This document shows positions 1 through 64,000 of a DNA stretch of 64,000 nt, in pieces (the stretch's first letter is position 1; the number at the start of each line of letters is the position of its first letter). Both the position numbers and the translations under genes were made by a program. Origin of the DNA: Psammoneis japonica. Lineage: Eukaryota. The stretch is taken from contig QPGO01000009.1 in the NCBI GenBank assembly GCA_008632985.1, positions 434,001 through 498,000 on the forward strand, in the 5' to 3' direction. The notes below the pieces were generated by a model, which searched no databases, was not told where the DNA came from, and was given only the letters and a program-made list of their open reading frames with translations.

Positions 1-132
1 ACCCCCATTGTCATTTGCTCCAACAGCAAGAATGGTTTCCAAGCGACTGAGAACACAGAAATGCCAAATTGACAATCTGCAGCTCGACCAATCGGTCTCT
101 GCCCGAGATGGCTCCAGGATGAAATGACAATG

Positions 133-599
133 CCGCATTCAAACAATCGAACCGATTCTGACCTTGTCCCATTGTTTGTCTTTTGATGGCAAGCTCCGAC
201 AGCAACAATGACTGCCATGTCCGAGAGCCACACGGAAATCCAAATCGGTCACAATCGGCTTGTCCAGGAACATCTCTGGCGAGAGAAGAACCCAATGGTC
301 CGAGGCAGAGTCGCATTCAAACAGAAAAGCACCACCAACACAGTCCACATGGTCATGTTTGTCATGTCTCCAATTGCAAGAATGAATCATCTCATCTCCG
401 TTCAACATGAGGGACTTGCCAAAGTCACAAGCAACCTTTCGTCCAACCAATTCTTGGCCAGTGCCTGTCCATGATTGCTTGTGACTGGGTGGAAGGAGTG
501 ACAGTGTCGACAGACAACAACCTTTGTTTGGAAACTTGGATGTCATCTGCCGACATCTCCATCATGCATCATTGGTCGTCTCTTTGTTGGTGTTTTTTT
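133..599. repeat. Dispersed direct repeat, copy A (~470 bp; paralog at 3824-4288)
   Basis: Direct alignment from ccgcattcaaacaat to ctttgttggtgttttttt. Differences are mostly CG<->TG/CA and TA<->CA/TG. Confidence 0.9.
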
Positions 600-1237
600 G
601 AGAGCTGCCAATTGCTCACCATGGTGTTGCTCAGCTCACCACGTGCTCACCACGTCTGTCGGCCATCAGGTTCTCGGATGTTCCTGACCCCTCCTCCCCA
701 CGGCCAGATGCAGTCTCAGTGCATTGTGCATTCAAACCTTTTCAGATTTGAATAAAAACATGAACCGCACCATGCATGTAAGACTCATCTTTGCTTGAGT
801 GCACATGCTCCAGTGTTCGCGAGCACCGTGAAACCAACAAAAAAGCACGCATCAAGACAAGTCGCTGTCAACACCAACAAAACAACATGAGTCAACCATG
901 ATGGTTTCAAAACATTCGTCTCCATCACCTTCCCCGATGCGTCGCCACTTTGTTCATTTGCCAATTCCTCCAGCACAACAGGTGATGTTGTTTGTGTGGC
1001 CGTCGCATGCCCACAACTGCCAAAATTAGAGCTTGTTTGTTGACATTTTGTTTCTCACGCTCCAGTGCCTGCCGCAGCTTCTGTCATGAATGAAAACGCT
1101 GTGGTTGCCTTTCCCATGACTGCCATGCCCTGTGCTGTTCCTGATGTGCCTGGTTCAAGAGATGATGAAGGTGCTTTGCCTCTCCTCAACCAGCCACCGA
1201 CAAAATTGTTTGCTGCAACTCAAGCTGTCTCTGGCAC

Positions 1238-1953
1238 GCTCCAGCACCTCCCACAGTTGCCACAATGAATCCAATGCTGTCAGCGCCATTCAGGCAACTG
1301 CCACACCCTGCACTGTTCCTGCCACACGTCTTGCTGCAGGCAATGACGTTTCTATGGCTGTCGTGTTCCCAAAATGTCAAAAGTGCGATCGCACTGTCTC
1401 ACGCTCTATTTTGCCACGCTCCAGCGCCTCTAACAGGTGCCACAGTGAGTGCAATGCAGTCAGCACCAATCAGACCCCATGCTGTTCCTGCTGTGCGTGT
1501 TGCCACAGGTGGCAACGTTTCTATGGCTGTCATGTTCCCACAATGTCAAAAGTGCGATGTCACTCTCTCACGCTCTGTTTTGCCACGCTCCAGTGCCTCT
1601 AACAGGCGCCACAGTGAGTGCAATGCAGTCAGCACCATTCAGACCCCACGCTGTTCCTGCCACACGTGTTGCCACAGGCAATGACGTTTCTATGGCCATC
1701 ATGTTCCCACAATGTCAAAAGCACAATGTCACTCTCTCACGCTCTATTTTGCCACGCTGCAGCGCCTCCCACAGTTGCCACAATGGATGCAATGCCGTCA
1801 GCACCATTCAGACAACTGCCACACCCTGCGCTGTTCCTGCCATGCTTGTTGCAACAGGTGATGACGTTTCATGGCTGTCGCATTCCCATGACATCAAAAG
1901 TGTGATCGCACTGTCTCTCACGCTCTATGTTGCCATGCTCCAGCGCCTCCCAC
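1238..1953. repeat. Tandem repeat, ~4 units of ~170-190 bp
   Basis: Recurrent blocks gctccagcgcctc, tgcaatgcagtcagcacca, gacgtttctatggc and tgtcaaaagtgcgat. Confidence 0.85.
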
Positions 1954-3823
1954 AGAGGATGAATCAACAGAAACGGGAACTGTGTGTCTTTGCACAGTGT
2001 GGGGCACTGCATCATCTGGCACTGAATGGTTGTGTCCAGTGGTTGGTGGCGGCGCTCCATTCTGTTCCCATGGAATGCCGAATGTGCCGAAACCTGCCTG
2101 AGTGGCGATCCATTCTGAGTCGGTGGTGGAATGGCTTGGTTGCGACAGCGGAACGAGTCTTGGCACCGACTCAGGATGCATCTCACATGCAACATGGTTG
2201 GATTTGCTTTTTGACACAAAAGAGGCAACAGCAGTGGTGGCAAATAATTTGTTGGAAAAATCGTCATCGGGCTCCGCATTTGGTCCAAGAAATGTACACT
2301 CAAGGCATGTGTCTTGCAGGTCGTCAGTGCAGTGCAATGAACGGTGGATCACAACTCCACTGATGTTTCTTGCATCATGCATCCGATGTTCCTGCTCCAC
2401 GGCACAAGACTCAACGCTTGTTTTTTCATTCGACAAGCACCAATCACAACTGTCGTTTGCACAGAGGAGTGGATTGGCTGTTGTTCCACGAAAAGTTTGC
2501 GACAAGCCATTGCACTTCTGCAAGCGCCACCTCTCCTGTTTTGCCGTCGGCTGTTTTCGCACTCGGTGGTGACATTTCGATTGAACACATGGAACGAAGA
2601 GTCACGATTCATGACTGGATTTCACTGCCAATGGCTGCTCAATCGTCAGTTCGATCTCATGAAGTGCAGAGTTGCTTGGATCGCATCTTGTCAGCAACTA
2701 GAAAAGGGAAACAATCATCAAGTCAAGAAACGATTTTTCTCGAAGACGTTGTCCACCTTCTTCAAGACAAGAAAGAGGGTGCTTTTCACACACTCATGGA
2801 CATGGATCTTGTGCCTGAGGACTGATTCGATGATTTATCCTTGAGTCAAGGTTTGTCACAAAAGTGCGGTTTCGGATCAATGAATGCTCTGCGTTTCAGC
2901 CCGGCGAAGTGTTCTCAATGTTTCCGCTCCACCATCGTCCGCCGAGGTCATGCTGTGCTCCATGTCATCAACAAACTTGTTAAAGTTGTCATTGTGCAGC
3001 AGACGAATCATGCAATTTCGCAAATCGTTTGCTTGGCGATCTTCCGTTTGTCGTCTTGCGCATTGCTTTGTGGGTGGGAGAGGTGTGGTTGAGTTTCAAA
3101 AGAGCTTGCTTGATTTGACAGCAAGTTGGTGCGAGCACACGCTCAACCCAATGCTGCAACGCATTGAGATTGTCTTTCTTCTTCCCAAAGGACATGCCAT
3201 GCCCGTGCTCTGCAATCCTCGACCACCATCATAAAGAAAAATGCAGCAAATGCCAAGAGCAATGCAATCGTACAGCACCTCTAAAGAACCACCTGACACT
3301 GTGATCCGCTCAACAAACAATGGATCATCCAACTTTTCGTGGAGTGCCTGAATTGCCGCGACGAGGAGTCGACAGTCTCAACTGGTGAACAAGGCATTTG
3401 AGGCAAATCTGCACCAGATGGCCCTCAAACCTCAAACACATCTTGGTGAGGCAGGAAGCTAGAACGGTTCGCAAGAAGACGTCACTGCCAATCACCATCT
3501 TGCGCAAGTGAGGAGTGTTGTCCGACTCGTCAGGACGAGCAGCTTTGGAGCAAACAGCCTGGATTGCACAAGTGCCATCGGCCAACACAACGTTCTTGGC
3601 AATCATTTTGGGAGCCTCTCCTTCTTCGTGCTTCTCTTTGTGATTCTCTTCTTTGGAGATCAAGAATGGGGTCAGACCTGGCTGTTCTGAATGAGTTTCA
3701 AAGGCATCCACAATGGTTTCCTCCGCACCCATGTGTTGCCCAATGTCCAGAGGCATGTGCACATGACGTTGCCAGAAGAAATGTCCTCGACAAAAACCAA
3801 CAACTTGGGCAAGATGGACAACA

Positions 3824-4288
3824 CCGCATTCAAACAATTGAACCGATTCTGACCTTGTCCCATTGTTCGTCTTTTGATGGCAAGCTCCGACAGCAACAAT
3901 GCCTGCCATGTCCGAGAGCCACACGGAAATCCAAATCGGTCACAATCGGCTTGTCCAGGAACATTGCCAGCAAGAAGAACCTGACGGTCCAAGGCAGAGT
4001 TGCATTCAAACAGAAAAGCACCACCAGCACAGTCTACACGGTCACGTTTATCGTGCCTCCAATTGCAAGAATGAATCGTCTCGTCTCCATTCAACGTGAG
4101 GGACTTGCCAAAGTCGCAAGCAACCTTTCGTCCAACCAATTCTTGGCCAGTGCCTGTCCATGATTGCTTGTGACTGGGTGGAAGGAGCGACAGTGTCGAC
4201 AGACAACAACCTCGTTTGGAAACTTGGATGTCATCTGCCGACATCTCCGTCATGCATCGTTGGTCGTCTCTTTGTTGGTGTTTTTTTT
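3824..4288. repeat. Dispersed direct repeat, copy B (paralog of 133-599)
   Basis: Same sequence as 133-599. Retains TA at agtcTAcacg (4031) and gtttATcg (4047) where copy A has CA/TG. Confidence 0.9.
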
Positions 4289-4337
4289 TTCCTTTTTTTG
4301 CGCGACTGTTAATGACTAAACACATGTATAAACCCAA

Positions 4338-4560
4338 TTTTTTTCTCACATTTGGAAAAAAATGAGTTTCGGCGAAGAAAAATGATTTTTTTCGAACGGT
4401 GGGCCGACAATTTTTCATTTTGAACAAATTTTTCTCACATTTGGAAAAAAAGTGAGGTTCGGCGGAGAAAAATGATTTTTTTCGAACGGCAGGCCGACAA
4501 TTTTTCATTTTGAGCAAATTTTTCTCACATTTGGAAAAAAAGTGAGGTTCGGCGGAGAAT
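4338..4560. repeat. Tandem repeat, ~2.5 units of ~90 bp; possibly a transposon subterminal array
   Basis: tttttctcacatttggaaaaaa(a/g)tgag(t/g)ttcggcg occurs three times, and aatgatttttttcgaacgg twice. Confidence 0.8.
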
Positions 4561-4703
4561 TTTTCTCTTTTGTTGCGTTGTTGTTGTTGTTGTTGTTGCT
4601 GCTGTCACAAGTGATGTCAACAACAACAACACAAAACAGGATGATGAGTTGCCACTGTGCATCACAGTTAAGCCACACACTTGTGTTCTTGTTCTTTACA
4701 ACG

Positions 4704-5563
4704 ATGCCACAGGTTGAGAGTTTGGCAACGATCTCCAAGGCGGAGTGGATGGATCTTTCCAAGAGGAGTGCAACAATCACTCTACCCCGTCCGGACACGT
4801 TTCTTTTACGACAATCAAGGTGACTTGCACGTCTTTAGCAGACACGTGGAAGAACAAGAAGGAAACGGTGATGCCACAACTTGACACGTCAAGAATGATT
4901 TGTGGAAGTGGAGCAGCAATCAAGGCTGGATTCCACAAAAAAACAGTGGTGCTCCCAACCCACAGTTGGCGTCTGCCTGCTCCATTTTACGAAACAAGCC
5001 CACCCTGTTTGGTGGTTGGGATCCACAAAAACCAGGACTGGTGGAATGATTCCAGACGATGTCGTGCAATTGGAGGATGGAAGCAATCAATGGAACACCC
5101 TGGAAAACATCAAACCACCCGACGGACCCAACAGTCGTCATGTCGCGGTTGCTTTGCATGATGACTGCGTTTTGTTGCACACTCATCGCTGTGCCAATCA
5201 CATTCTTGTCATGACTGCTGCACATAAAAGGGCAGTGGCGTGTCCATTGAGAAGCAAGCCACAACGGGTGATGCCCCCTCACCACGTGGTTTGCATGCCG
5301 CCGAATTGATGTCGAAAAACAAGCTGCTGGTGATGTGTGGAGCCGCACAAGATGGGACCATGTCCAATGAGGTGCTTGTGTTAGATGCATCCACACAGGA
5401 ATGGACACGTGTCGAAATGACCAATGATGCTCCGTGTCCTCGTGCTTCGCCTTGTCTGTGTGCCGTGCAAGATGGTGTTGCCGTGCTGTTTGGTGGTGCC
5501 GTGCCAAAAAAGAATGGTGTTCGAGCAAATCTCGCTTTTTGGCTCTTGAGGATCCCTTTTTGA
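4704..5563 (+). pseudogene. Kelch-repeat protein pseudogene
   Basis: Kelch motifs split across frames: PSGHVSF, TGDAPSPRGLHAA, VLVLDASTQEWTRV, APCPRASPCLC...LFGG. Frameshifts, stops and no Tyr. Confidence 0.7.
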
Positions 5564-5659
5564 CTCCAGCGGGTTGTTGCCGGAACCAAAGCAGGCATCC
5601 AATGAAGACGCACAGTGGCGGACAAGGCATCCAATGAACACATCAAGGCCCAGTCGTTA

Positions 5660-7135
5660 AAGTCCAATGAAGTCTCCATCAGTTAAAAAGAAAGGGACGT
5701 GCTGCTCAAGCATCTGTTTCATCTGTTGTTCCATGTGAGAATGGCGATTGTGGATGCAACGACCATTGCAATGAAACCCATCCCTGACACGACGCATTTC
5801 AAGAACGTTCTCCACGGTGCAATCTTGGGATCTAGACGATTGTGAATCTGCGGCGGAAAGACCGAGATGGGACATCCCAACATGCTTCCCATGAGACTCA
5901 CCACCATGTCCAGTGAGTTTATGGTGCATGCCGCGACAATTGCAAGCAAACACACACACACACAGCCGATTGAAAGTTGCGTGTTGACAGCAATGTCAGC
6001 ACACGCCTCTTGATCCAATTGTCAGAAGACAGGCTGGGATGCCGGTGTTTTGCTCTGCGACAGTCATGGAATGACAAGCAGTTTGAAGAGCGGGGAAGTT
6101 TTGGAGTGGAATGGTGCAAATGACCACAAGGCAGTGTGCCAGTTGCACAGAGGTTGCCAAGCAGCCGGTTGGAAGACTGACTGTCAGGACAGTTCGAACT
6201 GAGTCTCCAAAACCCGTCCAGTGCACCATGCCGAAGAAGGCTTCAAAGCCAATGATGCAAAGAACAACCCTCTCACAAACATCAGGAAACTTGGCACGCA
6301 CTTCCTCACCGTGGACAGCTTCTTGTGAAGGAACCAGCAGCGGCAATGGAGCCTTCAAACAGCAAAACCTGCACACAAGACACAAACAAGCATGCAAGCA
6401 TCATCGAAAAATGCAAGATTGAATTTCCGCGAAATGTCCTGGCCAACATGCTGAGTCCTGCACTTTGTCTTACACTTGTTCCGATGAATGAATGCCATTG
6501 GTCCCGAGCAACAAGGACTTAGACTGGTCGCGCTCTTGCAAATGTCTTCATGCCAGACTGGCTCTCCTCCCGCGGTTTGGCGTGCAGCACGACCCAAGCA
6601 AATCAGCAATCCACACAGTGTCAACGCACTGGCAAGCAAGTTGGCAGGTGTCAGCTTTCAAACATCATGAATCCACGACAGGGGCATTTAAATCAGCACC
6701 ATGTCAATCAACCACCATCGTGCGCTCCAGTCCAACCCAATGAGCAGGAGAAAGGACGAGTGCAAGTTTTGCGGGACAAAAATCAAATGCGCCAAACACA
6801 CTCCCGATTGCATCAAGGCAATTCCCAGCTTGACCAAGCTCTCGCCGGTTGGTCCCAGAGCACGATGTGTCAATTCAGGACAGGTCAGCATGACAACCTT
6901 GGCACAAGATGATGGCACCGACCCACAGTCGGCATTTTTGTTTTTGGGTTGCAGCGGCTCTTCCTCGTGTTTGAGAATGGGCTTGACGGAATGCTCCTTC
7001 TTGTTTTCGAGAGCCCAACTCTTGAACAAGCAATCCGAGGAAAACAAAAACACGACAGCAGTCAAGGCCAAGATAGGAAGCGCAGTGGATAGCTAGAGCA
7101 ACGGCGTGCGGTAGATACAAAATGGCAGCCGGATT
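5660..7135 (-). pseudogene. Amino-acid transporter (Aa_trans / SLC36-38-like) pseudogene
   Basis: Family-typical segments AILYLPHA, LT(C)PELT(H)RALG..GESLV, GVCLA(H)LIFVPQNL, FGDSVRTVLT and VVSLMGS.LGCP. Frameshifts and internal TGA stops. Confidence 0.75.
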
Positions 7136-7392
7136 GTGATGGGTCGGGTCGGTCGGAGCAGTCGGAGTCGTCACGCGAACATATATTCATTTATGTTTAC
7201 ATGAAGCTTTTTTTAAAAAATGCTCAAAGCCAACGCTTCAACACGTGACGTCAGCAACATTCTGGTACTGTACATAGTCGCCGTGGTCGTAGAAAACATA
7301 CTGGAAGTAACGTCCAAACATCAGCTCAGAAATCTTGGCGATATCGATACATACACTGTATCTTTTTTCACCCAATTTTTCTTGACACCACG

Positions 7393-8204
7393 ATGGTCCG
7401 CTTGAACCTTATGCTTCTTGCCTTCATGGCTACTGCCGCTCATGGCTTTGTCGTGACTCCAAACCAGGTGAGATGGTGTAGAATTCTGTTGTAAAGCAAT
7501 GCACCAATCGGGTCGTAGTAGCATATGCACATCTTTCATCTTTCTCAAAGAACAACGTTCATCTGTGGTTCTTATCGGTATAGTCCTTCTCTCGCTATTG
7601 CTTGGCCACTGTCGACTCGAAGAAGAACGCTGATGACGCACCCGAAGCAAAGCCTTCCCTTGCGGTGGGCACCATTCTCGAGTTTGAAGAAAAAGGCCGT
7701 TGTCATGTCGGACGGATCGACGAGGTAGAGCACAAATCCAACGGCAACAACCGCTATGAGGTTCATGACAACGACGGGAAGCATTACAGCATTGCCGAAA
7801 AGGAGGTTCATTTCAGTGTCCCGTCTCCTACCAACGAGCCGGCCGCAATCAAGCTCTTTACCGAAATGACCAAGGCACAAACCGCGTCCGAACAAACCTT
7901 GAGAGATTCGTTGGATGTGTCTCCGGAATTGTTAGAGTTGGTTTGGGAAACTGCTCTAGAAGAACAAGCAGATGTCACGCCCCGTTCCTTGATTCAAGAG
8001 CTACATTCGCACGCGGCCTCGCACGTGGAAGCCTACATGGCGTGGCGTCTCCTCCAAACGGATTTGGCCCACGTCTTTTTCAAGGACCTCAAGCACCACG
8101 GCAAGATTGTATCCTTCAAGACAAAGGCTCAGAAAGCCGTCGAGGCTGCCAAACAGAGTTTTTGTGCTACGCACAAGGACGAGGAAGAGTTTTGTTTTGT
8201 TTAG
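7393..8204 (+). CDS. Plastid-targeted protein resembling the N-terminal region of cyanobacterial/plastid RNase II (no RNB catalytic domain); exons 7393-7467, 7584-8204
   Basis: Signal peptide MVRLNLMLLAFMATAAHG-FVV and an in-frame GT..AG intron at 7468-7583. Motifs GTILEFEE, LLELVWE, VTPRSL and EAYMAWRLL...VFFK are recognised from memory of the family. Confidence 0.65.
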
Positions 8205-8906
8205 AAACAAGAAATGAGAACACCGGTATGTGAGGACTGCTTTTGTATCCCCACATTTCATGACGAGAAAAGAGATTGAGCTAGATACTATACATACTGT
8301 AAATAAGAAAGAAAAAGATCGTGATGCATCGCAATTTCAGGTGAAGCTAGAGGTAGAATAAATTCTAGCAACAAAGTCTACTCTGAGAAGTCAAACTAAA
8401 CTTCGCTTTTGTTCTCAACAAAGGTACACTAAACTCTCGACTGAGCCATGCTCACTCTACGTAGAGAAAGGAGACAAACAGGGCTGCTTTGCCTGTTGTC
8501 CAATTCGATGGACATTGCCACCTTTGCTCACCCGTCTCCTTTTTTCCCTACTTCCTATCGCAGTCGCCGCGAAATGTTGTGAAGATAGGGCCCTACCGGT
8601 AGAATAGGGCCCTCTAGATACGGTAGAAGCGAAGGGCAGATACCGCCTGGTCGTCGTCAGTGGTCATTTCGTTATGAAATTATTATATTAGGGTATCGAT
8701 AATCTTGAATGTAATACTTTATTAGCATCTGTAGCTTGTCATCACATTCGTCTGTCCATCGATTCAAAAGACCGCCCCGATCACGAACGTGATGTCGCGT
8801 TCACGTAGAAATCACGTACAACTAATACCAACAGTCGCCGACAACATGCAACATACTTGTACCGTTCTCGCTCTCACAGCAACAACAACACAAAGCAACA
8901 ACAACC

Positions 8907-10839
8907 ATGTCGTCGTCTTTAGATATATCAGATTCTCCAACTCCATCCATTACTCTGGCACGGTCCATGCCTCAGGGTGTAGATGAGTTAGAGGACATGA
9001 TCCTTTTGATTTGTTCAAGTCTCAAATCGAAACAGGACAGACCGAAGCCAAGGTGGATGCTATGAAGCGCCTCGCGGTCGTGGCGTACAGCATGGGAACC
9101 AACGATGCTCTCCAAAAGTTGATACCCTATCTCGCCACGATTGCAATGAAACAACAACAACCCCACGAAGATGAGCTCTTGTTGGAACTGGCGAGTGAGT
9201 TGAAAAAGCTCGTGCCGTCGCTACTCAAGGGCACTCAGGCACTTCCGCTCTTGCCCATTTTGGAGCGATTGGCGTCTGTCGAAGAAACCGTAGTCAGAGA
9301 TGTGGCGGTGGATACAATTAATCACGTGGCTCCTGAAATTAGCGACTCGGCCGTATTGGTGGGCATGGCGAAGCGTCTTGTTGGTGCTGATTGGTTTACA
9401 GCCAAGGTGAGTGCGGCGGGTATGCTGCCCAAGCTGTACGAATGTACGCGAAGCGCCGAGCTTGTGGATATGATTCGAGAGTTGAGTGTCGATGATGCAC
9501 CCATGGTTCGACGGGGTGCCGCTACGCATTTGGGAACCTTCATGTCGTACTTGCCTCGTGATCAGTTGCAAGAGCTCTTGCCGGCGCTGCAACAATTGAC
9601 CACGGACGAACAGGACTCTGTACGGCTCTTGGCTGTAACATCCCTGAGTAAAGTGGGCAAGGCCTTTGAGAAGGATGCAGAGCTGTCGGTGCAAGTCGTT
9701 GTACCCATTATCAAGGCGGGAAGTACTGATCAGAGCTGGTATGTGTTGTACAGTATAGTTGTGTATTGTGATTGCTTGGATTGATCTGCTCAACTCACAT
9801 TTACTTTTTCTATATCCTCCTCAGGAGAGTCCGCAACAATTTGGCCAAGTGCTTTTCGGACGTGGCAGTCAATTTGTATTTGACGGAAGAATTCCAAAAG
9901 GAAAAGACTCTCGTCATGGCGTGCTTTGTCGCCCTGTTGCAAGACCCGGAACCCGAAGTGCGAGGTGCGGCCGTGGGACACTTGGCACGCATGGTGCATT
10001 GGGGCGGACCGACGCTATTTGCTAGCCATATCCAGCCCCTCTTGGCCGCCTTAGCGGATGATCCCATCATGTATGTCCGTTCCAAGTGTGCTCTGGCACT
10101 CATGGATGCCAGTGAAGGTGGCACGTTGGAAGATTCCACCATTTTGCAAGCATTTGCACACTTGCTCGAGAACTTTTTGCAGGATGAATACGCCGAAGTC
10201 CAGTTGCACGTGTTGGACAATTTACACCGCCTCTCTCATTTATTGGAAAAAATGCAGGGCGTCGTGTCGGCTATTCTCAGCATGACCAAGGCACCCAATT
10301 GGCGCGTCCGACAGGGGGTCGCCAAGCTCTTGCCGCACCTGTGTGAAGCACGGGGTGTTGACTTTTTCGCATCCGTCTTGTTGGAACCAGCCTGGGAGGC
10401 GTTGCTGCTGGATTCGGTTGCTCATGTCCGCATGGCTTGTGTCCACGGTGTGCCACAGTTGTGCCGTGTGGCTGGACCCGAATGGATCCAATCCACCGTG
10501 TTGCCACTCCACGTGAAACTCTATCAAGCCAACTCGTCTTCTTATTTGATCCGAATGACTATTTTGCACGCTCACGTGGAAACCGCAAAGGCATGCAACT
10601 CACAACAGCCTGACTTGTGGTTCAAAGTTGTTTCTATAATTATTCAAGAAGGACTTGTCGACAAGGTTCCCAATGTCCGCATGGCGGCTGCCCGGGGGTT
10701 GACTGAAATCGTGTCGGGCAGTCCGACCAATGCGGATTACATTCAATCCAAAGTGTTGCCAGCGTTGGAATCTAGTATCAAGGATGAGACTGACGAGGAT
10801 TGTCGTCATTTTCAACAATTGGCGATTGAAGCCATCTGA
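8907..10839 (+). CDS. PP2AA: Protein phosphatase 2A scaffold subunit A (HEAT repeats); intron 9739-9824; apparent 1-nt frameshift near 9000
   Basis: EDELLLELA, LASVEETVVRD, DWFTAKVSA, DDAPMVRR, DEQDSVRLL, SWRVR (joined across the intron), NWRVR and DKVPNVR are PP2A-A motifs. Confidence 0.92.
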
Positions 10840-11208
10840 ATGGTTGTAGTGTTGATGATGTAGCGTTTAAGAAATCAGATTGGGTATTTTACTGTTAGCT
10901 TTTAAAAGGTTTGGTTGTGTTTGGAAAGCTTCTGCCTCTGGTTTTGTAAGGTTTGACATTTTCACACCAACACACTAGCACTCTACTCTCGTCCGAGAGA
11001 GTTGCGCTTCTGGCAATCATCGCCCGTAAATGAGTCGTTAAATAGGCGCTTCATGATGTCATATTTTCCATCGTGTTCAGACTCAACAGAAACTGTCTTA
11101 GCCTGTCGTAGTGTCCATCTACTGGCTAGAAAGCAGCTGCTCGCTAACAGCTAGAGACTCTATACCGTAGACGGGAGGAAATAACCTCACTGCAGCAAAC
11201 TCTGTCTG

Positions 11209-11370
11209 GCTGTCACAGAGCACGGGTCAAGCTTGGTGAGCCTCATTCGTGATGTGAGCTCAGAGCTCAAGAAGCCTGATTTGCCAGTTGTTGTTGGCGG
11301 ATTGGGGGTGGACAGCATTGATTCAGGTGGCAAGAGCAAGCCAAAAGCCTTCATTTCCGAAGCATTCAAC
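11209..11370 (+). pseudogene. Fragment resembling the C-terminal part of a sialate O-acetylesterase (SASA/DUF303) domain
   Basis: E(H)GSSLVSLIRDVSSELKKPDLPVVVGGLG resembles EYxxNLxxLIxDxRxxLxxPxLPxVxGELG. Confidence 0.4.
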
Positions 11371-11399
11371 AAACTGCCGCAGTCATGGACAAGTTTAAA

Positions 11400-14300
11400 A
11401 ACACACGAAGAACACCAGGACCAGCGTTCATGTCCGAAAAGGCAGTGGTGTTGTCAGAACCAAGACATGTTTGGCAGCCAATGTGGGACAGAGAGTGGTT
11501 GTTTTGGTCTTCTCTGGGTGCAGCAGCTGGTGGTGGCAACAGTGCAGAGGCAAGAGAGAGTGAGAGAGTGTGGGCGAGCATGAGGCCATGTGATGTGAAA
11601 CGTTTTTCTGGCACAGAGATTGTGTGGCCTCTGGCACATGCCCTTGCACCATGCCACACCATGGAAAAGTTCTTTGCATCATGATCACCCAGCTGATGCA
11701 GAGAAAGCAGAAGGAACAAAGAGTGTTGTGCAGGCAATTGGGCAGCATGCAGCAGCTCTCTCTGAGCCTTGTGGCTCTCCAGACAAAATGCTGTGGGGGG
11801 CTCAATTGGCACATTGCTTTTGCTGGTTGGTTGAGCAATCCTGTTTGTGAAGAGTGCTTGTTTGGCATGTTGTCAGCTGTGTGTCAACAGCAGCCAGCTC
11901 CCACAGAGCTCACAAACCAGCAGATTGGCTTGCAAAGAACCTTTGCACTGATTGGCTGAGCTTTGTCAAAGAAAAACCAGACCCAACATTTAAAGTGCCA
12001 TTGCACTCCTTTGCCAGCTGTGCCAACACTGGCCAACTCACACTCCCAGTGCACAAGTGTGTGCAACAGGAGAGGACAATGATTTGCCAGGATGGGCATC
12101 ACTGGGAGGTGATGCCCCGCCAAAATGACCACCAGCAACAGAGTGAGTTCCGCGAAGCGCAGAGCACTTCACCTTTTTTGCAATCTTTTTGAGTCTTGGT
12201 TTTGCCATGGCAATCCTGTTGAATGCCCCACAAGTGGTGCAAGTCACATGATCCTCAACAGAATCTGTCAGAGCCTCTCTGTCCTTTTGCACTTGGCAAG
12301 CAGTCTTGTCTTTTTTTGCATGTGGCAGCCAGCTCAGCTTCTGCCTGCAGCCATCATGCTGATTTGTGGGTGTCTGCATCATGTCTGTGCACTGCCAAAT
12401 TATGAGGCTCCCACAGTTCCCACCTGATCTCCAAATGCGTGATCTGATTTGCCTGCCCACACCAGAGGGTGTTGATTTTCCTTTTGGTGCTGCACCAAAA
12501 GTCCCAACTCCCTGAGATGTGTCCTTGAAAGGTGTTGCACAGCTTGGAGCATCAGCCATTGAACACTTGGCACCAACCAATGTCCATCATCTGTGCTCTC
12601 CACAAATGCAAAAGATTGGGGGGACATTGGTTTGCAAATCATCAAGTCTTGAAACCATTCTTCTGAAGAGGACAAGAGAAAGTCATGCCAGGAGGCATTG
12701 TGTCAATTTTGTCACAGCATTGCTGGAGTCCTTGAAAGCACTTTTGTTTCCAGGCTTCATTGTTTGGGCATTCAAGGATGTGATCACATCCTCCATGGAT
12801 GGCTGCAAGCAAGGTGATGATGAGGGCACACTGGGGTCATGTCTGTTGGCAATTTGTTTGTGGGCTTGATTTGACTTGACTGCAGAAACATGTTGCTTCA
12901 AAAATCTGAGGATCAGGGTGGCACAAATGGACCAGTCAATCTTGTCAGCAAAGGATTCACATCATTGGTGAAAAATGGGCAAAGCTGCAGTGGAAAAACA
13001 CAAAACAGTGCACAGGCTGCTGCCCCTCCCGCTGAAGATTGAAGTTGCTTGCAAGTGCACTGGCATTTCTGCTTGTTCTTGTTCAAAAGCAAAGTGTGCT
13101 CTGTCAAACCTCCACTCTTGACACTTGTCTGCACTCTGTCACTTGCTTTTTTGAACCTTGGAAGCACTGCCAAATTGACAATGTGCCCTTTTGATGGTGC
13201 AAACACAATGTGGAAACACACAAGCCATCACAAAACCAGTGCATGTCAAGGCAAGAGATGACTTTGATCAGCTGCTGCTGCCGTCTCAAGAAAGTGGCAG
13301 CAGCTGCAGCAGTGGTGCATCATGAAATGACCCCAGTGATGACAGCAAAGAAAATCCACCTTCTTGGTCATGCTCCCTTTTGGCAGCCCTTCTCAGCTGC
13401 GTGGCAAGCAAGAAGAAAGCAGGGCAGCAGTGGCATGGCAGGGTCAGCAGTGTGGCAGTGCTTCCTTCAGCCACCTGTGCCTCCTTGATGTGGAACAATG
13501 GAAGGCTGCACTGAGGGTCAGCACAAAAGCAATTGGCTGTGAAAGGGTGCTTCCCATGGCTTGCAAGAACATCTTGAAAAAGACTGTCAGTTCTCTCCTC
13601 AACTTTAAGTGCAAGAAGCCACATGGCATGATGGCTGAGCCACCACCAGAGAGGCTTGCACAATTTCCACAAAATTGCTTGCAGATTCAATGCTTGGCTC
13701 ACCACTGCAACTTCTTTGTCGCTGTCGCCAGCTTCTGCTGTGGCCCAATTGCATGAATTTGTCACATGTGCCATTTGCTCTCCAAGGACATTTGGGTGTT
13801 CATGGGTCAGACTCAAGACTTGGCTGTGCTGCGTGTGCAGACAACTGCTTCAAAGCAATTGAGCTCTGCCCAGAGCTCCAACAAGTTGGTTGCCCTCTGT
13901 CACTCTCTGACTCTGCTTCCTCCGCTGTTTGGTGCTCCAGGGTGAACAATGGTTGGTTGAGCTCCAGGTGCCAAAGAGCTGCAAAGGGTGGTGGGTGGTG
14001 TGGCTGGGCTGCAAGTGAACATTTGCTCTCTTGCAGTCTCATCAATGTGCAGCGCAACATTGTCAAAACAAAGGAGTGAGCTGCAGCTTGAGCACTGCTG
14101 GCATGCTCATGCACTGCTTCTGCATTGCTGCTGCCAGCAACACATGCTCATTGCAGAAACAACTGCACCACCCACTTGTGCAGGAGTTGGAGACACAGAC
14201 CATTGTCTTTCATTGACAACAGTCTCCGGTCATGACACAGCTCACAAGATTGCCAGGAACACAGGAGTTGCCAGCAAATTTTAAAAAATCTTGCTGGTGT

Positions 14301-17300
14301 GTGCTGGCCAGCACATGTCCTGTTGTGCTGGCTTGCTCCCCCTTGTGCCCTGTTTCTGGTTTTTTGCCAGCAACTGATGATGCCCGCCAGCAAATTTGTT
14401 CCCCCTGCCAGCAGCTTCAATTTCTCATCCCCCTTGCCAGCAACATGCATCCCTCATCTGGATCACAGTTTTCCTGTCCCCCCACCTGCAATGAGTTTTG
14501 CAGCCTCCTGCCTCATTCCCCCCTCACCTGCAAATGATGAGCACTGTTGCTGCCTCCACCATGAGCAACAACGATGATCTGTCTGACATCGTGAGCCCCT
14601 GTGCACAGGTTCTAAGGTCATGTTGTGTCATGGACAACCACAAATGCACCACATGAGATGACTGGTGTCTTTTATTAAAATGCCCTCTTTGCCACAAATG
14701 TGCTGTTCTTTCAACACTTGCAAAATGTTGACCAAGTGAGTCCTTGCCAAAAATTGTCAAACATGCTTTTGGTGTGTGGTGCAATCCACCATGCCCTTTG
14801 CCAAGGCCTTGTCCAAACAGCAGAGCATGTCCATCAGCAGACTGGCATTCTCTGCAGACAGCATTGACATTTGCGTGTGCACCACACAACAACCCCGGCA
14901 GCAACAACAACAAGACTTGCTCCAGAGAGGGATGCTCCAGACTGACATCTAAAAGAGAAATCCACAAACAAACCAAACTCAATTGTGAGTCAAGGTGCAC
15001 TGCCCTCAGCTTTCTCACTGTGGTGGGTCCCTGGTGCAGGATGCTGCACTGCCAAACAAAGCTGCTGGTTGTCCATTTTCAACGGAACAGGTTCCCAGCG
15101 CAGCTTTAAAACTCAAACAACTTGAGAACCAGTGCAAATGCTCCAAGCCAGAGATGGATGTCTTGGATGAGCTGGTCTCACCCTGGTGTTGGTGATCATG
15201 ACAAGATGGATGGAGGGAAGGGGGGGACTCATCATTGCAATTGTGTTGTGTGGGTTCTTTCATTGGTTGTCTTGCTGTGACCCACTTGCACAACATTGTC
15301 CTTTCTGCTTGCAGTTGCATGCCAACTCTGAGTGACCTTGAGTGCTGTTCTCTTGAGCAGCAATGATGTCAGCAAGCCATGACTGTTTGTGCAAGTGATG
15401 CTTGGACAGCAGTGTCATGAGATGGCTGCTGAAACAGCATCTGAAGTCTGACAGAAATGTCTCCAATCCTTGTTGGAAGTGATGTCATGTGAGCTCATCC
15501 AGTTCCTGCACGTGGCTTGTTTTCTGAGTTGCAGGTGTGCTGCATTGTTGTGACATTTCCACACACCTTGGGAGATGTTGAGAAGCTGCTTGATCCAATG
15601 CCACACCCATTTGCTCCTGTTTTGCATGAGGATTTCAGTCAACAGTGCTTGTCTTGAAGTTGCAACCACTCTTTTGCAATCCATCCTTCAGGCAATCCAT
15701 CCTTTGGGCAATCCATCCAACCCAATGGCGTGTTTTGGCTGGATGGTGCATCAGAGGATCAGGCTGTCAAGGGGATCATGCATGGCTGGTGGATTCCAGA
15801 GTTGTTCCTCCATGCCTGAAGGTGATGCTGAGCTTCATCAGAGAGGCTGCAAGCCATGTTGTTTTTGTTGATCCACGGACATGTTTGCAGAGCAATTTGT
15901 TCCAGCGATTGGTGGCTTCAGGGCACACAAGGATGTGAGTTGTTGCAATGAAAGGAGGGTCCAATGTGCTGCACCTGAAAGTGCCATCTCACTGTTGCTC
16001 ACTGCTGCCCCTCTTTTCCTTTGGGGCATTGGCACACTCTGCAATGTGACAATGAAGGTGGCAATCAAACACCTGATGGAGAGCAGCCTCTTGGCTCTCA
16101 GCGGCAGTCTCAATGTTCAAACACCACATGAACAAGAAAAATTGCCAAGGTGCTGCTGCCAAGGACAACCTCAGCAGTTGCTCACAATGCTCAGAGATGA
16201 GGGCAACCTTGTCTGCTGGCACAGATGGCTGATTAGAAAGACAAACAAATTTGCCATGACAGAGTGACCCAAAGGATTCAATCAAAACACAGCAGACCTT
16301 GTGGATGCTTGCCACAACAGGCACAGCACCACTCTGAATCACTTCTTGAGTGGGCAGGTTCTTTTTCAATCATTCCAACTTGGCAGTGGTTGCAGCCAAA
16401 ATCCATGCAGTTGCTGTTCCATGATGCCTGCGTGTGTGTCTTCACCACAATGACGGCTCCTTGTGGCATCCAGTGTCTTTTTAAAAGGCCTTTTTGGGAT
16501 TTTGTTGTCTTCTGCATTTTTTGATCCTTTCCTCCTGAATCAAGAGAAGCACACCAGTGCAACAAGTGTCCACACTGGCGACATTCATGAATGAATGAAT
16601 GAATGAAGAAGTCATCAATGGCACAACATCTCAAGTCAGAATGTGAAATGCCATGGCATTGTGCGTGCAAAATCCAGGTGTTGAAAGAATGACATTGCCA
16701 GAGCTTTGATTTTTAAAACGCTGTCCCCACCAAGCAATCTCTGCAGCACTGACTCTGTCCAATTGCCCCAACTTCCAAACTGCAAATGCTGCATCCACTC
16801 ATGTGGAGATTTTGGTCATGAGGACATTGCAGAAAATGAGGGGCTTGACTGCACTCAAGAGAAGTGAACCTCAAAGATCAGGCTGCCAAGAATGGATGGA
16901 ACAAAGATGATGGAACCCCATTGATCCCTGATGATCCAACAGAGCCAGAAGGGAGTTGCTGATTCTGCACTCCATGGACTTCCACACCAGATCCATGCCA
17001 CAGAATTTTCCTTCTTTCAAAAATGTTTGGCCTCATCAACAGTTGACACACATGCCCACTGCACTGCCATTTCACCAAATCAAATGACCAAACAAATTTC
17101 CCACCCCCACTGCTGACACCAAGCAAACTGATTCCAACATGCTGCCAAAAAAGATGAGAGAAAACAGCAGACACACAACTCTTCTCACCAGCCTGAGTCA
17201 TCGCATCATGCCAGCTGCAGTGCAGTTGTGCCATGCACATCATCTCAGCCACACTCATTGAGGAATGTGCATTCTTTCTGAACATGCCCCACTGCAAAAG

Positions 17301-18350
17301 GAGCTCATGCAGGGTGTGCAATGCTTCCAGACAATGGACGTGCATGTGTTGTTGTGGGAGGTCATCACATGGGCACTTCCAATGGCAAAGCCTCTGTCAT
17401 TGCCGTGGCTGTGCTTGACACACCACAATGGGTGAGCACAACAACCACAGTCAGCAGCGCACCTCTGAAAATTGAGGCAACACTGGCAAACAACATGAGG
17501 AGGGTCATCATGACATGGATTTGGCTTGTGAAACAGAGCTTTGTGGATGGCAGTCATGCTCACACATCCAACCAGCCAGCTCTGCTGGAGAATCACTTTT
17601 TGGTCAGCCTGGTGACCAAAATGAGCATGTGCACCCTTGGGCAGAACATCAGGGATGAACAGAAGTTTTGATGACAGAGATGCAGCAGCACTCTGAGATC
17701 CACCAAAACCTCCAGCATCAGGTGTCTCAGATGCAGCACAGTTGTTGTTCAGTGCATGGATCAAATCAGAGATGTTGTTGAGCCGACATCTCCTCAGAAA
17801 ATGCTCAAGGGGTCTCAGGAGCATGGGCTGGTGGGTGCACAGCATTGGAGAACTCCTTCCAGCCCCTGAATGTCCAATGCACAGTGGTGGGGGCAAAGAT
17901 GAGATGAGAGATGCCAACAGCAAGAACCACTTTGGCGAATTGAGCTTGAGGGGCTTCTCTTCAATTTTGTGGCCCATCATCTGTCGGGGGACCCCAAAAC
18001 AATGATGCAACTGGTGGTGCATCAGCAGGGTCAAGGGTCTCAGACATGATCAGTTTGCAAAGGATGTGTTCCCAAAGCAGGTCAACAGTGTGGTGCTGGG
18101 GGGTCTTGCTGCGGATGATCAGTCAGTTTGTGAAGGACACGAGGATCCTGAAGCAGGCCAACAATGTTGTCCTTGGCCCTTGCATGCTTTGAATCTTCAA
18201 AAATTGATCCAAATCAACAACGGCTCCATTGCAAAGGCTGTTGAAGTGCTTTGTGACTTCATGATTGCGGCACGTTGGGCAAAGACAACATCAGAAATCT
18301 CCTGGATGGAGTCAAAACGGGCTTCTTCTTGGGGGTGAAAGTTGTCATGG
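11400..18350 (-). mobile_element. Highly degenerate transposable element, possibly a non-LTR retrotransposon
   Basis: Minus-strand VKPLIFCNVLMTKIS (~16850) and MPQGAVI (~16465) resemble RT motifs in the expected order. Otherwise unrecognisable. Confidence 0.35.
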
Positions 18351-19399
18351 TTGATGAGGTGCACAGAATTTTCGATCATGCTCCGTAAAAACCTGGTGCT
18401 GGTCTACAGAGCCTGTGCACCAATGAAAAAATCAATTTCTGGATGAAAGTGGTGGCCAGCTCGCTCAGCTCGCAAGCCAAGCAAACCACAGCGGAAGTTG
18501 CAAAACAGAAGAACAATGACCTGATGAGGCCATGACCTGTCAGAGCACCGATGGTTTGAGCAACAAGCTGAAGAGCTCCCCACAAACTGGTGACAGTGGA
18601 CAACACGTGTGCCCAGCAAGCAAAGAGTGGGAGAAGATCTGAGAAAGATCGATCATGCATCGGCATCTCGTCCATCTAGAATCGTCTGGCCGTCATCCAC
18701 ACACAGTCTAACCTTGTACAGTAAGGTCAGCTGAGAGATCCTAAAACATGAAATTCAAAATCGTGGACTTCCAAGAGAACTCTATGAAGTCCTGGACGCA
18801 TGGACAAGATCGATTTCAAGAACGAGAGAAAGGTGGTCTTTACGGAAAGCGCAAGCTGGCGGGTGCGCTCTCGGCTTCAAACATGAACCGCTTTTCGACA
18901 AAGAAGAACGGATCGTGAAATATGAAACGCCTGAGGATTTTGTCAATCTTCTACGAGACGAGCTACAGCAAAGTTGAACAAGAGGAAGCAGCTTCTAATA
19001 GGAAAGGATGCGACAGGAACAAAAGATCCGTAACAGACTGGCATTCTCGCCGATCTTCAGGACTGTGGCTTCGACTTGATGACAAAGGAAGAGAAGCCGA
19101 TAGTAGCAAGGACAACGGGTTCACAGAAGATGATGTAACCCGGGGGGTCGATTGGTTTCAGTGCACCCTCGCTCCGTGATCAATTTCAATCCGTCAATTT
19201 CAATCCAACGATTGGAATCATCTTTTCACTTTTATTTATCATCGCCATCATAAGAAAACAGTGTTGAATCATACATTATCTTGTGCATTTGTGGCTGTCT
19301 GCTGTGCAGTCGAATGACTTTTCGTGTTGCGCATACGTTCTTTCTTGGGTCGTGCTTGTCGCCGACTGCGACGTCAAATAAGCAGAAGTGGCATTATGT

Positions 19400-19840
19400 C
19401 CATGTGGCACTTTGAAAGCATAGGCATTCGACGACTTGTCTGCAGAGTACCTATTGCAGAACACGGGGCGGTGAGGCGAGGAGAAAATGATTTAGAATCA
19501 CGAGGAATGCTGATGTCCGTCACAAAAACAAGATACTTACATTAGCTTCTGGTCAACTTCTCTCGAGGTGCATAAATCAGCAAGAAGGTTGTAGGTCAAA
19601 ACTCGTATACTGTTTTCACCTCTTTCTCGTGACGTATTTATCCAGACATCGCGAATTGGGCTTAGGAGCGTGTAAATTCTCGGCCATGAAGATTCGAAGT
19701 ATTCAGTTGCCCTTTCCGTGCTGGCGGTGCGGCTGGCCCTTCGCGTCCGCGACCACTGGGTCGCCGCCACCGAACCAAACTTTCTTAACACTATCCACGT
19801 TGAACTCGTCACCCATCTCCTCTCAGTCATTGTCATTACT
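19400..19840 (-). pseudogene. CCR4/PDE12-like endonuclease-exonuclease-phosphatase fragment
   Basis: IRVLTYNLLADL motif followed by RRMPML after a frame break. No complete EEP domain. Confidence 0.5.
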
Positions 19841-20317
19841 GTTTTCGTTTCTCTTCTCCTGCTCGTTGGCGTCTTCTGCCTCTTTGTTCTTCGTTTCTTT
19901 TTGCAAGTCCGGAGACGAGTTCACAGGGGTCATTTCCGAGTTTCCCTCATCGATTTCTCTAGTTCAGGCTCTGGTACTTCAAGCTGCAAATGCAAATACT
20001 CCGCAACGTCCAAGATAACATCGTTGAGTCCACCTCGATGACTTGCTAGTTTTTCTCCACGCCGGGAGACGAAATGCATAATGACGGGGCAGCACTCGTT
20101 CGTGTCGAACACCCTTGTATCCTTGGGAGTATTCTTGGATACTCGATGCCAGATATCAGTACTGCTGCTCATTGGGATGTAGCAGCAAGCAGGGAATGCT
20201 CCATTCATCCATGTACTGCGGGGCGAGCTCCTTGCGTTCGATTCTGTCCTTGAAGCGCAACCGTCCGCGACGTCACAAACATCTCGTGAAACTGCATTTG
20301 GTCCAACTGCGCTTTCG

Positions 20318-21340
20318 TCAACTCGTCCAGCACCTATTTCTGTTTCTTTCTTCGACGGTGCAGTCGGGTTTACCAACGTTTCCAAAAAGAGCCTGTGGCG
20401 TGGCTTCTTCTTGCAGAGCAGTGATCCACTTTTGCTTCTTCTCCTCACTCGCCGCCCTCATTGTGAAGTGGAACTCCCGATTTACAACTTGAAACATGAA
20501 GGGGTACTTCCCGTCCTCTTCCTGTACATCTAATCTTTCAAGAGGCATGGCTCGGACGAGCTTGGAAGAATCCTTTCGCGAGTAATAGTACAACATCCGA
20601 TCGCCTGCCGTAAAGTACCGTTCTTTCCACGGCTTGGGTTTTAGGCAGGCAGAGCGCACACGTCGCTTGCAGAGCAAGACACCTCCAAAGTGCACTTCTG
20701 GATCCTTTGGCGAAACAGTAACTTGTTCGGTATTGAACTGACGATCGGCTTGTTCCAGAATTTCATACTCCATTGGATATATTGCCCTTTTCAAACAAGC
20801 GGTGAGGCCTGTGAGAGCGTGGCATTCTATATACCACGAAAAATTCAGTGTTTGTCAGCAGTTTGACACATCGTGAGTAAGCGAGAGCGTGGTAAGATGG
20901 ATATGGTTCTCCTGAGGTCGTTCCAGGCTGGTAGTCTTCATTTGCTCCCTGATGTATCCAGTTGAATTGAAGAGCAAAGTGAAGGGACTGTTGAGAAATG
21001 ACTGAAGCCAACCGCTCCAAGATGGCGTCGTCTCAATCAGCTTCTAGATGAAAAATCATATCAGACAACTGCGATAAGTAAAACTCGATTCCATGAAAGA
21101 CTTCTCGGGATTCAGCAATTTGGCAACGAAGAGTGCCTTGAATTCAACAGCTTTGGGGTCGTCACTAAACTGCCATATTAGCATGGCAATCTTTTCCATA
21201 TTATGAACCTTTCCTTGATTGTCTCGGCCAAACACATCATCGATAAGCCTAGTGAATAGCAAGCACGTGGGCAAGCACTGGAGTGAAGAACAGGCAGTAC
21301 AATGGATACGAAATTGCGACGAGTACAGAGCCGTCTTCAA
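20318..21340 (-). pseudogene. Fragmented PH-domain / phosphatidylinositol 4-kinase-like gene
   Basis: SQQSLHFALQFNWI resembles the PIK helical region. PH domain: WKERYF...MLYYY...MRAASEEKKQKWITALQ. Pieces lie in three frames and no kinase domain is present. Confidence 0.55.
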
Positions 21341-22050
21341 TCTACGTGAAAAGAGATTCGTCTGGCACGTACTTTGTTTTCAACGCCTCGTCAGCAGCCT
21401 TTTTGTCAGTACCAAAGGACGGCATTTTGTCTCGAGCCGTGGCACGGATAAGCTCTTTTCTGATAACAGTGCAACCACCAAAACACTAATGACTATTTTC
21501 AGCAGCCACAAAGCACACGGCACCGAAGCAAGCGCTTGCCAAATCGTTTTCTAAATCTTGTGGCCCCATGTACGAAACCACGAGCACGTCATTGCTCAAC
21601 GTTGCAAAAACAGAAAACAAAATGCCAAACAACAAACGGCAAGCATCAAAAGAACATCTCGGGTGAACACCTTTCCTTGAACGTGAAGGGGGCCATGGTC
21701 CGCCTTCAACTTGGACCTGGAATTTGATTCATTCATGATGGCTCGGTCTGACAACAGCTTTTTCCATAACAAAAACAAGCTGTACACTTGTATGAGTGTC
21801 GTTGCATCAAGCTCACAAACGGCATCAAAGCAACGCATCGACCGCGCCGCGGTCCACTGTCGACTGTCGGCCCGCGTGTTCATGGTCCGCGAGCGAGAGG
21901 CGATATCTTTGATGATATTAAACTTTATGCATATATATACATATATAATAATTATGTTATACGGTTCGTGGTCCTCGACAAAATGTGACCAAAACTCACA
22001 GGACGAGGCACTCACACTCACATTTTTGTTTTGGATTCACAACGAAGGAA

Positions 22051-23040
22051 ATGCCGACAAGCGAAACCAGCAACAGAGTACCACAGGGTAACGGTCCTCG
22101 AAAATACATCATAGGACTACTTTTTGCTGTAGTCGTTGTATTGTCGTTTACTTTTCGTTATGAAACTCCTTTTCTGATGGAACCAGCTCAATCGACAGAG
22201 ATTCAAGCAAGACGCCAACACAACGCAGTAGTGAACCACAACCACTCCGTAAACTCGGCACAATCGGGCTCGACGACGCAAAACATGGAAGTTTTGTTTG
22301 TAGCAATCATATCGATGCAACGTTCAAGCTCCACTCACTTTTTATACAACACTCTCGTGGGCTCTAAACATTGCTTTGTCGCGGCAAATGAAATATTCCA
22401 AGCCAGAGCTTCTCAGTCGGGCGATGCTTGGCAGAAGGAAGGAAAACACTTGTTAGAGAGATTTGAAAAGGTTAGGAAAATAAAGCCTTCGTCGCTCAAA
22501 AGATTTCTCAATAATGTTGCACGACGAAGGTGTTTGGAGCAGCAGCACTCGGAGAAGGTGTCTTGCGGTGGGAAATGCGTTGTAGGATACAAGGAATTTG
22601 AAGAGCACCTCACACCACAACAACACAAGGAATTGTGGAATCTCATGTACGATGATCTTGTACCGATTATTTTAGAGCGGGACGTGAAGGATCGGTGGAA
22701 ATCAAAATGGTTTGCGCTTCAAACGGGTGATTGGGATACATCTGGCTCTGCCGTTCACAAAGACAAAATCTCCGAGTTTGATGTTCCGCCAATCTCTTCC
22801 TCCAGGTCAGACAAAATATGTAAGAAACACAAGCTACGGTCCATGTGCGGCTTTCAGGAAATTCACAAGAAGTGGTACGCTTTGGCGCGATCTACGTTCC
22901 CACCCGAGAAGCGGGTGGAGTTGTCATTTGAAAGCACTACACAAGAGAATGGCACGGCAGCGCTAAGCATGGTACTGGATGCATTTCCTCCCTCATTTAG
23001 GGAATGGTGGTATACAACAACAAACGAGGTCACAAGATAG
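22051..23040 (+). CDS. Type II membrane sulfotransferase-like (Stf0/P-loop) protein
   Basis: N-terminal TM anchor, PAPS-binding-like IISMQRSSST, then NEIF, VGYK and ILERDVKDRWKS...TGDW. Confidence 0.65.
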   Translation: MPTSETSNRVPQGNGPRKYIIGLLFAVVVVLSFTFRYETPFLMEPAQSTEIQARRQHNAVVNHNHSVNSAQSGSTTQNMEVLFVAIISMQRSSSTHFLYNTLVGSKHCFVAANEIFQARASQSGDAWQKEGKHLLERFEKVRKIKPSSLKRFLNNVARRRCLEQQHSEKVSCGGKCVVGYKEFEEHLTPQQHKELWNLMYDDLVPIILERDVKDRWKSKWFALQTGDWDTSGSAVHKDKISEFDVPPISSSRSDKICKKHKLRSMCGFQEIHKKWYALARSTFPPEKRVELSFESTTQENGTAALSMVLDAFPPSFREWWYTTTNEVTR

Positions 23041-26000
23041 TTATGAAACGTGGCTCACAATGTATCACTTTTTGCCATCACGCTTTCAAGCATCTCCTTA
23101 GCTTGCAATGGAGTACAACCATTTTTCTTCATGTTGACACTCAACGTTTCCCAACTTGGAGAGTATCGATCATAACAACAAGACGGAGAAACCTTGTCCA
23201 AGTGGTCAGAGCAACCTTCACTTATACGAAAAGCCTCAATTATTTCCACGGATCTCTGCCCCTTCTCCTCTGCCGTAAAGCTGATTGCGTACAAAGAGTC
23301 CTGACCTCTCCATCAACTGTCCTGATAGATAAAAGACGGATCCAAGTTTCGTCGCTCATTGGCGCTAAGAGATCAAGGTTGGTGCAATTTCGTGTAGTCT
23401 TCGGAGGACCTTCAAATCATACAATATCAAATGATTCTCAAAAACCTGAGATACGTCAAAGAGCCACGGCAGCGATTGGCGGGTGAGCTCCTCTGGCTTC
23501 TGTTGTTGGGCTTGCCAGCTTCCATTATCGGTCCCATGAAATGAAACACTCCAAACCTTTACATATCAGGGACAGATTCTCATAAGACCGTGTTCAGCTA
23601 ATATGTCCATTTTCAATTTGACGCTTGGGTACTTTCAGCACCTACTAGTTCTCATTTGGGCATGGCGTGTTTCCCTCTTCGTCATCATTCGCTTCGAGAG
23701 ACTTGCCTCTTCGACGATACTCCTGAGCAATCGCCAGACCCAAGGCCATTTTTCTTTTTATCGTCTCAGTTGGAACAAAACGTCTTGCTTATAGAGGGTG
23801 CTACTAGTGAACGTCGCAAGCCGCAACCACGCGTTTGTCTATGGGAAATCTAATGAATTCCAGGTGCACCGCAAGCTTCTCACCGATATACCTTGACATT
23901 CCGTTCCCCACATGCCCATTGGTGAAGAACAAAATGTGCACTTGCGGAAGATTATTTCGTATCATTTTGGACGACCCTATCGACGTCTTTTCCTCTTGCA
24001 ATATCTTCAGGAAAAAGAAACATGGAATGGTACGACAAGTAATAAAGAGCAGCTTGCGGTGCGATGCTACGACGAGGGTGCTTTCACAATCAATGTTTGG
24101 ATCATTGTAGTCCAAGTGTGTATCTGGTGAAGGGCATCATTGTAAGGCTGCTCTATCTTGTACAACACTCGCATCATTGGCACTGTGAGCCGTTCTGCTT
24201 CTTCCTGATGGGCGGGATGGACCAAGAGAGGCCAATCATTGATGCAGAACAGACATCCCAAGTCCCACAACATAGTGGGATCAGGGAGAGAATGACAAAG
24301 ATGTGACTCTTCACTGTTCGCATTGCCGTTCCGCCTCCATTTCAAAGCCGGGTGCATGCTTTTTGTGGTTCGAAGCAGCGATCCTTTTTTCAGGGCATCC
24401 TTTTCCATTCCTGTTTTGATTTTTATAGTCTCGAGCACCGACTTGGAGAAGAGTTGAGGGTGTGACTGATCGATCCATGTGATGCCAAGCCCACTCACGC
24501 AACTTCCCAAAGGACGGAAAACTCCCGAAAAATTTCCTCACCCCCACAAACCCTTTTTGCCAGCCTTTTTTGGTCCCGTGCAAACCAAAACATGACGCCT
24601 AGATGCATGTGTGACAATGCCATGTTGGAGGCTCCACTTCACAAGTGGAAACCCACATGATTCCTTGATTGTCAGTCACAGTCAATGTGCAGCATCAATT
24701 GGTTTCCTTTGTTTGAACTTTCCATCTTGCAAGCACTGGAAATGTTGATTCTCAGTTGCAATGTCTGGCTCCAGTCAAATGCATGGCAACACACATTGTT
24801 CATTTTTTAAACTGAGCACAGAGTTAAAGAGCCCATGGCAAATAGAAGGGAACAGCAGAAGGAGGCATGGAAGCAGCTGCAGCAGCAGAGGAGCAGAAAG
24901 GCCACAGAACACAGTGCACGGGGCATTTTGCAGAAGGATTGGGAGACAAGAAGTCAGTGTGGAGAGAGGAGGTGAAGTGAAGGGCATGCATGGAAAAATG
25001 GCAAATGAGGTTGCAGCCAAGCTTTTGAACAGCCCAACAGGGAGGAGAAGCAGAGCGGTGTGCTGCCAAAGATGTCACACTGGAGAGGCGATCATTCCAG
25101 GCAAAATCAGCAGAAAGAAGAGGGGCAGACGGAGGTGTCAGGGTGCAGAGAAAGGCAGAGTGGGAAGCATCAGAGTTGCAAAGGCCAGAGGAGGAGGACC
25201 ATGGGTGCTTCAGATGGGAGCAGGCAGAGGAGAGCAAAGAGCTGAAGAGAAGTTAATGGCAAAAGCAAAAGCCACCAAGGTGGTCAATGGCAAAGGGAAG
25301 AAAGAAGATGCTGTCATTGTTGAGCAAAGCAGCAAAGGATCTGTCAGCAAAAGATGCAGAAGGTCCAAGAAACTTCAGCCTCCCACTTCATTGGTGTGCT
25401 GTGCCTCAGTTGAAATGGGAGAAGAGGGAGCAGGCAGACCAGGAGGAGGATGAGAAGGAGCTGGGGGAATGGTGCACATTGACAGCAGTGCAACAGCAGT
25501 GGGAGGGAGCCAAAAGAGAAGCTGGGGTTGCATGGAAATGCCAACATCAGCAGGGCAGAGAAGCAGATGGGCGGGAAGCAGATTTGCACGCTCAAGGTGA
25601 GCACCCTTTTGGAGGAATGGCAGAGCTTGGCAAAGGGCCCAAAGGTCTGGGACACAATGAACAGGGTGTCCCAGAGGCCACTGGAGAGTTTGGATTGTTT
25701 GTGGCCCCATTGGCCAGAGAAGGCATGATTGCCACACAAGTGCTGAGGATGGCACAACCACAGGGACAGAGATTGTGGCAAGGGAAGGAGGAAGGACTGG
25801 GAGATGAGTTTGCACTGGGTGGCAACAACAATGCAGGTGCATTGGAGAGGCAAGACAGGAGCTCTGGAAGTGGCAGGAGAAGAGAAGGAGTGAAGAGGGG
25901 GAGGCAGTTGGTGGAAACAGGGGGAGAGAAGGCAGGGAATCTGCACATTAGAAGGAGAACCAGCTGGGGCGGCAGCAACCACTTGCTGCTGGTGAACATG

Positions 26001-26939
26001 ACATGGATGGCATGCCAAGCTGGGGACTGGGGAAAGCATCAGACTTGACAAGAGCAGCCAAGAGGACAAAGTGGAAAGGGAGGAGGCAGAAGCAAGAGCG
26101 GGAGCACAGTGGCAGAACATTGTGCATGCAGAGGCTCAGGGTTGAACAGGAAGGGCTGCATGGAATGCACCTTCATTTGGAACCAAGTCTGGGAAAAAGT
26201 TGATGCTGCACCCGCAACACATGGGAGAGGCTGCATCTCAGCAAACGCTGGATCCAACTAAAGATTCTGCCAACTGACACCCGGGATTTGTTCTTCTGCT
26301 GGAACTGCCTCCAACTCTTCCTGGTCTTTCTGTTTTGTTTTTCTTTGAAGTCTTCCAGCATCTTTGCCACTCCTCCCCACTCACACCCCCCAAATCTTGC
26401 TCAAGTCTGTGCACAACTTTGAGAGCACCCCGGATCTTGTTCAGTTTGTGCACAACTTCAAGAGCCACAAGCATCTTGGCAAACTTCTTGTTTTGACACT
26501 TGCCAGAGCTGCTGATGACTGTGTTGAGAAAGCTGCTGTCTTTGGCAAGAAAGGCAGGAGCTGGAAAGCGAGCCCCCCACAACAGAAGTGACTGGGCCTT
26601 TTTGTGCTCCCCCCTGGTTTGCACTCGTGATGAGGTTGTGAGAATTGGCTGAGACAGCTCAACTCATCCAGCAAGGAGACTGCCGTCAACGGGCCTTTTC
26701 TTGTGCACAAGAGCTGCTGCCAGCTGGCTGGAGCAGCCACCAGCTAGCTGGCAGCTAGCTGGCAGAGACGCGCACTGTGGACGAGCTTGCTCGCAGGTCA
26801 AAAGTGCTTGATGCATTGTTTGAAAATGTCGAACACCTCAAAATGCTTGCTCCGGCATTAATTTGACAATCATGAATCATCGAACTCACAATTTTACAAG
26901 CTGCTTGTGCTGCTGTGAATGACGACAACAACGATGCAT

Positions 26940-28673
26940 TCGCCCAGGGCATTTCTTTTGGGTTGCTTGTCACTGCCAGCTTCCTTTGTTCCAGTGGCAC
27001 AGCAAAAGAAGTTCATTCAATTGAAGGCATCAGCAGTGGCTCAATTGTTGGAAACAATGACAATGCCAAGAATCAAGAACTTGATGATGTTGCCACCGAA
27101 TGTCATCGCCACGAGGACAGGAACATGAGTCGTTTGGTTTCCAGTCATCATTTGTCAGCACCATCACACAAGCTCACTCCCGTGAGGGGGCACAGCAATT
27201 TTGGTGGAGAACTGTTGGATGGAAAGCTGCATTTCATGTGCAGGAAGCATGCTCACACGAAGATGCATGCGTGTGATTGTTTGACTCAAAAAGCTGAAAT
27301 CGTCGAGGGTGTAGAGAGGAGTCCATGTTGTGGTGTTCTTCCTGAATCACTGATGGCAATGAATGGAAAACTGCACTTTGTCACTCCTGGGAATAGAGGG
27401 GCCCAGCTTTGGGTGCATGATCCCATTTGAGACACAACGCAAAAGCTTGCAAATTCTGTGCACCAGCATGTCGCATCCACCACAACACCAGTGGACGGAA
27501 AGCTCTGCTTTATTCACTCAAAGAAGCATGATGTGGCTGCGTGTGACCCTGAGACTAACTCGATTCAAAGAGTGTTTTGGCCCATGAAACTTGACAGTCC
27601 CCACCCCTGCAGGAGTTTGACGTCAAAAGATGGAAAATTGCATCTCCAAGGCCATGGCAATCTCCTTGTGCATGACATGGAGAAGACCAAAACTAAGAAG
27701 GTTAAACTGGAGTCTTCGACAATGACTCCCTTTGATGGAAAGTTTTGCTTCTTAAACGCAAGAAGAAATTTTGGGGGGAACAGATGTTTGACATTCGGGA
27801 GCAAGATCAAAGAGTGACTCCACCAGGGTGCTCGCCAGCTACAAGTCAGTGCAAAAACTTGCAGCATCAGGTGGCAAGTTGTGTTTCATTGCCCAAGACA
27901 AGCAAGAAAACTTGCTTTTCGCATGCGATCCCATCGCAGACACACTTGGTGTGATGTCGATTCCTGACAGGAAGCTGTGTTGTCTTTCAGCCAAGCATGA
28001 TGACAAGTTGCTTTTCAAAGGCATGAATTCCACTTGGCTTTACCACACAACCAACGAGACCAATGGTGGCAATGCTGATGGAGATGGTGTGTCAGACGAC
28101 ATTGACAACTGCTCGCTTGTTCCCAATGCTGATCAAATCAACTCTGATGGCAACGGCACAGGGGATGCTTGCACTGGCTGTCCATTCCTCTGCACTGTGA
28201 AACCTGGTGCCAACATGGGTGTTTTGAAGGTTGATGCATCACCAGGTCAATGCAAAGATTTTTCTTGCCCTGCGCACTTGTCACAAAAGTGTGCCAATCC
28301 CAAATGAGGGCTTTCTCTTCTTGTGACCAACTGTGAAGGCAACGGCACGTTGGTTTCAGATGCTCTGTTGGCAGGTGGACGCAAACCTGAGCTGGTGCGG
28401 ATTCTGAAGTTTGATGATGCGGGCTCAACACTGGTGGACACGGGCTTTGAAGGTGGGAAAATGAGACAAGGTGCAACAAATGAGCAACGTGGCAAGTGGA
28501 AGCATGATGTTGATCTGAAGGATCTTGAAGGTGCTGGGTGTTGCGCAGCCAAATTCAAGGTCTGTCAGCCTGACGGATGGGTCGTGCATGCAAAATCAGC
28601 ATTTGAGACAAGACAGCAAGCTCATCATGAGGCAGAGAGAAAGAATGCACTTTTGATTGCAACAGCTTTCTAA
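26940..28673 (+). pseudogene. Secreted beta-propeller (ELWxxDGT-like repeats) + thrombospondin type-3 repeat protein pseudogene
   Basis: Six GK(L/F)[H/C](F/L) repeats, PESLMAMNGKLHF...QLWVHDP, and [32 protein letters not shown]. Frameshifts present. Confidence 0.65.
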
Positions 28674-29289
28674 ACACAAAACTTGACACAACAGGTCCAA
28701 CAATGAAATCATTGAACAAAACATCAGAGTTTCCTGGACTGCCAAGCTGCCTTTTCTCAATTTTCTTGTCCAAAAGTCCGTGAATTTATTCTGATGCATC
28801 GCATTCAAGTGGAAGTTGTTTTCTCATTCGTTCATTGGCGACGGAGGCACTTTGGATGCATCAATGGGACTCAGCAGATTGAAAAATCCAATTTCCAAAA
28901 GACAGCCCCACACACTTTTCGCTCCGCCCTTGCTGGCTGCTTCAACGGGATCATCGGGAAACACCTTGAGATTGAATCCATGCTCAGTTCAATCCAAAAA
29001 TTGCACAATTTCAAGAGCCGCCACCCATGAAGCTTGGTCATGCCTGTTTGTCCCAGCTGTCCACAACCATGGATGGGTGCAGAGCATCAATGCACGAGTG
29101 CAATTGCAGTCACAATTCCATGGGGTTCTGTTTTGTGGGGCAGTTTTTTGGTGGTTGGGTGCAGTTGACAGTGTTGTCAACCCACGTTCTGGTCCAGAAC
29201 AGCCTTCGCCACTTCAACAGCAGTCAGCAATTGTCATTTAAAGTCTGCATCCTTGGCCTGCGCTGATTCCAGGGACCGTGTGAACCATC

Positions 29290-30150
29290 TGGTTAGATGA
29301 GGGAAATGGGGAGTTGGTCTGTTAAATTGGTGCGCACACTCTTCCTCAATTCTTCCATCCAAAACACAATTCTCTGCAAGTGTTGACTCCGATGTTGGCG
29401 AGCTTGCTGTTGCATGCAATGTCTCCACATGTCCCACGCTGTGTTCCACAGTTGTTCAATCAGGCCGGACAGCCATCGGAGACCCGTGTTGTGACAGTCC
29501 AAAGATTTGCAGCAGGCTTGTTGCATCTCAACCAGCCCACCACGAAACCCCCCCTGAAAAGTGAGCCAGGGCCCGCTTCCATTTGTTCATCCAACAGAGC
29601 CTGCACCTGTTCATTGTCTGACATGCATGCACCTGTGACTCCCCTGTGGCACCATTGGTCTAGAAACTGCACTGTTGCTTTCTGGAGGTCCGGTTCTGTT
29701 TGTTGCTTCTGCAGCCATCTGTCCAATTCCTCTGTCTTTTTCCTCCACAGTGCTCGGGCTTGCAACTTGGGGCAGCAGGCTGCATGATCAATGCTCCTTT
29801 CAGGGTCTTCACAATGAGAGCATGCCGGTGCAAGGACTTTCTTCCAATGTTCCATGTTCTTGATGACGGAGACAAAGATGGTTGCCCATTTCGGTTCCCA
29901 CAATCATCTGAACATCGGGGTTTGCTGCACGGCTTTCCCCAGTGCTTCCCAGTCTGTTTCTGCATGCACTGGACTTGAGCAAAGCTTCTTTGACCAGTGT
30001 TGACGAGCAGCTGGTCCACAAATGTGGTCAAGCAGTCTTGGCCTGTCCCAGCACAGTGGCACTTCCCTTTGGAGTCTCACCGCCATCGCAGCTGTTCTGG
30101 CATTTTGCAATGATCCAATTCCAGCTCAGCCTTTAAGGAGGGTTGTCCCC
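29290..30150 (-). mobile_element. Diatom non-LTR (LINE) retrotransposon relic, C-terminal region
   Basis: DWEALGKA, ACSHCEDPERSIDHAACCP (CCHC-like), and WLSGLIEQLWNTAWDMWRH. Confidence 0.75.
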
Positions 30151-31318
30151 GCATTCATCCTGGAATTGCCATGGCATTTGAACAAGGATGTTTGTGGTGT
30201 TTATTTTTGAATGCAAAAATTGTTTAGTGTCACCCCTGATCACGCAAAACACAGTGGTCGCCCACAATCACACGGTGTGCATGTGACCTTTGAACAACAA
30301 CAAACACAAAACAGACAAGAGTTGGCAGACAGACCACCTCCATCACAGACTTGTGGCTTGATGTTTTCACCATGGTGAAGCACAGTGAAATTCAGGACAA
30401 ATCATGCAAATCACGAACTGTTCGGCCAAATTTGAGCTAAAAAAAGTGACAAATGACCCCCCCTTGACGCTTCCAACACATGCTCTTGCGAGGAGATCAT
30501 TTCAACATTCAGTTGCTCCATTGGAGCAACTGATTTGCAGTCACAACCTGGCATGATGCTGACTGATCTTAGATCGCACGCCTTGCACAGGTCCTGCAAG
30601 CAACAAAGCATTCCATAAACCCCCCCCCCCCCCAGGCTCACTGCGGCAGGCCGCAATGTCCTCCTCTCTTCCTGGTGTCTGATTCTCTCCCCTGTGTTGG
30701 TGAGAGTGTCCAAAACTTGGCAACAGGATCATTGCCACTGTTGCAAGAGATTCTTTGAATGGCACCCATCTGTTGCACTGGCAGCAGCACCGGCTGCATG
30801 CCCTGAAGAAGTGGCTCAATCGGTGGTGCCAAGTTGCATGGAATGTGGCACCATTTGAACTCCTGGTTTGTTGGTTCTGGAGGCAGTGTCTCACATGTTC
30901 CTGTGTGAGCAATTCGTTGTTCTGCTCCTTCCACTTGAGAGGGCAATGCCTCATCAGACAGTGAGCTGACCACAGCAGCAAAGTGACAAAACCATTTTCA
31001 TTGTCTGTTCTTTGTCCAGTTTGTTGTGCACTTGGTCTTCTCTTTCCAAGCATGTCCACACGTGCTCAGCTTCAGCAGCCCATTTTCCCAGTGGTCTTCA
31101 GAGTTTGAGGTTTGGGTTTTGACCAGGGAAAAGACAACACGTCACAAGAGCCTCCTGCCACAGTCTCCAGCTCATGGTTGATGGGAAGCAAGCTTTTGGC
31201 CATTCACGTGGGCTGGTGCATTTTTTGTTTCCTGTCCCAGCGGCCCTCTAAAATGTGGCAGCCGTCTCCTGAAGTTACATCCGAGATGCACAGAGCATTG
31301 ACCTGCAGGCAGCACAGG

Positions 31319-31600
31319 TCAATTCTTTGAAGATGCTCCCCTCTGCAGCCGTTGGATGAGATCACATCCATGAGAAAGGAATCTTGCTCTCATTGCAATG
31401 GAATTGGTTTCTGCGGTGAGACCAAACACATGCCACACAAGTGGCAGAACTCCCACAGCAATTTTGCCCAGGCATTGGCAGCCAGTGGTGCCATTTTCTT
31501 GCAATTTTGCTGGTGCATCTGCCCCGGGGGGTTCCCATTTCCAGTTGCATGTTTGATGGGTTCCAGCCCCAGGTGGGAGTCCTTGTGACATTTCACCTGT
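31319..31600 (-). mobile_element. LINE reverse-transcriptase core relic
   Basis: SQGLPPGAG resembles QGxxQGNG, and a degenerate DDxDLIQ-like segment follows. Confidence 0.4.
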
Positions 31601-32599
31601 AGAATTCTGCGTGCGAGCTCTGCAGTGAATTTGTCAAGCAATGAAAATGTGAATGATCACCAACAGAAAAAGAGGCAATTTTTACGAACGTGTCTCCTCC
31701 TCCACACTTGGAGCACATCATTGGCAGTTTGCCTGGGTGCATTCCACAGACATTAAAGAACACGCCCAGCACATTTTCACTCTCACAAATGTTGAAAATA
31801 GAGAGCCTTTGGCTTTGAAAAACAGGGAGCATGAAACAATTTTGCAGAATGTCACATGCAGAAACGTGCACATGCAACATGCAACACGATAAAAAAAAAC
31901 TGTTGATGTCACAGCTCAGCAGTGCAAGGTCCCACCCAGAGCTGGAGCACATCATTTTTGTGCACAACAGGAGCTGACTGTTGTCCTGTCATCGAGGGAG
32001 AGTCGGCTTCCTAAAGGCATGCTTCCAGTTTCAGCCAGGCTTGGGGTTTCAGGGGGGGAGATTTTTCAACAAAATGGGGAATCTCCTAGATGAAAAAGCG
32101 GGGGCCCAGATTTTGGAAAGCACTGAGAAGAGATGATCAAATGAACCTAAAAAGCTCCAACTGTGTTGGCACCTGGACTGACCTGTCATTGCATGCCAGG
32201 AACAGAGACAGCCTCATCTTGTCCAAAAAATTCTTATTTGGTTTTCATTGAACAAGTTCCCCAGCAGAGAAAACACACATTGCTTGAGCTTCATCACCCA
32301 CACCAATGGGGATGATTGCACGTGGGCATGGGAGGAGCTGCAGGTGGAAGCGGTGGCTTGCCACCAGATGGTTCATCTGCACAACAGGCGTGTCTTCCGC
32401 CATCACATCTTTTTTGTTGTCCCTTGTTGTCCCTTGTTGTCTCTTGTCTGTGTGCCATGTCAGTGCTCACTGGTGCAGTGCCGGTGCCACCATGCTTGCC
32501 ACTTGCTGTTCGATGGTGCACCGTGCGCTGCGCGTGCGATGCAGCACTCACAACCCCCGTGTCTCCAGACAAAATAAACTGCCCCCCCCTGCTCCCCCC

Positions 32600-33210
32600 T
32601 AAAACCCTGAGCCCAGTTTCAGCAAGCCCTGAAGAACATGGATTTCTGGTGCTCCAAGTCCATTGCATTTTTTTGGTGCAAACATGCCTTCCTGGGGAAT
32701 GATCTCGGGTGTCCAAGGGCCTGCAGTGCCGCCTCGAACAGAGGCTTCGGTGCAATCTTGCAGGCTTTTTATGTGAGGGAGGTTGCAGCCAGAGGGCATT
32801 CAATGAACTGCGCTGCTCCTCCGGTGAGGGAGATCCATGACTCCATTCCATTTGGGTGCCCGCGTCTCACCCGATCTGCCGCCACTTCTCCACCTTGGCC
32901 ATTGATGCCTCTCCACTTGTCGCTCAGTGCATCCGTTCATGGCAACCCATGCTCCCAGTGTTTCCTCCGCTTCCCACTCCTCCAGCCATCTGATGGTGGT
33001 TCGGTTGCCTTCATGGTCGAGCAGCACGGCAATGTCGCCAGGTGTCTCAGCTGCTGTTGGCAAGATTGAGCCCACACTCAAACTCCATTTCGAGCCCCTT
33101 TGTCTTTGGATGGGTCCGCACAATGGGAGGATTGCAGGCCTTCCTCATTGGCAAAAGATGGCGTCCGACACTTGGGCTGTTCCAGGAGGACAAAGATGAT
33201 GGCCTGAAGC
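32600..33210 (-). mobile_element. LINE relic, post-RT region
   Basis: LEEWEAEETLGAWVAMNG and FAPKKCNGLGAPEIHVLQGLLKL match diatom LINE ORF2 segments. Confidence 0.65.
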
Positions 33211-33612
33211 AGCGAGGGAGAGCGATGGTTTTTGTTTACGGTGCGGCCGGCGCCGCGAGAGAAAGTGAGAGCTCTTTTGGATCATTCAAATGCGAGGGTG
33301 CACGGGAGATTTCGCGCATTCCGGGTGATGATTCGGTGTTGGCCGCCCGCCACACAGGTTCGTTGTCGTTACCGCATGCATGTAAGGGTCCTGCTGTAGA
33401 AATTAGTATGACATACTCAGCAATAGAAACGATTGAAAATGCGAAGAGTGGCGACGAGAGGAGCCAATCAGAAGTCGTCAAGTCATCGTGCGTACGTTTC
33501 CATACACCACGTACTTACGTGAACTGTACGGCCTTTTCAGTACAAAGTACATTTTTGTGTTGTCCTGCCTCTTGGCTGCAAAGCCAAAGCGACGCAAGCA
33601 ACTCCCACCACA

Positions 33613-34739
33613 ATGAACGCCTCTCACGGCAAGAGCAAACGAAGAAGCATGGGTCTCTTTTCGAAAAAGTCCAAGTCAAAGTCCAAATCGACGAGCAAGT
33701 CGTCTGGTAAGCAAGGCTCTGATTCAGAGACCTTTAAAGCCCAGGCAATCTCTCACATCAGGCTGAAGAGCAACATGAGAGTGGCGACGCTTGACGAGAG
33801 CTTGCATACGACCTATTACAAGGACGGTATGGACCCGTCTTCCGACCACTCGGCGGGTCCAGTAGCGCACGAGCCGACGATTAAATTTGCTAGTGTTAAA
33901 ATTCGAGAATACGAACGAGTAGTAGGAGACAATCCTGTGAGTATTGACACCGACGGGAAGATATGCTTCGTGGGAGACATTCAACGAAACTTGTTGAAGT
34001 TCACTCACCTCCCACCCATTTCCCTCCTGTTTTTCACTTATTTACAGTCGTGTTCAGCTGGTGTTCCAGTAAGGTAAGAATCGGTGACATTTGTGCATCG
34101 CTATGGTGTTTTCAGCCTCTTGTTGAAGAGAATCCCATGGTGAAAGGGGCGGGGGTACATCAACTTCCATGAATTCTTGGGAATTTTGGAGCTTTGTGAC
34201 GTCATGTATTTAATTTTGAGTGCCTGTTCTTTGTCAAGTCCGTTAAACAGACGTGACGCGTGGGGCTATTTTAAGCAGACGAATTCTGCTTGTCTTGCCG
34301 TCTACCCTTCATTTTTTTCTCTCTCTCATCTATCCGTCTGCTTCTTTGCTCGTTGTGTTGACTCAGCATCGGATGGCAGTATGATTCAAGGCCAATCGAA
34401 ATGCCAGTAGATGAATACGAAAGCTCTAGACCCGCACGTCGGACCCCGACGCAAATGTTACTTCCACGCAGCGTTCGTGAGTCAATGTTGAAGAAGGAAT
34501 GGGGCGCCAAACAAGGGGATATCGCAGCGGCGGTGCGAGCCAATATTAAGGTGAAGAATCAGCGACGTAGAACTGTGACAAATCTGAGTAAAGGTACCGA
34601 AAAGGTCGAGGAACGAATGGAAAATGTATCGAAGAAGTTTAAGAAGTCGCTGACTTTTGGGAAGTCAAAGGAACTGAGCAGCTATGAGTATGATACGGGT
34701 GAAGATATGGAAAGCACCATGTCGGATGATTCGCAGTAA
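33613..34739 (+). CDS. Diatom-specific hypothetical protein; exons 33613-33936, 34048-34073, 34367-34739
   Basis: Splicing two GT-AG introns gives VKIREYERVVGDNP-SCSAGVPV-SIGWQY...VDEYESSR, a motif family common in diatoms. Confidence 0.8.
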
Positions 34740-35720
34740 CACTTTTGTAGCCATCCCTGTGGAGGAGCAGGGCAATGGGTATGGCTTGTCAAAATTCTCT
34801 ATGTATTTCATGATGGATCCGTGAGTCCGACGTTGGGCCACGCGTTCGCTCGTCGGTTGTTAGTTCTATACGGAAATGACACCGACAACTTCAGGCCAGT
34901 TTCAATATCCTTTCCACATCTCTCAGTGGGGATCATTCTTGGTTTCTACTGGCCAATTTTGACAGCTCGGTTGCTTCCCACAAGCGATCGAGTCCTTTTC
35001 GAGTTCATACATTTTAAAACGCACTGTAAACTACCATCAGGAGAGTTATCACTAGAGTTCAGTGTTTTTGTTTTCGATGGCGTTGGCCGATTTCACTGGC
35101 CTCGATATTCATTTCTGACGCGCGGAGCCGTCCAAAATGCTTCCTAAAACACTCGAGTCGGAAACAGGGCGGTGTAAAGGAACGTTGAGCTCTCCATCCA
35201 TATCCTGTTTAGTTTGACAAAGGTAACGCAGAGACACGACGCTCCATCCTGAGCGTTTTCATGACGGCACGTCGTAGCTTCAAATCAGAGGAACAGCGCA
35301 CATTGAGACCTATCACAGTACGGTACCGGTTGTACCGGTATGATCTCCGTCATCTGCGCAGAAGCGATTTGCGATTGTATGATCTCTTTCAACTGCGCAG
35401 AAGTGATTTACGAGCAACAATACGGATAGTGTAGCTGGTATAGTACTGTAGCAGGAGCTAGTAGAAGTACTTAGAAAAGGCACAAGCCAGCAAAATCGAG
35501 TCGTTGTCCTGCTCACTACGTCACCGTAATGAGGCTACTACAATAACACGGGAATCAGAAAAATCAAGATTGTAAGATTTGTTAACCACCTTGTAACGTC
35601 AGCCAGCTGTAATAAGTCGAACTCTCTATTCGCCGAGACCTTTCACCGACTGCTGGATCTAATAGTGCCATGCAACGTGCAGCCTTGCTACTACTCGTCG
35701 CTTTGACTTCTGCTTTGGCT

Positions 35721-37006
35721 TCACTCAGACACAAAGTCTTGAAGGCCATCAAAGTTCGCCCACAAGCCACCGATAGGTCCATTCTGCTTGTGATTGATGT
35801 GGGAGATACGAAAGTAAACCATGTACCGGACGTATGGGGACTGGTTGCGCGAAACGCGGTGCGGGAGCTTCTGATGAAGAATGACAGCATCTCCCGGCTC
35901 CAACTTGAGTTGCGTCGACGCTCCAGGTCCAAAGACTGGGCGGTGTCCGTGCCAAGGATCTTCCTCCTCCTCGGGATCATCGTGGCCACCAGAGTTCTTG
36001 CGAGCCTGTACAGCAAGCTTCACCGCCTCATGAACCGTGCTGTGAACGCCTGGAAAGACCGCAAGGTTTCCACAATTCTCAGTGGGCTGAGAGGAAAGAG
36101 CGACTCCGACCAAGAGCTGGAAGGGAGACATATTGGGTTTCGGAATGCCGTCAATATGCCACTGGTCGTCTCTGGGATCGCGTTTCTTGTTGTTGGGGAA
36201 ACGAAGAGCCAGCTGGCCTCCTTTGGGACGCTGGGCCATGCCTGCGCCCAAGAGCTGCTCGCAAGCTCCAAAGAGAGGAGACTTGTAGAGCAAGTCATGA
36301 ATCGCAGGCTGGCGCTTTCCTCTCATGGGATCACGAGGAGTGGCGTCTTGGCTCTCCCAAACCTTACCAAGTAGCCCATTGATGCTCTTGAGGGCATTTT
36401 CAACCAGCGCCTTATCCACCAAGGAAGGAAGATGCAGCATACCGGTTTCCATGAACGCCACACGTGAAGCGTCGCTCAATTCATAAGTCGACTCGATTTC
36501 CATAGGGACTTCGATGTCCTCCTCGTCCTGGGACTGCTCTTGAACATTGCTCCCATCAGTGGGCTCAAGTTTGAGCATCTCGGGATGCTCGACAGCGACC
36601 AACGTGCCTTGATGGACACCCAAGAATACCTGATTGCCCTTGTTGCGATGTCCAATGTTTTGGAGAGTAAAACCATTCTGGGCGTCGCCTCGGATTTTCC
36701 ACTTGGCCCAAGGTCCGCGACGTCCATTGTTCTGTACATACAAAAAAGTATTATTAAAGCAATAGGCAGTCAGCACAGGATTTCAATTACCGCTTGCAAA
36801 AAGAGGAAAAACACCGAACATACCTTGATGCGACGTCCTGGACCGCACCTGAGGTTATGGTTCCCATCGACTCCCAAGAAGATCACATCGTTATTCTTAC
36901 GGGAGGGACGGATGAGATAGCTGGAGCCATCAACGTTAGATACCTTCAAAGGTGTGCCAAGCGGCAACGGCAACCTCTTGCTGTTGTTGTTTGGCTGGTT
37001 CCTCAT
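35721..37006 (-). CDS. Phytanoyl-CoA dioxygenase (PhyH)-family 2OG-Fe(II) oxygenase with N-terminal extension; intron 36732-36823
   Basis: WHIDG (HxD), GNLAVFPG and LEPGDAVILHQKLPH...R motifs, plus an in-frame intron. Start codon uncertain. Confidence 0.75.
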
Positions 37007-37059
37007 GGTGATGCTGAAAAAGTGGCAATTTTTTCATATTCGTGGCCGGTTTAAAGGAA

Positions 37060-39000
37060 AAGGGAAAAAGGAGGGATTCCGACAATTGAACACACACAAT
37101 TTGACCATGCAACCAGGGCCAGAGTTGCACTGGCTTCTTTTGGTCCAGGGTGGTTGCTGCAGGTGCAAAGAGTGGGGCACATTGCAGCTGCAGGAGGGCA
37201 ACAATGTGACTCTGAGTGTGTGCTGCCAAGCTGAGAAGCCCAGCTTGGTTGTGAGCCAAGCCCTGCCAGGCCCTGCTGCCCTGGCTCCACAGCTGCTCCT
37301 CCCAGTGTGTGCATCAATTGTTGAAGGAGCACCACATTGACTCAAAGGCTGTGTTTGGGTGGAACAGAGAGGGAAAGAATGTTGTCCTCTGACTGGTGCT
37401 TGCTTCAGACCCCGCATCATGAGCACAAGCTCCTCTTGAGAAATGAGTGAGAGACACTTCACACAGTCATTTTTGGTGCCTCTCTTTGGCTGCCCACTTG
37501 GCATTGCCAACAAACTCTTGAACCCAACCTCACTCACAATTTCTTCACCCTTCAACCACAAAAGCAGGCTCAACTTTTTGTTGGCTTTTTTGTGGCCAGG
37601 GATCACTGTTGCAGGCACAAATGGTGGGCACATGCCACGTGGCTCTGCTTGGCAACAATGTGATGCCAAGCAAGCATGTGCCACCCACCAAGGAGCCAAG
37701 CAGCCCAGCTCAGCTTTGAATGGAGCTCCAGGACAGCAGCCAGCTCTCAGTGCTTCCAGCATGGCTTGCTTGCTCAAGCTGTGCTGCATTCACCCCACAA
37801 TGCTCTGTGTTGTGGTGGCTTGTTGCAAGCCATGAGGAGTCTGCAGTTGGCCAGGGGCCCATTTTGTAAAGGCCACACATGTTGTGTGAGGGGCCAGGTG
37901 CAGAGATCTGCAACAATGGCTTTGTGGCTGTTGGCGCCAAGTTGGCATTTGATTGGGAGCCAGTGCTGAGGGGCTGTGAAGTGGCTGTGCTGGGGTTGGG
38001 AGCCCAGCCAGCTCACACTCTCTTGTTGTCACAAATTGCTGTCACAGCTGTCTTTGCATTGCAACCAGCCAGGTGCAGTTGGTCCCAAGCTGGCACTTGA
38101 TTTGGAGTGACTGCCAAGGAACTGTGAAGTGTGGGGTTGGGCAGTCCAGCCAGCTCACACTCTTTGCTGACAGCAGAAAGTGCTGTCGCACCTGTCTTTG
38201 CATTGTGGTGCCAGCCAGGCACACATGGCCAGAGCAGCCTTGGCACATCCTGCTGACAAAACTGGCAAAACAGCAACTCTTGTGGTTGGGCCAGCATGCA
38301 GGCAGTCTGGGCACACCCCTGGGAAGTCAAACAGGAAGGAGGGCTCAGCATTGCCGCCAGTGCCAGAAACATGCTCAGCAGCTTGTCTTGAGAGAGATTC
38401 GAGCCCACACAGCCCCGAGCTGGGTGTCTTGGCTGGCAGGTTGGAAAGCATTCTTGAGCACAGTCTGGTGTGTGGGTGGCACTGTCACCAAGAGAGCTGC
38501 TCTGCAGAGGAAGAGGGAAACAGGCAACAGCATTTTGCAAGAACTGTTTTTTTTTCAATTGTTGGGTGGGATGGGGCAGCATCTGGACTTTGACGGAGCA
38601 TTTGGCGGACAAAGCTTGAGCACAGAGAGCTGTCCACTCAAGCTCCACAAGTGGCACATTCCAAAGGTGACACCACACATGGGCCATTTGTTCATGCATC
38701 AACATGCATCAAGCTGCAAGTCTCACAAAAAACCACCACCAACCTTTCAACCAACCACCATGGAGGAGAGAACAGGGCAAGAGGTTCGAAACAAGAGTGA
38801 TTCGTTGACTCTCTTCTTGTTTCATGCATTCAAGAGCTTCTTGTCCTTCTTGAACATTTGTTGTGCATTGTTGTCTCTTTTAATTCAAGTGCAAAGAGGA
38901 ATCACTTTTCTTGTTTCTTTCTCTTGAGGGGTTGTTGGTTGTTGAGTGATGCAATTTTTGTTGTCACATTTTTGGAAATGTTGGCAAACCCGATCACTGG
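37060..39000. other. TpA- and CpG-depleted hypermutated domain 4 (unidentified relic with internal repeats)
   Basis: Almost no TA or CG. ggggttggg..cagccagctcacactct is repeated at ~37993 and ~38133. Confidence 0.75.
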
Positions 39001-39457
39001 CTTGATTGTCAACCCATTCACCATTTTAAGTCTCCATGGCATAAAATGCCATAAGCCCAGAGCCCTCAATTGTTTCATCAAACGCAGTGCTTTGCACACG
39101 TCCAACATCAACTCGACTCAGTTGAAATCCCAATTTGTGGGCGATGAAAAATCACGAATGTCAAACAAATGGCTACTTTCGACACCAACATCCCCGAGTT
39201 CAATCCAAATGTGACGGTATGCCTTACAGCTTATGACCATGACACATACAAGCATGCTTTATTGTTGTCATCGCGTACTCGTATTGAAAATGCCGATAGA
39301 TCAAAGTTTACGAAAAGGATGGAATACAAATTCATTTGTGTATTCATTAGTGGCATTGGAATAATGACATTAAGGGCAGAAGGGATCTAAAATCCTTATT
39401 CATCATTGACATTTCTGTATTGCTCAGAATTTGAAATCTGACCACTGCCGTTAAGCA

Positions 39458-39590
39458 TTTAGCTTTCTTTTGTGTCGAAGTGTAAATGACACTTAACGAT
39501 TTGCACTAATCATATAGCTGTCTCTGTGTCGAAGTGGAAATGACACTTAACGTTTTACACTATTCATTTAGCTTACTTTGACTCGAAGTC
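39458..39590. repeat. Short tandem repeat (~55 bp, ~2.5 units) in an AT-rich probable element end
   Basis: tgtgtcgaagtg(t/g)aaatgacacttaacg occurs twice, plus a partial unit. Confidence 0.7.
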
Positions 39591-40222
39591 AAATGTCGAG
39601 TTTGGGTTATGGGCTTATCGTTATTCAGCCACGATCATGAAGTCTTTGCCGAAAAAAGTGCTGTTTTTATCTCAAAAGTGAATTGTGTCTCGAAAGTGAA
39701 TTTTTGCTCGAAATGAGAATTGTGAGAAGTGAAAAAGAAGCATTATTGAGTCAAATCCTCGAAAACTTGAAAATGCATCGCTTCACTACTAAAAACAGGG
39801 TTCATTCGAATTCCTTGGGGCAAAACACGATCAAACTTCCGTCTTATTCTTCCGCATCAATGTCATAGCTTGCTTGTTGACGAGATGAAGGCAACGAGGC
39901 ATCAAAGCATGTAGCAGCAACAAGGATCATCGGGGGTAGCATGGACAAGTTTTCAATGGTGGTGACAGACCAAAACCACGAAGAATGAAAGTGTGGAGTG
40001 AGATGTGCAGCAAAGAAATGGAAAAACAACGAGAATCTAGTTGGACCCCCGTGTCGACTCGTGGGCATCTTCTGCTTCCTTTTCTCTTGGTTGCATGGAT
40101 TGAGAGACACTTGAAAAAGAGAAAAGGCTTCTCAGCGGAAATGTTGTTGATGTGCGTGGTGCTCCAGGAGGTGGCTTGAGCTCGTGCCTCATTTTCTTCC
40201 ACCAACGCATGATCACTTTGTT

Positions 40223-43200
40223 CGCGACCGATCTGTTTGGGGGGCAACCGAGCACCCGTGTGATTCTGCTTTTCGCCACCAATCTCTTTGCATGACAATC
40301 GAGTACCTGGAGCGGTTTGAAGAAGGGAAATTTTACAATTTGCTGACATCCTTCTTGCAAGAGGCAAGATTCGGGGTGGAAGAGTGCCGCTCTAGCCACC
40401 AATGATGCCACTGCTTGTGGATCTTCACAAGATCACGGAGAATCCGACATCGTCGAGCGGACCCACCTCTCTGTCCCCAGTGTTCAAAATGCACTGTGTG
40501 GCTTTTATTGCACACTTTTTGAAAATACGAGCATTGATGTTGTGGTCTAGATGGCGCGGCTGGAGGAGCCCTGTGGCAAGTTTGTTGCATTGTGGGAACG
40601 GTTCTCTCTGCCTTGGACAAGGAAGAATCAGCAGATGACGTTTTATGACAAATGCGGTCGCATCGTTTGCCTGTTACTTTGGTGAGAAGAGACTGTTGCA
40701 GCATGTTTTTTTTTGGTTGGATGTTGATGCGATCGCCTTTGCAGCATTGCCAAATGGTTTCCTTTGGGTCAAGACGAGTTTTGGCGAGGAAGTCACTCAA
40801 CTTGCGAGGTTGATGCATGAGGTTATCTTGAGACATCTCTAGACAGACTGTGTGCACACTCTCTGACAAGACATTGCCAGCAGAAAACAACTGCAGCTGC
40901 CAAACAATGATTCAAGAACATTGCCCAAAAGCATCCGATGCCATGGCAGCTGCTGACACCACTTGTCTGCTGCAATCTTTGTCAGTTTTTTTCTTGTCAC
41001 TAGAGATCCCATTGAAAAAAGATCTTTTACAACACAAAAGACAGACAAGAGCTGTTTTAGGACAAGTGCGATCTTGAAGCAGAAGGAGCTAGAACAAAGA
41101 CAAATCGTGTCGCAGGCTCCATCCCTGAACTCACAGTGCCGTGGACCTCCTTCTACATGGAAATCTGTTTGCACGGGACCACTAGCAGTCTCTTTCCCAA
41201 TAGAACAGCTCGGTGAAGATCGATGCAGCATTCCACGAGATGGAAGATCCGAAAGACATCAAGAAAAAATAACATGCAGTGCATGCATGCTCCCAAAAAA
41301 TAAAATGTTCGAAATCTACGTCTGATGTGCGTCCGCAAAGATCTGATGACTAACCAACGCGCGACCACACAACAACAGAATCAAATCAAAGAACGAGAAA
41401 CTTCACCATGACGCTCGCGATCGATTTGCCGCTCGTTTTCGGAAGATTCGGCATGCCAGTACCGTTTCCGACATTTTTGAAAATATCTGATCCCACTAGA
41501 GGATAAGTTGTCGAAACCTGCCAGGCACCGAGAGCACACGAGTCGTGGAAGACCGAGGACTGAGGCTCCGTGGATTTTACGTGCTTCTGGTACACGAACA
41601 ATCCGATGCTGAATTTCCGCTCGCTCTCGATTCGCTCATAATTCTGACAATCAACTCAAACAACACGGCAGTAATGGAGGAGTTGATTGTGTTTCTCTTT
41701 TGACCATGGCGCTCTTTGCAGTGGCCATGGGCGTTCTGCTTGCTGCCGGCTTTTGTCGTTGCAGAGTAAGGTACGTGCGTTCTTATCGTGATCGTGTATC
41801 GTGTTGTTCCTTTTTCTTCTGTATTTCATCCACTCAACTTGCTCTCGCCTTCTTGTACGTACACAGAGACAGAATTATCATTTCACGGTGGTTGTGGGCA
41901 AGAAGCGGATACGTTGAGGTGCTCGTGTCTAGGTTGCGGCACGGCGGTCTGGGATCGGATCTTCAAGACGAGGCGATGTACTGATTGTGGTTTGGGATTG
42001 GATTCACCAAGAAGGACGTTTTGAAAAGTACAGCAGCAATGCGAGGCTACCCATTAGGATTGAGCAGACGTGGCACTCAGTCTCCCAACAACGTTGGAAT
42101 AAGAGACGGCCTCTTGTCAGTTGCTCTACCCGAAGCAGTAGCAAAATCTCGTACTTGACTTGTTGTGGCTTTTGCTGCCATGGGGCGGCGTGAACGTGGA
42201 AGCGGGGTTACTCATTAGGACTTGGATAGACGTGGCACTCAGTCTCGCAACCCGAGACGGCCTCTTGTCAATTATCCTGACTCGAAGCAGTAACGCGAAC
42301 TCGCACACGAATTCACAGTACGGAATGTTAGATTGCGGGGCCACCTATTAGGGCATGAGTAGATGTGAAGGCTTCAGCCTCTCGTCAATTATTCATAGTC
42401 ACGAAGCAGTGGCACAACAACTCGCACACATATCCATTGGTTGGGAGAAGAACGAATTTTGCCGCAAAGGCAAGGTGGACGTTAGACGGGGCTACCCAAT
42501 AGGGCATCGGCGGACCGGGCAATCAGCCTTTACCGATAGTCACGAAGCAGTAGCGCAACACTCGCCAACGTCTTCACCAAGGGGGGCATTACGTCAGTCG
42601 TGGGGTTGCCTAGTAGGGCTACCTGTGTGGTAGTCTCGAAGCAGTAGCTAAAACTCACCAGATGCCCCCACCTGTTCCACCAACAAGTCCTTCCGAAGAG
42701 GTGTTTATGACATCCGGTGACCATGTCAGACCATATGAAGGCTAGTACTCGGAATGTTGATGACACAGTCGGTCCAAGAACTTTGCAATCTATCAGAGAA
42801 ATGCCACCATTCGGTTCGCTTTTACAGCTCAAGAATTCAGGCTCGCAGTATTGTAAGCCGAGGCCGTTTCGGACGTCATCTTGAAACAGAGAGGCAACAT
42901 TGACGAAAGAGAATTCATTGACCACACTCTAATTCAGGCTCGCATTGCTATCATGTAAGTCGTGTCGCTTCGGAAGTCAAGCTTGTTGTTGAAACATTGA
43001 CGGAAGAGAATAGAGCATTCGTTGGGAGCAATCATTTTACAAGGCTCCCACGAAAAAATACAAATCATACCTCTCTAGAGAGACAATAAAAACACGTCTC
43101 AAATAAAAGGAATAGAAAACAGAGTTCCTAAAACGTCCGCTTGCAATTCTTTACAATTTGCAATACCTTAGTACTACTTCTAGCTCGCTCATGCGCATTT

Positions 43201-43310
43201 CTACCGTATGAGGCGGTCGTCAGTCTTTTAAAGCAAGACGGATATCTATGTCGTAGCATATTCTGGCTGTATCCTTTACGTTGCGAAACCGCACGTGCAA
43301 GTTGTGGACT
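40223..43310. repeat. Segmental direct duplication, copy A (~3.1 kb; copy B at 47931-50950)
   Basis: Colinear near-identical sequence, reflected in near-identical ORF pairs such as 41987/49687 and 42160/49860. Confidence 0.95.
42030..42660 (+). pseudogene. Degenerate ankyrin-repeat gene fragment (also in copy B, ~49730-50360)
   Basis: GVNVEA...ALSLATRDGLLSII and SHEAVAQ (twice), with internal repeats agacgtggcactcagtctc and gagacggcctcttgtca. Many frameshifts. Confidence 0.4.
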
Positions 43311-43528
43311 AGTCTAGATTTTTCTCTCAATTGTGGAGGTGGTGCGGGTAGCTTTTGGAAGATTTGAATCTTCTGGCGCGCGAATCATCTCCAATCCTTC
43401 CTTGCGGTTGGCATACCGTATGGTTGACGATTGGCTAGCTAGAATACGTCAAAGAACCGCATGTTTAACCATTGACCTACTACTAATAATAATAATAAAG
43501 AGTTTACTACTTGGCGCTTCTGTAATGA

Positions 43529-43812
43529 TTATAGTCTCGCAAAGATCTCTTCGGGTGTCGCATCCCGTCCTAGCTTTTTGCGATTGGATCCACTCTGATC
43601 AACATATCCGCCCAGCGTTCGAATCAAGTGAGTTCTCTGCTTGTGTTGCAACAAGGCTTCCTCCAAATCCATATACCCCTTTTCAATCAGCATGTCCCTG
43701 ACACGCTCATCCTTGACAAAAGCGTTCTCTTGAAAAAGACCACGAACCGCATTTCTCGCGTCCTGCTCGGGCATGTCCAGATCGTAGATAGCTAAAACGC
43801 GGGGAACCTCTC
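43529..43812 (-). CDS. NDUFA6: Complex I subunit NDUFA6/B14 (LYR family), 3' exon; 5' exon not found
   Basis: REVPRVLAIYDLD...F..N..VKDERV.DMLIEKGYMDLEE.LLQHKQRTHL. A splice acceptor (ctactctag) lies upstream. Confidence 0.75.
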
Positions 43813-44106
43813 TAGAGTAGGTGTGGAGCAAAGCGAGAGGCATGGTTAGCACACGAGACGGCAGTTAGTAGTATTGATTGTTCATCGATTAGGGCTAGAG
43901 TAGATGCTCTCTCGACCTGCTCTAACAAATGAGCAAAGACACTCTCTCGGACTAGACTATCACGGAATCTGGAATCTTCTCCAAAACACACCGACGTCAG
44001 CGAGTGACGAACGAACATTGTCTCCCCGATCTTGTATCTATTAATACCGTATCAAACGACAACATCCACAATAGAGGAACTCACTTTGCAATGCTACGAT
44101 ATAATT

Positions 44107-44829
44107 GAAAAGATTATTCTGTCTTGGATATGCCTTTGGTGGGGTCTGTGAAGAGCAAGTATCATTCATAACACAACTACGGCATGCACCGACGCCTCTC
44201 CTCGCTTTCCGACAATAAAAATACATTTTCCCGTTTGTCTAATCTACTGGACACTAATTGAGTCATATAATAGAATGATAATAGAAAGGTTATACCAAGC
44301 ATATTCTTCTTTTATCTGAAGCTATTGTTTCCTTGTTCTCCATGGTAGCATCATTCTGGATTCTCCTCGGCTGGTCGTGCATCCGTGAGTCGAATGAAGA
44401 CCGTAATCCTCATTTTGTTCAACATCAGGTCGTTCACTAGAAGAATCATGAGCAGAGGAACCACTGGAGGAGTCGCTTGATGGGCTGCAAGTGCTTTTGA
44501 TTTTGACATTGACAAAAGGACCCCGATTCTCCTCGTCAGCACTAGCAGAACTCGCAGGAACGGCATCAGTGCCTTCCTCGGTGGACGTGTCAGCAACAGC
44601 CTTTGCTTGGCATTTCTTGGTGGATCTATTGTGCTTCCTCGTATTTTGGTTGAGCTCTTCCTCTTCTTTTCATGATTCCTCTGCTTCTCGTTGCTTTGGG
44701 ACAGCATGCGCTAGTGGGGAGCTTTATGACTGAAGCTTGCGCATCGCTTGTGTTGATGTTGGACGGTGTGCTCCACATTGCTCTTCACAGACCCCACCAA
44801 AGGCAAATACAAGGCAGCATAATCTTTTC
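44107..44829. mobile_element. MITE/Pack-like element with 52-bp imperfect terminal inverted repeats
   Basis: 44107-44158 is the reverse complement of 44778-44829 (core ttgctcttcacagaccccaccaaaggca) with ~4 mismatches. No clear TSD. Confidence 0.6.
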
Positions 44830-44879
44830 GTAACTATAAATAAGAGAATCGATCAAAGAAGTGTGAGTAAAGAGACGAA

Positions 44880-45480
44880 ATGAATGAAAAAGCATCAAAG
44901 TATGGGTCGGTGTCAGTCAAAAAATGCCGACATGAGACCACACATGTGTGACCGATATTTCTCTCCACAAAACAAACAGACAACATACACAAGACAGGGG
45001 ATGATTTTTGTATCCATAATAAAGAGATAACAGCAATGGTACGCAACAAAGGAGGTGTATTGAACGAATAAACATCAAAGTATGGATCATGTCAATTCCA
45101 TGCTTTTTGATGTTTCTTGTCGATACGAGAGAACGATGTTTCTCGACACAGCCCCCACCCACAGCATGCCCAAGACACAGAAAACTTTTCGTGACTATTG
45201 TGAGTCGATTTTAGCGAAGGGATTCATCAGAGGAAGTGAAATGAACGAATAAACATCCGAGTATGGGTTTTGCCGCTCAGAAATGGCTGAAGACAAAAGC
45301 AAAAAGACCCATCTTTTGATTTCTACACAACCACAACACCGTTTCTCGCCAAACCAAGGACCTCACCTAATAATTCGACCTCCTAAAAGTAATATCCGTG
45401 TCTTTAATGAACGAAAACGACGAAGAATAGCTCAAACAACGCCGAGTATGGGTCGCCGCTGCGTCATCTCCAAAAACGCA
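44880..45480. repeat. Degenerate ~180-bp-period repeat
   Basis: An (a/g)agtatgg core with partly conserved flanks (aaacatc upstream) recurs at ~44892, 45073, 45254 and 45440. Confidence 0.55.
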
Positions 45481-45609
45481 AATCCGACGTTCCGAAAAAA
45501 AGTCTCTCCGCGCTAAATCCCACGGATCGCGCGAAAAGCAATACCGTTCCGAACGGCGATCACTGTAACTCTGCTATATTTATCCTACATAATGTAATAA
45601 AAAGCATTC

Positions 45610-45802
45610 TTTGGTGTGCGACAAATGACCGTGAGCAATTGGCTCACGGAAAGTTGTCGCACACCAAACATTGATTTGTACATGTCTTTTAAGAAATTGT
45701 AACTATGGTATCTTTATCCTCCATAATGTTATAAAAAGAAATATTTGGTGTGCGACAAATGACCGTGAGCAAGTGGCTCACGGAAAGTTGTCGCACACCA
45801 AA
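45610..45802. repeat. Two direct copies of a 59-bp nested palindrome (45610-45668, 45744-45802)
   Basis: tttggtgtgcgacaa...ttgtcgcacaccaaa forms a 15-bp outer stem around ccgtgagc-N5-gctcacgg. Confidence 0.9.
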
Positions 45803-45899
45803 CATTGATTGTGTGTAATCGTTAAGGAATTTGCATTTTTCAACTTTTGTCCTTAACAATTGCATAAAAAGCATTCTTTAATGTGCCCACAACATGACC

Positions 45900-48800
45900 G
45901 TTGAGCTAGCCAGTGCACACAGTGTTGTGGTCCTACAGCAAATGAAGCATTGCTCACTGTCGTGCGCACAGGCAACGGAAAGTTAAAGAAAATGAGGCTG
46001 ACTTTGCTGTGAGCTGTGAGGATTGCGGACCGAAGAAGTTGGGAGATTCGATGTCTGGACTCGAGGTTGTTTCCGCAACTGTTGGTGTGAGAGCATCTGT
46101 TGCTGAGGAAGGTCGAGGAGAAGATGGGGAAATCGAGTGGTGGTCATTGTGGGATGCTCACCAGGCGCTTGGGTTGGGCTTGCTGTCGCCATCCCATTGA
46201 GGAGAACTTCGGGGATGATCCAACGTGTTGTGGGTTCGGTCGGATCAAAATCTGCGGCAGGTTGACTCCCGAACCTGTTGTCGCGTCTGGCTCAAAACTC
46301 TCACAAAGGACATTTTGAAAACGAAACGGAAACTTTCCCAAAATCTTCCGTCTTCCACGATTGCGATGTCGAGTGCCACGGATGTCATCCACAATTTTCC
46401 CACAAGGACAAGCGACAATGGTTCCCAAGAGCAACGCCCACAAATTGGTGAAGAGCAAAGCCAAAAAGATTTCAGAAACAGGATTGAAGGCATTCAGGAC
46501 AAGCAAGAATCGTCAAAAAGCCGCAGAGCGCAGGAGAAAGAAGGAAAGGGAACAGGAGAGCCAAGCAGCCAAGAAGACAGCTGAGCCCAGCGGGAGCCAT
46601 CGGTGGCGTACAAGGAGCACTGCCTGGCAAAAGATGGGCCGGGTTCATGAGGCATCACGCTGATCTAGAAGGCATTCGTCGCCAAAAACATGCTGCTGAG
46701 TTGAAGCAATTGCGAAGCATTCACAAAGAGATGACGATGTCCATGGCGACAAGATGGTCCAGCAACATGTGGAGGAGACCAACAAGCTGTTGCAGCATCA
46801 AGCGGAGGAGCACAGGGACACGCGTGAGAAAGGTGAGGGCGTCCGTGAGCTCTGTGCGAGTTTCGTTGGCTCACCCCCTGACAATCCATCTGTGGTGAGT
46901 CCGCCCGCTTTCAATCAGAATGACAACAATGACGACGAGTTGCCGGAGGAGGGCAAGATTCACGAGTGTGATGTTTCAGATGAAGAGGCGGACATGGACA
47001 ATGAGGAGGAGAGTGTTGTTGAGGTTGACGGAAGCTCTGATTGTCGCCGGAAGAGATGCATCAGTTTGCCTTTGACGGATTGTCGCCGGAAGACATTCAT
47101 CAGTTTGCTGTTGATGGAGGATTTCAGAACAACACATGTCAATTTCAACTGTGATGTGGATGTCTCTACATTTGGCGTCAAGGCTGCCCAAAGCGTTTCA
47201 AGTTGCGCTCCAAATGTCAAGCCCAGCAGCAAATTCTTCAAGATCCTCCGCCAAGTCAAGGACCGCATCCCCCAAGATGTTCCATTGGACCTGCACAACA
47301 TTTGCCTGTGTCGCAACGATCTTCAACACGATTTCAGGTTCAGTGCTTTGGACAACCCGCGCGAGTGCAGGGAAACAGTGATCCGTGTCATGCGCCGTCT
47401 CTGCCCAAACTGGATCTTTTGTCACCGCAACCCCGAAGCGGAACAAATGCGCGGTGAAAGGGACCAACTTCTGAACAAAAGGGAAGGGTTTCTCCATGAA
47501 AGAGAACAAATGTTCGATGACATTGCAAACCTCAAGCAAGAGCTCACCCAATGCCAGGACCATCACGAAGACTGTCATTCGAAGAAGCACCGCGCACGGG
47601 ATCCTGCCATTGAATCCCTGTTTTGCTCCAGTGCACTCGCAACCAACGTCGCGCTGCCATTTGGGAATCCTTTTTGTTGGTTTTATCCAATGACCATCAT
47701 CTTTGCTGTCACTTCCCTGCAACAGAGTGACATTCGACGATCAGCTAGAACCGATGCCTCGAGACCTGCAGCAGCAGCAGCAGCAACGAATCATCCAACA
47801 GTGATCAGGGAACAACAGCAGCAACTCCAAGAGTGTCAACGGCTGCTCTGCTGACATGGAGAGCCTCACTTCTTCGATTCCTCCTCCACTGCAGATCAGC
47901 TCACGCGTCCAACTTGTGATTTGATTGAAACACGACCGATCCATTTGGGGGGCAATCGAGCACCCGTGTGATTCTGTTTTTCGCCACCGATCTCTTTGCA
48001 TGACAATCGAGCACCTGGAGCGGTTTCAAGAAGGGAAATTTTACGACATTTGCTGACATCCTTCTTGCAAGAGGCAAGATTCGGGGCAGAAGAATGCCGT
48101 TCTAGCCATCAATGATGCCACTGCTTGTGGATCTTCAAGATCACGGAGAATCCGAGATCATCGAGTGGACCCACCTCTCTGTCCCCAGCAGCATTCAAAA
48201 TGCACTGTGTGGCTTTTGTCGCGCACTTTTTGAAAATGTGAGCATTGCATTACAGTCTGGATGGCACGGGTGGAAGAGCCCTGTGGCAAGTTTGTTGCAT
48301 TGTGGGAATGGTTCTCTCGGCCTTGGACAAGGAAGAATCAGTGAACAACGTTTTTGTGACAAATGTGGTCGCATCGTTTTCCTGTCACTCAGGTGAGAAG
48401 AGACTGTTTTTGGTTGGATGTTGATGCAATCGCCTTTGCAGTGTCGCCAAACGGTTTCCTTCGGGTCAAGACGAATTTTGATGAGGAAGTCACTCAACTT
48501 ACGAGGTTGACACATGAGGTCATCCTGAGACATCTCTAGATGGACTGTGTGCATGCTCTCTGACAAGTTGCCAGCAGAAAACAACTACAAGCGCAGCTGG
48601 CATTCCACACCAGGCAGGCGACTGCAGCTGCCAAATGATTCAAGAACATTGCCCAAAAGCATCCGATGCCACAGCAGCTGCCAACACCACTTGTCTGCTG
48701 TTGTCTTTGTTGGTCATTTTCTCATCACTAGAGATCCCGTTGAAAAAAGATCTTTTGCAACACAAAAGATGGACAAGAGCTGTTTTGGCCAGGCCAAGTG

Positions 48801-48950
48801 CGATCTTGAAGTAGAAGGAGCTGGGGACAAAGACAAATCGTGTCGCAGGCTCCATCCCTGAACTCACAGCGCTGCGAACTTCCTTCCACATGGAAATCTG
48901 TTTGCACGGGACCACTAGTCTCCTTCCCAATGGAACAGCTCGGTAAAGAT
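45900..48950. other. TpA-depleted, CpG-retaining domain 6 with a long degenerate coiled-coil ORF (46754-47854, +)
   Basis: TA is nearly absent while CG is abundant. The 366-aa ORF has a single Tyr and no recognisable family. Confidence 0.7.
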
Positions 48951-50950
48951 CGATGCAGCAACATAATTTTGTCATTACACGAGATGTAAGATCCGAAAGA
49001 CATCAAGACAAAATAACATTCATGCTCATAAATTCTGAAATGTTTGAAATCTACGTCTGATGTGCGTCCGCAAAGATCTAGGGACTAACCAACGCGCGAC
49101 AACAACAATCAAATCAAAATCAAAGAACGAGAAACTTCACCATGACGCTCGCGATCGATTTGCCGCTCGTTTTTGGAAGATTCGGCATGCCAGTACCGGT
49201 TCCGACATTTTTGAAAATATCTGATCCCACTAGAGGATAAGTTGTCGAAACCTGCCAGGCACCGAGAGCACACGAGTCGTGGAAGACCGAGGACTGAGGC
49301 TCCGTGGACTTTACGTGCTTCTGGTACACGAACAATCCGATGCTGAATTCCGCTCGCTCTTGATTTGCTCATAATTCTGACAATCAACTCAAACAACACG
49401 GCAGTAAAATGGAGGAGTTGATTGTGTTTCTCTTTTGACCATGGCGCTCGTTGCCGTGGGTAGAGTAAGGTGCGTGTGTTCTTGCTCTGATCGTGTATCG
49501 TGTTGTTCCTTTTTCTTTTGTATTTCATCCACTCACCTCTCTCTCTCGCCTTCCTGTACGTACACAGAGACAGAATTATCATTCACCGTGGTTGTGGGCA
49601 AGAAGCGGATACGTTGAGGTGCTCGTGTCTAGGTTGCGGCACGGCGGTCTGGGATCGGATCTTCAAGACGAGGCGATGTACTGATTGTGGTTTGGGATTG
49701 GATTCACCAAGAAGGACGTTTTGAAAAGTACAGTAGCAATGCGAGGCTACCCATTAGGATTGAGCAGACGTGGCACTCAGTCTCCCAACAACGTTGGAAT
49801 AAGAGACGGCCTCTTGTCAATTGCTCTACCCGAAGCAGTAGCAAAATCTCGTACTTGACGTGTTGTGGCTTTTGCTGCCATGGGGCGGCGTGAACGTGGA
49901 AGCGGGGTTACTCATTAGGACTTGGATAGACGTGGCACTCAGTCTCGCAACCCGAGACGGCCTCTTGTCAATTATCCTGACTCGAAGCAGTAACGCGAAC
50001 TCGCACACGAATTCACAGTACGGAATGTTAGATTGCGGGGCCGCCTATTAGGGCATGAGTAGACGTGAAGGCTTCAGTCTCTCGTCAATTATTCATAGTC
50101 ACGAAGCAGTGGCACAAAAACTCGCACGCATGTCCATTGGTTGGGAGAAGAACGAATTTTGCCGCAAAGGCAAGGTGGACGTTAGACGGGGCTACCTAAT
50201 AGGGCATCGGCGGACCGGGCAATCAGCCTTTACCGATAGTCACGAAGCAGTAGCGCAACACTCGCCAACGTCTTCACCAAGGGGGGCATTACGTCAGTCG
50301 TGGGGTTGCCTAGTAGGGCTACCTGTGTGGTAGTCGCGAAGCAGTAGCTAAAACTCACCAGATGCCCCCACCTGTTCCACCAACAAGTCCTTCCGAAGAG
50401 GTGTTTGTTACGACATCCGGTGACCATGCCAAACCATATGAAGGCTAGTACTCGGAATATTGATGACTCAGTCGGTTTAAGAACTTTGCAATCTATCAGA
50501 GAAACGCGCTTTTTCTGCCGTTTGCGCCATCTCGGTTCGCTTTTACAGCTCAAGAATTCAGGCTCGCAGTACTGTAAGCCGAGGCCGTTTCAGACGTCAC
50601 GTTGAAAAAGAGAGGCAACATTGACGAAAGAGAATTCATTGACCACACTCTATTTCAGGCTCGAATTGCTATCATTAAGTCGTGTCGCTTCGGAAGTCAA
50701 GCTTGTTGTTGAAACATTGACGGAAGAGAATAGAGCATTCATTGGGGGCAAGATTTTCACAAGGCTCCCATTGAAAAAAAAACAAATCATACCTCTCTAG
50801 AGAGACAATAAAAACACGTCTCACATAAAAGGAATAGAAAACAGAGTTCCTAAAACGTCCGCTTGCAATTCTATACAGTGCCTTAGTCCTACTGCTAGCT
50901 CGCACATATGTCCTTTTCGTTGCAAAACACACGTGAATGTTGTGGACCAG
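47931..50950. repeat. Segmental direct duplication, copy B
   Basis: Aligns to 40223-43310. Confidence 0.95.
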
Positions 50951-51148
50951 AACTTCCCTGAATTCAACGATGACATGACTCCTCGTAGCACTTTCAACTT
51001 GTGGTAGCGCGACGCTTTGAACAGTCCCTCATTTCCGTTTCTGCAGTGAATTCTCAATCCGAGCAAAGAGCCCGGGAAGCCCACCTATCGAGGCACAAAG
51101 CGTCCGACTTCTAAGAGACTTCCAAATTTGCGCTAGATCGCCATGTCG

Positions 51149-53460
51149 TCATCTAGTTTTTTTGCGTTTAGTGTTTCGGCTCCAGCTTTCTGGTAAATCT
51201 TCTTGTTTGGCATGTCGGTAACCCACCGTCGTGTTTAGCAATGAACATATCGCTTCAGAATTTAGTCCACCAGACTGCAGTCTATACAAGACCTCATCCG
51301 TGACGAGACCATCTTGTTTGCATTGTTCAAATGCCAAGCCCACGCATTTAGCATGCAGGTCGCCGCTAGTAGGCAGAAGGTTGTTGCACGCTTTTATCCA
51401 AAAGCCATACGTAAAACTGTCTGGCGAAAGAGTTTTCGAGCTACGCAACTCTTGATAGGTTTTTGTAGCCTCCTGGAAAGCGACAATCTTGTCCTCCTTG
51501 TTACCAATAGCATTGGCGGCACAGCTCAAAACGTAATTGTAAGGATATTCGTTGGGTTTCAAAGATGGATGCTGAGTCTCTGTGTACATGTCGTTTAGTC
51601 TTTGTAACAATTCTCGTGCCTTGACCACGTTACCAACACGTTGTGGGCACTTGGACAAAGCCAGAATAGCCACTGTGAACGTTCGTAGATTCGGCATGTA
51701 CTCTTCCTTCCTTGTGCGATTGTAAATTTCGGTTGCTTGCTCCAAAAGATCCAGCGCCATTAAGGAAGCATCGGGGTCGGTGCTTTTCGACAGGCATTCC
51801 ACGACACTTGTATAGGAAATAATGTCGGGTTGCAAATCTCGACTTTGTCGCATTCGTTGCAATATGCCCATTGCCTTTTGCGCTGCACCACGATCGCGCT
51901 TGCTCTTGGCGTAAGCGTTAATCACAACATTGTAGTTTCGGACAGTCGGTGCCACGGATCTGTCCCCCTGTGCAGCGAGTTGTTCCATTCTCAACAATAT
52001 TTGCTCCGTCTGCTGTGCTGCATCCTTTCGGCCACTCTGAACCCATGCCTGCATAAGGTTGCTGTACGTGAACATATCGGGTCGAATCAACGGTTGATCG
52101 CTCCAACCTCGATCCTGCATGTGCTCTACAAGGTCGATTGCTTTCTGCAAGGACTTTTGAGACACGTGGGCTTGTAGGACTGAGTTGTAGGTCAACTTAT
52201 CGGGTACCAGCGATGGACAGATTTCTTGCAGCTCGTCCAGCTTGAAAAGCCATTCTTGAGCTGTGTGTGCGTGTCCCAACCGCGACCATGCTGTAATGAC
52301 ACCGTTGAATGCAATCAATTCCAATGTGTCCAATTTTCCACTCTTAAAACGATCAACGGCCTCCAGTAGCAAGTCATCAGCATGCTGGATCATTTTAATC
52401 TTGTCCGATCTCGAAGTTACTCTCTGTTTGGACCAAGCCAAGATAATGTTGGAGTAGGTTTGGGAATTCGGTAGAGTTGAATTGGGCATGGACTGACTCA
52501 TGGCTTTCATATCATCAAAAACGCCCTGAGCATTTTGTGGAGAAGTCGAGTCGGAACTCTTACTCAGAGCTTCCACCACCCAATCATGGCATTGAAGGAC
52601 GCGTGATTTCTCATTCAAATCATTAGGGGTTTGCTTGCTTTTGACGATATCTAACATTTCCATAGCCCGACGAGCACATGTTCCTGGTTGCAAATTAGCT
52701 TGTTGCCACGACCAAGCATGCAAGACGTGTACATAACTTTCCAAGTCGGGCTTTGGTATTCGCTCCAGCAAGTCTTCCGCGTGTCGAGCGTAATTCACAT
52801 TTCCTCGCGGTGTAGCGCATATCGCATATGCCTCGAGCACCAAGTTGTAGAGAGCTGTGGGAATTTCTTGATCTGGATTATTCTTCAACAGCATAAACTC
52901 TAACTGTTGCAGCAACTCTTCCAGTCGATCCGCAGCACAAACCAAGCGCGTCGTAGTTTTGCTGCTTGCTTCGTTCCTCTGCATCACATACCATCTTGAC
53001 CGGTTTCGTTTCAGATAGGCGCCCATGACAATTTCAAACGATTCGATGGTGGCTCTTTGCATTTTACAAAGATGCTGCAGCATAGCATCTACCCGTTCTG
53101 CTCCATCAACGTCGGTTGTTAACAGAGTTGGCTTGTTTCTTCGGTTCATCTCAAATAACGGAAGAGCTTCTTGCTGGTTTTTCTTCAAGACGCGAATCAT
53201 ATCCATATGAAACGGATGTGTGGTTGTTCTATTGTTGCTACCAACGACAATTTCATTTTCAAAGTCGTCTGTAAAGAAAGCTTCTTGTTCTTCTTGCCGT
53301 TGTTCCAGCACCATTGGCAATCTCAGTTGTGCGTGTCGGCACGTGTAGCCAAACAACTTTCTCGAACCAGACCTGAACATTTCGTCAAAATCAATAGCAA
53401 CCACAACCATATCACGCTACTGCGGTATTGTATTGAGCAATAGCTAGCTTGCTGGACCAT
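51149..53460 (-). CDS. Pentatricopeptide-repeat (PPR) protein, probably organelle-targeted; probable frameshift near the N-terminus
   Basis: Repeats PDKLTYNSVL, PDMFTYSNLMQAW, PTVRNYNVVINAYAK and PDIISYTSVV, with C-terminal LPESWSRN. A signal-peptide-like MVQQ...WLWLLLILTKCSG is in a different frame. Confidence 0.88.
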
Positions 53461-53756
53461 TGCGAAAGTGTGGTTGCTTTCTAAGCTGCTCTCAATTCGC
53501 AATCCGGGAAAGAAGATGAGCATGTCGCATGCGTGCACGCAAAAAAAAGCAAGAAGTTTGATGATTTTATGATGGCTGGCTGCGAGCTGATTGATGGATG
53601 GTCGATGGGCGTCCGTCCGTCTGCTGATCATCGGAGATGTCTGCTACTCGTATTAGGGCCCTAGACGCATCCATCGTTAAACCATGATGTGCTCTTTTAT
53701 CTCAGCTTACAAGTCTACATTTGGATCTTGTTCTTAGAATCATCCGTTGCTTCTTC

Positions 53757-54983
53757 TCACGCTTCAGCGGTCGTCGTTGCATTGTTGTTTTCCGATATGC
53801 TCGTGTAGACGTCACTCTGAACTTGAGCGGCGGCTTCCTCTAGCAAGCTCCGCTTTTCCTTGTAATACTTTTCTTCCAGTTCCGCACGCAGACGAAACTC
53901 CTCTTCCAATCGCTCATCTGCCACATTCTTTTCTTCCTCCAAAATTGCCAGACGTTCCATGATTTGGGCCAAGGGAGAGAGTTTGTCTTCGTTTTCCATA
54001 ATTTGTTTGTTCCAGTTCTCTGACATTTGCTGCGCGAATCGTTCCTTTTGATCCAAATCATCGGTTGTCGTGGTACCTGCAAGAGAAGGAGGAAGAGGCA
54101 CTGGGGAATCCGTATCGCTAATCCAACTACTATCTTGTTGATTCCCAGATTCTTTCAATCGCTCCATGCGTTCCTCACGCAATGTAATCTCCTCCTCATT
54201 GTCTGTAAAGGCAGATGTCATGTCCAAGTCTTCAACGACACCACTGTTACTGTCCGCGGTGGCAGCCATTGCTGGTTCCAAGGCGGGTTCAGGCTCTTCG
54301 ACTCGCTTCTTGAGACGTTTCCTAATTTTCTTCTTTTTCTTTGGAGCTGATGCTTCTTCCGATGACGGAGCTTCCTTTTCTTTTCCAACATCTGTGCCAG
54401 TCGAAAAAGCCTGCGAGTCTTCATCGACATTGATGGTTCGACGAAAGTTAAAAGCGTCATTCAATTCTCTCTGCGCCTTCCGAATTTCCTCCAGCTGCAA
54501 TTGACTTTCAAAGTTGCTCTCTACGGTTTTTGACAAGTCGGCACCGAGGGTTCGAAAGTTTTGAATGAATTTTCCAATTTCCTTTACAACCTTGTACAAA
54601 TCACTCGGGCCTAAGATGAAGTAGCCAACTAACAAAATTGTAACCTGATGTTACACGTAAGAAAAGTGATGAATGAGACAACATGAAAATCAATTGGCAG
54701 GTCGAACGATCTTAGATCCCAGTATATCATCACTCACCACTTCGGGAGCACCAACACCAAGAATACCTCCTTCGCTTCCCATAAAATATAGAGATGTCGA
54801 AGAAGACTTTGGTTTTCTTGTGTTGACTAGGCGTTGTTGTCGTTGTTGTCGGAGCGGTTGGTACCGTCGGTCGAACTTTGTGAGCCGATTGCTATTTGGT
54901 AAACTGGAATGTTGAGATGGAACAAAAGCACTGCTCTCATTCAAAAGACAGAAAAGTGCCAATGATATTCTCAACCACTTCAT
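53757..54983 (-). CDS. tatB: Plastid twin-arginine translocase subunit TatB/Hcf106; intron 54645-54737
   Basis: Bipartite presequence ...ESSA-FVP. Splicing gives GILGVGAPEV-VTILLVGYFILGPSDLYKVVKEIGKFI, followed by an acidic tail. Confidence 0.85.
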
Positions 54984-55301
54984 GTTGTCTTTCTGATAAA
55001 GGTGTTTCGGTCTGGGTAGCAATTGGCAGGGACAACAACGTCAACAACAGAAACGGTGCGGCTCTGTGCTCATGTTTCAATCGCGAGAAACGTCAGCCGC
55101 TCGTCGCTCGCTTCAAGCTTGCCGTAGAGTACAATACACTTTGTACATACTATGATTCCACGTGAAGTCTTCGTATAGGTCGGAGGGAGTCTGTAACTCA
55201 TCCGTTTTAGGGGCAATAGTATTTGCATTTTGGAATTTCATTTCTCCCTCCACATTACATGGCGACGGCACATTCTGAACAATTGCGTTCCGTACACCAC
55301 A

Positions 55302-56009
55302 ATGAGCAGCAAATTGGATGAAGCTTGTATCTTTTTCATTTCAAACATATTTACGAGTAGACTCAATGCTATCGGTATTTCCAACCTTCCCACCGCCATT
55401 ACAAAGTTTCGAAGAAAAGGTGGCTTCAACAAGGGCAACTTGTTGGAGCTCTGCAGTGGGGTCTTTCATTCCTTGGTGGTCGTTTCAGGAATTACGAGCC
55501 AGTACACCGATATCATTAAACTTAAAGCTGCATTCAACATATCGAAGGTCGTTGTGAACAGCATACGGCAAAGAAAAGTAGAAGAACAGGAAGCATCCAA
55601 AAAGACCGACGAGAAGGCCGACCATGAAGCAAGCATTGAGGAGGCGAGACCTCCCGGAGTCGTCGCAACCTTTTTCCGAGCCCTATTTACCAAAAACAAG
55701 GAGGATCGCAAGAAACCACCGCAAGACGAGCAAAAGACCGGAAAAATCGCACTCGAAAAGACAAAGTCCTTGTTGGCTGGCAAGCGACAAAATGCTTTTG
55801 AAGACATTATGTGGGGCGTCTTTCAAGTCTCATTGGTCTTTTTCAATGTTGGGAAATGGCAAGCAGTGGGCCATGCTTGGATGGTATTTTTGGTCCATAC
55901 ATTAGAAAAGACAGTCATGAATGAAAAGCTCAGCAAGAAGCAAAAATGGAGAAAGTTCTTCTGGCTTACGGCAGTCGCGTACACGACTGGGAAACTAGTA
56001 TTCTATTAG
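55302..56009 (+). CDS. Hypothetical membrane protein
   Basis: 235-aa ORF in normal-composition DNA with C-terminal hydrophobic segments. No family recognised. Confidence 0.5.
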   Translation: MSSKLDEACIFFISNIFTSRLNAIGISNLPTAITKFRRKGGFNKGNLLELCSGVFHSLVVVSGITSQYTDIIKLKAAFNISKVVVNSIRQRKVEEQEASKKTDEKADHEASIEEARPPGVVATFFRALFTKNKEDRKKPPQDEQKTGKIALEKTKSLLAGKRQNAFEDIMWGVFQVSLVFFNVGKWQAVGHAWMVFLVHTLEKTVMNEKLSKKQKWRKFFWLTAVAYTTGKLVFY

Positions 56010-56906
56010 TCTCTCTCTCTAGAGATAGTGCTCCGTGTTGTGTTGCCATTATGTACGACCAGTATTGGCGAAGAAGGACAAATAGCCATCATCATCTTCA
56101 TTGCACAGACCACAGACAATCAAAGCGTATGAAGATGTTTCATGGTCATGCAGTGGCTAGATGCATTTGAGAGTGGCTCGCTCACGAAACTACTCGAAGC
56201 ACTTAGATCACCGATAGACCCGCGGCCATTGCTGAACTAACAAAGTTGACGGGAGCAGAATGATTGAGATTCCAGCTGGTAGTCTAAGTTCCTCTTTCGC
56301 AAATGAAGACGTGCCAAGAATCCTTGAAAAACAGCTTCCGAATCGTGCGATGCGTACTGTACCGAGGATTTCCAAGTATCTTATTACTAATCGTCAATAT
56401 CAAAAGTAACTTATTGCCACAGACCAAGAAATCAGAAAGACGCTTTCAGATTACCGCGATTTACATCCCACCCTCTGTTTACCGGTAACATGAGGCGAGG
56501 TATGATAGAGATTAGATGGGTACATTCCGGTTTGAATGCGGCTAACTAAGCTACTGTCACTTCTCTTCCTTCTTCAAACATGCTCTACTAGTCTCTCTCT
56601 AGAGAGAGCCTACAGTACGTACGGTAGGTAGCTTTTGGCCCGCTAGGTCTACTACTAGCTACTCTACTACTCTAGAGCTACCGTAGTAGCTAGCTACCTC
56701 TACCGGTAGAGATGGCCCTACCGGTACATGTTGCCAAAAGAGTGCCGACGGAGACCCGGAAAGTTCAGAGGTTTAACTTGATCCCTATTGTTGAAGGCGC
56801 TGCATTCTCATTGTTTCTTGATTTTGTTTTATCGCAAGATCTTCTGGGAAATCATTCTTGTTATCCTGTTCTTGACAGTCAAGATCTTGACACCAAACAT
56901 CTGATC

Positions 56907-57491
56907 ATGTCTCGATACAGCGGCTTTACGACGGGGTGCCTGAGGCTGCTTTCGATTGCTTCCTTGTTTGCATTGGATGGTGCTTTTGCCTTTGTACCGT
57001 CTCCCCGGCGTTTTTCTGCTCATCAGGCTGCTGCTTACAAAACGACAATGAGCACTTTTCCCAAGGATGTTGTGGCCATCTCTGCTCTGGTGTGGATAAT
57101 TACAGCTGCTCCTCCCATGGCGCAGGCTACCGACCCGGTTGCCGACGGAGCAATCGTCTTTGATGCTAATTGTGCACAGTGCCATTGTAAGTGATTGCTG
57201 AATTTGTGAGAGCGTTATGAAAAATTTGTATCCGTCTCGTTTCTTACTGGTTGTGCAATGCTCTCTTTGTGTTTAGCCGGGGGAGGAAACGTGATCGCCC
57301 AAGACAGAAACCTGCAGCAGCAGGCACTTACAAAATTTCTAAACATGGACCCAAATGCCATTCAGAACTTTGTTCAAAACGGATTGGTTCATCGCGGGGC
57401 TCTTTCCTTCGGTAGCAATAAGTTGACGGAGCAAGACTTTGAGGATGTTGCAGCCTACGTGGTTGATCAAGCCGCAGGAAACAAGTGGTAG
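56907..57491 (+). CDS. Thylakoid-lumen cytochrome c6-like protein; intron 57187-57276
   Basis: Signal ...AFA-FVP, lumen transfer peptide ending AQA, GAIVFDANCAQCH-SGGGNVI, and C-terminal EDVAAYVVDQAAGNKW. Confidence 0.85.
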
Positions 57492-57600
57492 CATCCCAAT
57501 CCGAAATACCTTAGGACGATCCTACATTGCCGTGGTATCCAGGGAAATGCACCCTCCAGAGACAAGGATATTAAAATTAGATTCAAAGATAGTTCTACTG

Positions 57601-58866
57601 CTACTTGAGTTGTTTCAAACGTAGGCAGGCTTCAGCAATGTCCTGTTTAGATCGACAAGCTGCGAAACGCAAGTAGTGCCGACCCTCGTCTTTTGACTTT
57701 CCATAGAAATTGTCGCCAGGGACGCATGCAACCCCCACAGTCTTGATCATGTGCATGGCTGCCTCCATAGGCTCCATTGCACTCAACTTGGGGACGTTTG
57801 TGTATTTCGCAAACAGATAGTATGCACCTTCTGGCGGAGTAACCACAAATCCAGCCGCGACTAGCGCCGCGGCCAGCACGTCGAGTCTGTCCTTGTATTT
57901 CGTCTTTAGCTCCCGACAAAAGTATGATTCCGGTAGAGACAGATAGGTCAAGGCAGCATATTGCATTGGATGTGGTGCCATCAAGACCATTTGGTCGTGC
58001 ACGCCACGATAGGCGTCCGCCAAGTGCTCTGGATGAATGCACCAACCTAGTCTCCATCCAGTGGCCGATGCTGACTTTCCAATCGAATTGCAAATCAAAG
58101 TCTGGTCTGCAACCTTTGGGAATTCCTTTGGAATAATGTAGTGAGGAGTTTCACCATACAACATGTGCTCATATATTTCGTCTGTCAAAATGTAGACATT
58201 GTATTTGTGGCAAAGGTCAGTAATGAATTTGAGCTCGTTGTAGGTGAACACCTTTCCAGTAGGATTGTGGGGTGAGTTGAGCACCAGAATACGAGCGTGT
58301 GAGATTGCTTCTTCCATTTCCGCCTCGTCATACGTCCAGGTGCTACCACTAGGGCGAAGAGTAACAAAGATTGGGTTCAAGTGAAAAATACCGCACTGGC
58401 TCGGATACAATTCGTGGAAAGGTTCTAGACAAACGACTCCATCCCCTGGCATACCAAGCGTTCTCAGCGCTGATGCAAAAGCTTCTGTTGCTCCTAGAGT
58501 CACAGTTACGGTGTTTGGGTCAACATTGTAGTCATAGAGCCGTCGATAGTGATCGGATATCGCCTGACGCAGGTCCGCTCTACCCATGGGCGCGCAGTAT
58601 TGATTGATCTCGTCACTTTCCGCCGGAGAAGTTGCTTTTCCGACCAGGGCTGTGATGGATTCTTGAAGATTGGTTTCAGACACTTCCAAGTCACATTCGG
58701 GCTTGCCTGCGAGGACACCATACGCCAACGCCAAACGCACTTTCCATGACGGAGCTTCGTTTGGATACCCTTGACTTAGGTTCACGGCTTTGTGTTTCTG
58801 TGCCAACACTGTCATTTTGCGAATGACAGATTCCTTTACCCTTCCGAGATTATGTGATGGTGCCAT
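57601..58866 (-). CDS. PLP-dependent class I/II aminotransferase (kynurenine/methionine aminotransferase-like)
   Basis: AVNLSQGYP, LNSPHNPTGKVF, TDEIYEH, SIGKSASATGWRLGW, PEGAYYLF and LRFA. Confidence 0.92.
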   Translation of the reverse strand: MAPSHNLGRVKESVIRKMTVLAQKHKAVNLSQGYPNEAPSWKVRLALAYGVLAGKPECDLEVSETNLQESITALVGKATSPAESDEINQYCAPMGRADLRQAISDHYRRLYDYNVDPNTVTVTLGATEAFASALRTLGMPGDGVVCLEPFHELYPSQCGIFHLNPIFVTLRPSGSTWTYDEAEMEEAISHARILVLNSPHNPTGKVFTYNELKFITDLCHKYNVYILTDEIYEHMLYGETPHYIIPKEFPKVADQTLICNSIGKSASATGWRLGWCIHPEHLADAYRGVHDQMVLMAPHPMQYAALTYLSLPESYFCRELKTKYKDRLDVLAAALVAAGFVVTPPEGAYYLFAKYTNVPKLSAMEPMEAAMHMIKTVGVACVPGDNFYGKSKDEGRHYLRFAACRSKQDIAEACLRLKQLK

Positions 58867-59107
58867 GTTTGAATCGAAACGCTGTGCTACTGATACAAGT
58901 CGACAATTACTTGTTGCTAAGCCTTGTTGATATGCTACCGGTACAGAAAAAAGTCGGACGGGGTTCTGCGCAATGTCTCCGGTAGAAGCAGGGCAGCAGG
59001 GGGAAACACAGACGGACAACAAAAGTCCATTCGCTATTCGCTTCGACAACGACTTTTTGCCACTGTGTGTACTTGTTGCATTTGATGCACAAGCCATTGT
59101 AGTCATA

Positions 59108-60076
59108 ATGAGGACTTTGTATAGCTTGCGAGAAGTGTTGGACGAAAGGAACTCAGACGAGGTCGAACACATCTTCATCGATCAGGGTCTTCAACAAAGA
59201 AATGCTATCGAGGAATTGTGCCGAGTCCTCCACTCCTTTCGTGAAGTGACGGATCTTGACTTGTATGATTTATACATTGGCCCAGAGGAAACAGAAGAAT
59301 TGTCACGAGCCCTTCCATCGCTCCCAAAGCTGAGCGTGCTTGTTCTGGGTAACACCAGTTTTCGTTTGGGGAATGACGGTGCCAAGAGTTTGTCAACAGT
59401 CATCCCTAAACTTTCTCGGCTGGAGGAACTGCACCTGACTTATAACAACATTGGCCCTGAAGGTGTAGAGGCTGTGTGCAACAAAATCGGTGAAACAAGA
59501 ATCACGCTTTTTGGGCTTCTCGGAAATCCATTTGGACGTCAAGTTGCAGAAAGCATTGGACAACTTATCATGAATAATCGCACACTGACACATTTGTTAC
59601 TTTTTGAGTGTGGCATTGGAGATGAGGAAGTCAAGGTGTTGGCCAGAAGCCTGCTGCACAACTCATCAATTGTTTCTGTCGATCTATCGGATAATAACAT
59701 TGGGGACGATGGAGCTAGAGCCCTTGGAGAAACGCTTGTGAGAAACGACACAATCGAAGAATTGGATGTGACGCGTAACCCATTTAGAGACATGGGGATG
59801 GCGGCCCTAGTAGATGCTGCAAAGCAAAATACGAAGGTCAGTCTTCGCCGCTTATGTGACCGCATGGATGATGAGCTAAGGGCTGAAATTGAAAGGGACC
59901 GCATGATGTTGCAGGGCATTTCACGGTTGTTGGGTGACAATTCTGTTCCAGATGCCATTTGGGCCAAGGTTTTGGAACGGGTTGGCCACAACTCCGTCCT
60001 TTGTTACCGTGCGCACAAGGCCAAACCGGATCTTTACAAGAAACGGCCCGTTGCTTCCGAACTAGAGCAGAAGTAG
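59108..60076 (+). CDS. Leucine-rich-repeat (RNI-like) protein
   Basis: LEELHLTYNNIGPEG, LTHLLLFECGIGDEE, VDLSDNNIGDDGARALGETL and LDVTRNPF repeats. Confidence 0.85.
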   Translation: MRTLYSLREVLDERNSDEVEHIFIDQGLQQRNAIEELCRVLHSFREVTDLDLYDLYIGPEETEELSRALPSLPKLSVLVLGNTSFRLGNDGAKSLSTVIPKLSRLEELHLTYNNIGPEGVEAVCNKIGETRITLFGLLGNPFGRQVAESIGQLIMNNRTLTHLLLFECGIGDEEVKVLARSLLHNSSIVSVDLSDNNIGDDGARALGETLVRNDTIEELDVTRNPFRDMGMAALVDAAKQNTKVSLRRLCDRMDDELRAEIERDRMMLQGISRLLGDNSVPDAIWAKVLERVGHNSVLCYRAHKAKPDLYKKRPVASELEQK

Positions 60077-60559
60077 TTTGGGATGTCAACCAGTGTGAGA
60101 CACGTCCATCGAAGTCCCTTGGTGTTGAGTGTTTGTAAATTTCTAGAAAGACACGTGTGTCTATTTTATTGTCTACCAAGTTCATTCTTTGTATAGAGTA
60201 GTGTCGGTGTCTTCGCTGGAATTGTTGCTACGTCCGAACTGGGTTCGGGCTGCTGCTGCTGCTGTCGTCGCTGCCCATGTTATGGTCGGAGTCGGTATCG
60301 TCGAGCGTCGGCACGTCTGGTGGGATTAGCGGTGGCCGAGGTTCAGGGCTCCAAATGTCCAGGAGCATGTCGTGTCTAAGGATTCGGATGGAGTTGACAG
60401 TGGTCGACGGTGGCTGGAGACGACACCCTACCTGTGTCGTTAGTGGAATGGATCCTGGGAGTCGTTGAAAGGGGTTCTGCGTCCCTTCGGGGTCTTTTGG
60501 GATAGTTTTATCCGAATTTGCACCAATCGCGGAGCAACAGCTCGCCCATTCCACACTGC

Positions 60560-63500
60560 AGGCGAGCATCGCCGACATGGTGCAGCGTGTTTCCATGAGA
60601 CAGGCCTTTCGAGGCACACCTTCCCCGGGCTTGGAGGCCAGGAAAAGAAAGCAGAGGATCACCAATGCAGGTGAACGGGGTGTTGTGAACGAAAACAGAA
60701 AAGACGACAGTGATTCCGCAGGCCAAACGATCATCGCAGTCCACAGACGTGCGCTCAGAACAAGCAGCACGCAATTGAAGATTTCCATGCAGTGCTCCTC
60801 TCTAGAGCTGGCTGGAGTCTCTCCACTAAAAAAGGTTTCAAAGCGCGCACCACAAAAAAATGAAATGCACCAACATGTCTGATGTTGCCATTGAAGGTGA
60901 CGTTGCCTCAAGAGCACCACAAAATGCATCCTGAGAGAGAAACATCATTCCAAGAATGTAAAAGGGGGGACATGATGTGGAGACACAAGAAAATGTCAAC
61001 CTCTTGCCACAAATTTTGCTCCCTGCAAGCAAAGGATCATTGTGTTGTGACACATCACACCAGCACAGTGAAAACCCCCGACTCAGCCTTCCCATCAAAG
61101 GTCAGATCCACTTTGCAAGTTCTTGCTTTTTTTGCAAACAAACACTTGCTGTTGGCACCAACAGCCAGCTGCAGTGACATGGATTCAAGGCTGGGGAGAT
61201 GCTTTTGATTTGCCCCAAGCTCTGGACTCAACTGACAACACCTGTGCTGCCAACTTTAACCACACAGAAAAAATGAAACAGCTTGGACAAAAAAAGAAAG
61301 AAGGGAACACACAAGCACTGGAATCAAGCTCAAGATGCATCAGTGAAGAAGGAAGAAGAAGAGTTCAATCACTTCATTTGGTCAACCAAATCAAAACTGA
61401 AGCAACCACACCATTTCCCCCCACAGACAGCCAGCCAGCCACCAGCACAGTTTGACATCATGACACCACTCAAAGATGGCTGCTGTTGTGCGTGATGCTG
61501 TGGCAGAGCAAGCCAGAGTTGATGCCATGCTTCTGCAAAAATGTTTGTTGGCTCCAACAGACAAGACTCAAGATCTGGAGCTCCCACAAGGTCAGGTGGC
61601 AGAGCTGAAGAAAAAGATTGGCCAGCTTGAGTCCAGCATCAATGCCAAGGAGAGCATTGCAAGGAAATGACCCAGTTTTTTGTTCACATGCCAGATTTCT
61701 GCCATGTGCTGTTGACAGCTTGCTGCTGGATGTTGCCCTCAATGTTGCATCAATGGAAGCCAAGTTTCAAGCTGATGCAGTCATCAGCCATGCTGCAGTG
61801 CATGGAAAGTGTGACATGGCCATCACAGCTAATTGCTGTGCCTTTTCCAAGTTGGTGAGAGAGCCCAGACATGCCACTGGTGTTCAATTTTAAGCATCAA
61901 AAAAACAAGCATGGGTGTGTGGATCTTTCCAGCCACCCAGCATTGCATCATTTTCTGTCATGGAAGAAGTTGTGTGGTTGTCTTCCATTTGAATTGGTGT
62001 CCTTGACTGTCTTGGGAGACAGCCTCTGCCTTTTGGACCACGTGTTCATCACTCCTGTGGTTCACCACACCATCTGACAATGGATGCTGCACCAAATGCT
62101 GGTTGCCTTCACAGTTGCACTGGGCAAACATGTTCTCAGCCATGACACTGGCCATCAGCTTGGTTTCCTGGCCATCAGGGAACTCAACCTTCTTGTGGAC
62201 CCCCGTGCCCAGGATGGGATTGGTGCTGGCCAGTCCAGCTGGTGTGCCATCCAGGTTGAGCATGCACCGTGTGACCTTGCTGGTTCTTTGGCACATGTCC
62301 CCATGTGGCAGCAACACCTCAGCATTCAAGAGGATGTCATGGGCTGCGTCAGGCAGTGTGTCCTCATCTGGGGCATTGGACGAACCTTGTCCTGAATCAT
62401 CCTTGTGTGGGTCAAAGGTGGGAGCAATCACATCAGGGTTGCCAATGTTGCTGATGGTCATCCCAGGGCCTGGCTTGGCCTCCATGATGGTGTCAAACTT
62501 GTCACGCATGAGTGCATCTTGTGGCGCAGTTCCTCAGGTGTGAGTGGTCTGCAGGAGGATCAGCAGATGACCCATCCATTCTCCTTGAGTGTCTTTGCAG
62601 TCATCACTGGTCTTGCGTCCCTGCTTGGGCCTGGGCACCTCCCTGAGACTTCTTTGTCACAGGGAATGGGACAGCCATGTCCCTGAACATGACCCAGTCA
62701 TGCCATCTGACCTCCCATGTGTGTGAAACATTGGCCTTCTGTCCTGACACCACTGTCTCCAGCACTTCACCATTGAGCTTGCAAATGCCATGAAGGGCAT
62801 CAGACCAGATCAGAGCTCAAATTCAAGGCAGTCATCCCACAGACGTTTGGGTGCCTGAGTCTTGACCATCTTGTGCCCAACACCTTGCTTGAGCTTGTGC
62901 ATGGTGCCTTTGGCAAAGTTGGACCAAGGGGTGCATGGCTTGGTCTGTCAAATGTGGCAGTCCACCACTTGCACCATCTGCTGTCATGGTGTGAGGCACC
63001 CCATCTTGGGTGAAGAGCAGGGGCAGTGCCTCGTGAGCAAGACCTTTGGATCTCATGTGATGGGCATGTGCCCAGCAATTGGCCATGCCAAAAACTGGGG
63101 CACATGTGTCACCGCATCTTGACTTGACAGAAGAGAACAGGGTGTGGGAGCACATCTCCTTTGCAGCGTGGCTGCAATGGAGTTGGCGGTCATTCATGCG
63201 GAAACAATGTAACAGCATTGGGTGCAACATGGTTTGGGCACCGCGCTGAGTGGTGGCCTTGACTGCATTCTCTGTGTCCTTGACACTGATGGACCAATTC
63301 TTGGCCAGCTTTTCAGCATCTGTCTTTAAACCCCATTTTGTCATCTTGAGCAAAGAGAGGCCAACAGAGGCAAGGAGCATGCATTTGTCACATGCATTGG
63401 AAATGTCTTGTGCTCTGAAATGGTTGGTTTCATGGTGGGAAAGCAGCTCTTGTAAATCCATTGAGTTTTAGTGGGATCACCAATTGGTTGTGTGAATCCG

Positions 63501-64000
63501 CGTCCTTGAGTGTCACTGCATGTGATGTGCTGTCAGGCTTTGTCAGCAGGAACTTGGGCTTTAAAGTTGAGCCCTGCCTATTCAGCCACAGTTGCGTGGG
63601 ACACAAAAGGCAGTGTTCAAGATGTGGGATGTGGACAGCTTGGTGGACTGCCAAGATGTGGTGTTCACCCAAGGTGGGGTCCGTGCACATCATGGCACCA
63701 ATGATGGTGTGCAAGCTTTTGCCAGTGCCCAAGTCTGGGTCACAACCAACAATGTCTGCTGGGTGATCATGATCAAGCAGAATTGAAGCACATTTTCCTG
63801 ATGCACTTGTGTCAGCATGACCATCTGTCTCAGTCCAAGATCCCCCTCGTGCTCAGCTTCTGTCATGGCAGTCTGAGTCAGGTGCAAAGAGGTTTGAAGT
63901 GGGCTGAGATGCATGACCTTGGGAGGAGGTCACACCTTCCTCCAGCCAGGCTCACAGCCACCAATTTTGTCACACCTGTTCTTGGCCATGGTGTCCTTGA
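60560..64000. other. TpA-depleted (and, beyond ~60900, CpG-depleted) hypermutated domain 7
   Basis: TA is nearly absent to the end of the window. Confidence 0.85.
61958..63800 (-). mobile_element. Ty1/Copia (CoDi-like) LTR retrotransposon relic: protease-to-integrase and post-integrase region
   Basis: DPTLGEHHILAVHQAVHIPHLEHCLLCPTQL...IPLKLNG; LAKNWSI...ATTQRG; TLFSSVKSRCGDTCA; DGVPHTMTADGA; NPILGTGV..VEFPDG...AENMFAQC. Confidence 0.8.

Follow-up and report, generated by a model that had tools for sequence, protein, structure and literature searches.

This locus raises the question of what has emptied about half of it of the dinucleotide TpA (TA) while sparing the DNA in between. We analysed a 64,000-nt stretch of Psammoneis japonica DNA (GCA_008632985.1, contig QPGO01000009.1, positions 434,001–498,000, forward strand; hereafter the window), in which a first-pass annotation had described seven nearly TA-free blocks, covering about half of the sequence, interleaved with DNA of ordinary TA content. 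Using its block coordinates for all counts (33,216 bp in the seven blocks and 30,784 bp in the six stretches between them), we find 157 TA in the blocks against 1377 expected at the interleaved-DNA rate (binomial P underflows to 0), confirming that description. The observed/expected ratio (O/E) of TA is 0.08 in the pooled blocks (0.02–0.22 by block) and 0.59 in the interleaved stretches (1276 TA), a clear difference between blocks and interleaved DNA, and an independently run segmentation on TA density returned the same seven blocks. The blocks and two of the interleaved stretches, none of them assigned a strand, are as follows:

1–7070: block 1 ('young'), partly repeated in the genome; 41 TA, TA O/E 0.09, CpG O/E 0.67
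11190–18670: block 2 ('old'); 15 TA, TA O/E 0.03, CpG O/E 0.14
24510–33390: block 3; 49 TA, TA O/E 0.09, CpG O/E 0.34
37060–39000: block 4; 2 TA, TA O/E 0.02, CpG O/E 0.10
39900–41250: block 5, the least depleted; 20 TA, TA O/E 0.22, CpG O/E 0.62
45900–48950: block 6; 18 TA, TA O/E 0.10, CpG O/E 0.71
60560–64000: block 7, continuing past the window end; 12 TA, TA O/E 0.06, CpG O/E 0.19
7071–11189: TA-normal gene stretch, an example of untouched interleaved DNA; TA O/E 0.62, CpG 0.97
41251–45899: TA-normal stretch with few ORFs; TA O/E 0.65

Block edges are step-like, with TA density shifting within roughly 10–50 bp at most boundaries. The gene stretch at 7071–11189 carries an RNase II-like gene and a HEAT-repeat gene, as indicated by domain matches, and X2 contigs with GT..AG joints at 7465/7582 and 9737/9824 map within it. 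The ORF-poor stretch at 41251–45899 has no Pfam match but normal TA, so coding function alone does not account for normal TA.

The composition of the blocks identifies the type of change. CA and TG are equally raised (O/E 1.71 and 1.67) and remain symmetric in each kilobase (|CA−TG|/(CA+TG) ≤ 0.2). CpG is also depleted, unevenly (O/E 0.10–0.71 by block), and the joint loss of TA and CG (6.64 percentage points) equals the gain of CA and TG (6.55 points), indicating that the change consists of transitions only; the pyrimidine–purine dinucleotide total stays constant (24.05% vs 23.96%), which leaves no room for transversion products. TA loss thus reflects a genuine process of A:T→G:C transitions at TpA that is confined to domains and affects the two strands equally.

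A segmental duplication of 3 kb that crosses two block boundaries shows that this loss occurred in place:

47933–50907, + strand: copy A, 88.8% identical to 40225–43192 over 3055 columns, with the TA boundary inside it at 48950
40225–43192, + strand: copy B, with the TA-poor/TA-normal boundary at the homologous place, 41250

The TA-poor parts are block 5 from 40225 (copy B) and block 6 from 47933 (copy A). Identity between the copies is 0.72–0.86 in the TA-poor part and mostly 0.93–0.99 in the TA-normal part, where three 200-column windows fall to 0.74–0.82. Substitutions number 100 over 973 aligned sites in the former, 87 of them transitions, and 89 over 1916 sites in the latter, 47 of them transitions. 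As the first-pass annotation had noted for paralogues, the copies differ by TA versus CA/TG: the TA-poor part has 15 TA present in a single copy, 17 sites at which one copy reads CA while the other reads TG, and only 4 TA kept in both (three of these four being CTAG), compared with 13, 0 and 73, respectively, in the TA-normal part. The inferred TA density when the segment was duplicated is about 4.7%, which is normal. About three-quarters of TA was therefore lost independently in each copy after the duplication, while the adjoining part was spared, and this independent loss in one part only identifies TA depletion as mutational. The signature previously ascribed to a TpA-specific A:T→G:C mutator (transitions only, domain-restricted, strand-symmetric and here also post-duplication) is borne out.

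TA loss is distinct from the decay of CpG. Per-copy survival in the TA-poor part of the duplication is 0.25 for TA and 0.68 for CpG, with other substitutions at 0.016 per site per copy. The corresponding hazards are 1.39 for TA loss and 0.39 for CpG decay. Compared with background substitution per site, loss per TA step ran about 85 times as fast; compared with the decay of CpG in that DNA, the factor is 3.5 to 12. The latter is a second, slower process, presumably 5-methylcytosine (5mC) deamination, which shares the domains (CpG O/E as low as 0.10) and likewise yields TG and CA, but whose chemistry cannot remove TpA. Blocks 1 and 6 are TA-depleted yet retain CpG O/E of 0.67–0.71, and the CpG-depleted core begins 0–400 bp inside the TA-poor domain edge. 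The order of events is recorded in a direct repeat within block 1:

126–599, + strand: left copy, 92.8% identical to 3817–4287, already TA-poor
3817–4287, + strand: right copy of this 470-bp pair, partner of 126–599, already TA-poor

The 31 differences comprise 17 CG versus TG/CA, 3 CA versus TG, 2 of TA type and others, placing TA loss before this duplication and CpG decay after it. The separation of the two processes drawn in the first-pass annotation is thus supported.

The same annotation had read the blocks as TE-rich, composed of Copia/LINE relics and dead gene copies. The dead genes stand: the recognisable contents are fragments of host type, both in block 1:

5228–5560, + strand: dead Kelch-repeat gene fragment (Pfam Kelch_KLHDC2_KLHL20_DRC7, E 8.5e-16; ORF of 111 aa, 0 Tyr), also matching Kelch proteins in the PDB
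5999–6400, − strand: dead amino-acid-transporter (Aa_trans) gene fragment (Pfam Aa_trans, E 6e-6, exactly at cut-off; ORF of 134 aa, 0 Tyr, 14 Cys, 5 His)

The transposon part does not: Pfam scans of 518 block ORFs found no reverse transcriptase, integrase, transposase or viral domain, with block 2 giving no match above family cut-off and no recognisable protein domain, and block 3 only weak matches below cut-off. Repeats and extra read depth are confined to block 1, which has tandem repeats at 1313–1949 and 4340–4559 and a word depth of 109–324, compared with about 55–60 in unique parts, in X1, a deep public DNA run whose platform is not on record and which is possibly the assembly's polishing data. 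Read depth puts block 2 at roughly one copy. X1 contigs and the window differ at 408 places, 356 of them transitions; the 40 listed differences all lie in block 1 and point to other copies in the genome, the contig having TA against TG/CA in the window at 9, the reverse at 1, with 3 CA-versus-TG doubles. As is typical of old pseudogenes, the blocks bear frameshifts, stops, indels and transversions. Tyr codons are nearly gone, as anticipated: each of nine listed block ORFs (111–384 aa) has 0–2 Tyr, compared with 4–26 in six listed intact-gene ORFs. The suggestion that conserved Tyr residues now read as His or Cys holds for two columns of three in the Aa_trans fragment, the one dead gene alignable to 60 homologues (117 in a representative search, the best 56% identical): the conserved Tyr columns in its well-aligned part read Cys (TGT), His (CAC) and, contrary to the suggestion, Glu (GAA), and one Leu column reads TCA.

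The survival of TA follows its flanking bases, a rule that is new in this analysis. Supposing that the blocks once had interleaved-DNA composition, survival is 0.016 for RTAY (6 vs 380; R, purine; Y, pyrimidine), 0.092 for RTAR/YTAY (61 vs 656) and 0.305 for YTAR (74 vs 240), so that RTAY is erased most and YTAR least, an order stable across three baselines. A two-strand multiplicative model with hazards set by the base 3′ of A (T 1.95, C 1.89, G 0.90 and A 0.28) gives a chi-square of 28.4 (about 12 degrees of freedom) compared with 194.5 for no context; its misfit lies in an excess of CTAG and TTAC and a deficit of TTAG. The rule thus fits independent attack on each strand at 5′-T-A-Y-3′, and fits A as the target in T-A-Y or T as the target in R-T-A exactly equally. 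RTAR has become mainly RCAR (68–98% in three block subsets), and directly polarised events lend weak support to the predicted product direction, with 10 for and 5 against.

The first-pass annotation knew of no described mechanism, but one has been proposed. A 2026 bioRxiv preprint (10.64898/2026.01.13.699255) reports TpA→TpG/CpA hypermutation measured in mutation-accumulation lines of Bigelowiella natans: 230 of 231 mutations in two viral regions were A→G or T→C, all at TpA, the rate rose about 1000-fold in those two regions alone and in only some lines, and 124 TpA-poor, CpA+TpG-rich clusters occur genome-wide; the authors favour adenine deamination and propose an ADAT2-like deaminase. The signature in the window is the same: solely TpA→TpG/CpA, on both strands, in discrete regions, with a long-term trace of TpA-poor, CpA+TpG-rich clusters mostly lacking annotation. 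In the literature, we found the signature reported for this one unrelated alga and not for diatoms. The systems also differ. B. natans is a chlorarachniophyte (rhizarian), whereas the DNA here is from a diatom or close relative (stramenopile); its NCLDV region has a Rho of 0.45, compared with near saturation here (TA O/E 0.02–0.22); its reported targets are viral, whereas here dead host-type genes are affected and no viral or TE domain was found; and it provides a de novo rate where the window provides sequence traces. The nested CpG-decay core is seen in the window, as are the T-A-Y rule and two-strand model, the words 'flanking' and 'trinucleotide' being absent from the preprint text exclusive of Table S2.

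Our preferred reading, to which we give slightly better than even credence, is that silent domains between expressed genes are hypermutated from TpA to CpA/TpG, most likely by a TadA/ADAT-type deaminase. Silent, decaying domains lie between expressed genes, and a mutational process acting on DNA, hitting each strand independently and ending over tens of bases where the domain ends, has converted nearly every TpA in them to CpA or TpG. Its preferred site is 5′-T-A-Y-3′ if the changed base is read as A, equivalent to R-T-A if it is read as T. The sequence demonstrates this signature together with its mutational origin, strand symmetry, restriction to domains and flank rule; the enzyme and its targeting are inferred. 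A TadA/ADAT-type enzyme would turn adenine into hypoxanthine in DNA exposed as single strands and, if directed to silenced chromatin, could serve in genome defence or decay. The leading and most likely candidate is an adenine deaminase that acts on DNA. TadA, ADAT2–ADAT3 and TadA-derived base editors convert A to I, which is read as G, next to a 5′ T (U), and attack on either strand when it is exposed as a single strand agrees with the two-strand model. The recognition site of TadA is U(−1) A(0) C(+1) G(+2), and an Asn that permits single-stranded DNA substrates is present in some natural TadA enzymes; the T-A-Y preference includes this U-A-C core, which supports the candidate. However, the natural substrates of these enzymes are tRNA loops, T-A-T is struck as strongly as T-A-C in the window, and eukaryotic ADAT2/3 substrates mostly have a purine at position 35, a mismatch with T-A-Y. 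We know of no established natural chromatin-directed DNA adenine deaminase.

Fungal RIP (RID/DIM-2 dependent) is likewise domain-wide, dinucleotide-specific and transition-only, acts on both strands, kills genes, leaves sharp edges and affects both copies of a duplicated segment. Its direction is the opposite, as the annotation had pointed out: RIP converts CpA to TpA and enriches TA, whereas TA is erased here. In addition, the TA-normal half of the 3-kb duplication escaped, which means that being duplicated is not in itself the trigger, and block 2 is present in roughly one copy.

The closest competitor, although we consider it unlikely, places the lesion on T: a TET/JBP-type dioxygenase would oxidise the T of R-T-A in silenced DNA to 5-hydroxymethyl- or 5-formyl-uracil (5hmU, 5fU), and mispairing with G or error-prone repair would yield C. 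The flank data fit R-T-A and T-A-Y exactly equally, 5fU promotes A:T→G:C mutation, and dinoflagellate 5hmU occurs preferentially at TpA and TpC. According to PMC11572971, a dinoflagellate TET/JBP homologue that prefers single-stranded DNA makes 5hmU, which is repeat-enriched and linked to TE silencing. On the other hand, because 5hmU forms a good pair with A, a high mispairing rate would be needed for conversion to be nearly complete; TpC is not depleted like TpA (TC falls from 7.30% to 6.22%, TA from 4.15% to 0.47%); and the B. natans authors prefer adenine deamination. To our knowledge, 5hmU has not been reported from diatoms.

Less probable still is a by-product of repair, in which silent chromatin, lacking transcription-coupled or other repair, is the only place where TpA-specific damage or the marks of error-prone patch repair (Pol-eta-like, WA motif) build up. 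The TA-poor domains do lie between transcribed units, ending about 0.3–0.5 kb from the ends of spliced X2 contigs, and Pol eta makes A→G errors at WA, with TA its best site. Its spectra, however, contain many transversions and strike AA as well, whereas the blocks have no transversion products and an AA share that is nearly unchanged (7.97% vs 7.77%); Pol-eta-like repair, one of the originally listed candidates, thus fits poorly. TA loss came earlier and ran faster than CpG decay and so needs no mismatches from 5mC deamination, and the ORF-poor stretch at 41251–45899 retains normal TA. The confined, line-specific rate increase reported for B. natans also argues against passive accumulation.

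We regard it as very improbable that the true sequence has TA and that long-read base-callers misread a modified base at TpA. Such bases do produce systematic errors in long reads, a mixture of CA and TG is what reads from the two strands would show, and X1, the sole DNA run found, derives from the same sample as the likely source. Nevertheless, five X1 contigs (551–2189 nt; word depth about 55–60) match TA-free block 2 at 98.2–99.4%, each with 4–15 differing letters, where a TA-normal true sequence should give about 4 differences per 100 places. This agreement makes an assembly artefact unlikely, and such 31-mer depth is probably out of reach for noisy long reads. The lesions of old-pseudogene type and the different products at one site in paralogous copies also oppose miscalling, as does the context-dependent survival of 2–60% of TA, which an all-or-none miscall would not give.

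Editing before integration, whereby ADAR-like or other editing of retroelement RNA/cDNA produces TA-poor copies whose insertion ends form the block edges, is comparably improbable. Sharp edges and the genomic repetition of block 1 would suit it, and ADARs favour U 5′ of the edited A (discussion of 10.64898/2026.01.13.699255). Animal APOBEC3 and ADAR similarly leave deaminase-made, context-specific transition clusters in selfish DNA, but they act on one strand of an RNA/cDNA intermediate before integration, whereas CA equals TG in every kilobase here, indicating that both strands were hit. ADARs also prefer a 3′ G, in contrast to the 3′ pyrimidine preferred here. Furthermore, TA was lost in place after the segmental duplication, in both copies and with the same internal end point, and the affected DNA includes dead host-type genes, with reverse transcriptase and integrase domains not found in the 518 block ORFs.

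Least credible of all is that the blocks are foreign or special DNA that was TA-free from the outset, for although some viruses and genomes avoid TA and the hypermutated B. natans DNA is viral, no viral domain was found in the 518 block ORFs, the gain of CA+TG matches the loss of TA+CG, the 3-kb segment had normal TA density when duplicated, Tyr is missing from the dead Kelch and transporter genes at positions where homologues carry it, and in 9 of the 40 listed differences another genomic copy still reads TA.

A 500-bp profile of the window shows long runs with 0–6 TA per 500 bp beside runs with 13–40. Segmentation by TA density, done blind, recovers the seven near-TA-free blocks that the first-pass annotation had delineated from the sequence, and the density switches within roughly 10–50 bp at 7070, 11190, 18670, 37060 and 39000.

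TA-poor blocks, with the observed/expected ratio (O/E) of TA
1–7070, block 1, 0.09
11190–18670, block 2, 0.03
24510–33390, block 3, 0.09
37060–39000, block 4, 0.02
39900–41250, block 5, 0.22
45900–48950, block 6, 0.10
60560–64000, block 7, 0.06

Together, these blocks (33,216 bp) hold 157 TA, an O/E of 0.08, against 1377 expected at the rate of the interleaved DNA. The latter, six stretches totalling 30,784 bp, holds 1276 TA (O/E 0.59), the ordinary content that had been ascribed to it. CA and TG rise together in the blocks (O/E 1.71 and 1.67, respectively), and G+C is little altered (0.499 in the blocks versus 0.469 in the interleaved DNA).

The survival of TA, expressed as its occurrence in the blocks relative to the interleaved DNA, varies with the flanking bases (R, purine; Y, pyrimidine), and the order of contexts is unchanged with three baselines (all interleaved DNA, ORF-poor interleaved DNA and long-ORF genes).

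Survival of TA steps by flanking context
RTAY: 6 in blocks, 380 in interleaved DNA, survival 0.016
RTAR/YTAY: 61 in blocks, 656 in interleaved DNA, survival 0.092
YTAR: 74 in blocks, 240 in interleaved DNA, survival 0.305
TTAA: 28 in blocks, 45 in interleaved DNA, survival 0.62

A two-strand model, which lets independent attacks on the two strands depend on N in 5′-T-A-N-3′, yields hazards of 1.95, 1.89, 0.90 and 0.28 for T, C, G and A 3′ of the A, and has a chi-square of 28.4, as opposed to 194.5 without context, with some misfit left. The loss of RTAR/YTAY shows up mainly as RCAR/YTGY (68%, 78% and 98% in three block subsets, with CpG products split evenly), and the changed base is thus either A in T-A-Y or T in R-T-A, which are equivalent descriptions; among directly polarised events, 10 follow the predicted product direction and 5 go against it, a weak agreement. 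This flank rule is new, being absent from the first-pass annotation and from the available text of the B. natans preprint discussed below.

The rule bears on which base would be attacked. An enzyme may deaminate adenine in transiently single-stranded DNA, and the available text of one source gives the TadA recognition sequence as U(−1)A(0)C(+1)G(+2) and notes that the Asn through which evolved TadA can take single-stranded DNA also occurs in certain natural TadA enzymes (PMC10586758). If A is the target, the window has a T 5′ of it and prefers a pyrimidine 3′ of it; the same data fit a T target in R-T-A. Oxidation of that T is the main rival to adenine deamination, and sequence data alone accommodate it equally. 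A TET/JBP homologue produces 5hmU in dinoflagellates, where this base is concentrated in repeats and linked to transposable element (TE) silencing, according to the portion of the source available (PMC11572971).

A 3-kb segmental duplication within the window records the process in two copies. Each consists of a TA-poor left kilobase followed by two TA-normal kilobases, with the switch at the same homologous point.

Copies of the duplication
47933–50907, copy A, switch at 48950
40225–43192, copy B, switch at 41250

Differences between the two copies (TA-poor part; TA-normal part)
Substitutions/aligned sites: 100/973; 89/1916
Transitions: 87; 47
TA shared by the copies: 4; 73
TA versus TG or CA: 15; 13
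CA versus TG: 17; 0
CG shared by the copies: 25; 106
CG versus TG or CA: 19; 12

Paralogues had been said to differ by TA versus CA/TG, and the TA-poor part bears this out with 15 such sites and 17 CA-versus-TG sites, the latter being the expected trace of two independent hits on one ancestral TA or CG. A simple two-copy model attributes about four fifths of the CA-versus-TG sites to ancestral TA, and places about 46 TA sites in the TA-poor part when it was duplicated, a normal density of 4.7%. Under this model, survival per copy is 0.25 for TA (hazard 1.39) and 0.68 for CpG (hazard 0.39), and all other substitutions amount to 0.016 per site per copy. These estimates imply a mutation rate of TA steps about 85 times that of background and 3.5 times that of CpG, figures that are rough because the homogeneous model predicts about 9 CA-versus-TG sites and 17 are observed. 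Of the four TA sites that both copies of the TA-poor part retain, three are CTAG. As regards duplication as a trigger, one part was mutated in both copies and the other, 93–99% identical over most of its length, was spared.

CpG decays in the same DNA. The CpG O/E is uneven across the blocks (0.10–0.71) and 0.97 outside them, and the CpG loss with TpG/CpA gain is the same as in decay by 5mC deamination. In blocks 1 and 6, TA has been lost while the CpG O/E is still 0.67–0.71. Block 1 also contains an older repeat pair of roughly 470 bp (126–599 and 3817–4287) that was already TA-poor when duplicated; it has since changed mainly by CpG decay, with CG set against TG/CA in 17 of the 31 differences. 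The CpG-poor core starts 0–400 bp inside the TA-poor edge. These observations show that the TpA process is faster than CpG decay and separable from it. At three edges (11190–11600, 18000–18670 and 60560–60900) CpGs persist up to about 400 bp inside the TA-poor DNA; either the margin is the younger part of the domain, or the TA-mutated domain extends beyond a narrower methylated core.

Strand symmetry and mass balance dispose of several other histories. CA equals TG in every kilobase (|asymmetry| ≤0.2 in 32 of 32 sub-windows of 881–1000 bp), which excludes a history of editing on a single RNA or cDNA strand, and ADAR/APOBEC-type editing of retroelement intermediates before integration is rejected for want of this asymmetry. 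In percentage points, the blocks lose 3.67 of TA and 2.97 of CG (6.64 in total) and gain 3.32 of CA and 3.23 of TG (6.55 in total). The four pyrimidine–purine steps sum to 24.05% outside the blocks and 23.96% inside, so there is no leak into transversion products, and AA is unchanged (7.97% versus 7.77%). Pol eta, which had been among the suggested agents, is rejected on both counts, there being neither transversion products nor AA depletion. Because the CA and TG gain matches the TA and CG loss, a native composition is rejected as well: the TA-poor state is a conversion of TA, together with CG, to CA/TG. Fungal RIP, which changes C to T at CpA and enriches TpA, runs the opposite way, as had been recognised, and is rejected since the blocks are depleted in TA and enriched in CA/TG to an O/E of about 1.7; DNMT4, a RID-related family, occurs in diatoms, according to the available part of PMC9998398. 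The data thus show a TpA→CpA/TpG process that acts in place, is strand-symmetric and domain-restricted, and prefers T-A-Y (or R-T-A).

The TA-free sequence recurs in sequencing reads. Contigs from three public runs of one sample were compared with positions 1–20000. In one run (X1), word depth is about 55–60 in unique DNA, and five contigs of 551–2189 nt cover block 2, each 4–15 letters off the window sequence; among genic contigs, two have 0 differences and one has 3. A TA-normal true sequence would differ at about 4 places per 100, and the TA-free sequence is therefore present in X1 too. An assembly or base-calling artefact is rejected, because the X1 contigs reproduce TA-free block 2. The depth of X1 argues for accurate short reads, with the platform not on record and the run possibly being the assembly's polishing data. 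Block 2 is near single-copy by X1 read depth; block 1 has a depth of 109–324, which implies that it is repeated in the genome. Transitions account for 356 of the 408 places at which X1 differs. Forty listed differences, all in block 1, comprise 9 with TA in the contig and TG/CA in the window, 1 with the reverse, 3 CA-versus-TG doubles (6 rows), 17 of CG type and 7 others. In a second run (X2), block 2 is without contigs and cover at 668–2668 is weak (90–95% alike), missing cover not being counted as evidence. The X2 contigs skip 116 bases (7465–7582) and 86 bases (9737–9824) with GT..AG ends, indicating an intron in the RNase II-like gene and another in the HEAT-repeat gene; the run carries the label ‘DNA?’ yet behaves like a transcriptome.

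The intact genes between the blocks include PPR, aminotransferase, LRR, HEAT and RNase II-like genes. For the aminotransferase gene (57601–59181), the named best hits are all diatoms (56–61% identity; alignment identities 55–64%), which places the source organism among the diatoms or their close relatives. To characterize the blocks, we scanned 518 of their ORFs against Pfam: the 248 of at least 70 aa from all blocks, 145 of 40–69 aa from blocks 2, 4 and 7, and further small ORFs from block 3 (95) and block 1 (30 of 61), with 71 small ORFs outside this set (31 from block 1, 40 from blocks 5 and 6). Only Kelch families and Aa_trans match at or above the family cut-off.

Gene fragments in block 1
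5228–5560, Kelch fragment, Pfam E 8.5e-16
5999–6400, amino-acid-transporter (Aa_trans) fragment, Pfam E 6e-6

Sub-cut-off matches to OB_NTP_bind, HJURP_C, FOXO_KIX_bdg, TSP_3, Oxidored-like and Vps23_core were treated as chance. No reverse transcriptase (RT), integrase, transposase or viral family is found among the 518 ORFs, where old relics may be beyond recognition, and blocks 2–7 have no LTR-like pairs. The Copia/LINE relics of the first-pass annotation are thus unconfirmed, and its dead gene copies are confirmed in block 1, by the two fragments, and in none of the other blocks. Apart from the duplicates evident in the DNA, a tblastn search of all window ORFs against the window linked no block to an intact gene by protein-level paralogy, and no Rfam families or tRNAs were found. 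Block 1 carries tandem arrays at 1313–1949 (169-bp units, 3.7 copies) and 4340–4559 (90-bp units, 2.5 copies), the 90-bp array encoding a repeated peptide in the ORF at 3675–4604 (−). In block 6, 46700–47851 (+) is a 384-aa open frame with 1 Tyr, 16 His and 18 Cys, without a Pfam family or a homologue among proteins of near length; by a rough estimate rather than a computation it is longer than chance even without TAA/TAG stops, and it may represent a lineage-specific gene whose inactivation is recent.

Owing to the loss of TAA and TAG, the blocks contain 248 of the window's 417 ORFs of at least 70 aa, an inflation of spurious ORFs that can mislead gene prediction. Translations of the block ORFs contain almost no Tyr. 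The claim that conserved Tyr residues read as His or Cys holds in part, at very few sites: in the well-aligned part of the transporter fragment (117 homologues found, 60 aligned), conserved Tyr columns read TGT (Cys), CAC (His) and, against the claim, GAA (Glu), and one conserved Leu column reads TCA. This fragment has no PDB match, and alignments of the Kelch fragment to PDB chains hold too few conserved Tyr to be useful.

The first-pass annotation knew of no described mechanism, but TpA hypermutation has already been reported in B. natans. A TpA-specific, region-targeted A:T→G:C mutator was described once before, in this chlorarachniophyte, in a 2026 preprint that in its available text identifies no enzyme (10.64898/2026.01.13.699255). 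According to that text, two regions, one an integrated giant virus and the other a virophage, received 231 of the 302 nuclear mutations in mutation-accumulation lines, and 230 of the 231 were A→G or T→C, all at TpA; the rate was about 6e-7, roughly 1000 times baseline, with hypermutation in some lines only. The same text reports 124 TpA-poor, CpA+TpG-rich clusters genome-wide, mostly unannotated, with RT and DDE domains enriched in TpA-poor CDS, and proposes an ADAT2-like DNA adenine deaminase; it mentions no diatoms, flanking bases or trinucleotides. Our literature searches surfaced this preprint and no diatom report of TpA-specific hypermutation. As in B. natans, changes in the window are almost only TpA→TpG/CpA transitions (87 of the 100 substitutions in the TA-poor paralogue part are transitions), confined to discrete regions beside normally evolving DNA. 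In contrast to B. natans, targets of foreign origin are not borne out (viral or TE matches in 0 of 518 ORFs), and where that study reports a de novo rate rise, the window affords the indirect, roughly 85-fold estimate per TA step over other sites. The kind of system is one already described; the window gives the first indication of it in a diatom-type genome, where the signature is saturated and follows a new sequence rule.

The restriction to transitions, the strict motif, the step edges and the precedent of bursts in B. natans suggest an enzymatic origin, and the enzyme would act on the TpA of silent domains. Silent chromatin, rather than duplication or viral origin, would set its aim, given that the TA-normal part of the same duplication is spared and that host-type genes and near-single-copy DNA are affected. 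It is possible, if somewhat short of probable, that diatoms and chlorarachniophytes, perhaps the whole stramenopile–alveolate–rhizarian assemblage, share a chromatin-directed natural DNA adenine deaminase that reads 5′-T-A-Y-3′ where the DNA of silenced domains is transiently single-stranded, converts every TpA to TpG/CpA and outpaces 5mC decay, on targets that need not be viral or recognisable transposons. If so, it would be the mirror-image counterpart of fungal RIP and the natural analogue of the adenine base editors developed in the laboratory, filling a gap in known eukaryotic genome defences, explaining the unusual composition, the long spurious ORFs and the lack of Tyr codons met in algal genome annotation, and interesting base-editing research. 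The saturated signature suggests that such a system is common to major marine algae; it shows that about half of a gene-dense region can be consumed in this way and that host-type gene copies are destroyed too. The flank rule and the rate order, TA loss before CpG loss, yield concrete biochemical predictions for finding the enzyme.

A search of metagenome contigs with the diatom aminotransferase alignment gave 80 loci, 77 at 30–38% identity (bacterial-type) and three at 44–53%; none has a TA-poor, CA+TG-rich 1-kb window, which is not informative on other diatoms. The only clearly eukaryote-like relative among the 80, on a contig of 21,323 bases (L001; 53% identity, G+C 0.40), lies in DNA of ordinary TA content (O/E 0.85) with no TA-poor window. 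In our window, 41251–45899 and 39001–39899 have few ORFs, no Pfam match and a G+C of 0.39–0.45, and are TA-normal though they adjoin TA-poor blocks; the former contains a 134-bp tandem and palindromic repeat at 45564–45810.

Follow-up and report, generated by a model that had tools for sequence, protein, structure and literature searches.

To our knowledge, a preprint of 2026 is so far the only report of regional TpA hypermutation; the organism is a rhizarian alga, and the enzyme is a proposed one. RIP of fungi changes CpA to TpA, is triggered by duplication and is regarded as a means of genome defence. According to the preprint (Mettrop et al., 10.64898/2026.01.13.699255), de novo TpA-to-TpG/CpA hypermutation was found in mutation-accumulation lines of Bigelowiella natans, acts on integrated viral DNA and is attributed to a proposed ADAT2-like deaminase. 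For one TadA-8e variant, a review passage (PMC13109818) states a preference for editing A within 'YAC'. A mutation-accumulation study of Phaeodactylum (PMC6604790) gives CG/CC/TG as mutagenic contexts, TpA not being named in the text available to us, and a literature search yielded nothing on hypermutation of TpA in diatoms.

The window, that is, the whole stretch of 64,000 bp analysed here, was divided by an HMM on TA density, and 32,171 of the 64,000 bp (half of the window) fell into six sharp-edged TA-poor blocks (Table 1), which contained 133 TAs in total versus 1,295 in the remaining DNA. The focal block, placed at 11190..18670 in the initial annotation, was delimited by the HMM at 11183-18676; it contained 15 TA (2.0/kb, versus approximately 40/kb in normal DNA) and 64 CG (8.5/kb) at a GC content of 49%, with CA/TG raised about 2-fold. 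All 10 of the 10 block edges were sharp (0-5 TAs versus 20-36 TAs per 600 bp), and in this single sequence the depleted blocks ended abruptly against DNA of normal TA content. The observed/expected ratio of TA was 0.00-0.18 in nearly all 500-bp bins of TA-poor DNA, and in the CG-poor blocks those of TA and CG were both at most 0.1. No TG-versus-CA strand skew was found in the blocks (sd of z, 1.18 versus 1.41 in normal DNA), nor was strand bias or transcription coupling of TA loss found within the window.

Table 1. Positions of the features in the 64,000-bp window.
Feature	Position	Strand	Basis or remark
Focal TA-poor block	11183..18676 (7,494 bp)		HMM and 500-bp dinucleotide table
TA-poor block, most CG retained	1..7073		TA 5.8/kb, CG 40.7/kb; HMM
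TA-poor block, CG loss intermediate	24162..33369		TA 5.4/kb, CG 21.7/kb; HMM
TA-poor and CG-poor block	37053..39026		2 TA, 13 CG in 1,974 bp; HMM
TA-poor block, CG retained	45985..48915		HMM; partial TA loss on to ~49086
TA-poor and CG-poor block, continuing past window end	60510..64000		HMM
TTTAAA-type survivors	11396, 11991, 14282, 15107, 16482, 16714, 24808, 29239, 63327, 63562		Survivor list
Example survivor, TTTAAA	11394..11399		Survivor list
TCTAGA survivors	5833, 29661		Survivor list
CTAA survivors	14613, 14950		Survivor list
TTAG survivor	16234		Survivor list
Exceptions to the YTAR rule	12401 (TTAT), 63210 (GTAA)		Survivor list
Duplication, copy A, TA-poor part	from 47933		In block 45985..48915; self-alignment of duplication
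Duplication, copy B, TA-poor part	40225..41350		Milder depletion; HMM call normal
Duplication, copy A, genic part (internal control)	49087..50907		TAs shared with copy B
Duplication, copy B, genic part	41352-43192		Homologous to 49087..50907
HEAT-repeat (PP2A-A-like) gene	9011..10839	+	Pfam; left of focal block; TA content normal
PH-domain ORF	20318..20794	-	Pfam E 1.2e-12; normal DNA right of focal block
Kelch fragment	5228-5560	+	Pfam E 8.5e-16; block 1..7073
Aa_trans fragment (amino-acid transporter)	5999-6400	-	Pfam E 6e-6; block 1..7073
Internal repeat pair	126-599 / 3817-4287		Block 1..7073

Relative to normal DNA, TA in the blocks was reduced to 0.10x and CA/TG was raised to 1.44x, the gain of CA/TG (65.2/kb) being balanced by the losses of TA (36.6/kb) and CG (29.5/kb; 66.1/kb together). 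The noted abundance of AA, AT and TT was borne out (0.93x, 0.87x and 0.93x of normal, respectively), and AC/GT was at 0.94x. Targeting is restricted to TpA, the remaining A- or T-containing dinucleotides being spared, and the products are TpG and CpA, formed by transitions on both strands about equally. Decay of CG to TG/CA proceeds separately and more slowly, under a flank rule unlike that for TA: CG density ranged from 6.6 to 45.7 CG/kb across the blocks, whereas TA loss was deep everywhere, and CG survival was highest between G/C (GCGC 10, with 26 expected) and lowest between A/T (TCGA 5, with 58 expected). Between the two internal repeat copies of the block at 1..7073, CG versus CA/TG accounted for 17 of 31 differences. 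General GC-biased drift, already disfavoured in the initial annotation, is excluded by the nearly unchanged AA/TT, AT and GC contents together with the independent CA/TG outcomes in duplicate copies (below).

All 17 positions at which surviving TAs had been noted were present, to within 1-3 bases. In the focal block, 11 of the 15 survivors were YTAR, against a baseline of 19.2% (binomial p 8e-6). The 133 TAs of the six blocks comprised 70 YTAR, 59 mixed and 4 RTAY sites, versus 249, 665 and 381, respectively, among the 1,295 TAs of the normal compartments; with adjacent normal DNA as the proxy for the contexts in which TA originally stood in the blocks, the difference over 10 strand-symmetric classes (chi2 134.8, p 1.2e-24) confirmed the suggested resistance of YTAR. 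Individual class counts in blocks versus normal DNA were 29 versus 44 for TTAA, 0 versus 91 for ATAT and 1 versus 190 for ATAC/GTAT. A distribution of survivors following the base composition of the blocks was rejected (chi2 101, p 8e-15), as was the null with ORF-poor normal DNA as the baseline (chi2 45, p 1.7e-10). Enrichment of YTAR rose with CG loss, from 22 of 54 TAs in the CG-retaining blocks (per-block counts summed; 4 RTAY) to 20 of 29 in the CG-poor blocks (per-block counts summed; 0 RTAY), a dose-response that we take as support for the hypermutation model. In the block at 24162..33369, 28 of the 50 TAs were YTAR and 0 RTAY.

The resistance of YTAR is graded rather than absolute. Survival was 0.10 overall, 0.66 for TTAA and approximately 0.2 for CTAA/TTAG and CTAG; among trinucleotides, it was 0.04-0.05 for RTA/TAY and 0.12-0.22 for YTA/TAR. 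The context rule extends to +/-2: T occupied the -2 position in 57% of survivors versus 28% in normal DNA, and survival of half-sites followed a gradient over all 16, from 0.43 for TAAA, with TAGA second most resistant, to 0.005 for TACT. The flank preference of the initial annotation (RTA and TAY favoured) proved real and strong when a per-strand flank model was compared with a uniform rate (LRT 126, p 3e-27; R:Y rate ratio approximately 3.2). The fitted exposure by the base 5' of T was 1.95 for A, 2.02 for G, 0.98 for C and 0.27 for T, so that sensitivity by the base 3' of A was in the order of C and T about equally, then G, then A. A multiplicative half-site model fitted imperfectly (deviance 24.2, 12 df, p 0.019; TTAG observed 10, fitted 19.9). 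The strand-wise model also predicts a product asymmetry of about 3:1 in mixed contexts; composition gave 346 versus 206 on an uncertain baseline, and the small sample of polarised duplication sites gave 5 favoured versus 5 unfavoured products, so that the predicted asymmetry is unconfirmed.

A duplicated segment provided an internal comparison. Its genic parts were 97-100% identical in most 100-column bins, with TAs common to both copies and no CA/TG double difference in 1,849 columns. The adjoining TA-poor part (1,003 columns) contained 17 CA/TG double differences, some of which could derive from ancestral CG instead of TA, and 13 TA-versus-CA/TG sites; transitions made up 84 of its 97 substitutions, and the copies also differed there by indels and 31 other substitutions. 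Depletion ended at one homologous column in both copies (~49086 in copy A and ~41351 in copy B), and the six TAs kept in both were CTAG (three times), TTAC, ATAA and CTAC, with no RTAY. The TA loss is genuine mutation in place, and the TA sites of the copies changed independently to CA or TG after duplication.

Protein matches indicated a diatom origin; for the HEAT-repeat gene left of the focal block, all 73 of the 73 homologues found were of diatom type, the closest being those of pennate diatoms. No Pfam domain was found in the stop-to-stop ORFs of at least 45 aa in the focal block, and no long terminal or inverted repeats were found around it by self-BLAST. Among 150 of the 153 stop-to-stop ORFs of at least 90 aa in all blocks, Pfam gave Kelch, Aa_trans, weak OB_NTP_bind and TSP_3, and nothing else; judged by the first two domains, the block at 1..7073 appears to contain remnants of cellular-type genes. 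Vps23_core and FOXO_KIX_bdg, obtained from 150 of the 347 ORFs of 45-89 aa (11190-30027), were below the cut-off and taken as chance. Neither of these two sets of 150 ORFs gave a viral or transposon domain; their sequences are possibly too degraded for recognition. With TAA/TAG stops lost, the blocks generate long spurious ORFs, which will be called by gene finders, and the longest block ORF (46754-47854, 366 aa), for which a homologue search gave no match, is probably such a by-product. TA-poor/CA-TG-rich 1-kb windows numbered 55 of 127 in the present window and 0 of 1,364 in metagenome loci, a negative control recruited by aminotransferase alignment (mostly bacterial, 30-37% identity) and uninformative on other diatoms.

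We consider it probable that the blocks are chromosomal domains that have undergone near-saturating, in-place TpA transition hypermutation, with a DNA-modifying enzyme acting in silenced chromatin as the likeliest agent. Such a process would strike TpA alone, yielding TpG or CpA on both strands to roughly equal extents, and slower CpG-to-TpG/CpA decay would be superimposed on it. The rate at each TA is set, on each strand, by the bases 3' of A (equivalently 5' of T): pyrimidines sensitise, TACT, TACC and TATC being nearly extinct, and purines, A above all, protect, TAAA and TAGA being the best survivors. With the two half-sites combining approximately multiplicatively, RTAY is lost first, and TTTAAA, TCTAGA and CTAA/TTAG remain. 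An adenine deaminase that prefers T-A-Y and turns A into inosine (read as G) is the leading candidate. An enzyme or a process dependent on DNA shape had been suggested initially; the context dependence in that suggestion stands, and the spectrum, the restriction to domains and the independent action on the two duplicate copies are likewise shown by the data, whereas the enzyme as agent, the base attacked (A or T) and the chromatin state as the setter of the domains are what we infer, and DNA dynamics may have an effect.

The same domain-restricted process might attack T: a TET/JBP-type thymine oxidase acting on TpA of silent chromatin would form 5-hydroxymethyluracil or base J, and mispairing or faulty repair would then change T to C; the rule would become 'R before T favoured'. 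Thymine hypermodification exists in protists, and, as TpA is palindromic, T-to-C on one strand is indistinguishable from A-to-G on the other in all counts, so that every context and spectrum count fits either change equally. We regard oxidation of T as unlikely, the sole experimental precedent (B. natans) favouring deamination, by argument alone in the text of the preprint.

A quite improbable explanation is that the survivors are not resistant, but are new TAs formed by C-to-T/G-to-A at CA/TG or motifs kept by selection or a bound protein. In its favour, TAs present in one duplicate copy may be either ancestral or new, and TTTAAA is commoner in absolute number in TA-poor DNA (11 versus 5 in normal DNA), an excess implying either that the ancestor was richer in AT or that more than resistance is at work. 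However, the nearly uniform contexts of CA/TG predict approximately 24% YTAR and 24% RTAY, whereas 53% and 3% were observed, and the null of new TAs drawn from CA/TG contexts in the blocks was rejected (chi2 102, p 5e-15). The skew needs a context-dependent removal rate even at steady state, and the enrichment forms a gradient through all 16 half-sites instead of being limited to a single motif.

Long-read data show systematic miscalls at modified motifs, and a basecaller reading A as G at modified TpA (with 5mC at CpG) in heterochromatin would yield sharp domains, both products and a random choice of CA or TG between copies. We judge such an artefact very improbable, as reads of the two strands would conflict in each column and a majority consensus should keep many TAs and create CG, whereas TA and CG are both scarce in the CG-poor blocks; the indels and other substitutions between the TA-poor duplicate parts also argue against it. 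In addition, the preprint on B. natans reports true TpA mutations of the same type that were identified by Illumina sequencing.

RIP-like mutation, ADAR editing of RNA that is then reverse-transcribed, WA errors of polymerase eta or foreign DNA free of TA on arrival would all yield clustered transitions and are hardly credible here: RIP creates TpA instead of destroying it and would not have spared the duplicated genic part; ADAR, an animal enzyme, prefers 3' G, a preference absent here, where TAG/CTA survives better (0.12) than TAC and TAT (0.04-0.05) and both copies acquired their changes in place; the polymerase-eta signature is A-to-G at TA and AA, and AA is intact; and the 17 discordant CA/TG sites formed after duplication are incompatible with DNA that was TA-free on arrival. 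Between the signatures proposed initially for comparison, the spectrum resembled the TadA/ABE context and not the Pol-eta WA signature. In favour of ADAR, U is usually preferred before the edited A, according to the Discussion of the preprint (10.64898/2026.01.13.699255).

On a more tentative reading, in which the diatom and B. natans share a DNA editor, the enzyme, a naturally occurring editor of adenine (or thymine) in chromosomal DNA, would mark and rewrite whole chromatin domains, viruses not being its sole targets, and its extended context, in which T-A-Y-Y is hit and T-A-R-A spared independently on the two strands, would serve as a fingerprint sufficient to identify it. A candidate deaminase or thymine-modifying enzyme must show this TAYY-over-TARA preference, and the rule can be checked directly against published mutation-accumulation data. 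If its saturated end-state is what the diatom-like genome displays, the phenomenon would extend to a major group of primary producers in the ocean and would point to a mutator comparable to RIP, serving genome defence or acting on heterochromatin, in organisms other than fungi.

The window resembles RIP in dinucleotide-specific, saturating transition hypermutation that degrades whole regions within sharp limits. It differs in direction, TA being lost and CA/TG gained, and in trigger, the duplicated genic segment (~1.8 kb) keeping its TAs despite near identity. With methyl-CpG deamination it shares the change of CG to TG/CA within the same blocks, as between the repeat copies, although this decay was slower than TA loss, followed its own flank rule and varied among blocks. 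TadA/ADAT enzymes act on A directly preceded by T/U and convert it to I, which is read as G, and 'YAC' is close to the T-A-Y found here; the resemblance is in context alone. TACG, the native TadA loop sequence, differs in showing intermediate survival (0.064), T after A sensitises as much as C, and action on chromosomal domains in this organism is putative.

The closest likeness is to B. natans, where, according to the preprint, the changes are also exclusively TpA to TpG/CpA transitions and regionally confined, and where the long-term trace likewise consists of TpA-depleted, CpA+TpG-enriched clusters of several kb, mostly without annotation. The lineage differs, the window being from a diatom-like stramenopile and B. 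natans being a rhizarian, as, possibly, do the targets, integrated viruses, transposons or other foreign DNA in B. natans and here blocks in whose ORFs, as sampled above, no viral or transposon domain was recognised, one of them with Kelch and amino-acid-transporter remnants. Depletion is far deeper in the window, over half its length, than in the giant-virus region described for B. natans (observed/expected 0.45), and activity continued after the duplicate copies separated. CpG decay accompanies TA loss here, whereas the main text of the preprint mentions neither CpG nor flanking context. We suggest, tentatively, that the diatom shares a TpA-erasing DNA editor with the chlorarachniophyte, the extended context being the specificity of the enzyme itself; such a system would be old or repeatedly acquired among SAR-group algae. 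The window adds to this recently described regional TpA hypermutation a flanking-context fingerprint that, relative to the text of the preprint, appears to be new.

TA-poor blocks were called over the whole window by a two-state HMM on TA occurrence, and the six blocks obtained (listed in the table) comprised 32,171 of 64,000 bp in total, with a TA density of 1.0-5.8/kb versus 39-42/kb elsewhere in the window. In a 500-bp dinucleotide table, the observed/expected ratio of TA was 0.00-0.18 in nearly all bins of these stretches, and where TA was nearly gone TG and CA each reached approximately 1.5-2.4. All ten block boundaries were abrupt (0-5 TAs per 600 bp on one side, 20-36 on the other), and the edges of block 2, placed at 11190-18670 by the initial annotation, agreed within 7 bases. 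AT-richer, ORF-poor stretches at 39001-40000 and 43001-46000 (GC 0.40-0.45) retained normal or high TA; thus, some of the window's non-coding sequence escapes TA loss. An inverted repeat (palindromic, approximately 210 bp) was also found at 45598-45810, with tandem copies at 45564-45909; it lies in normal, AT-rich sequence just left of block 5.

Coordinates of TA-poor blocks, duplication copies and features of the first block
Feature	Position	Strand	Remarks
TA-poor block 1	1-7073		HMM
TA-poor block 2 (focal)	11183-18676		HMM
TA-poor block 3	24162-33369		HMM
TA-poor block 4	37053-39026		HMM
TA-poor block 5	45985-48915		HMM
TA-poor block 6	60510-64000		HMM
Segmental duplication, copy A	47933-50907
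Segmental duplication, copy B	40225-43192
Kelch-repeat protein fragment	5228-5560	+	Pfam E 8.5e-16; block 1
Amino-acid transporter fragment	5999-6400	-	Pfam E 6e-6; block 1
Tandem repeats, period ~170 bp	1232-1955		77-85% identity; block 1
Short tandem repeat	4340-4559		95%; block 1
Dispersed 474-bp repeat	126-599 and 3817-4287		92.8%; block 1

The ~3-kb segmental duplication crosses the boundary between TA-poor and normal DNA. In its genic part, most 100-column bins were 97-100% identical and TAs were common to both copies; gapped, lower-identity stretches of 100-200 bp resembling introns were also seen there, and no Pfam domain was detected in the ORFs scanned (copy A, 49109-49582; copy B, 42530-42925; both on the - strand). 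In the TA-poor part, identity was 70-91% per bin, and 84 of the 97 substitutions between copies were transitions. At seventeen sites (CA/TG doubles) one copy carried CA where the other carried TG, which reads as the signature of an ancestral TA altered independently at either base; ancestral CG could be the source of a minority of them. At a further 13 sites, one copy had TA where CA or TG stood in its counterpart. No CA/TG double occurred in the 1,849 columns of the genic part. Comparison of the copies thus shows that TA loss in the blocks is genuine mutation. The point at which depletion stopped was homologous between the copies, which argues that local features, and not chance, define the domain; duplication itself did not trigger the loss, since the duplicated gene was spared.

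Relative to normal DNA, the blocks contained TA at 0.10x, CG at 0.44x and CA/TG at 1.44x, and the gain of CA/TG (65.2/kb) balanced the summed losses of TA (36.6/kb) and CG (29.5/kb); no strand skew of TG versus CA was found in the blocks. AA/TT (0.93x), AT (0.87x) and AC/GT (0.94x) were little changed, the first two as initially noticed. A basecalling artefact as the source of the apparent TA loss is unlikely, because strand-discordant miscalls would leave many TAs and create CG, neither of which was observed.

Every residual TA site named in the initial annotation is present in the sequence, and its proposal that YTAR (Y, pyrimidine; R, purine) is resistant was borne out by the tetramer count (TA-poor versus normal, chi2 134.8, 9 df, p 1.2e-24). 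The 133 survivors in the six blocks comprised 70 YTAR, 59 mixed and 4 RTAY, versus 249, 665 and 381, respectively, among 1,295 TAs in normal compartments. TTAA occurred 29 times in the blocks versus 44 in normal DNA, ATAT 0 versus 91, ATAC/GTAT 1 versus 190, and GTAC 3 versus 100. Survivor contexts departed from the expectation from block base composition (p 8e-15), and an origin of survivors as newly arisen TAs was rejected using CA/TG contexts in the blocks as the null (p 5e-15). The skew persisted against an ORF-poor normal baseline (p 1.7e-10) and was present in every block, including block 2 taken alone (YTAR in 11 of 15 TAs, p 8e-6). It was stronger with deeper depletion: by per-block sums, the two CG-retaining blocks had 22 YTAR and 4 RTAY among 54 TAs, and the three CG-poor blocks had 20 YTAR and 0 RTAY among 29. 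The six TAs retained in both duplication copies (CTAG three times, TTAC, ATAA and CTAC; no RTAY) are a small natural replicate of this rule.

The rule is wider than a tetramer, as position -2 was T in 57% of survivors versus 28% in normal DNA. When each strand was read separately as TA plus two further bases, survival was highest for the half-sites TAAA (0.43), TAGA (0.23) and TAAC (0.16) and lowest for TATC (0.021), TACC (0.013) and TACT (0.005). A Poisson model taking the flanks on the two strands as independent gave exposures, by base 5' of T, of 1.95 (A), 2.02 (G), 0.98 (C) and 0.27 (T), and was better than a uniform rate (LRT 126, p 3e-27), with an imperfect fit (deviance p 0.019).

Two processes, TA loss and CpG decay, operate in the blocks. 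CG was highly uneven among them (6.6-45.7/kb versus 48-57/kb in normal DNA) and lowest (6.6-12.9/kb) in blocks 2, 4 and 6. Of the 31 differences between the members of a repeat pair within block 1, 17 were CG versus CA/TG and only 5 involved TA, which argues that CpG decay went on after TA loss was completed. The contexts in which CG persisted most were GCGC and CCGC/GCGG, and those in which it persisted least were TCGA and ACGA/TCGT; this flank rule (G/C-flanked highest, A/T-flanked lowest) differs from that for TA. From these patterns, CpG loss looks like a separate methyl-CpG decay on top of TA loss.

The window is eukaryotic nuclear DNA, whose normal-composition parts code for PPR, LRR, HEAT-repeat, aminotransferase, RNase II and PH-domain proteins. 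The aminotransferase best matched diatom proteins (~60% identity), and among 73 matches of the HEAT protein all organism-named ones were diatom (pennates, 54-60% identity; centrics, 45-49%), with no near-identical protein on record. No viral or transposon domain was detected by Pfam in 300 block ORFs scanned, and the Kelch-repeat and transporter fragments inside block 1 argue that the mutated domains are not obviously viral or transposon. For the longest block ORF (46754-47854, + strand, 366 aa, ATG start), a search of 5.8 billion clustered proteins gave no homologue; it is probably an artefact of absent TAA/TAG stops, since long spurious ORFs are expected in blocks lacking them; such ORFs are apt to mislead gene finders. 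At 25001-26000, the + strand was strongly purine-rich (GC skew 0.35, AT skew 0.37), and ORFs of 230-260 aa overlapped on both strands, with a low-complexity E/K/G/R-rich translation without a Pfam match.

The best reading is an enzyme that would act on DNA in silenced domains and target, on either strand, T-A sites whose A is followed by pyrimidines. As to the chemistry, adenine deamination leads among the candidates, and thymine modification is indistinguishable from it here. Alternatively, purine runs after A, particularly A-tracts, may impede base opening, which would correspond to the DNA-shape option of the initial annotation. The product asymmetry of about 3:1 predicted for mixed contexts is hinted at, the products numbering 346 versus 206 by the composition estimate and 5 versus 5 at polarised sites of the duplication.

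Among known mutators, RIP is excluded because it acts in the opposite direction and duplication is no trigger here, ADAR because TAG is relatively resistant, and polymerase eta because AA is intact. Searches of the literature found no published diatom report of TpA hypermutation, and a Phaeodactylum mutation-accumulation study describes mutagenic contexts other than TpA (PMC6604790). According to a 2026 preprint on Bigelowiella natans (Mettrop et al., bioRxiv 10.64898/2026.01.13.699255), two integrated viral regions took 231 of 302 new mutations in mutation-accumulation lines, all but one of the AT-to-GC changes in viral regions were at TpA, giving TpG or CpA, and the genome holds 124 TpA-depleted, CpA+TpG-enriched clusters; an ADAT2-like adenine deaminase was put forward, and flanking context and CpG are absent from its main text. 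The blocks described here resemble the same process carried to saturation, in a host that is diatom-like and not Bigelowiella. The context rule also resembles a TadA-like preference (T before A, pyrimidine after), one TadA variant having a 'YAC' preference (review, PMC13109818), and the likeness is in context only.

Follow-up and report, generated by a model that had tools for sequence, protein, structure and literature searches.

Why should a position that is tyrosine in most relatives of a propeller-repeat protein read as histidine or cysteine in every recognisable copy of the repeat at one locus? The locus lies in the window, by which is meant the whole 64-kb stretch of DNA that was analysed, and the first-pass annotation had ascribed six such codons to former TAY codons changed by A to G on either strand, separately from CpG decay. 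The locus comprises the following features, with copies numbered along the repeat array and x denoting the variable position of GKLxF:

26915..28307, + strand: pseudogene of the ELWxxDGT-repeat family (Kelch-like propeller) with a thrombospondin type 3 repeat; seven recognisable copies
27230-27232, + strand: His codon CAT, copy 1, x of GKLxF; frame 2, preceding base G
27374-27376, + strand: His codon CAC, copy 2, x of GKLxF; frame 2, preceding base G
27428-27430, + strand: in-frame TGA within repeat 2
27506-27508, + strand: Cys codon TGC, copy 3, x of GKLxF; frame 2, preceding base C
27641-27643, + strand: His codon CAT, copy 4, x of GKLxF; frame 2, preceding base G
27746-27748, + strand: Cys codon TGC, copy 5, x of GKLxF; frame 2, preceding base T
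27815..27828, + strand: second in-frame TGA (27815-27817), then a shift from frame 2 to frame 0
27882-27884, + strand: Cys codon TGT, copy 6, x of GKLxF; frame 0, past the frameshift, preceding base G
27978-27980, + strand: Cys codon TGT of a seventh, degenerate copy (DRKLCC), absent from the first-pass annotation
28041-28043, + strand: surviving Tyr codon TAC at a second Tyr-rich column (consensus ELWvyDp)
28074..28136, + strand: thrombospondin type 3 (calcium-binding) repeat; Pfam TSP_3 5.4e-05, just under the cut-off; NCBIfam throspo3_MtsC 3.7e-10, a local match

The pseudogene had 548 homologs (best E 2.4e-71), which mapped by tblastn to 27008-27781 in frame 2, and an HMM of the repeat matched the best copy at 2.3e-20. 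The family repeat is ~45 aa long, with the consensus ...nGkLYFaadgtnGrELWvyDp..., and two of the homolog clusters, P0003 and P0008, carry the JGI/IMG name 'ELWxxDGT repeat protein'; the repeat itself had no match among the Pfam and NCBIfam models. The closest relatives were bacterial, the best of them, from a Hyphomicrobiales genome bin, being only 40% identical. The predicted structure of a homolog stretch was all-beta (pLDDT 64.8) and matched six-bladed Kelch propellers at E 1e-14 with a TM of about 0.5; in a sequence comparison with solved structures, the homolog's repeat part found no match and its RTX part alone matched. ELWxxDGT proteins are bacterial, secreted and Kelch-like propellers, and the copy in the window shares their repeats but is dead and resides in a eukaryotic genome. 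In detail, its reading frame is not intact, as it is broken by TGA at 27428 and 27815 and by a frameshift near 27820, and copies 4 and 5 are truncated. TGA does function as a stop, given that genuine ORFs in the window terminate at either TGA or TAG, and the gene for this propeller-repeat protein is dead. It is also single-copy, with a depth of 60-67 in the contigs of a public run compared with 57-60 for unique DNA.

All six codons (CAT, CAC, TGC, CAT, TGC and TGT) were found where the first-pass annotation had placed them, at the x of GKLxF, in a wider motif that reads directly as G-K-L/F-x-F/L, with the repeats spaced 105-144 nt apart. The homolog column was then read by phmmer, comparing the read-through translation P0001 with the best 150 of the 548 homologs, of which 138 aligned and yielded 509 repeat cells. 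At the x position these cells held Y 386, F 101, L 8, I 4, V 3, A 3, C 2, T 2, H 0 and R 0, so the proposed GKLYF is indeed the majority state, and natural His, Cys or Arg came down to two cysteines. Consistently, the best intact homolog, a bacterial one, encodes the Tyr position with 23 TAT and two TAC codons. Given H 0 and C 2 in 509 cells, His or Cys in 6/6 copies (7/7 with the degenerate one) is not family variation, and Phe (TTY), the sole other common residue, has no single-transition route to CAY or TGY, leaving TAY as the ancestor; a CGY ancestor, which had been called implausible, found no Arg in any homolog cell. Each of the seven sites polarised in the GKLYF column is thus TAY>CAY or TAY>TGY, i.e., A:T>G:C transitions, and the His:Cys split of 3:3 (3:4 with the seventh copy) supports the proposed change on either strand. 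P0001 as a whole (225 aa) contains no Tyr, 18 His and 10 Cys, compared with 3.5%, 1.14% and 0.39%, respectively, in the homologs, and judged from these sequences chance can be excluded as the source of the His/Cys column.

At the second Tyr-rich column, the copies other than the one that keeps TAC read TGT (27272), CAT (27416), TGT (27542), CAT (27671) and TGC (27924). The family itself is mixed there (Y 112, S 116, H 40 and T 39 in 336 cells), which makes this column supportive but ambiguous as evidence for Tyr loss.

The pseudogene lies in one of six sharply bounded TpA-depleted blocks, which together make up 32,171 bp, or about half of the window. The blocks and the related features are listed below, with a strand given for the two gene fragments only:

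1..7073: block, TpA-depleted, CG loss only mild (o/e 0.54-0.89)
5228-5560, + strand: Kelch fragment in block 1..7073, Tyr absent
5999-6400, - strand: amino-acid-transporter (Aa_trans) fragment in block 1..7073, Tyr absent
11183..18676: block, TpA o/e 0-0.08 over 12001-18000 and 0.21-0.25 in the edge windows; CpG about 0.1
24162..33369: block with the pseudogene; per kb, TA o/e 0.04-0.13, CG o/e 0.09-0.44, TG/CA o/e 1.6-1.8
37053..39026: block of a high-copy repeat, summed depth 3400-6100 vs. about 58
40225..43192: second copy of a duplicated segment, 88.8% identical to 47933-50907; left ~1 kb partly TpA-depleted
45985..48915: block, TpA-depleted, CG near-normal (o/e 0.79 over 46-48 kb, 0.61 in the last kb)
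47933-48915: depleted part of the duplicated segment, the right part of block 45985..48915
60510..64000: block, extending past the window end, TpA and CpG both depleted

The block edges are sharp to about 100 bp; those of the block with the pseudogene were set by the TA positions, whose dense stretches end at 24161 and resume at 33370. All six credible genes of the window sit in the normal parts, on both strands, and two of them, a PPR ORF of 755 aa and an aminotransferase ORF of 526 aa, run without interruption. In the Atlas, the clusters nearest to the PPR protein came mostly from diatoms, which we take as a lead only, and a search with the aminotransferase yielded no useful taxon. The Mesodinium code (table 29) was rejected, as it did not sensibly lengthen the genes. 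Pfam scans of 283 ORFs (143 ORFs, about half of them in blocks, and 140 in blocks) brought up no domain of viral or transposon origin within the blocks, and the latter 140, of 70-109 aa under table 11, gave no credible domain match. Rfam and tRNA scans found nothing. The Kelch and Aa_trans fragments look host-like; when the Kelch fragment was aligned with Kelch proteins of solved structure, no Tyr column came out cleanly.

The dinucleotide composition was then compared between the blocks and the rest of the window. TA made up 0.41% of dinucleotides in the blocks vs. 4.07% outside, a 10-fold depletion in which ~90% is gone, and CG 2.31% vs. 5.26%, while CA+TG rose to 21.24% from 14.71%; the combined loss of TA and CG (6.61 points) nearly balances the gain of CA+TG (6.53 points). 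AT, TC, TT, CC, GG and GC also shifted by 0.8-1.5 points (TC down, e.g., 7.24% to 6.25%; CC, GG and GC up, CC from 4.48% to 5.71%), so that the mass balance gives an incomplete account. AA, AG and GA changed by 0.7 points or less. Therefore, the A to G change that had been put forward holds as a transition on either strand but not as a general one, since it is specific to TpA. Blocks of equal TA loss vary widely in CG loss, and GC is 2-5 points higher in those that lost TA but kept CG. Seven non-ORF stretches in the normal parts (2,904 bp) have a TA o/e of 0.82 and a CG o/e of 1.07; as non-ORF DNA outside the blocks keeps TA, the process is regional within the 64 kb examined. TAA and TAG together occur 3.1 times per kb in the blocks vs. 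18.2 outside. Because Tyr codons, TAA and TAG all contain TpA, its loss wipes out Tyr and leaves TGA as the sole common stop, with long spurious ORFs as a result.

Duplicated sequences within the window bear on how the depletion arose. Between the copies at 47933 and 40225, the depleted part of about 985 bp carries 15 CA/TG double differences, for which CG as well as TA may be the source, and the normal part of 1,933 bp carries none and diverged three times slower. These differences alternate between the copies without runs, and in a four-copy 169-bp tandem array nine columns hold only CA or TG. The duplicated copies decayed independently, in place, after the duplication; their internal depletion boundaries are roughly equal, about 200 bp apart. 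The TA-poor sequence is real, as contigs of the public run X1 carry it as well, with 18 of 2,313 positions different. Differences between X1 and the window number 6-9 per kb where the DNA is depleted and 0-2.8 per kb where it is normal. In the 2,313 bp, an unpolarised comparison, X1 departs from the window at 3 of 14 TA and 6 of 41 CG sites, as against 5 other differences, and the differences in normal DNA include CA>TA and TG>TA (4 of the 15 listed).

The surviving TpA sites were not spread evenly over their contexts. Counts in block vs. non-block DNA were 29/43 for TTAA, 14/78 for CTAG, 3/100 for GTAC, 1/190 for ATAC+GTAT and 0/91 for ATAT, in a comparison that sets blocks against mostly coding DNA and mixes decay with re-creation of TA. 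This survival, most for TTAA and none for ATAT, suggests that a pyrimidine 3' of the edited A is preferred. The strand choice at the Tyr codons fits this context: those preceded by G became His three times and Cys twice, and those preceded by C or T became Cys twice and His never.

Our literature search for TpA-directed hypermutation found one 2026 preprint on one alga, and no further report. In that preprint, integrated viral DNA of Bigelowiella natans undergoes TpA-specific hypermutation, with de novo TpA>TpG/CpA changes measured at about 6e-7 per site per generation (Mettrop et al., bioRxiv 10.64898/2026.01.13.699255). As described there, only TpA is hit, the strand decides between TpG and CpA, the action is confined to regions, clusters of TpA-poor, CpA+TpG-rich 1-kb windows are left as the long-term trace, and the affected genes are degraded and unannotatable, all of which is like the window. 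The differences lie in extent (124 clusters in about 95 Mb vs. six blocks making up half of 64 kb), in depth (only 1.8-fold TpA-poor in the active NCLDV region of B. natans vs. about 10-fold here) and in targets: integrated viral DNA in B. natans, as against a pseudogene of bacterial type in single copy, fragments of host-type genes and repeats of high copy number in the window, where no viral gene was recognisable. Most blocks of the window couple TpA loss with CpG decay, whereas the main text of the preprint carries no such report; and B. natans averages 8 introns per gene (PMC13746701), whereas the PPR and aminotransferase ORFs of the window are uninterrupted. The window thus looks like another, far more saturated case of TpA hypermutation, coupled with CpG decay.

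The six codons are probably former Tyr TAY codons of a dead single-copy gene, lost to a regional, DNA-level hypermutation of TpA to TpG or CpA. Each such change would be an A:T>G:C transition on one or the other strand, with CpG decay acting in most of the same blocks. We infer that the blocks are silenced chromatin, holding repeats, dead genes and possibly foreign DNA, and that they are marked for cytosine methylation together with an activity aimed at palindromic TpA. The most likely agent, put forward tentatively, would be an adenine deaminase of the TadA/ADAT2 type acting on DNA, which would convert A to inosine, to be copied as G. In the natural tRNA target of TadA/ADAT2 the A is preceded by U (U33-A34), and it is this context, along with the hypothesis of the B. 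natans preprint, that points to such an enzyme.

Fungal RIP is likewise a regional, dinucleotide-specific, gene-killing burst of transitions that resembles a genome defence. It converts CpA to TpA, enriches TA and needs duplicated sequence, whereas here TA is destroyed 10-fold and a gene of single-copy depth (60-67) was hit, so RIP was rejected.

Among the alternatives to deamination of adenine, an altered thymine survives best, though it is unlikely: a TET/JBP-type enzyme would make 5-hydroxymethyluracil (5hmU), or a derivative of it, at TpA in silenced repeats, and its mispairing with G would produce T>C. High 5hmU is known from dinoflagellates, while the window has genes on both strands and no dinoflagellate spliced-leader relic (0 matches to the motif). 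T>C at TpA equals A>G on the other strand, so sequence alone cannot separate the two readings. The fall of TC and the rise of CC in the blocks agree with the 5hmU of C. cohnii, which preferentially replaces T in TA and TC, and the 5hmU of A. carterae is reported as enriched at repeats together with 5mC (PMC11572971); but the TC loss is small relative to the roughly 90% loss of TA, and the base-resolution map reported for B. minutum has no sequence preference (PMC11071213).

A genome-wide neutral decay of TpA, in which the normal parts keep TA only via selection on coding sequence, is less probable still. It would accommodate the placement of all six credible genes in normal parts and the slower divergence of the normal part of the duplicated pair, but not the TA retained in the seven non-ORF stretches, the sharp block edges or the uneven CG loss at equal TA loss.

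CpG decay through 5-methylcytosine deamination shares with TpA hypermutation the loss of a palindromic dinucleotide to TG/CA in silenced DNA, and it is active in the block with the pseudogene (CG o/e 0.09-0.44), where classic methyl-C transitions would turn Arg CGY into CAY and TGY. Its base-composition direction is the opposite one (G:C>A:T), it explains neither the TA loss nor the Tyr column, none of the 509 homolog cells is Arg and the TAC at 28041 survives, all of which makes an Arg origin of the His and Cys codons very improbable. The earlier separation of the two processes therefore stands on the homolog column and not on the local sequence, as both act in the same block.

Equally improbable is an RNA origin, in which double-stranded RNA edited by an ADAR-type enzyme would have been reverse-transcribed and inserted. 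APOBEC (on DNA) and ADAR (A>I in RNA) also leave clustered transitions with a neighbour preference in viruses and retroelements; but APOBEC gives G>A/C>T and ADAR edits RNA, strand-uniformly per copy, whereas here both strands of resident DNA changed. One edited RNA strand gives one direction only, and the alternation of outcomes within 750 bp of single-copy DNA (CA, CA, TG, CA, TG, TG, TG) speaks against ADAR, as does the independent decay in place of two genomic copies. ADAR prefers G on the 3' side, against T>C>G>A here from the context counts. What would favour it is its usual preference for U before the edited A, noted in the preprint's Discussion (bioRxiv 10.64898/2026.01.13.699255). Finally, native His/Cys in a functional gene, or an assembly or base-calling artefact, has a negligible chance, as no point in favour was found and it conflicts with the two in-frame TGAs and the frameshift where real ORFs stop at TGA, with the near absence of His and Cys from the homolog cells, with the same TA-poor sequence in X1, and, for an artefact, with the depletion of CG, which separate miscalling of each TA strand would also have created.

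Hypermutation of TpA in resident DNA thus remains the preferred reading. It is possible, although we put it no higher, that a TpA DNA-editing genome defence exists beyond one chlorarachniophyte, working near saturation and together with cytosine methylation in a eukaryote that is intron-poor and unrelated to it, that its T-A-pyrimidine preference reflects a TadA/ADAT-like deaminase, and that acquired single-copy genes, and not repeats alone, are silenced by it. A second case, far more saturated and probably from a different lineage, would point to a counterpart of RIP that is widespread and built on A:T>G:C. Relative to the main text of the preprint, the window adds the independent decay of duplicates, the coupling with CpG loss and a tetranucleotide context ranking, the last of which could be compared with candidate enzymes. 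As TAA and TAG vanish in such blocks, long ORFs that are false open up in each of the six frames, and annotation may take in 'proteins' that lack Tyr and are rich in His and Cys. The conserved Tyr used as a sentinel, an idea of the first-pass annotation, offers a simple way to polarise TpA decay in any dead gene.

The six His/Cys codons that the first-pass annotation had reported in a propeller-repeat gene were confirmed by direct reading, each at the variable residue (x) of a G-K-L/F-x-F/L motif.

His and Cys codons at the x position of the GKLxF repeat copies (forward strand)
27230: CAT codon, repeat copy 1
27374: CAC codon, repeat copy 2
27506: TGC codon, repeat copy 3
27641: CAT codon, repeat copy 4
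27746: TGC codon, repeat copy 5
27882: TGT codon, repeat copy 6

The repeat units are spaced 105-144 nt apart, and a seventh, degenerate unit (DRKLCC) carries TGT at 27978. Units 1 to 5 lie in frame 2, with in-frame TGA at 27428 and 27815, and the last two lie in frame 0, preceded by a frameshift near 27820. Since the ORFs counted as real in the window terminate in TGA or TAG, the standard code applies and the propeller gene is dead. At its head (26919-27128, +, frame 0) an alternative frame resembles a signal peptide, with a hydrophobic stretch after the start, which would imply an additional frameshift before 27008. Behind the propeller units, a thrombospondin type 3 repeat was detected (Pfam TSP_3, 5.4e-05; NCBIfam local match, 3.7e-10).

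P0001, the read-through translation of this pseudogene (26915..28307, +; 225 aa, TGA written as X), matched 548 proteins in a full HMMER search at E <= 0.001. The top match, the intact bacterial protein P0002 (3026 aa, E 2.4e-71, 23 matched stretches), comes from a Hyphomicrobiales genome bin, and two matched clusters bear the JGI/IMG label 'ELWxxDGT repeat protein'. Among the other homologs are proteins with RTX repeats, a Por secretion tail or a dockerin, indicating that the homologs are bacterial secreted proteins. Alignment-free prediction on a 331-residue stretch of P0002 gave an all-beta fold (pLDDT 64.8, pTM 0.64), of which the best Foldseek matches were six-bladed Kelch propellers (E ~1e-14, TM ~0.5); with moderate confidence, the predicted fold thus makes the earlier label 'propeller repeat' reasonable.

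The annotation had read GKLYF as the ancestral motif, and the homologs bear this out. The best 150 of the 548 homologs were aligned to P0001 by phmmer (138 aligned, 337 segments), and the residues at five x positions of P0001 were tallied. Among 509 cells, Tyr occupied 386, Phe 101, Leu 8, Ile 4, Val 3, Ala 3, Cys 2 and Thr 2, while His and Arg each occupied 0, so native His, Cys or Arg does not explain these codons. In the intact P0002 gene, the Tyr codons of GxLYF are TAT (23 times) and TAC (twice). As for Phe (TTY), CAY and TGY are out of its reach by single transitions. TAY as the ancestor of the His/Cys codons is well supported by this tally and by the P0002 codons. Further, P0001 as a whole contains 0 Tyr, 18 His and 10 Cys, compared with 3.5% Tyr, 1.14% His and 0.39% Cys in the homologs. 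A second Tyr-rich repeat column (consensus ELWvyDp) appears to follow the same pattern, with TGT at 27272, CAT at 27416, TGT at 27542, CAT at 27671, TGC at 27924 and a lone surviving Tyr codon, TAC, at 28041; it is counted as supportive only, because family members vary at this column (Y 112, S 116, H 40 and T 39 of 336).

These codons are a local sign of a wider, regional process, which affects six blocks summing to 32,171 bp, half of the window.

TpA-depleted blocks, all with sharp edges
1-7073
11183-18676
24162-33369, contains the propeller pseudogene
37053-39026
45985-48915
60510-64000

In the blocks vs. outside, TA amounts to 0.41% vs. 4.07%, CG to 2.31% vs. 5.26%, and CA+TG to 21.24% vs. 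14.71% of dinucleotides, that is, ~1,180 of ~1,310 expected TA and ~950 of ~1,690 expected CG were lost. The TA+CG loss (6.61 points) is matched by the CA+TG gain (6.53 points), and AA, AG and GA differ by <=0.7 points, so a general A>G process is ruled out, and the process is TpA to TpG/CpA change plus ordinary CpG decay. Shifts of 0.8-1.5 points were found for AT, TC, TT, CC, GG and GC. The two decays are partly independent of each other, as blocks 1-7073 and 45985-48915 are TpA-free, yet mostly keep CG (o/e 0.54-0.89). Two fragments in block 1-7073 are probably further dead genes: a Kelch-repeat fragment (5228-5560, +; Pfam 8.5e-16; Tyr 0) and an amino-acid-transporter fragment (5999-6400, -; 6e-06; Tyr 0, 14 Cys in 134 aa). 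The same block holds a 90-bp tandem repeat (4340-4559; 2.5 copies, 95% matches) with many runs of T and A.

Within the 64-kb window, a genome-wide process is rejected. Every credible gene falls in the normal parts (RNase II, HEAT, PH, a 755-aa PPR protein, a 526-aa aminotransferase and an LRR protein), and seven normal-part stretches without an ORF of at least 80 aa (2,904 bp) retain TA (o/e 0.82) and CG (o/e 1.07), so unconstrained DNA adjoining genes is also spared. Most of the Atlas clusters nearest to the PPR protein come from diatoms, which is a lead rather than proof of identity. At 58931-59181, the aminotransferase (-) and LRR (+) open frames overlap by ~250 bp, and the LRR frame probably begins in non-coding sequence. 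A TA-rich 134-bp tandem repeat (45564-45810), also self-complementary (inverted matches 45598-45810), is separated by ~175 bp (45811-45984) from the block starting at 45985.

The public sequencing run X1, kept as contigs, contains 71% of sampled words of 24500-33000 and matches the window, confirming that the TpA-poor sequence is real. Over 19001-39000 its depth was the same (~51-61) on normal and depleted DNA, and the propeller pseudogene is single copy. High-copy repeats lie at 30340-32340 (summed depth 1,284-16,088) and 37010-39000 (3,433-6,118; unique DNA ~58). Both contain many internal joints, and neither yielded a recognisable transposon domain. Long X1 contig pieces differed from the window by 6.3-9.4 per kb in depleted DNA (18/2,313; 8/1,277; 7/1,005; 5/533) and by 0-2.8 per kb in normal DNA (6/4,347; 5/1,821; 2/719; 0/799). 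Classing rests on the 40 differences listed out of 155. All 18 in piece 25420-27732 comprised CG (6), TA (3, among 14 TA sites found in one or both sequences), two CA/TG doubles (4) and other (5), which suggests that the remaining TA and CG are still highly mutable, the direction of the changes not being readable. This should not be pressed, as in normal DNA too CA or TG stood against TA in 4 of the 15 differences listed.

Decay happened in place, after duplication. In a 3-kb duplication (47933-50907 and 40225-43192, 88.8% identical), the left ~1 kb is TpA-poor and the right 2 kb normal in both copies, the switch falling at roughly the same homologous place (~200 bp apart); ORFs of the normal part have no Pfam match. 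A CA/TG difference takes two adjacent changes, unless a TA or CG ancestor resolved separately in each copy. The depleted part showed 15 CA/TG doubles, 12 TA vs. TG/CA sites and 18 CG-involving sites, and the normal part showed 0 CA/TG doubles over 1,933 aligned bases. TA would be the likelier ancestor of most doubles, because CG is only mildly depleted there (o/e 0.79 at 46-48 kb; 0.61 at 48-49 kb, which contains the duplicated part). Consistently, a 169-bp tandem array (1232-1955) has 9 columns with only CA or TG among four copies. This array (3.7 copies, 81% matches) differs between copies mostly by CA/TG swaps.

Survival of TA (133 in blocks, 1,290 outside) depended strongly on the neighbours.

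Surviving TA by context (blocks/outside; reverse complements pooled; outside reference mostly coding DNA)
TTAA 29/43; CTAA 27/125; CTAG 14/78; ATAA 20/166; GTAA 18/164
ATAG 12/136; CTAC 9/197; GTAC 3/100; ATAC 1/190; ATAT 0/91

An additive model built by hand, in which the per-strand rate is set only by the nucleotide following the edited A on its 3' side (T > C > G > A), matched this ranking. Every Tyr codon ends in a pyrimidine, and under the model this favours Cys; His requires editing on the other strand, permitted only with a purine before the codon. The outcomes agree, in small numbers: 3 His and 2 Cys after G, and 0 His and 2 Cys after C or T.

The TpA changes are thus regional, DNA-level, strand-symmetric, later than duplication and accompanied by CpG decay. 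The blocks may represent silenced chromatin, and the agent would be an enzyme, for which we favour an adenine deaminase of the TadA/ADAT2 type; in tRNA, these enzymes act on an A that follows U33. Among other mechanisms, the chief competitor has a modified thymine, for example 5hmU, as the mutagen. 5hmU is described as preferring TA and TC in one dinoflagellate, and as marking repeats together with 5mC (PMC11572971); the slight shift from TC to CC in the blocks keeps this alternative alive. Sequence alone cannot separate deaminated adenine from modified thymine.

A literature search for TpA-directed hypermutation returned one report (bioRxiv 10.64898/2026.01.13.699255). According to its accessible part, of 231 new mutations that arose in an integrated giant-virus region and a virophage region of Bigelowiella natans mutation-accumulation lines, 230 were A>G or T>C, all of these at TpA (~6e-7 per site per generation); 124 clusters of windows poor in TpA and rich in CpA+TpG were found across that genome, and an ADAT2-like DNA adenine deaminase was proposed. 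The window bears the same signature, so this kind of process is already known. However, half of the window is affected and ~10-fold TpA-poor, vs. 1.8-fold in the active viral region of B. natans; CpG decay is coupled with TpA loss, unlike in the B. natans case as described there; and no viral gene was recognisable in the blocks (283 ORFs scanned). Two complete genes of the window are uninterrupted, vs. 8 introns per gene on average in B. natans (table row in PMC13746701), so the organism is probably a different one.

TpA loss also reshapes the reading frames. TAA+TAG density drops from 18.2 per kb of strand outside to 3.1 in the blocks, while TGA is at 22.8 vs. 18.5 outside, and a 5.5-kb stretch holds 75 overlapping ORFs of at least 40 aa, because TAA and TAG contain TpA and vanish. 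All six blocks are nearly devoid of TAA/TAG and have long open frames in all six frames, and gene finders would over-call genes in them.

Follow-up and report, generated by a model that had tools for sequence, protein, structure and literature searches.

A 3-kb unit exists in two old paralogous copies in the 64-kb stretch of DNA analysed here (the window), and the upstream ends of both probably lie in a mutagenic chromatin domain whose inner limit is set by the duplicated sequence; we give this reading a probability of about 0.68. After the duplication, the distal 0.8–1.0 kb of each upstream part would have lain inside a chromatin domain with strand-symmetric, context-specific mutation, in which TpA would change to CpA or TpG at about 28-fold the transition rate of the local background and CpG to TpG or CpA more slowly, at about 9-fold. 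The same process would have depleted TpA over 34 kb of the window, and the domain would reach outwards into non-homologous DNA and end inwards at the same homologous point in both copies, ~300 bp before a constrained core (Table 1).

Table 1. Features of the duplication and its surroundings (o/e, observed over expected; A and B, the two copies)
Feature	Position	Strand	Characteristics
Copy A of 3-kb direct duplication	40225–43192	+	blastn, global alignment, seed search
Copy B of 3-kb direct duplication	47933–50907	+	blastn, global alignment, seed search
TA-free, CpG-free block upstream of copy A	37050–38880		2 TA vs 61 expected, o/e 0.02; CpG o/e 0.09
TA-poor stretch adjoining copy A	39801–40224		5 TA vs 17.8 expected; non-homologous to DNA upstream of copy B
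TA-free block adjoining copy B	45984–47932		6 TA vs 67 expected, o/e 0.05; CpG o/e 0.76
Hypermutated upstream part, copy A	40225–41100		14 TA (~36 expected), o/e 0.23; CpG o/e 0.60
Hypermutated upstream part, copy B	47933–48830		8 TA (~35 expected), o/e 0.13; CpG o/e 0.61
Proximal upstream part	41101–41382 (A), 48831–49116 (B)		Diverged, indel-rich; TA near-normal, o/e 0.38 (A), 0.46 (B)
Core segment 1	41383–41705 (A), 49117–49440 (B)	+	5 mismatches/322 sites, 1.6%
Divergent island in core	41706–41866 (A), 49441–49567 (B)	+	Small-ORF start 41706–41770 and 96-nt GT..AG intron 41771–41866
Core segment 2	41867–42676 (A), 49568–50376 (B)	+	12 mismatches/809 sites
Right zone	42677–43192 (A), 50377–50907 (B)		Neutral-looking divergence; TA o/e 0.62 (A), 0.60 (B); no Y-R excess
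TA difference 1	40304 (A), 48012 (B)		TA (A) vs CA (B), global alignment
TA difference 2	40526 (A), 48237 (B)		TA (A) vs TG (B), global alignment
TA difference 3	40675 (A), 48386 (B)		TA (A) vs CA (B), global alignment
TA difference 4	40803 (A), 48500 (B)		TG (A) vs TA (B), global alignment
TA difference 5	41080 (A), 48812 (B)		CA (A) vs TA (B), global alignment

The initial annotation of this DNA had described a duplication of about 3 kb, which is borne out by blastn, a repeat search and global alignment, and all five of the TA differences that it listed were recovered in the global alignment at most 3 nt from the positions given. Blastn joined the copies through three collinear +/+ segments (87.1% over 675, 89.5% over 858 and 94.3% over 1,457). 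A purine/pyrimidine-coded seed search of the window placed the true limits of the copies at the ends listed and detected no further hidden homology beyond them.

An uncollapsed haplotype or a misassembly could create such a duplication, and base-calling errors at modified bases could create TA-free sequence. The sequencing runs X1 and X2 share one sample, probably also that of the assembly, and give no independent support; no contig shown spans a whole copy, and there are contigs with joints 43245>50907 and 43437>50907, whose short sides measure 29–41 nt. However, 4.7 kb of unique DNA with genes lies between the copies, the seed search found their left flanks to be non-homologous, their unconstrained parts differ by 7–11% with many indels, which is far from allelic, and the right junction of copy B (50851–51157) is bridged by an X2 contig with no other letters. 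These points tell against the misassembly or uncollapsed haplotype that the initial annotation had named as possibilities. As for miscalling, which at TA would leave ~4% of positions different, the block adjoining copy B is matched 98.5–99.6% by contigs made up of exact 31-letter words with a depth of ~100 (in X1, 9 other letters in 595 over 45985–46578 and 1 in 237 over 46798–47034). An artefact of either kind is highly improbable.

The left zone (40225–41382 in copy A) holds 122 mismatches over 1,125 aligned sites in this comparison of two copies. These comprise 94 transitions, with the T/A state at 47 sites in each copy, and 28 transversions. Pyrimidine-purine (Y-R) steps hold 77 of the 94 transitions. 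Within 40225–41000, transitions affected 61 of 368 sites at such steps (16.6%) versus 10 of 388 others (2.6%; odds ratio 7.5, p = 1e-11), whereas right-zone transitions, at 10 of 233 Y-R sites and 9 of 251 elsewhere, did not differ significantly. The spectrum is thus not uniform along the duplication; a uniform density and spectrum is what the initial annotation had named as telling against its own reading.

Comparing dinucleotides between the copies, we found 17 at which CA stands opposite TG, a class not assignable to ancestral TA as opposed to ancestral CG; 16 of the 17 lie inside 40225–41000, that is, in 776 of 2,968 bp (p = 6e-9). Because each such site needs one change per copy from an ancestral TA or CG, they support independent changes in copies A and B after the duplication, as had been suggested at the outset, and private TAs likewise run in both directions (11 in copy A, 7–9 in copy B). 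Seven TA sites are common to both copies and 18 private to one, with CA as the partner state at 6 and TG at 12, compared with ~5 private sites expected from the non-Y-R transition rate; for CG, 34 sites are common and 20 private. Loss per copy, estimated from these shared and private counts, is ~0.56 for TA and ~0.23 for CG. The initial annotation had stressed differences at TAs; CpG steps take part to the same degree as TpA steps. A simple independent-loss model predicts ~7 CA-versus-TG sites rather than the number observed, so rates must vary within the left zone. The CA+TG excess in each copy is wholly accounted for by post-duplication events, which means that TA content in the left zone was roughly normal at the time of duplication.

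The direction of change is loss of TA, as judged from the double-change logic, from composition and from six outgroup tyrosine positions, all six in other blocks. A 384-aa ORF in the block adjoining copy B (46700–47854, + strand) belongs to an orphan family with 11 homologues at E ≤ 1e-3 (best 4e-15), one of them from the diatom Amphora. A Tyr invariant in all 11 homologues is TGC here at 47366, and the ORF has 0.3% Tyr and 4.7% Cys versus 3.0% and 1.3% in the homologues. Among TA-free-block positions with Tyr in most homologues, none of six retains it (CAC at three, TGC, CGC and AAC at one each), whereas the aminotransferase gene, in a normal block, retains Tyr at 19 of 23 such positions (Fisher p = 4e-4). 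In the reverse course, the left zone and the blocks would have begun TA-free, as foreign DNA or DNA of special composition, and private TAs would be new, made from CA or TG by C>T changes. C>T is usually the commonest mutation, single differences are not polarisable with two copies only, and 37034–38880 is matched by contigs with a word depth of 2000–3000 (depth is not copy number), so that the TA-free version of that element would itself be multi-copy. We nevertheless consider this course very improbable: each of the 17 double-change sites would need two adjacent changes in one copy, yet they nearly equal the single-change classes; positions with Tyr conserved in other organisms read CAC or TGC here; and the affected ORFs have homologues from diatoms, which marks the DNA as native.

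The limit of the mutation domain lies near 41,100 in copy A and 48,830 in copy B, and the spectrum changes near 41,000–41,200. The initial annotation had put a boundary at ~41300/49060, with near-identity to the right of it; the change in spectrum is real, but it lies further left, and the near-identity is a separate matter of constraint on the core. The copies are also not near-identical throughout that part, since divergence reaches 7.1% in the right zone (19 transitions and 17 transversions, with 31 gap columns) and 10–11.5% in the island. Parts right of the boundary do keep their TAs, as had been noted (o/e 0.60–0.68 in right zone and intron). Divergence in the hypermutated left part is 11.0%, versus 10.6% in 41001–41382 (23 transitions, 16 transversions, 32 gap columns), 11.5% in the intron and 7.1% at the right end, and its transversions (12 of 756) are fewer than those of its neighbours (16 of 369 and 17 of 508). 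The left part therefore differs from the neutral parts in spectrum only, not in total divergence. The values for these indel-rich neighbours may be too high through misalignment.

Since the neutral parts are as diverged as the left part yet keep their TAs, the duplication is old, and the claim that the process is recent does not follow. The claim that duplication alone is no trigger fares better: the right zone and the intron are duplicated and neutral yet keep their TAs, which supports the conclusion that duplication does not trigger the mutation, and no second copies of the TA-free blocks occur within the 64-kb window.

This signature extends over 34 kb of the window (53%; TpA o/e 0.08), in blocks of 2–9 kb with TA o/e of 0.02–0.10, and the depleted blocks together hold 175 TA versus 1,263 expected. 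Only the four Y-R dinucleotides are distorted (o/e in depleted blocks versus the rest: TA 0.08 vs 0.59, CG 0.39 vs 0.97, CA 1.71 vs 1.21, TG 1.66 vs 1.13), and CA and TG counts are symmetric. In both copies, the TA-poor state crosses the duplication edge into the non-homologous DNA of 39801–40224 and 45984–47932, which supports a domain-like, positional process, as the initial annotation had supposed. The TA-free, CpG-free block upstream of copy A has high word depth in X1; the adjacent 0.9 kb (38881–39800) also has high word depth but normal TA, so a simple rule by which all repeats or all silent DNA are struck does not fit. Spread from adjacent transposable-element chromatin, also proposed at the outset, is unproven, and none of 246 ORFs in the TA-free blocks has a reverse transcriptase, integrase or transposase domain. 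Simple spreading also does not predict an end point that is homologous between the copies, which calls for a barrier inside the duplicated sequence.

This shared end point would also suit targeting of the same process by sequence, with the left zone itself picked out in each copy, for instance through small RNAs or homology to a silenced family. The summed word depth of the left zone in X1 (197–342, compared with 57–102 for single-locus contigs) may mean that further copies exist, although depth is not copy number. We regard such targeting as unlikely, though a real possibility, given that the TA-poor state passes both duplication edges without a step.

The rightward near-identity points to constraint on two core segments, not simply to absence of mutation, because the segments differ by 1.2–1.6% between copies but the intron and first-exon piece between them by 10–11.5%. 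Within the 161-nt island, the ORF piece has 3 mismatches over 29 sites (10.3%) and a 36-nt deletion in copy B, and the intron has 11 over 96 sites (11.5%). An X2 contig runs from 41770 straight to the letters at 41867, in keeping with the intron. The 60-aa ORF is lost in copy B through a 1-nt deletion that follows the splice site. Core segment 2 includes five tandem units (42041–42676), each closed by a 5'/3' stem, with compensatory pairs in the unit alignment and consensus fold. Word depth, which is not copy number, is 630 on the X1 contig at 41392–41627 versus 57–102 on flanking single-locus contigs, and 580 in X1 and 1349–1919 in X2 on core segment 2. The 1.3-kb core consists of two constrained segments, which would belong to a transcript that is spliced, looks non-protein-coding and contains the five structured tandem units, and the duplicated unit would comprise ~1.15 kb of unconstrained upstream sequence, this core and ~0.5 kb of unconstrained downstream sequence.

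Under our preferred reading, of old copies reaching into a mutagenic chromatin domain, the same homologous inner end in both copies means that a feature of the duplicated sequence fixes the inner limit, and the likeliest candidate is the active promoter region of the core transcript. Silent chromatin would be the target and the promoter the barrier. TpA loss may be enzymatic, through adenine deamination or thymine modification on DNA, as has been proposed for Bigelowiella natans, and CpG loss probably reflects deamination of 5-methylcytosine.

The closest known case comes from the chlorarachniophyte B. natans, where hypermutation restricted to TpA affects integrated viral DNA (Mettrop et al., bioRxiv 10.64898/2026.01.13.699255, 2026). 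Two regions in its mutation-accumulation lines had 231 mutations, of which 230 were A>G or T>C, all at TpA, and the giant-virus region had a Rho of 0.45 (10.64898/2026.01.13.699255). As described there, and as here, TpA changes to TpG or CpA symmetrically on both strands, regionally and with normal genome alongside; single-copy DNA is affected, so that repeats are no trigger; and TpA-depleted, CpA+TpG-enriched clusters contain mostly genes without annotation. The present case differs in lineage (a diatom-like stramenopile rather than a rhizarian), in its far deeper depletion over more than half of the window, in the accompanying CpG loss (o/e 0.09–0.76) and in the DNA affected, which here is degraded host-type genes without viral or transposon domains among the 246 ORFs. 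The evidence here is comparative only, whereas in B. natans de novo mutation was recorded.

Repeat-induced point mutation (RIP), found in Neurospora and other ascomycetes, changes CpA to TpA, is triggered by duplication and creates stop codons. It resembles the present process in degrading particular regions through context-specific transitions that distort TpA and CpA/TpG ratios. However, RIP makes TpA from CpA where TpA is destroyed here; RIP is set off by duplication, whereas in the present case the core, intron and right zone are duplicated yet spared, and sequence single within the window is struck; and RIP creates stop codons, whereas TAA and TAG are lost here.

Methylated CpG in silenced DNA decays by deamination of 5-methylcytosine, and CG>TG/CA changes are concentrated in the same blocks here (CpG o/e down to 0.09). 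Possibly nothing special happened beyond such decay upstream of a conserved core in an old duplication, with incidental TA differences. CpG transitions do form a large share (the 20 private-CG sites, perhaps together with many of the 17 CA-versus-TG sites), the core could be conserved for reasons unrelated to hypermutation, and a second repeat pair (126–599/3817–4287) differs mainly at CpG, with 17 private-CG sites and 29 transitions and 2 transversions in 471. CpG decay, however, cannot remove TA, which is far below expectation in both left zones and the three neighbouring blocks (Table 1), nor does it suit the excess of private-TA sites or the Tyr codons turned to CAC or TGC. TpA loss is also faster than CpG loss in the left zone, and it is complete in 45984–47932, where CpG is little depleted. 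Ordinary decay is thus an improbable account.

In animals, ADAR and APOBEC enzymes hypermutate nucleic acids of viruses and repeats; their substrates are RNA or single-stranded DNA intermediates, and the resulting tracks are strand-asymmetric. These enzymes share with the present case a deaminase-type transition signature with a neighbour-base preference, but the changes here are symmetric and in place on chromosomal DNA. Editing of RNA by an ADAR-like enzyme, followed by reverse transcription and re-insertion, would fit TA>TG through the ADAR preference for U before the edited A, discussed in the B. natans preprint (10.64898/2026.01.13.699255). It is the least probable of the alternatives: the copies diverged in place, each within its own flanks; CA and TG are near equally enriched, and private-TA sites have both CA and TG as partners; the signature passes from duplicated into non-duplicated DNA; and the ORFs of the TA-free blocks lack a reverse transcriptase domain. 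The copy pair documents, in nature, a scarcely known form of regional DNA hypermutation in which TA changes to CA or TG and CG does likewise.

Copies A and B, a direct duplication of about 3 kb, align in three collinear blastn pieces (87.1% identity over 675, 89.5% over 858 and 94.3% over 1457 positions), and the pairing was also recovered by a repeat search of the window. What is distinctive in the first 0.8–1.0 kb is the mutation spectrum and the loss of TA, not the amount of divergence. The initial annotation had taken the process to be recent and the near-identity on the right to mean that the mutational process was absent there. However, the right-hand parts that are free of constraint have diverged as much as the left, so the duplication is old, and the near-identity belongs to two conserved core segments with a diverged island between them. 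Since one gene-conversion tract would have homogenised this island too, the resemblance of the core segments appears more likely to reflect constraint than a single such tract.

Features of the duplication and of the surrounding window (o/e, observed/expected; divergence is A versus B)
Feature	Position	Strand	Divergence	Details
Copy A	40225-43192	+		
Copy B	47933-50907	+		
Hypermutated part	A 40225-41000		11.0%	71 transitions, 12 transversions; TA o/e A 0.23, B 0.13; TA seen/expected A 14/36, B 8/35
Proximal upstream part	A 41001-41382		10.6%	23 transitions, 16 transversions; TA o/e A 0.38, B 0.46
Core (whole)	A 41383-42676; B 49117-50376			TA o/e A 0.66, B 0.68
Core segment 1	A 41383-41705		1.6%	
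Exon-1 ORF piece	A 41706-41770		10.3%	36-nt deletion in B
Intron	A 41771-41866		11.5%	
Exon 2 ahead of units	A 41867-42040		1.2%	
Five tandem units	A 42041-42676; B 49741-50376	+	1.6%	~80-130 nt each; conserved 3' part of transcript-like unit
Right zone	A 42677-43192; B 50377-50907		7.1%	19 transitions, 17 transversions, 31 gap columns; TA o/e A 0.62, B 0.60
LYR-family ORF	43529-43864	-		Between copies
Inverted repeat	44107-44158 and 44778-44829			Between copies; 92% complementary; normal TA content
Tandem arrays	44869-45269 (180-bp units); 45564-45886 (134-bp units)			Between copies; normal TA content
Seven TA-depleted blocks	1-7100, 11201-18700, 24201-33400, 36901-39200, 39801-41100, 45901-48900, 60401-64000			
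Direct repeat pair	126-599 and 3817-4287			In TA-free DNA; 93% identical; 29 transitions, 2 transversions in 471 sites
Kelch-like pseudogene	~4700-5560	+		TA-free DNA; several frames; 44 homologues incl. diatoms Coscinodiscus, Attheya
384-aa ORF	46700-47854	+		TA-free DNA; 11 homologues, unannotated family, one from diatom Amphora
High-depth element	37034-39703			TA-free 37050-38880; adjoining TA-normal 38881-39800 (TA o/e 0.47)
Aminotransferase gene	57601-59181	-		Normal block; apparently functional

Of the 1125 aligned sites of the left zone (40225-41382 in A), 122 are mismatched, by transition at 94 and by transversion at 28. At the transition sites the T/A state lies 47 times in A and 47 times in B, and therefore neither copy is the mutated one. 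Transitions in 40225-41000 fall at 61 of 368 sites in pyrimidine–purine steps (TA, CG, CA and TG) compared with 10 of 388 other sites (odds ratio 7.5, p = 1e-11); the right zone shows no significant preference (10/233 versus 9/251). Among aligned pyrimidine–purine dinucleotides of the left zone, TA is kept in both copies at 7 sites and is private to one copy at 18 (11 in A, 7 in B, with 2 more facing other dinucleotides), CG is shared at 34 and private at 20, and 17 sites have CA in one copy and TG in the other. To form a site of this last class, an ancestral TA or CG must have undergone one transition in each copy, or else one copy took two adjacent hits. All but one of the 17 fall within 40225-41000; the exception is in 41001-41200, and the other 2 kb of the duplication have none (p = 6e-9). 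As these sites are nearly as numerous as the single-hit classes, both copies must have lost TA and CG fast and directionally after duplication. The loss per copy comes to about 0.56 of TA and 0.23 of CG, roughly 28-fold and 9-fold the rate of transitions at left-zone sites outside pyrimidine–purine steps. The five example sites of the initial annotation all appear in the global alignment, at most 3 nt away from where it had placed them, and its proposal of independent hits on both copies is borne out by the CA-versus-TG sites and by private TA in both directions. It had described mutation at TA; TA is indeed lost, but CpG is involved as well.

The inner limit of the mutated domain lies at homologous points, near 41,100 (A) and 48,830 (B), some 300 bp short of the conserved core. 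The single boundary reported earlier thus marks a real change in spectrum but resolves into two, the end of this domain and, further right, the start of the core. On the outer side the TA-free state of B runs left through 45984-47932 (6 TA versus 67 expected) as far as ~45,984, an abrupt edge at which TA per 200 bp drops from 8 to 0, and that of A, TA-poor, reaches ~39,801 (5 TA versus 17.8 expected outside the duplication). We searched the whole window for hidden homology with purine/pyrimidine-coded 30-mers, which are blind to transitions. The two outer stretches share none, and beyond the duplication ends this search found only the direct repeat pair and local tandem repeats in the window. 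The lack of homology favours a positional domain, as had been proposed, over recognition of duplicated sequence, and the inner end common to both copies requires a barrier inside the duplicated DNA. That duplication is not the trigger also held, the duplicated right zone and intron being undepleted.

We compared the window with contigs from two sequencing runs, X1 and X2, of one sample, probably the assembly's own. Three contigs (two X1, one X2) join DNA just right of A, at 43245, 43437 and 43227, to DNA just right of B, at 50907, with 17-32 other letters between and shorter sides of 29-41 nt; they may represent other family members or another arrangement of the locus. The stretches 37034-40237 and 45578-47713 are not covered by X2 contigs, and the left zones only sparsely, which is not evidence of silence.

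TA depletion extends far beyond the duplication. The seven depleted blocks occupy 34,000 of the 64,000 bp and contain 175 TA against 1263 expected (block o/e 0.03-0.21); the longest TA-free run in the window is 1672 bp (16714-18386). Only four of the 16 dinucleotides set the blocks apart from the remaining sequence, with o/e in blocks and rest of 0.08 and 0.59 for TA, 0.39 and 0.97 for CG, 1.71 and 1.21 for CA, and 1.66 and 1.13 for TG. The GC content of the blocks (0.47-0.51) equals that of the rest. Apart from the direct repeat pair, the blocks have no paralogues inside the window. TA loss is near-complete throughout, whereas CpG o/e spreads from 0.09 to 0.76; across the seven blocks as delimited in the table it runs from 0.15 to 0.71. 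The members of the repeat pair, which have no TA left, differ mostly at CpG (17 private versus 11 shared), so CpG decay went on once TA was exhausted. Taken together, these sequence patterns are best fitted by two processes, a faster one at TpA and a slower one at CpG, and the CpG loss may be independent of the first. The change of CG to TG or CA and the CpG depletion resemble the decay of methylated CpG.

The high-depth element has an X1 contig word depth of 2000-4700, compared with ~57-102 on single-locus DNA, across both its TA-free and its adjoining TA-normal part. The TA-free version would thus itself be multi-copy, and a repeated stretch alongside it escaped depletion. Summed depths are not copy numbers, and per-contig word depth only hints at extra copies, of this element as of the core.

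To our knowledge, fungal RIP (repeat-induced point mutation) is the only case in which hypermutation of chromosomal DNA that is both regional and context-specific has been characterised in detail. In ascomycetes, RIP changes C to T at CpA, with gain of TpA and AT-enrichment; it is triggered by duplication and acts along the whole duplicated length. Here, in contrast, TpA is lost without any shift in block GC, only the first 0.8-1.0 of 3 kb is marked, and the signature passes the outer end of the duplication.

Degraded genes in the TA-free blocks reveal the direction of change. At codon positions where most homologues carry tyrosine, none of six keeps it (CAC three times; TGC, CGC and AAC once each), compared with 19 of 23 kept in the control aminotransferase gene of a normal block (Fisher p = 4e-4). 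The Kelch-like pseudogene has CAC at 4828, 4843 and 4885, where 13/15, 17/17 and 14/17 homologues carry Tyr. The 384-aa ORF has TGC at 47366, where Tyr is invariant in 11/11 homologues, and its composition is shifted from that of its homologues (Tyr 0.3% versus 3.0%, Cys 4.7% versus 1.3%). These replacements, together with the compositional shift, imply that TA was ancestral and was converted in place to CA or TG. The family of this ORF has an invariant LCPNW motif, and its homologues match no Pfam family above threshold; the ORF may be a working gene or one that has only lately become a pseudogene. In the aminotransferase gene, CAC stands at 3 of the 23 majority-Tyr positions (57753, 58383 and 58551); this may be no more than ordinary variation, or the process may have left traces in a gene that is active.

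An amino-acid transporter fragment is also recognisable in the TA-free blocks. The initial annotation had pictured mutation spreading from adjacent transposon chromatin; none of the 246 stop-to-stop ORFs of these blocks matches a viral, reverse transcriptase, integrase or transposase Pfam family, although heavy degradation could hide foreign genes. For the ORF at 40336-40911 (minus strand) in the left zone, proteins of similar length include no homologue at E <= 1e-3. Two general explanations of TA loss were set aside: GC-biased gene conversion is not TpA-specific, and CpG here is being lost, not gained; that TA was selected against is implausible across pseudogenes and at every site.

Towards the right, the duplicated unit contains a transcript-like core. 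One X2 contig passes from 41770 to the letters of 41867, omitting 96 nt that start with GT and end with AG, and a second omits 92 nt, again bounded by GT and AG but on the minus strand (36731-36824); X2 thus behaves like cDNA, although the type of this run is not recorded. In B, the spliced 60-aa ORF of A is destroyed by the 36-nt deletion, which is in frame, and a 1-nt deletion after it. A protein-coding core was rejected on this ground, and the core transcript looks non-coding. In a predicted fold, each tandem unit is closed by a ~10-bp stem in which a 5' motif pairs with a 3' motif; 7 of 18 predicted pairs show two-sided compensatory change, weak evidence with five sequences. The units may be the precursor of small structured RNAs. 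Rfam gave only a chance-level match in 39,000-52,000 (CncR1, E = 0.85), a tRNA search of the window returned none, and an exact 19-nt core motif had no match in metagenome contigs. Core contigs have an X1 word depth of 580-630 versus 57-102 on neighbouring single-locus contigs, hinting at further copies elsewhere, with perhaps five of the core in each haploid genome.

Diatoms supply all of the closest relatives of the aminotransferase, at identities of at most 61%, the orphan family of the 384-aa ORF and the Kelch family also point to diatoms, and the genes of normal blocks are long and intron-poor. Bigelowiella genes are intron-rich. Judged by these proteins and gene structures, the source belongs to the diatoms or is closely related to them, and is not Bigelowiella.

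The sole report of TpA erasure that we found is a 2026 preprint on one chlorarachniophyte. In mutation-accumulation lines of Bigelowiella natans, two integrated viral regions carry 231 mutations, of which 230 are A>G or T>C, all at TpA, the rate in these regions is ~1000x the genomic rate, and an ADAT2-like adenine deaminase is proposed as the cause (10.64898/2026.01.13.699255). The signature here is, by its pattern, the same in kind: both consist of A:T>G:C transitions at TpA, are confined to discrete regions beside normal DNA (here with sharp edges), and are independent of copy number, most blocks here lacking a paralogue in the window and duplicated neutral DNA being undepleted. They differ in that mutation in B. 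natans is described as exclusively at TpA, whereas CpG transitions are equally frequent here; in that its targets are integrated viral or foreign DNA, whereas the recognisable targets here are host-type; and in lineage and depth of depletion. A literature search that covered few subscription journals returned no report of a TpA-erasing process in diatoms or other stramenopiles.

Independent, directional and context-specific hits in a positional domain thus survive from the initial annotation, but recency and restriction to TpA do not, and the transposon origin of the neighbouring DNA stays putative. We tentatively propose, with a probability of roughly 0.35, that a TpA-erasing DNA mutator directed by chromatin domains acts in this diatom-like stramenopile as in the rhizarian Bigelowiella, as an old or widely shared algal defence or a by-product of silencing. 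Elements without remaining TA would cease to be targets, and this could explain the multi-copy TA-free version of the 37-39 kb element. The paralogue pair serves as a natural experiment on the direction of mutation, its relative rates at TpA and CpG, and its independence from duplication. The inner boundary common to the two independent copies offers a concrete test site for what stops the process (promoter, transcription or a chromatin barrier) and for the enzyme. For annotation, TA-free DNA lacks TAA and TAG, so that only TGA stops are left and long spurious ORFs arise in all six frames, and genuine genes caught in it lose every tyrosine. If the mutator reading is true, the process would have consumed about half of this region of the genome, would strike silenced host pseudogenes as well as any foreign DNA, would run ~3x faster than methyl-CpG decay, and would halt at the putative promoter region of a putatively expressed RNA gene; TpA erasure would then be a genome defence or silencing by-product and not the curiosity of one species.
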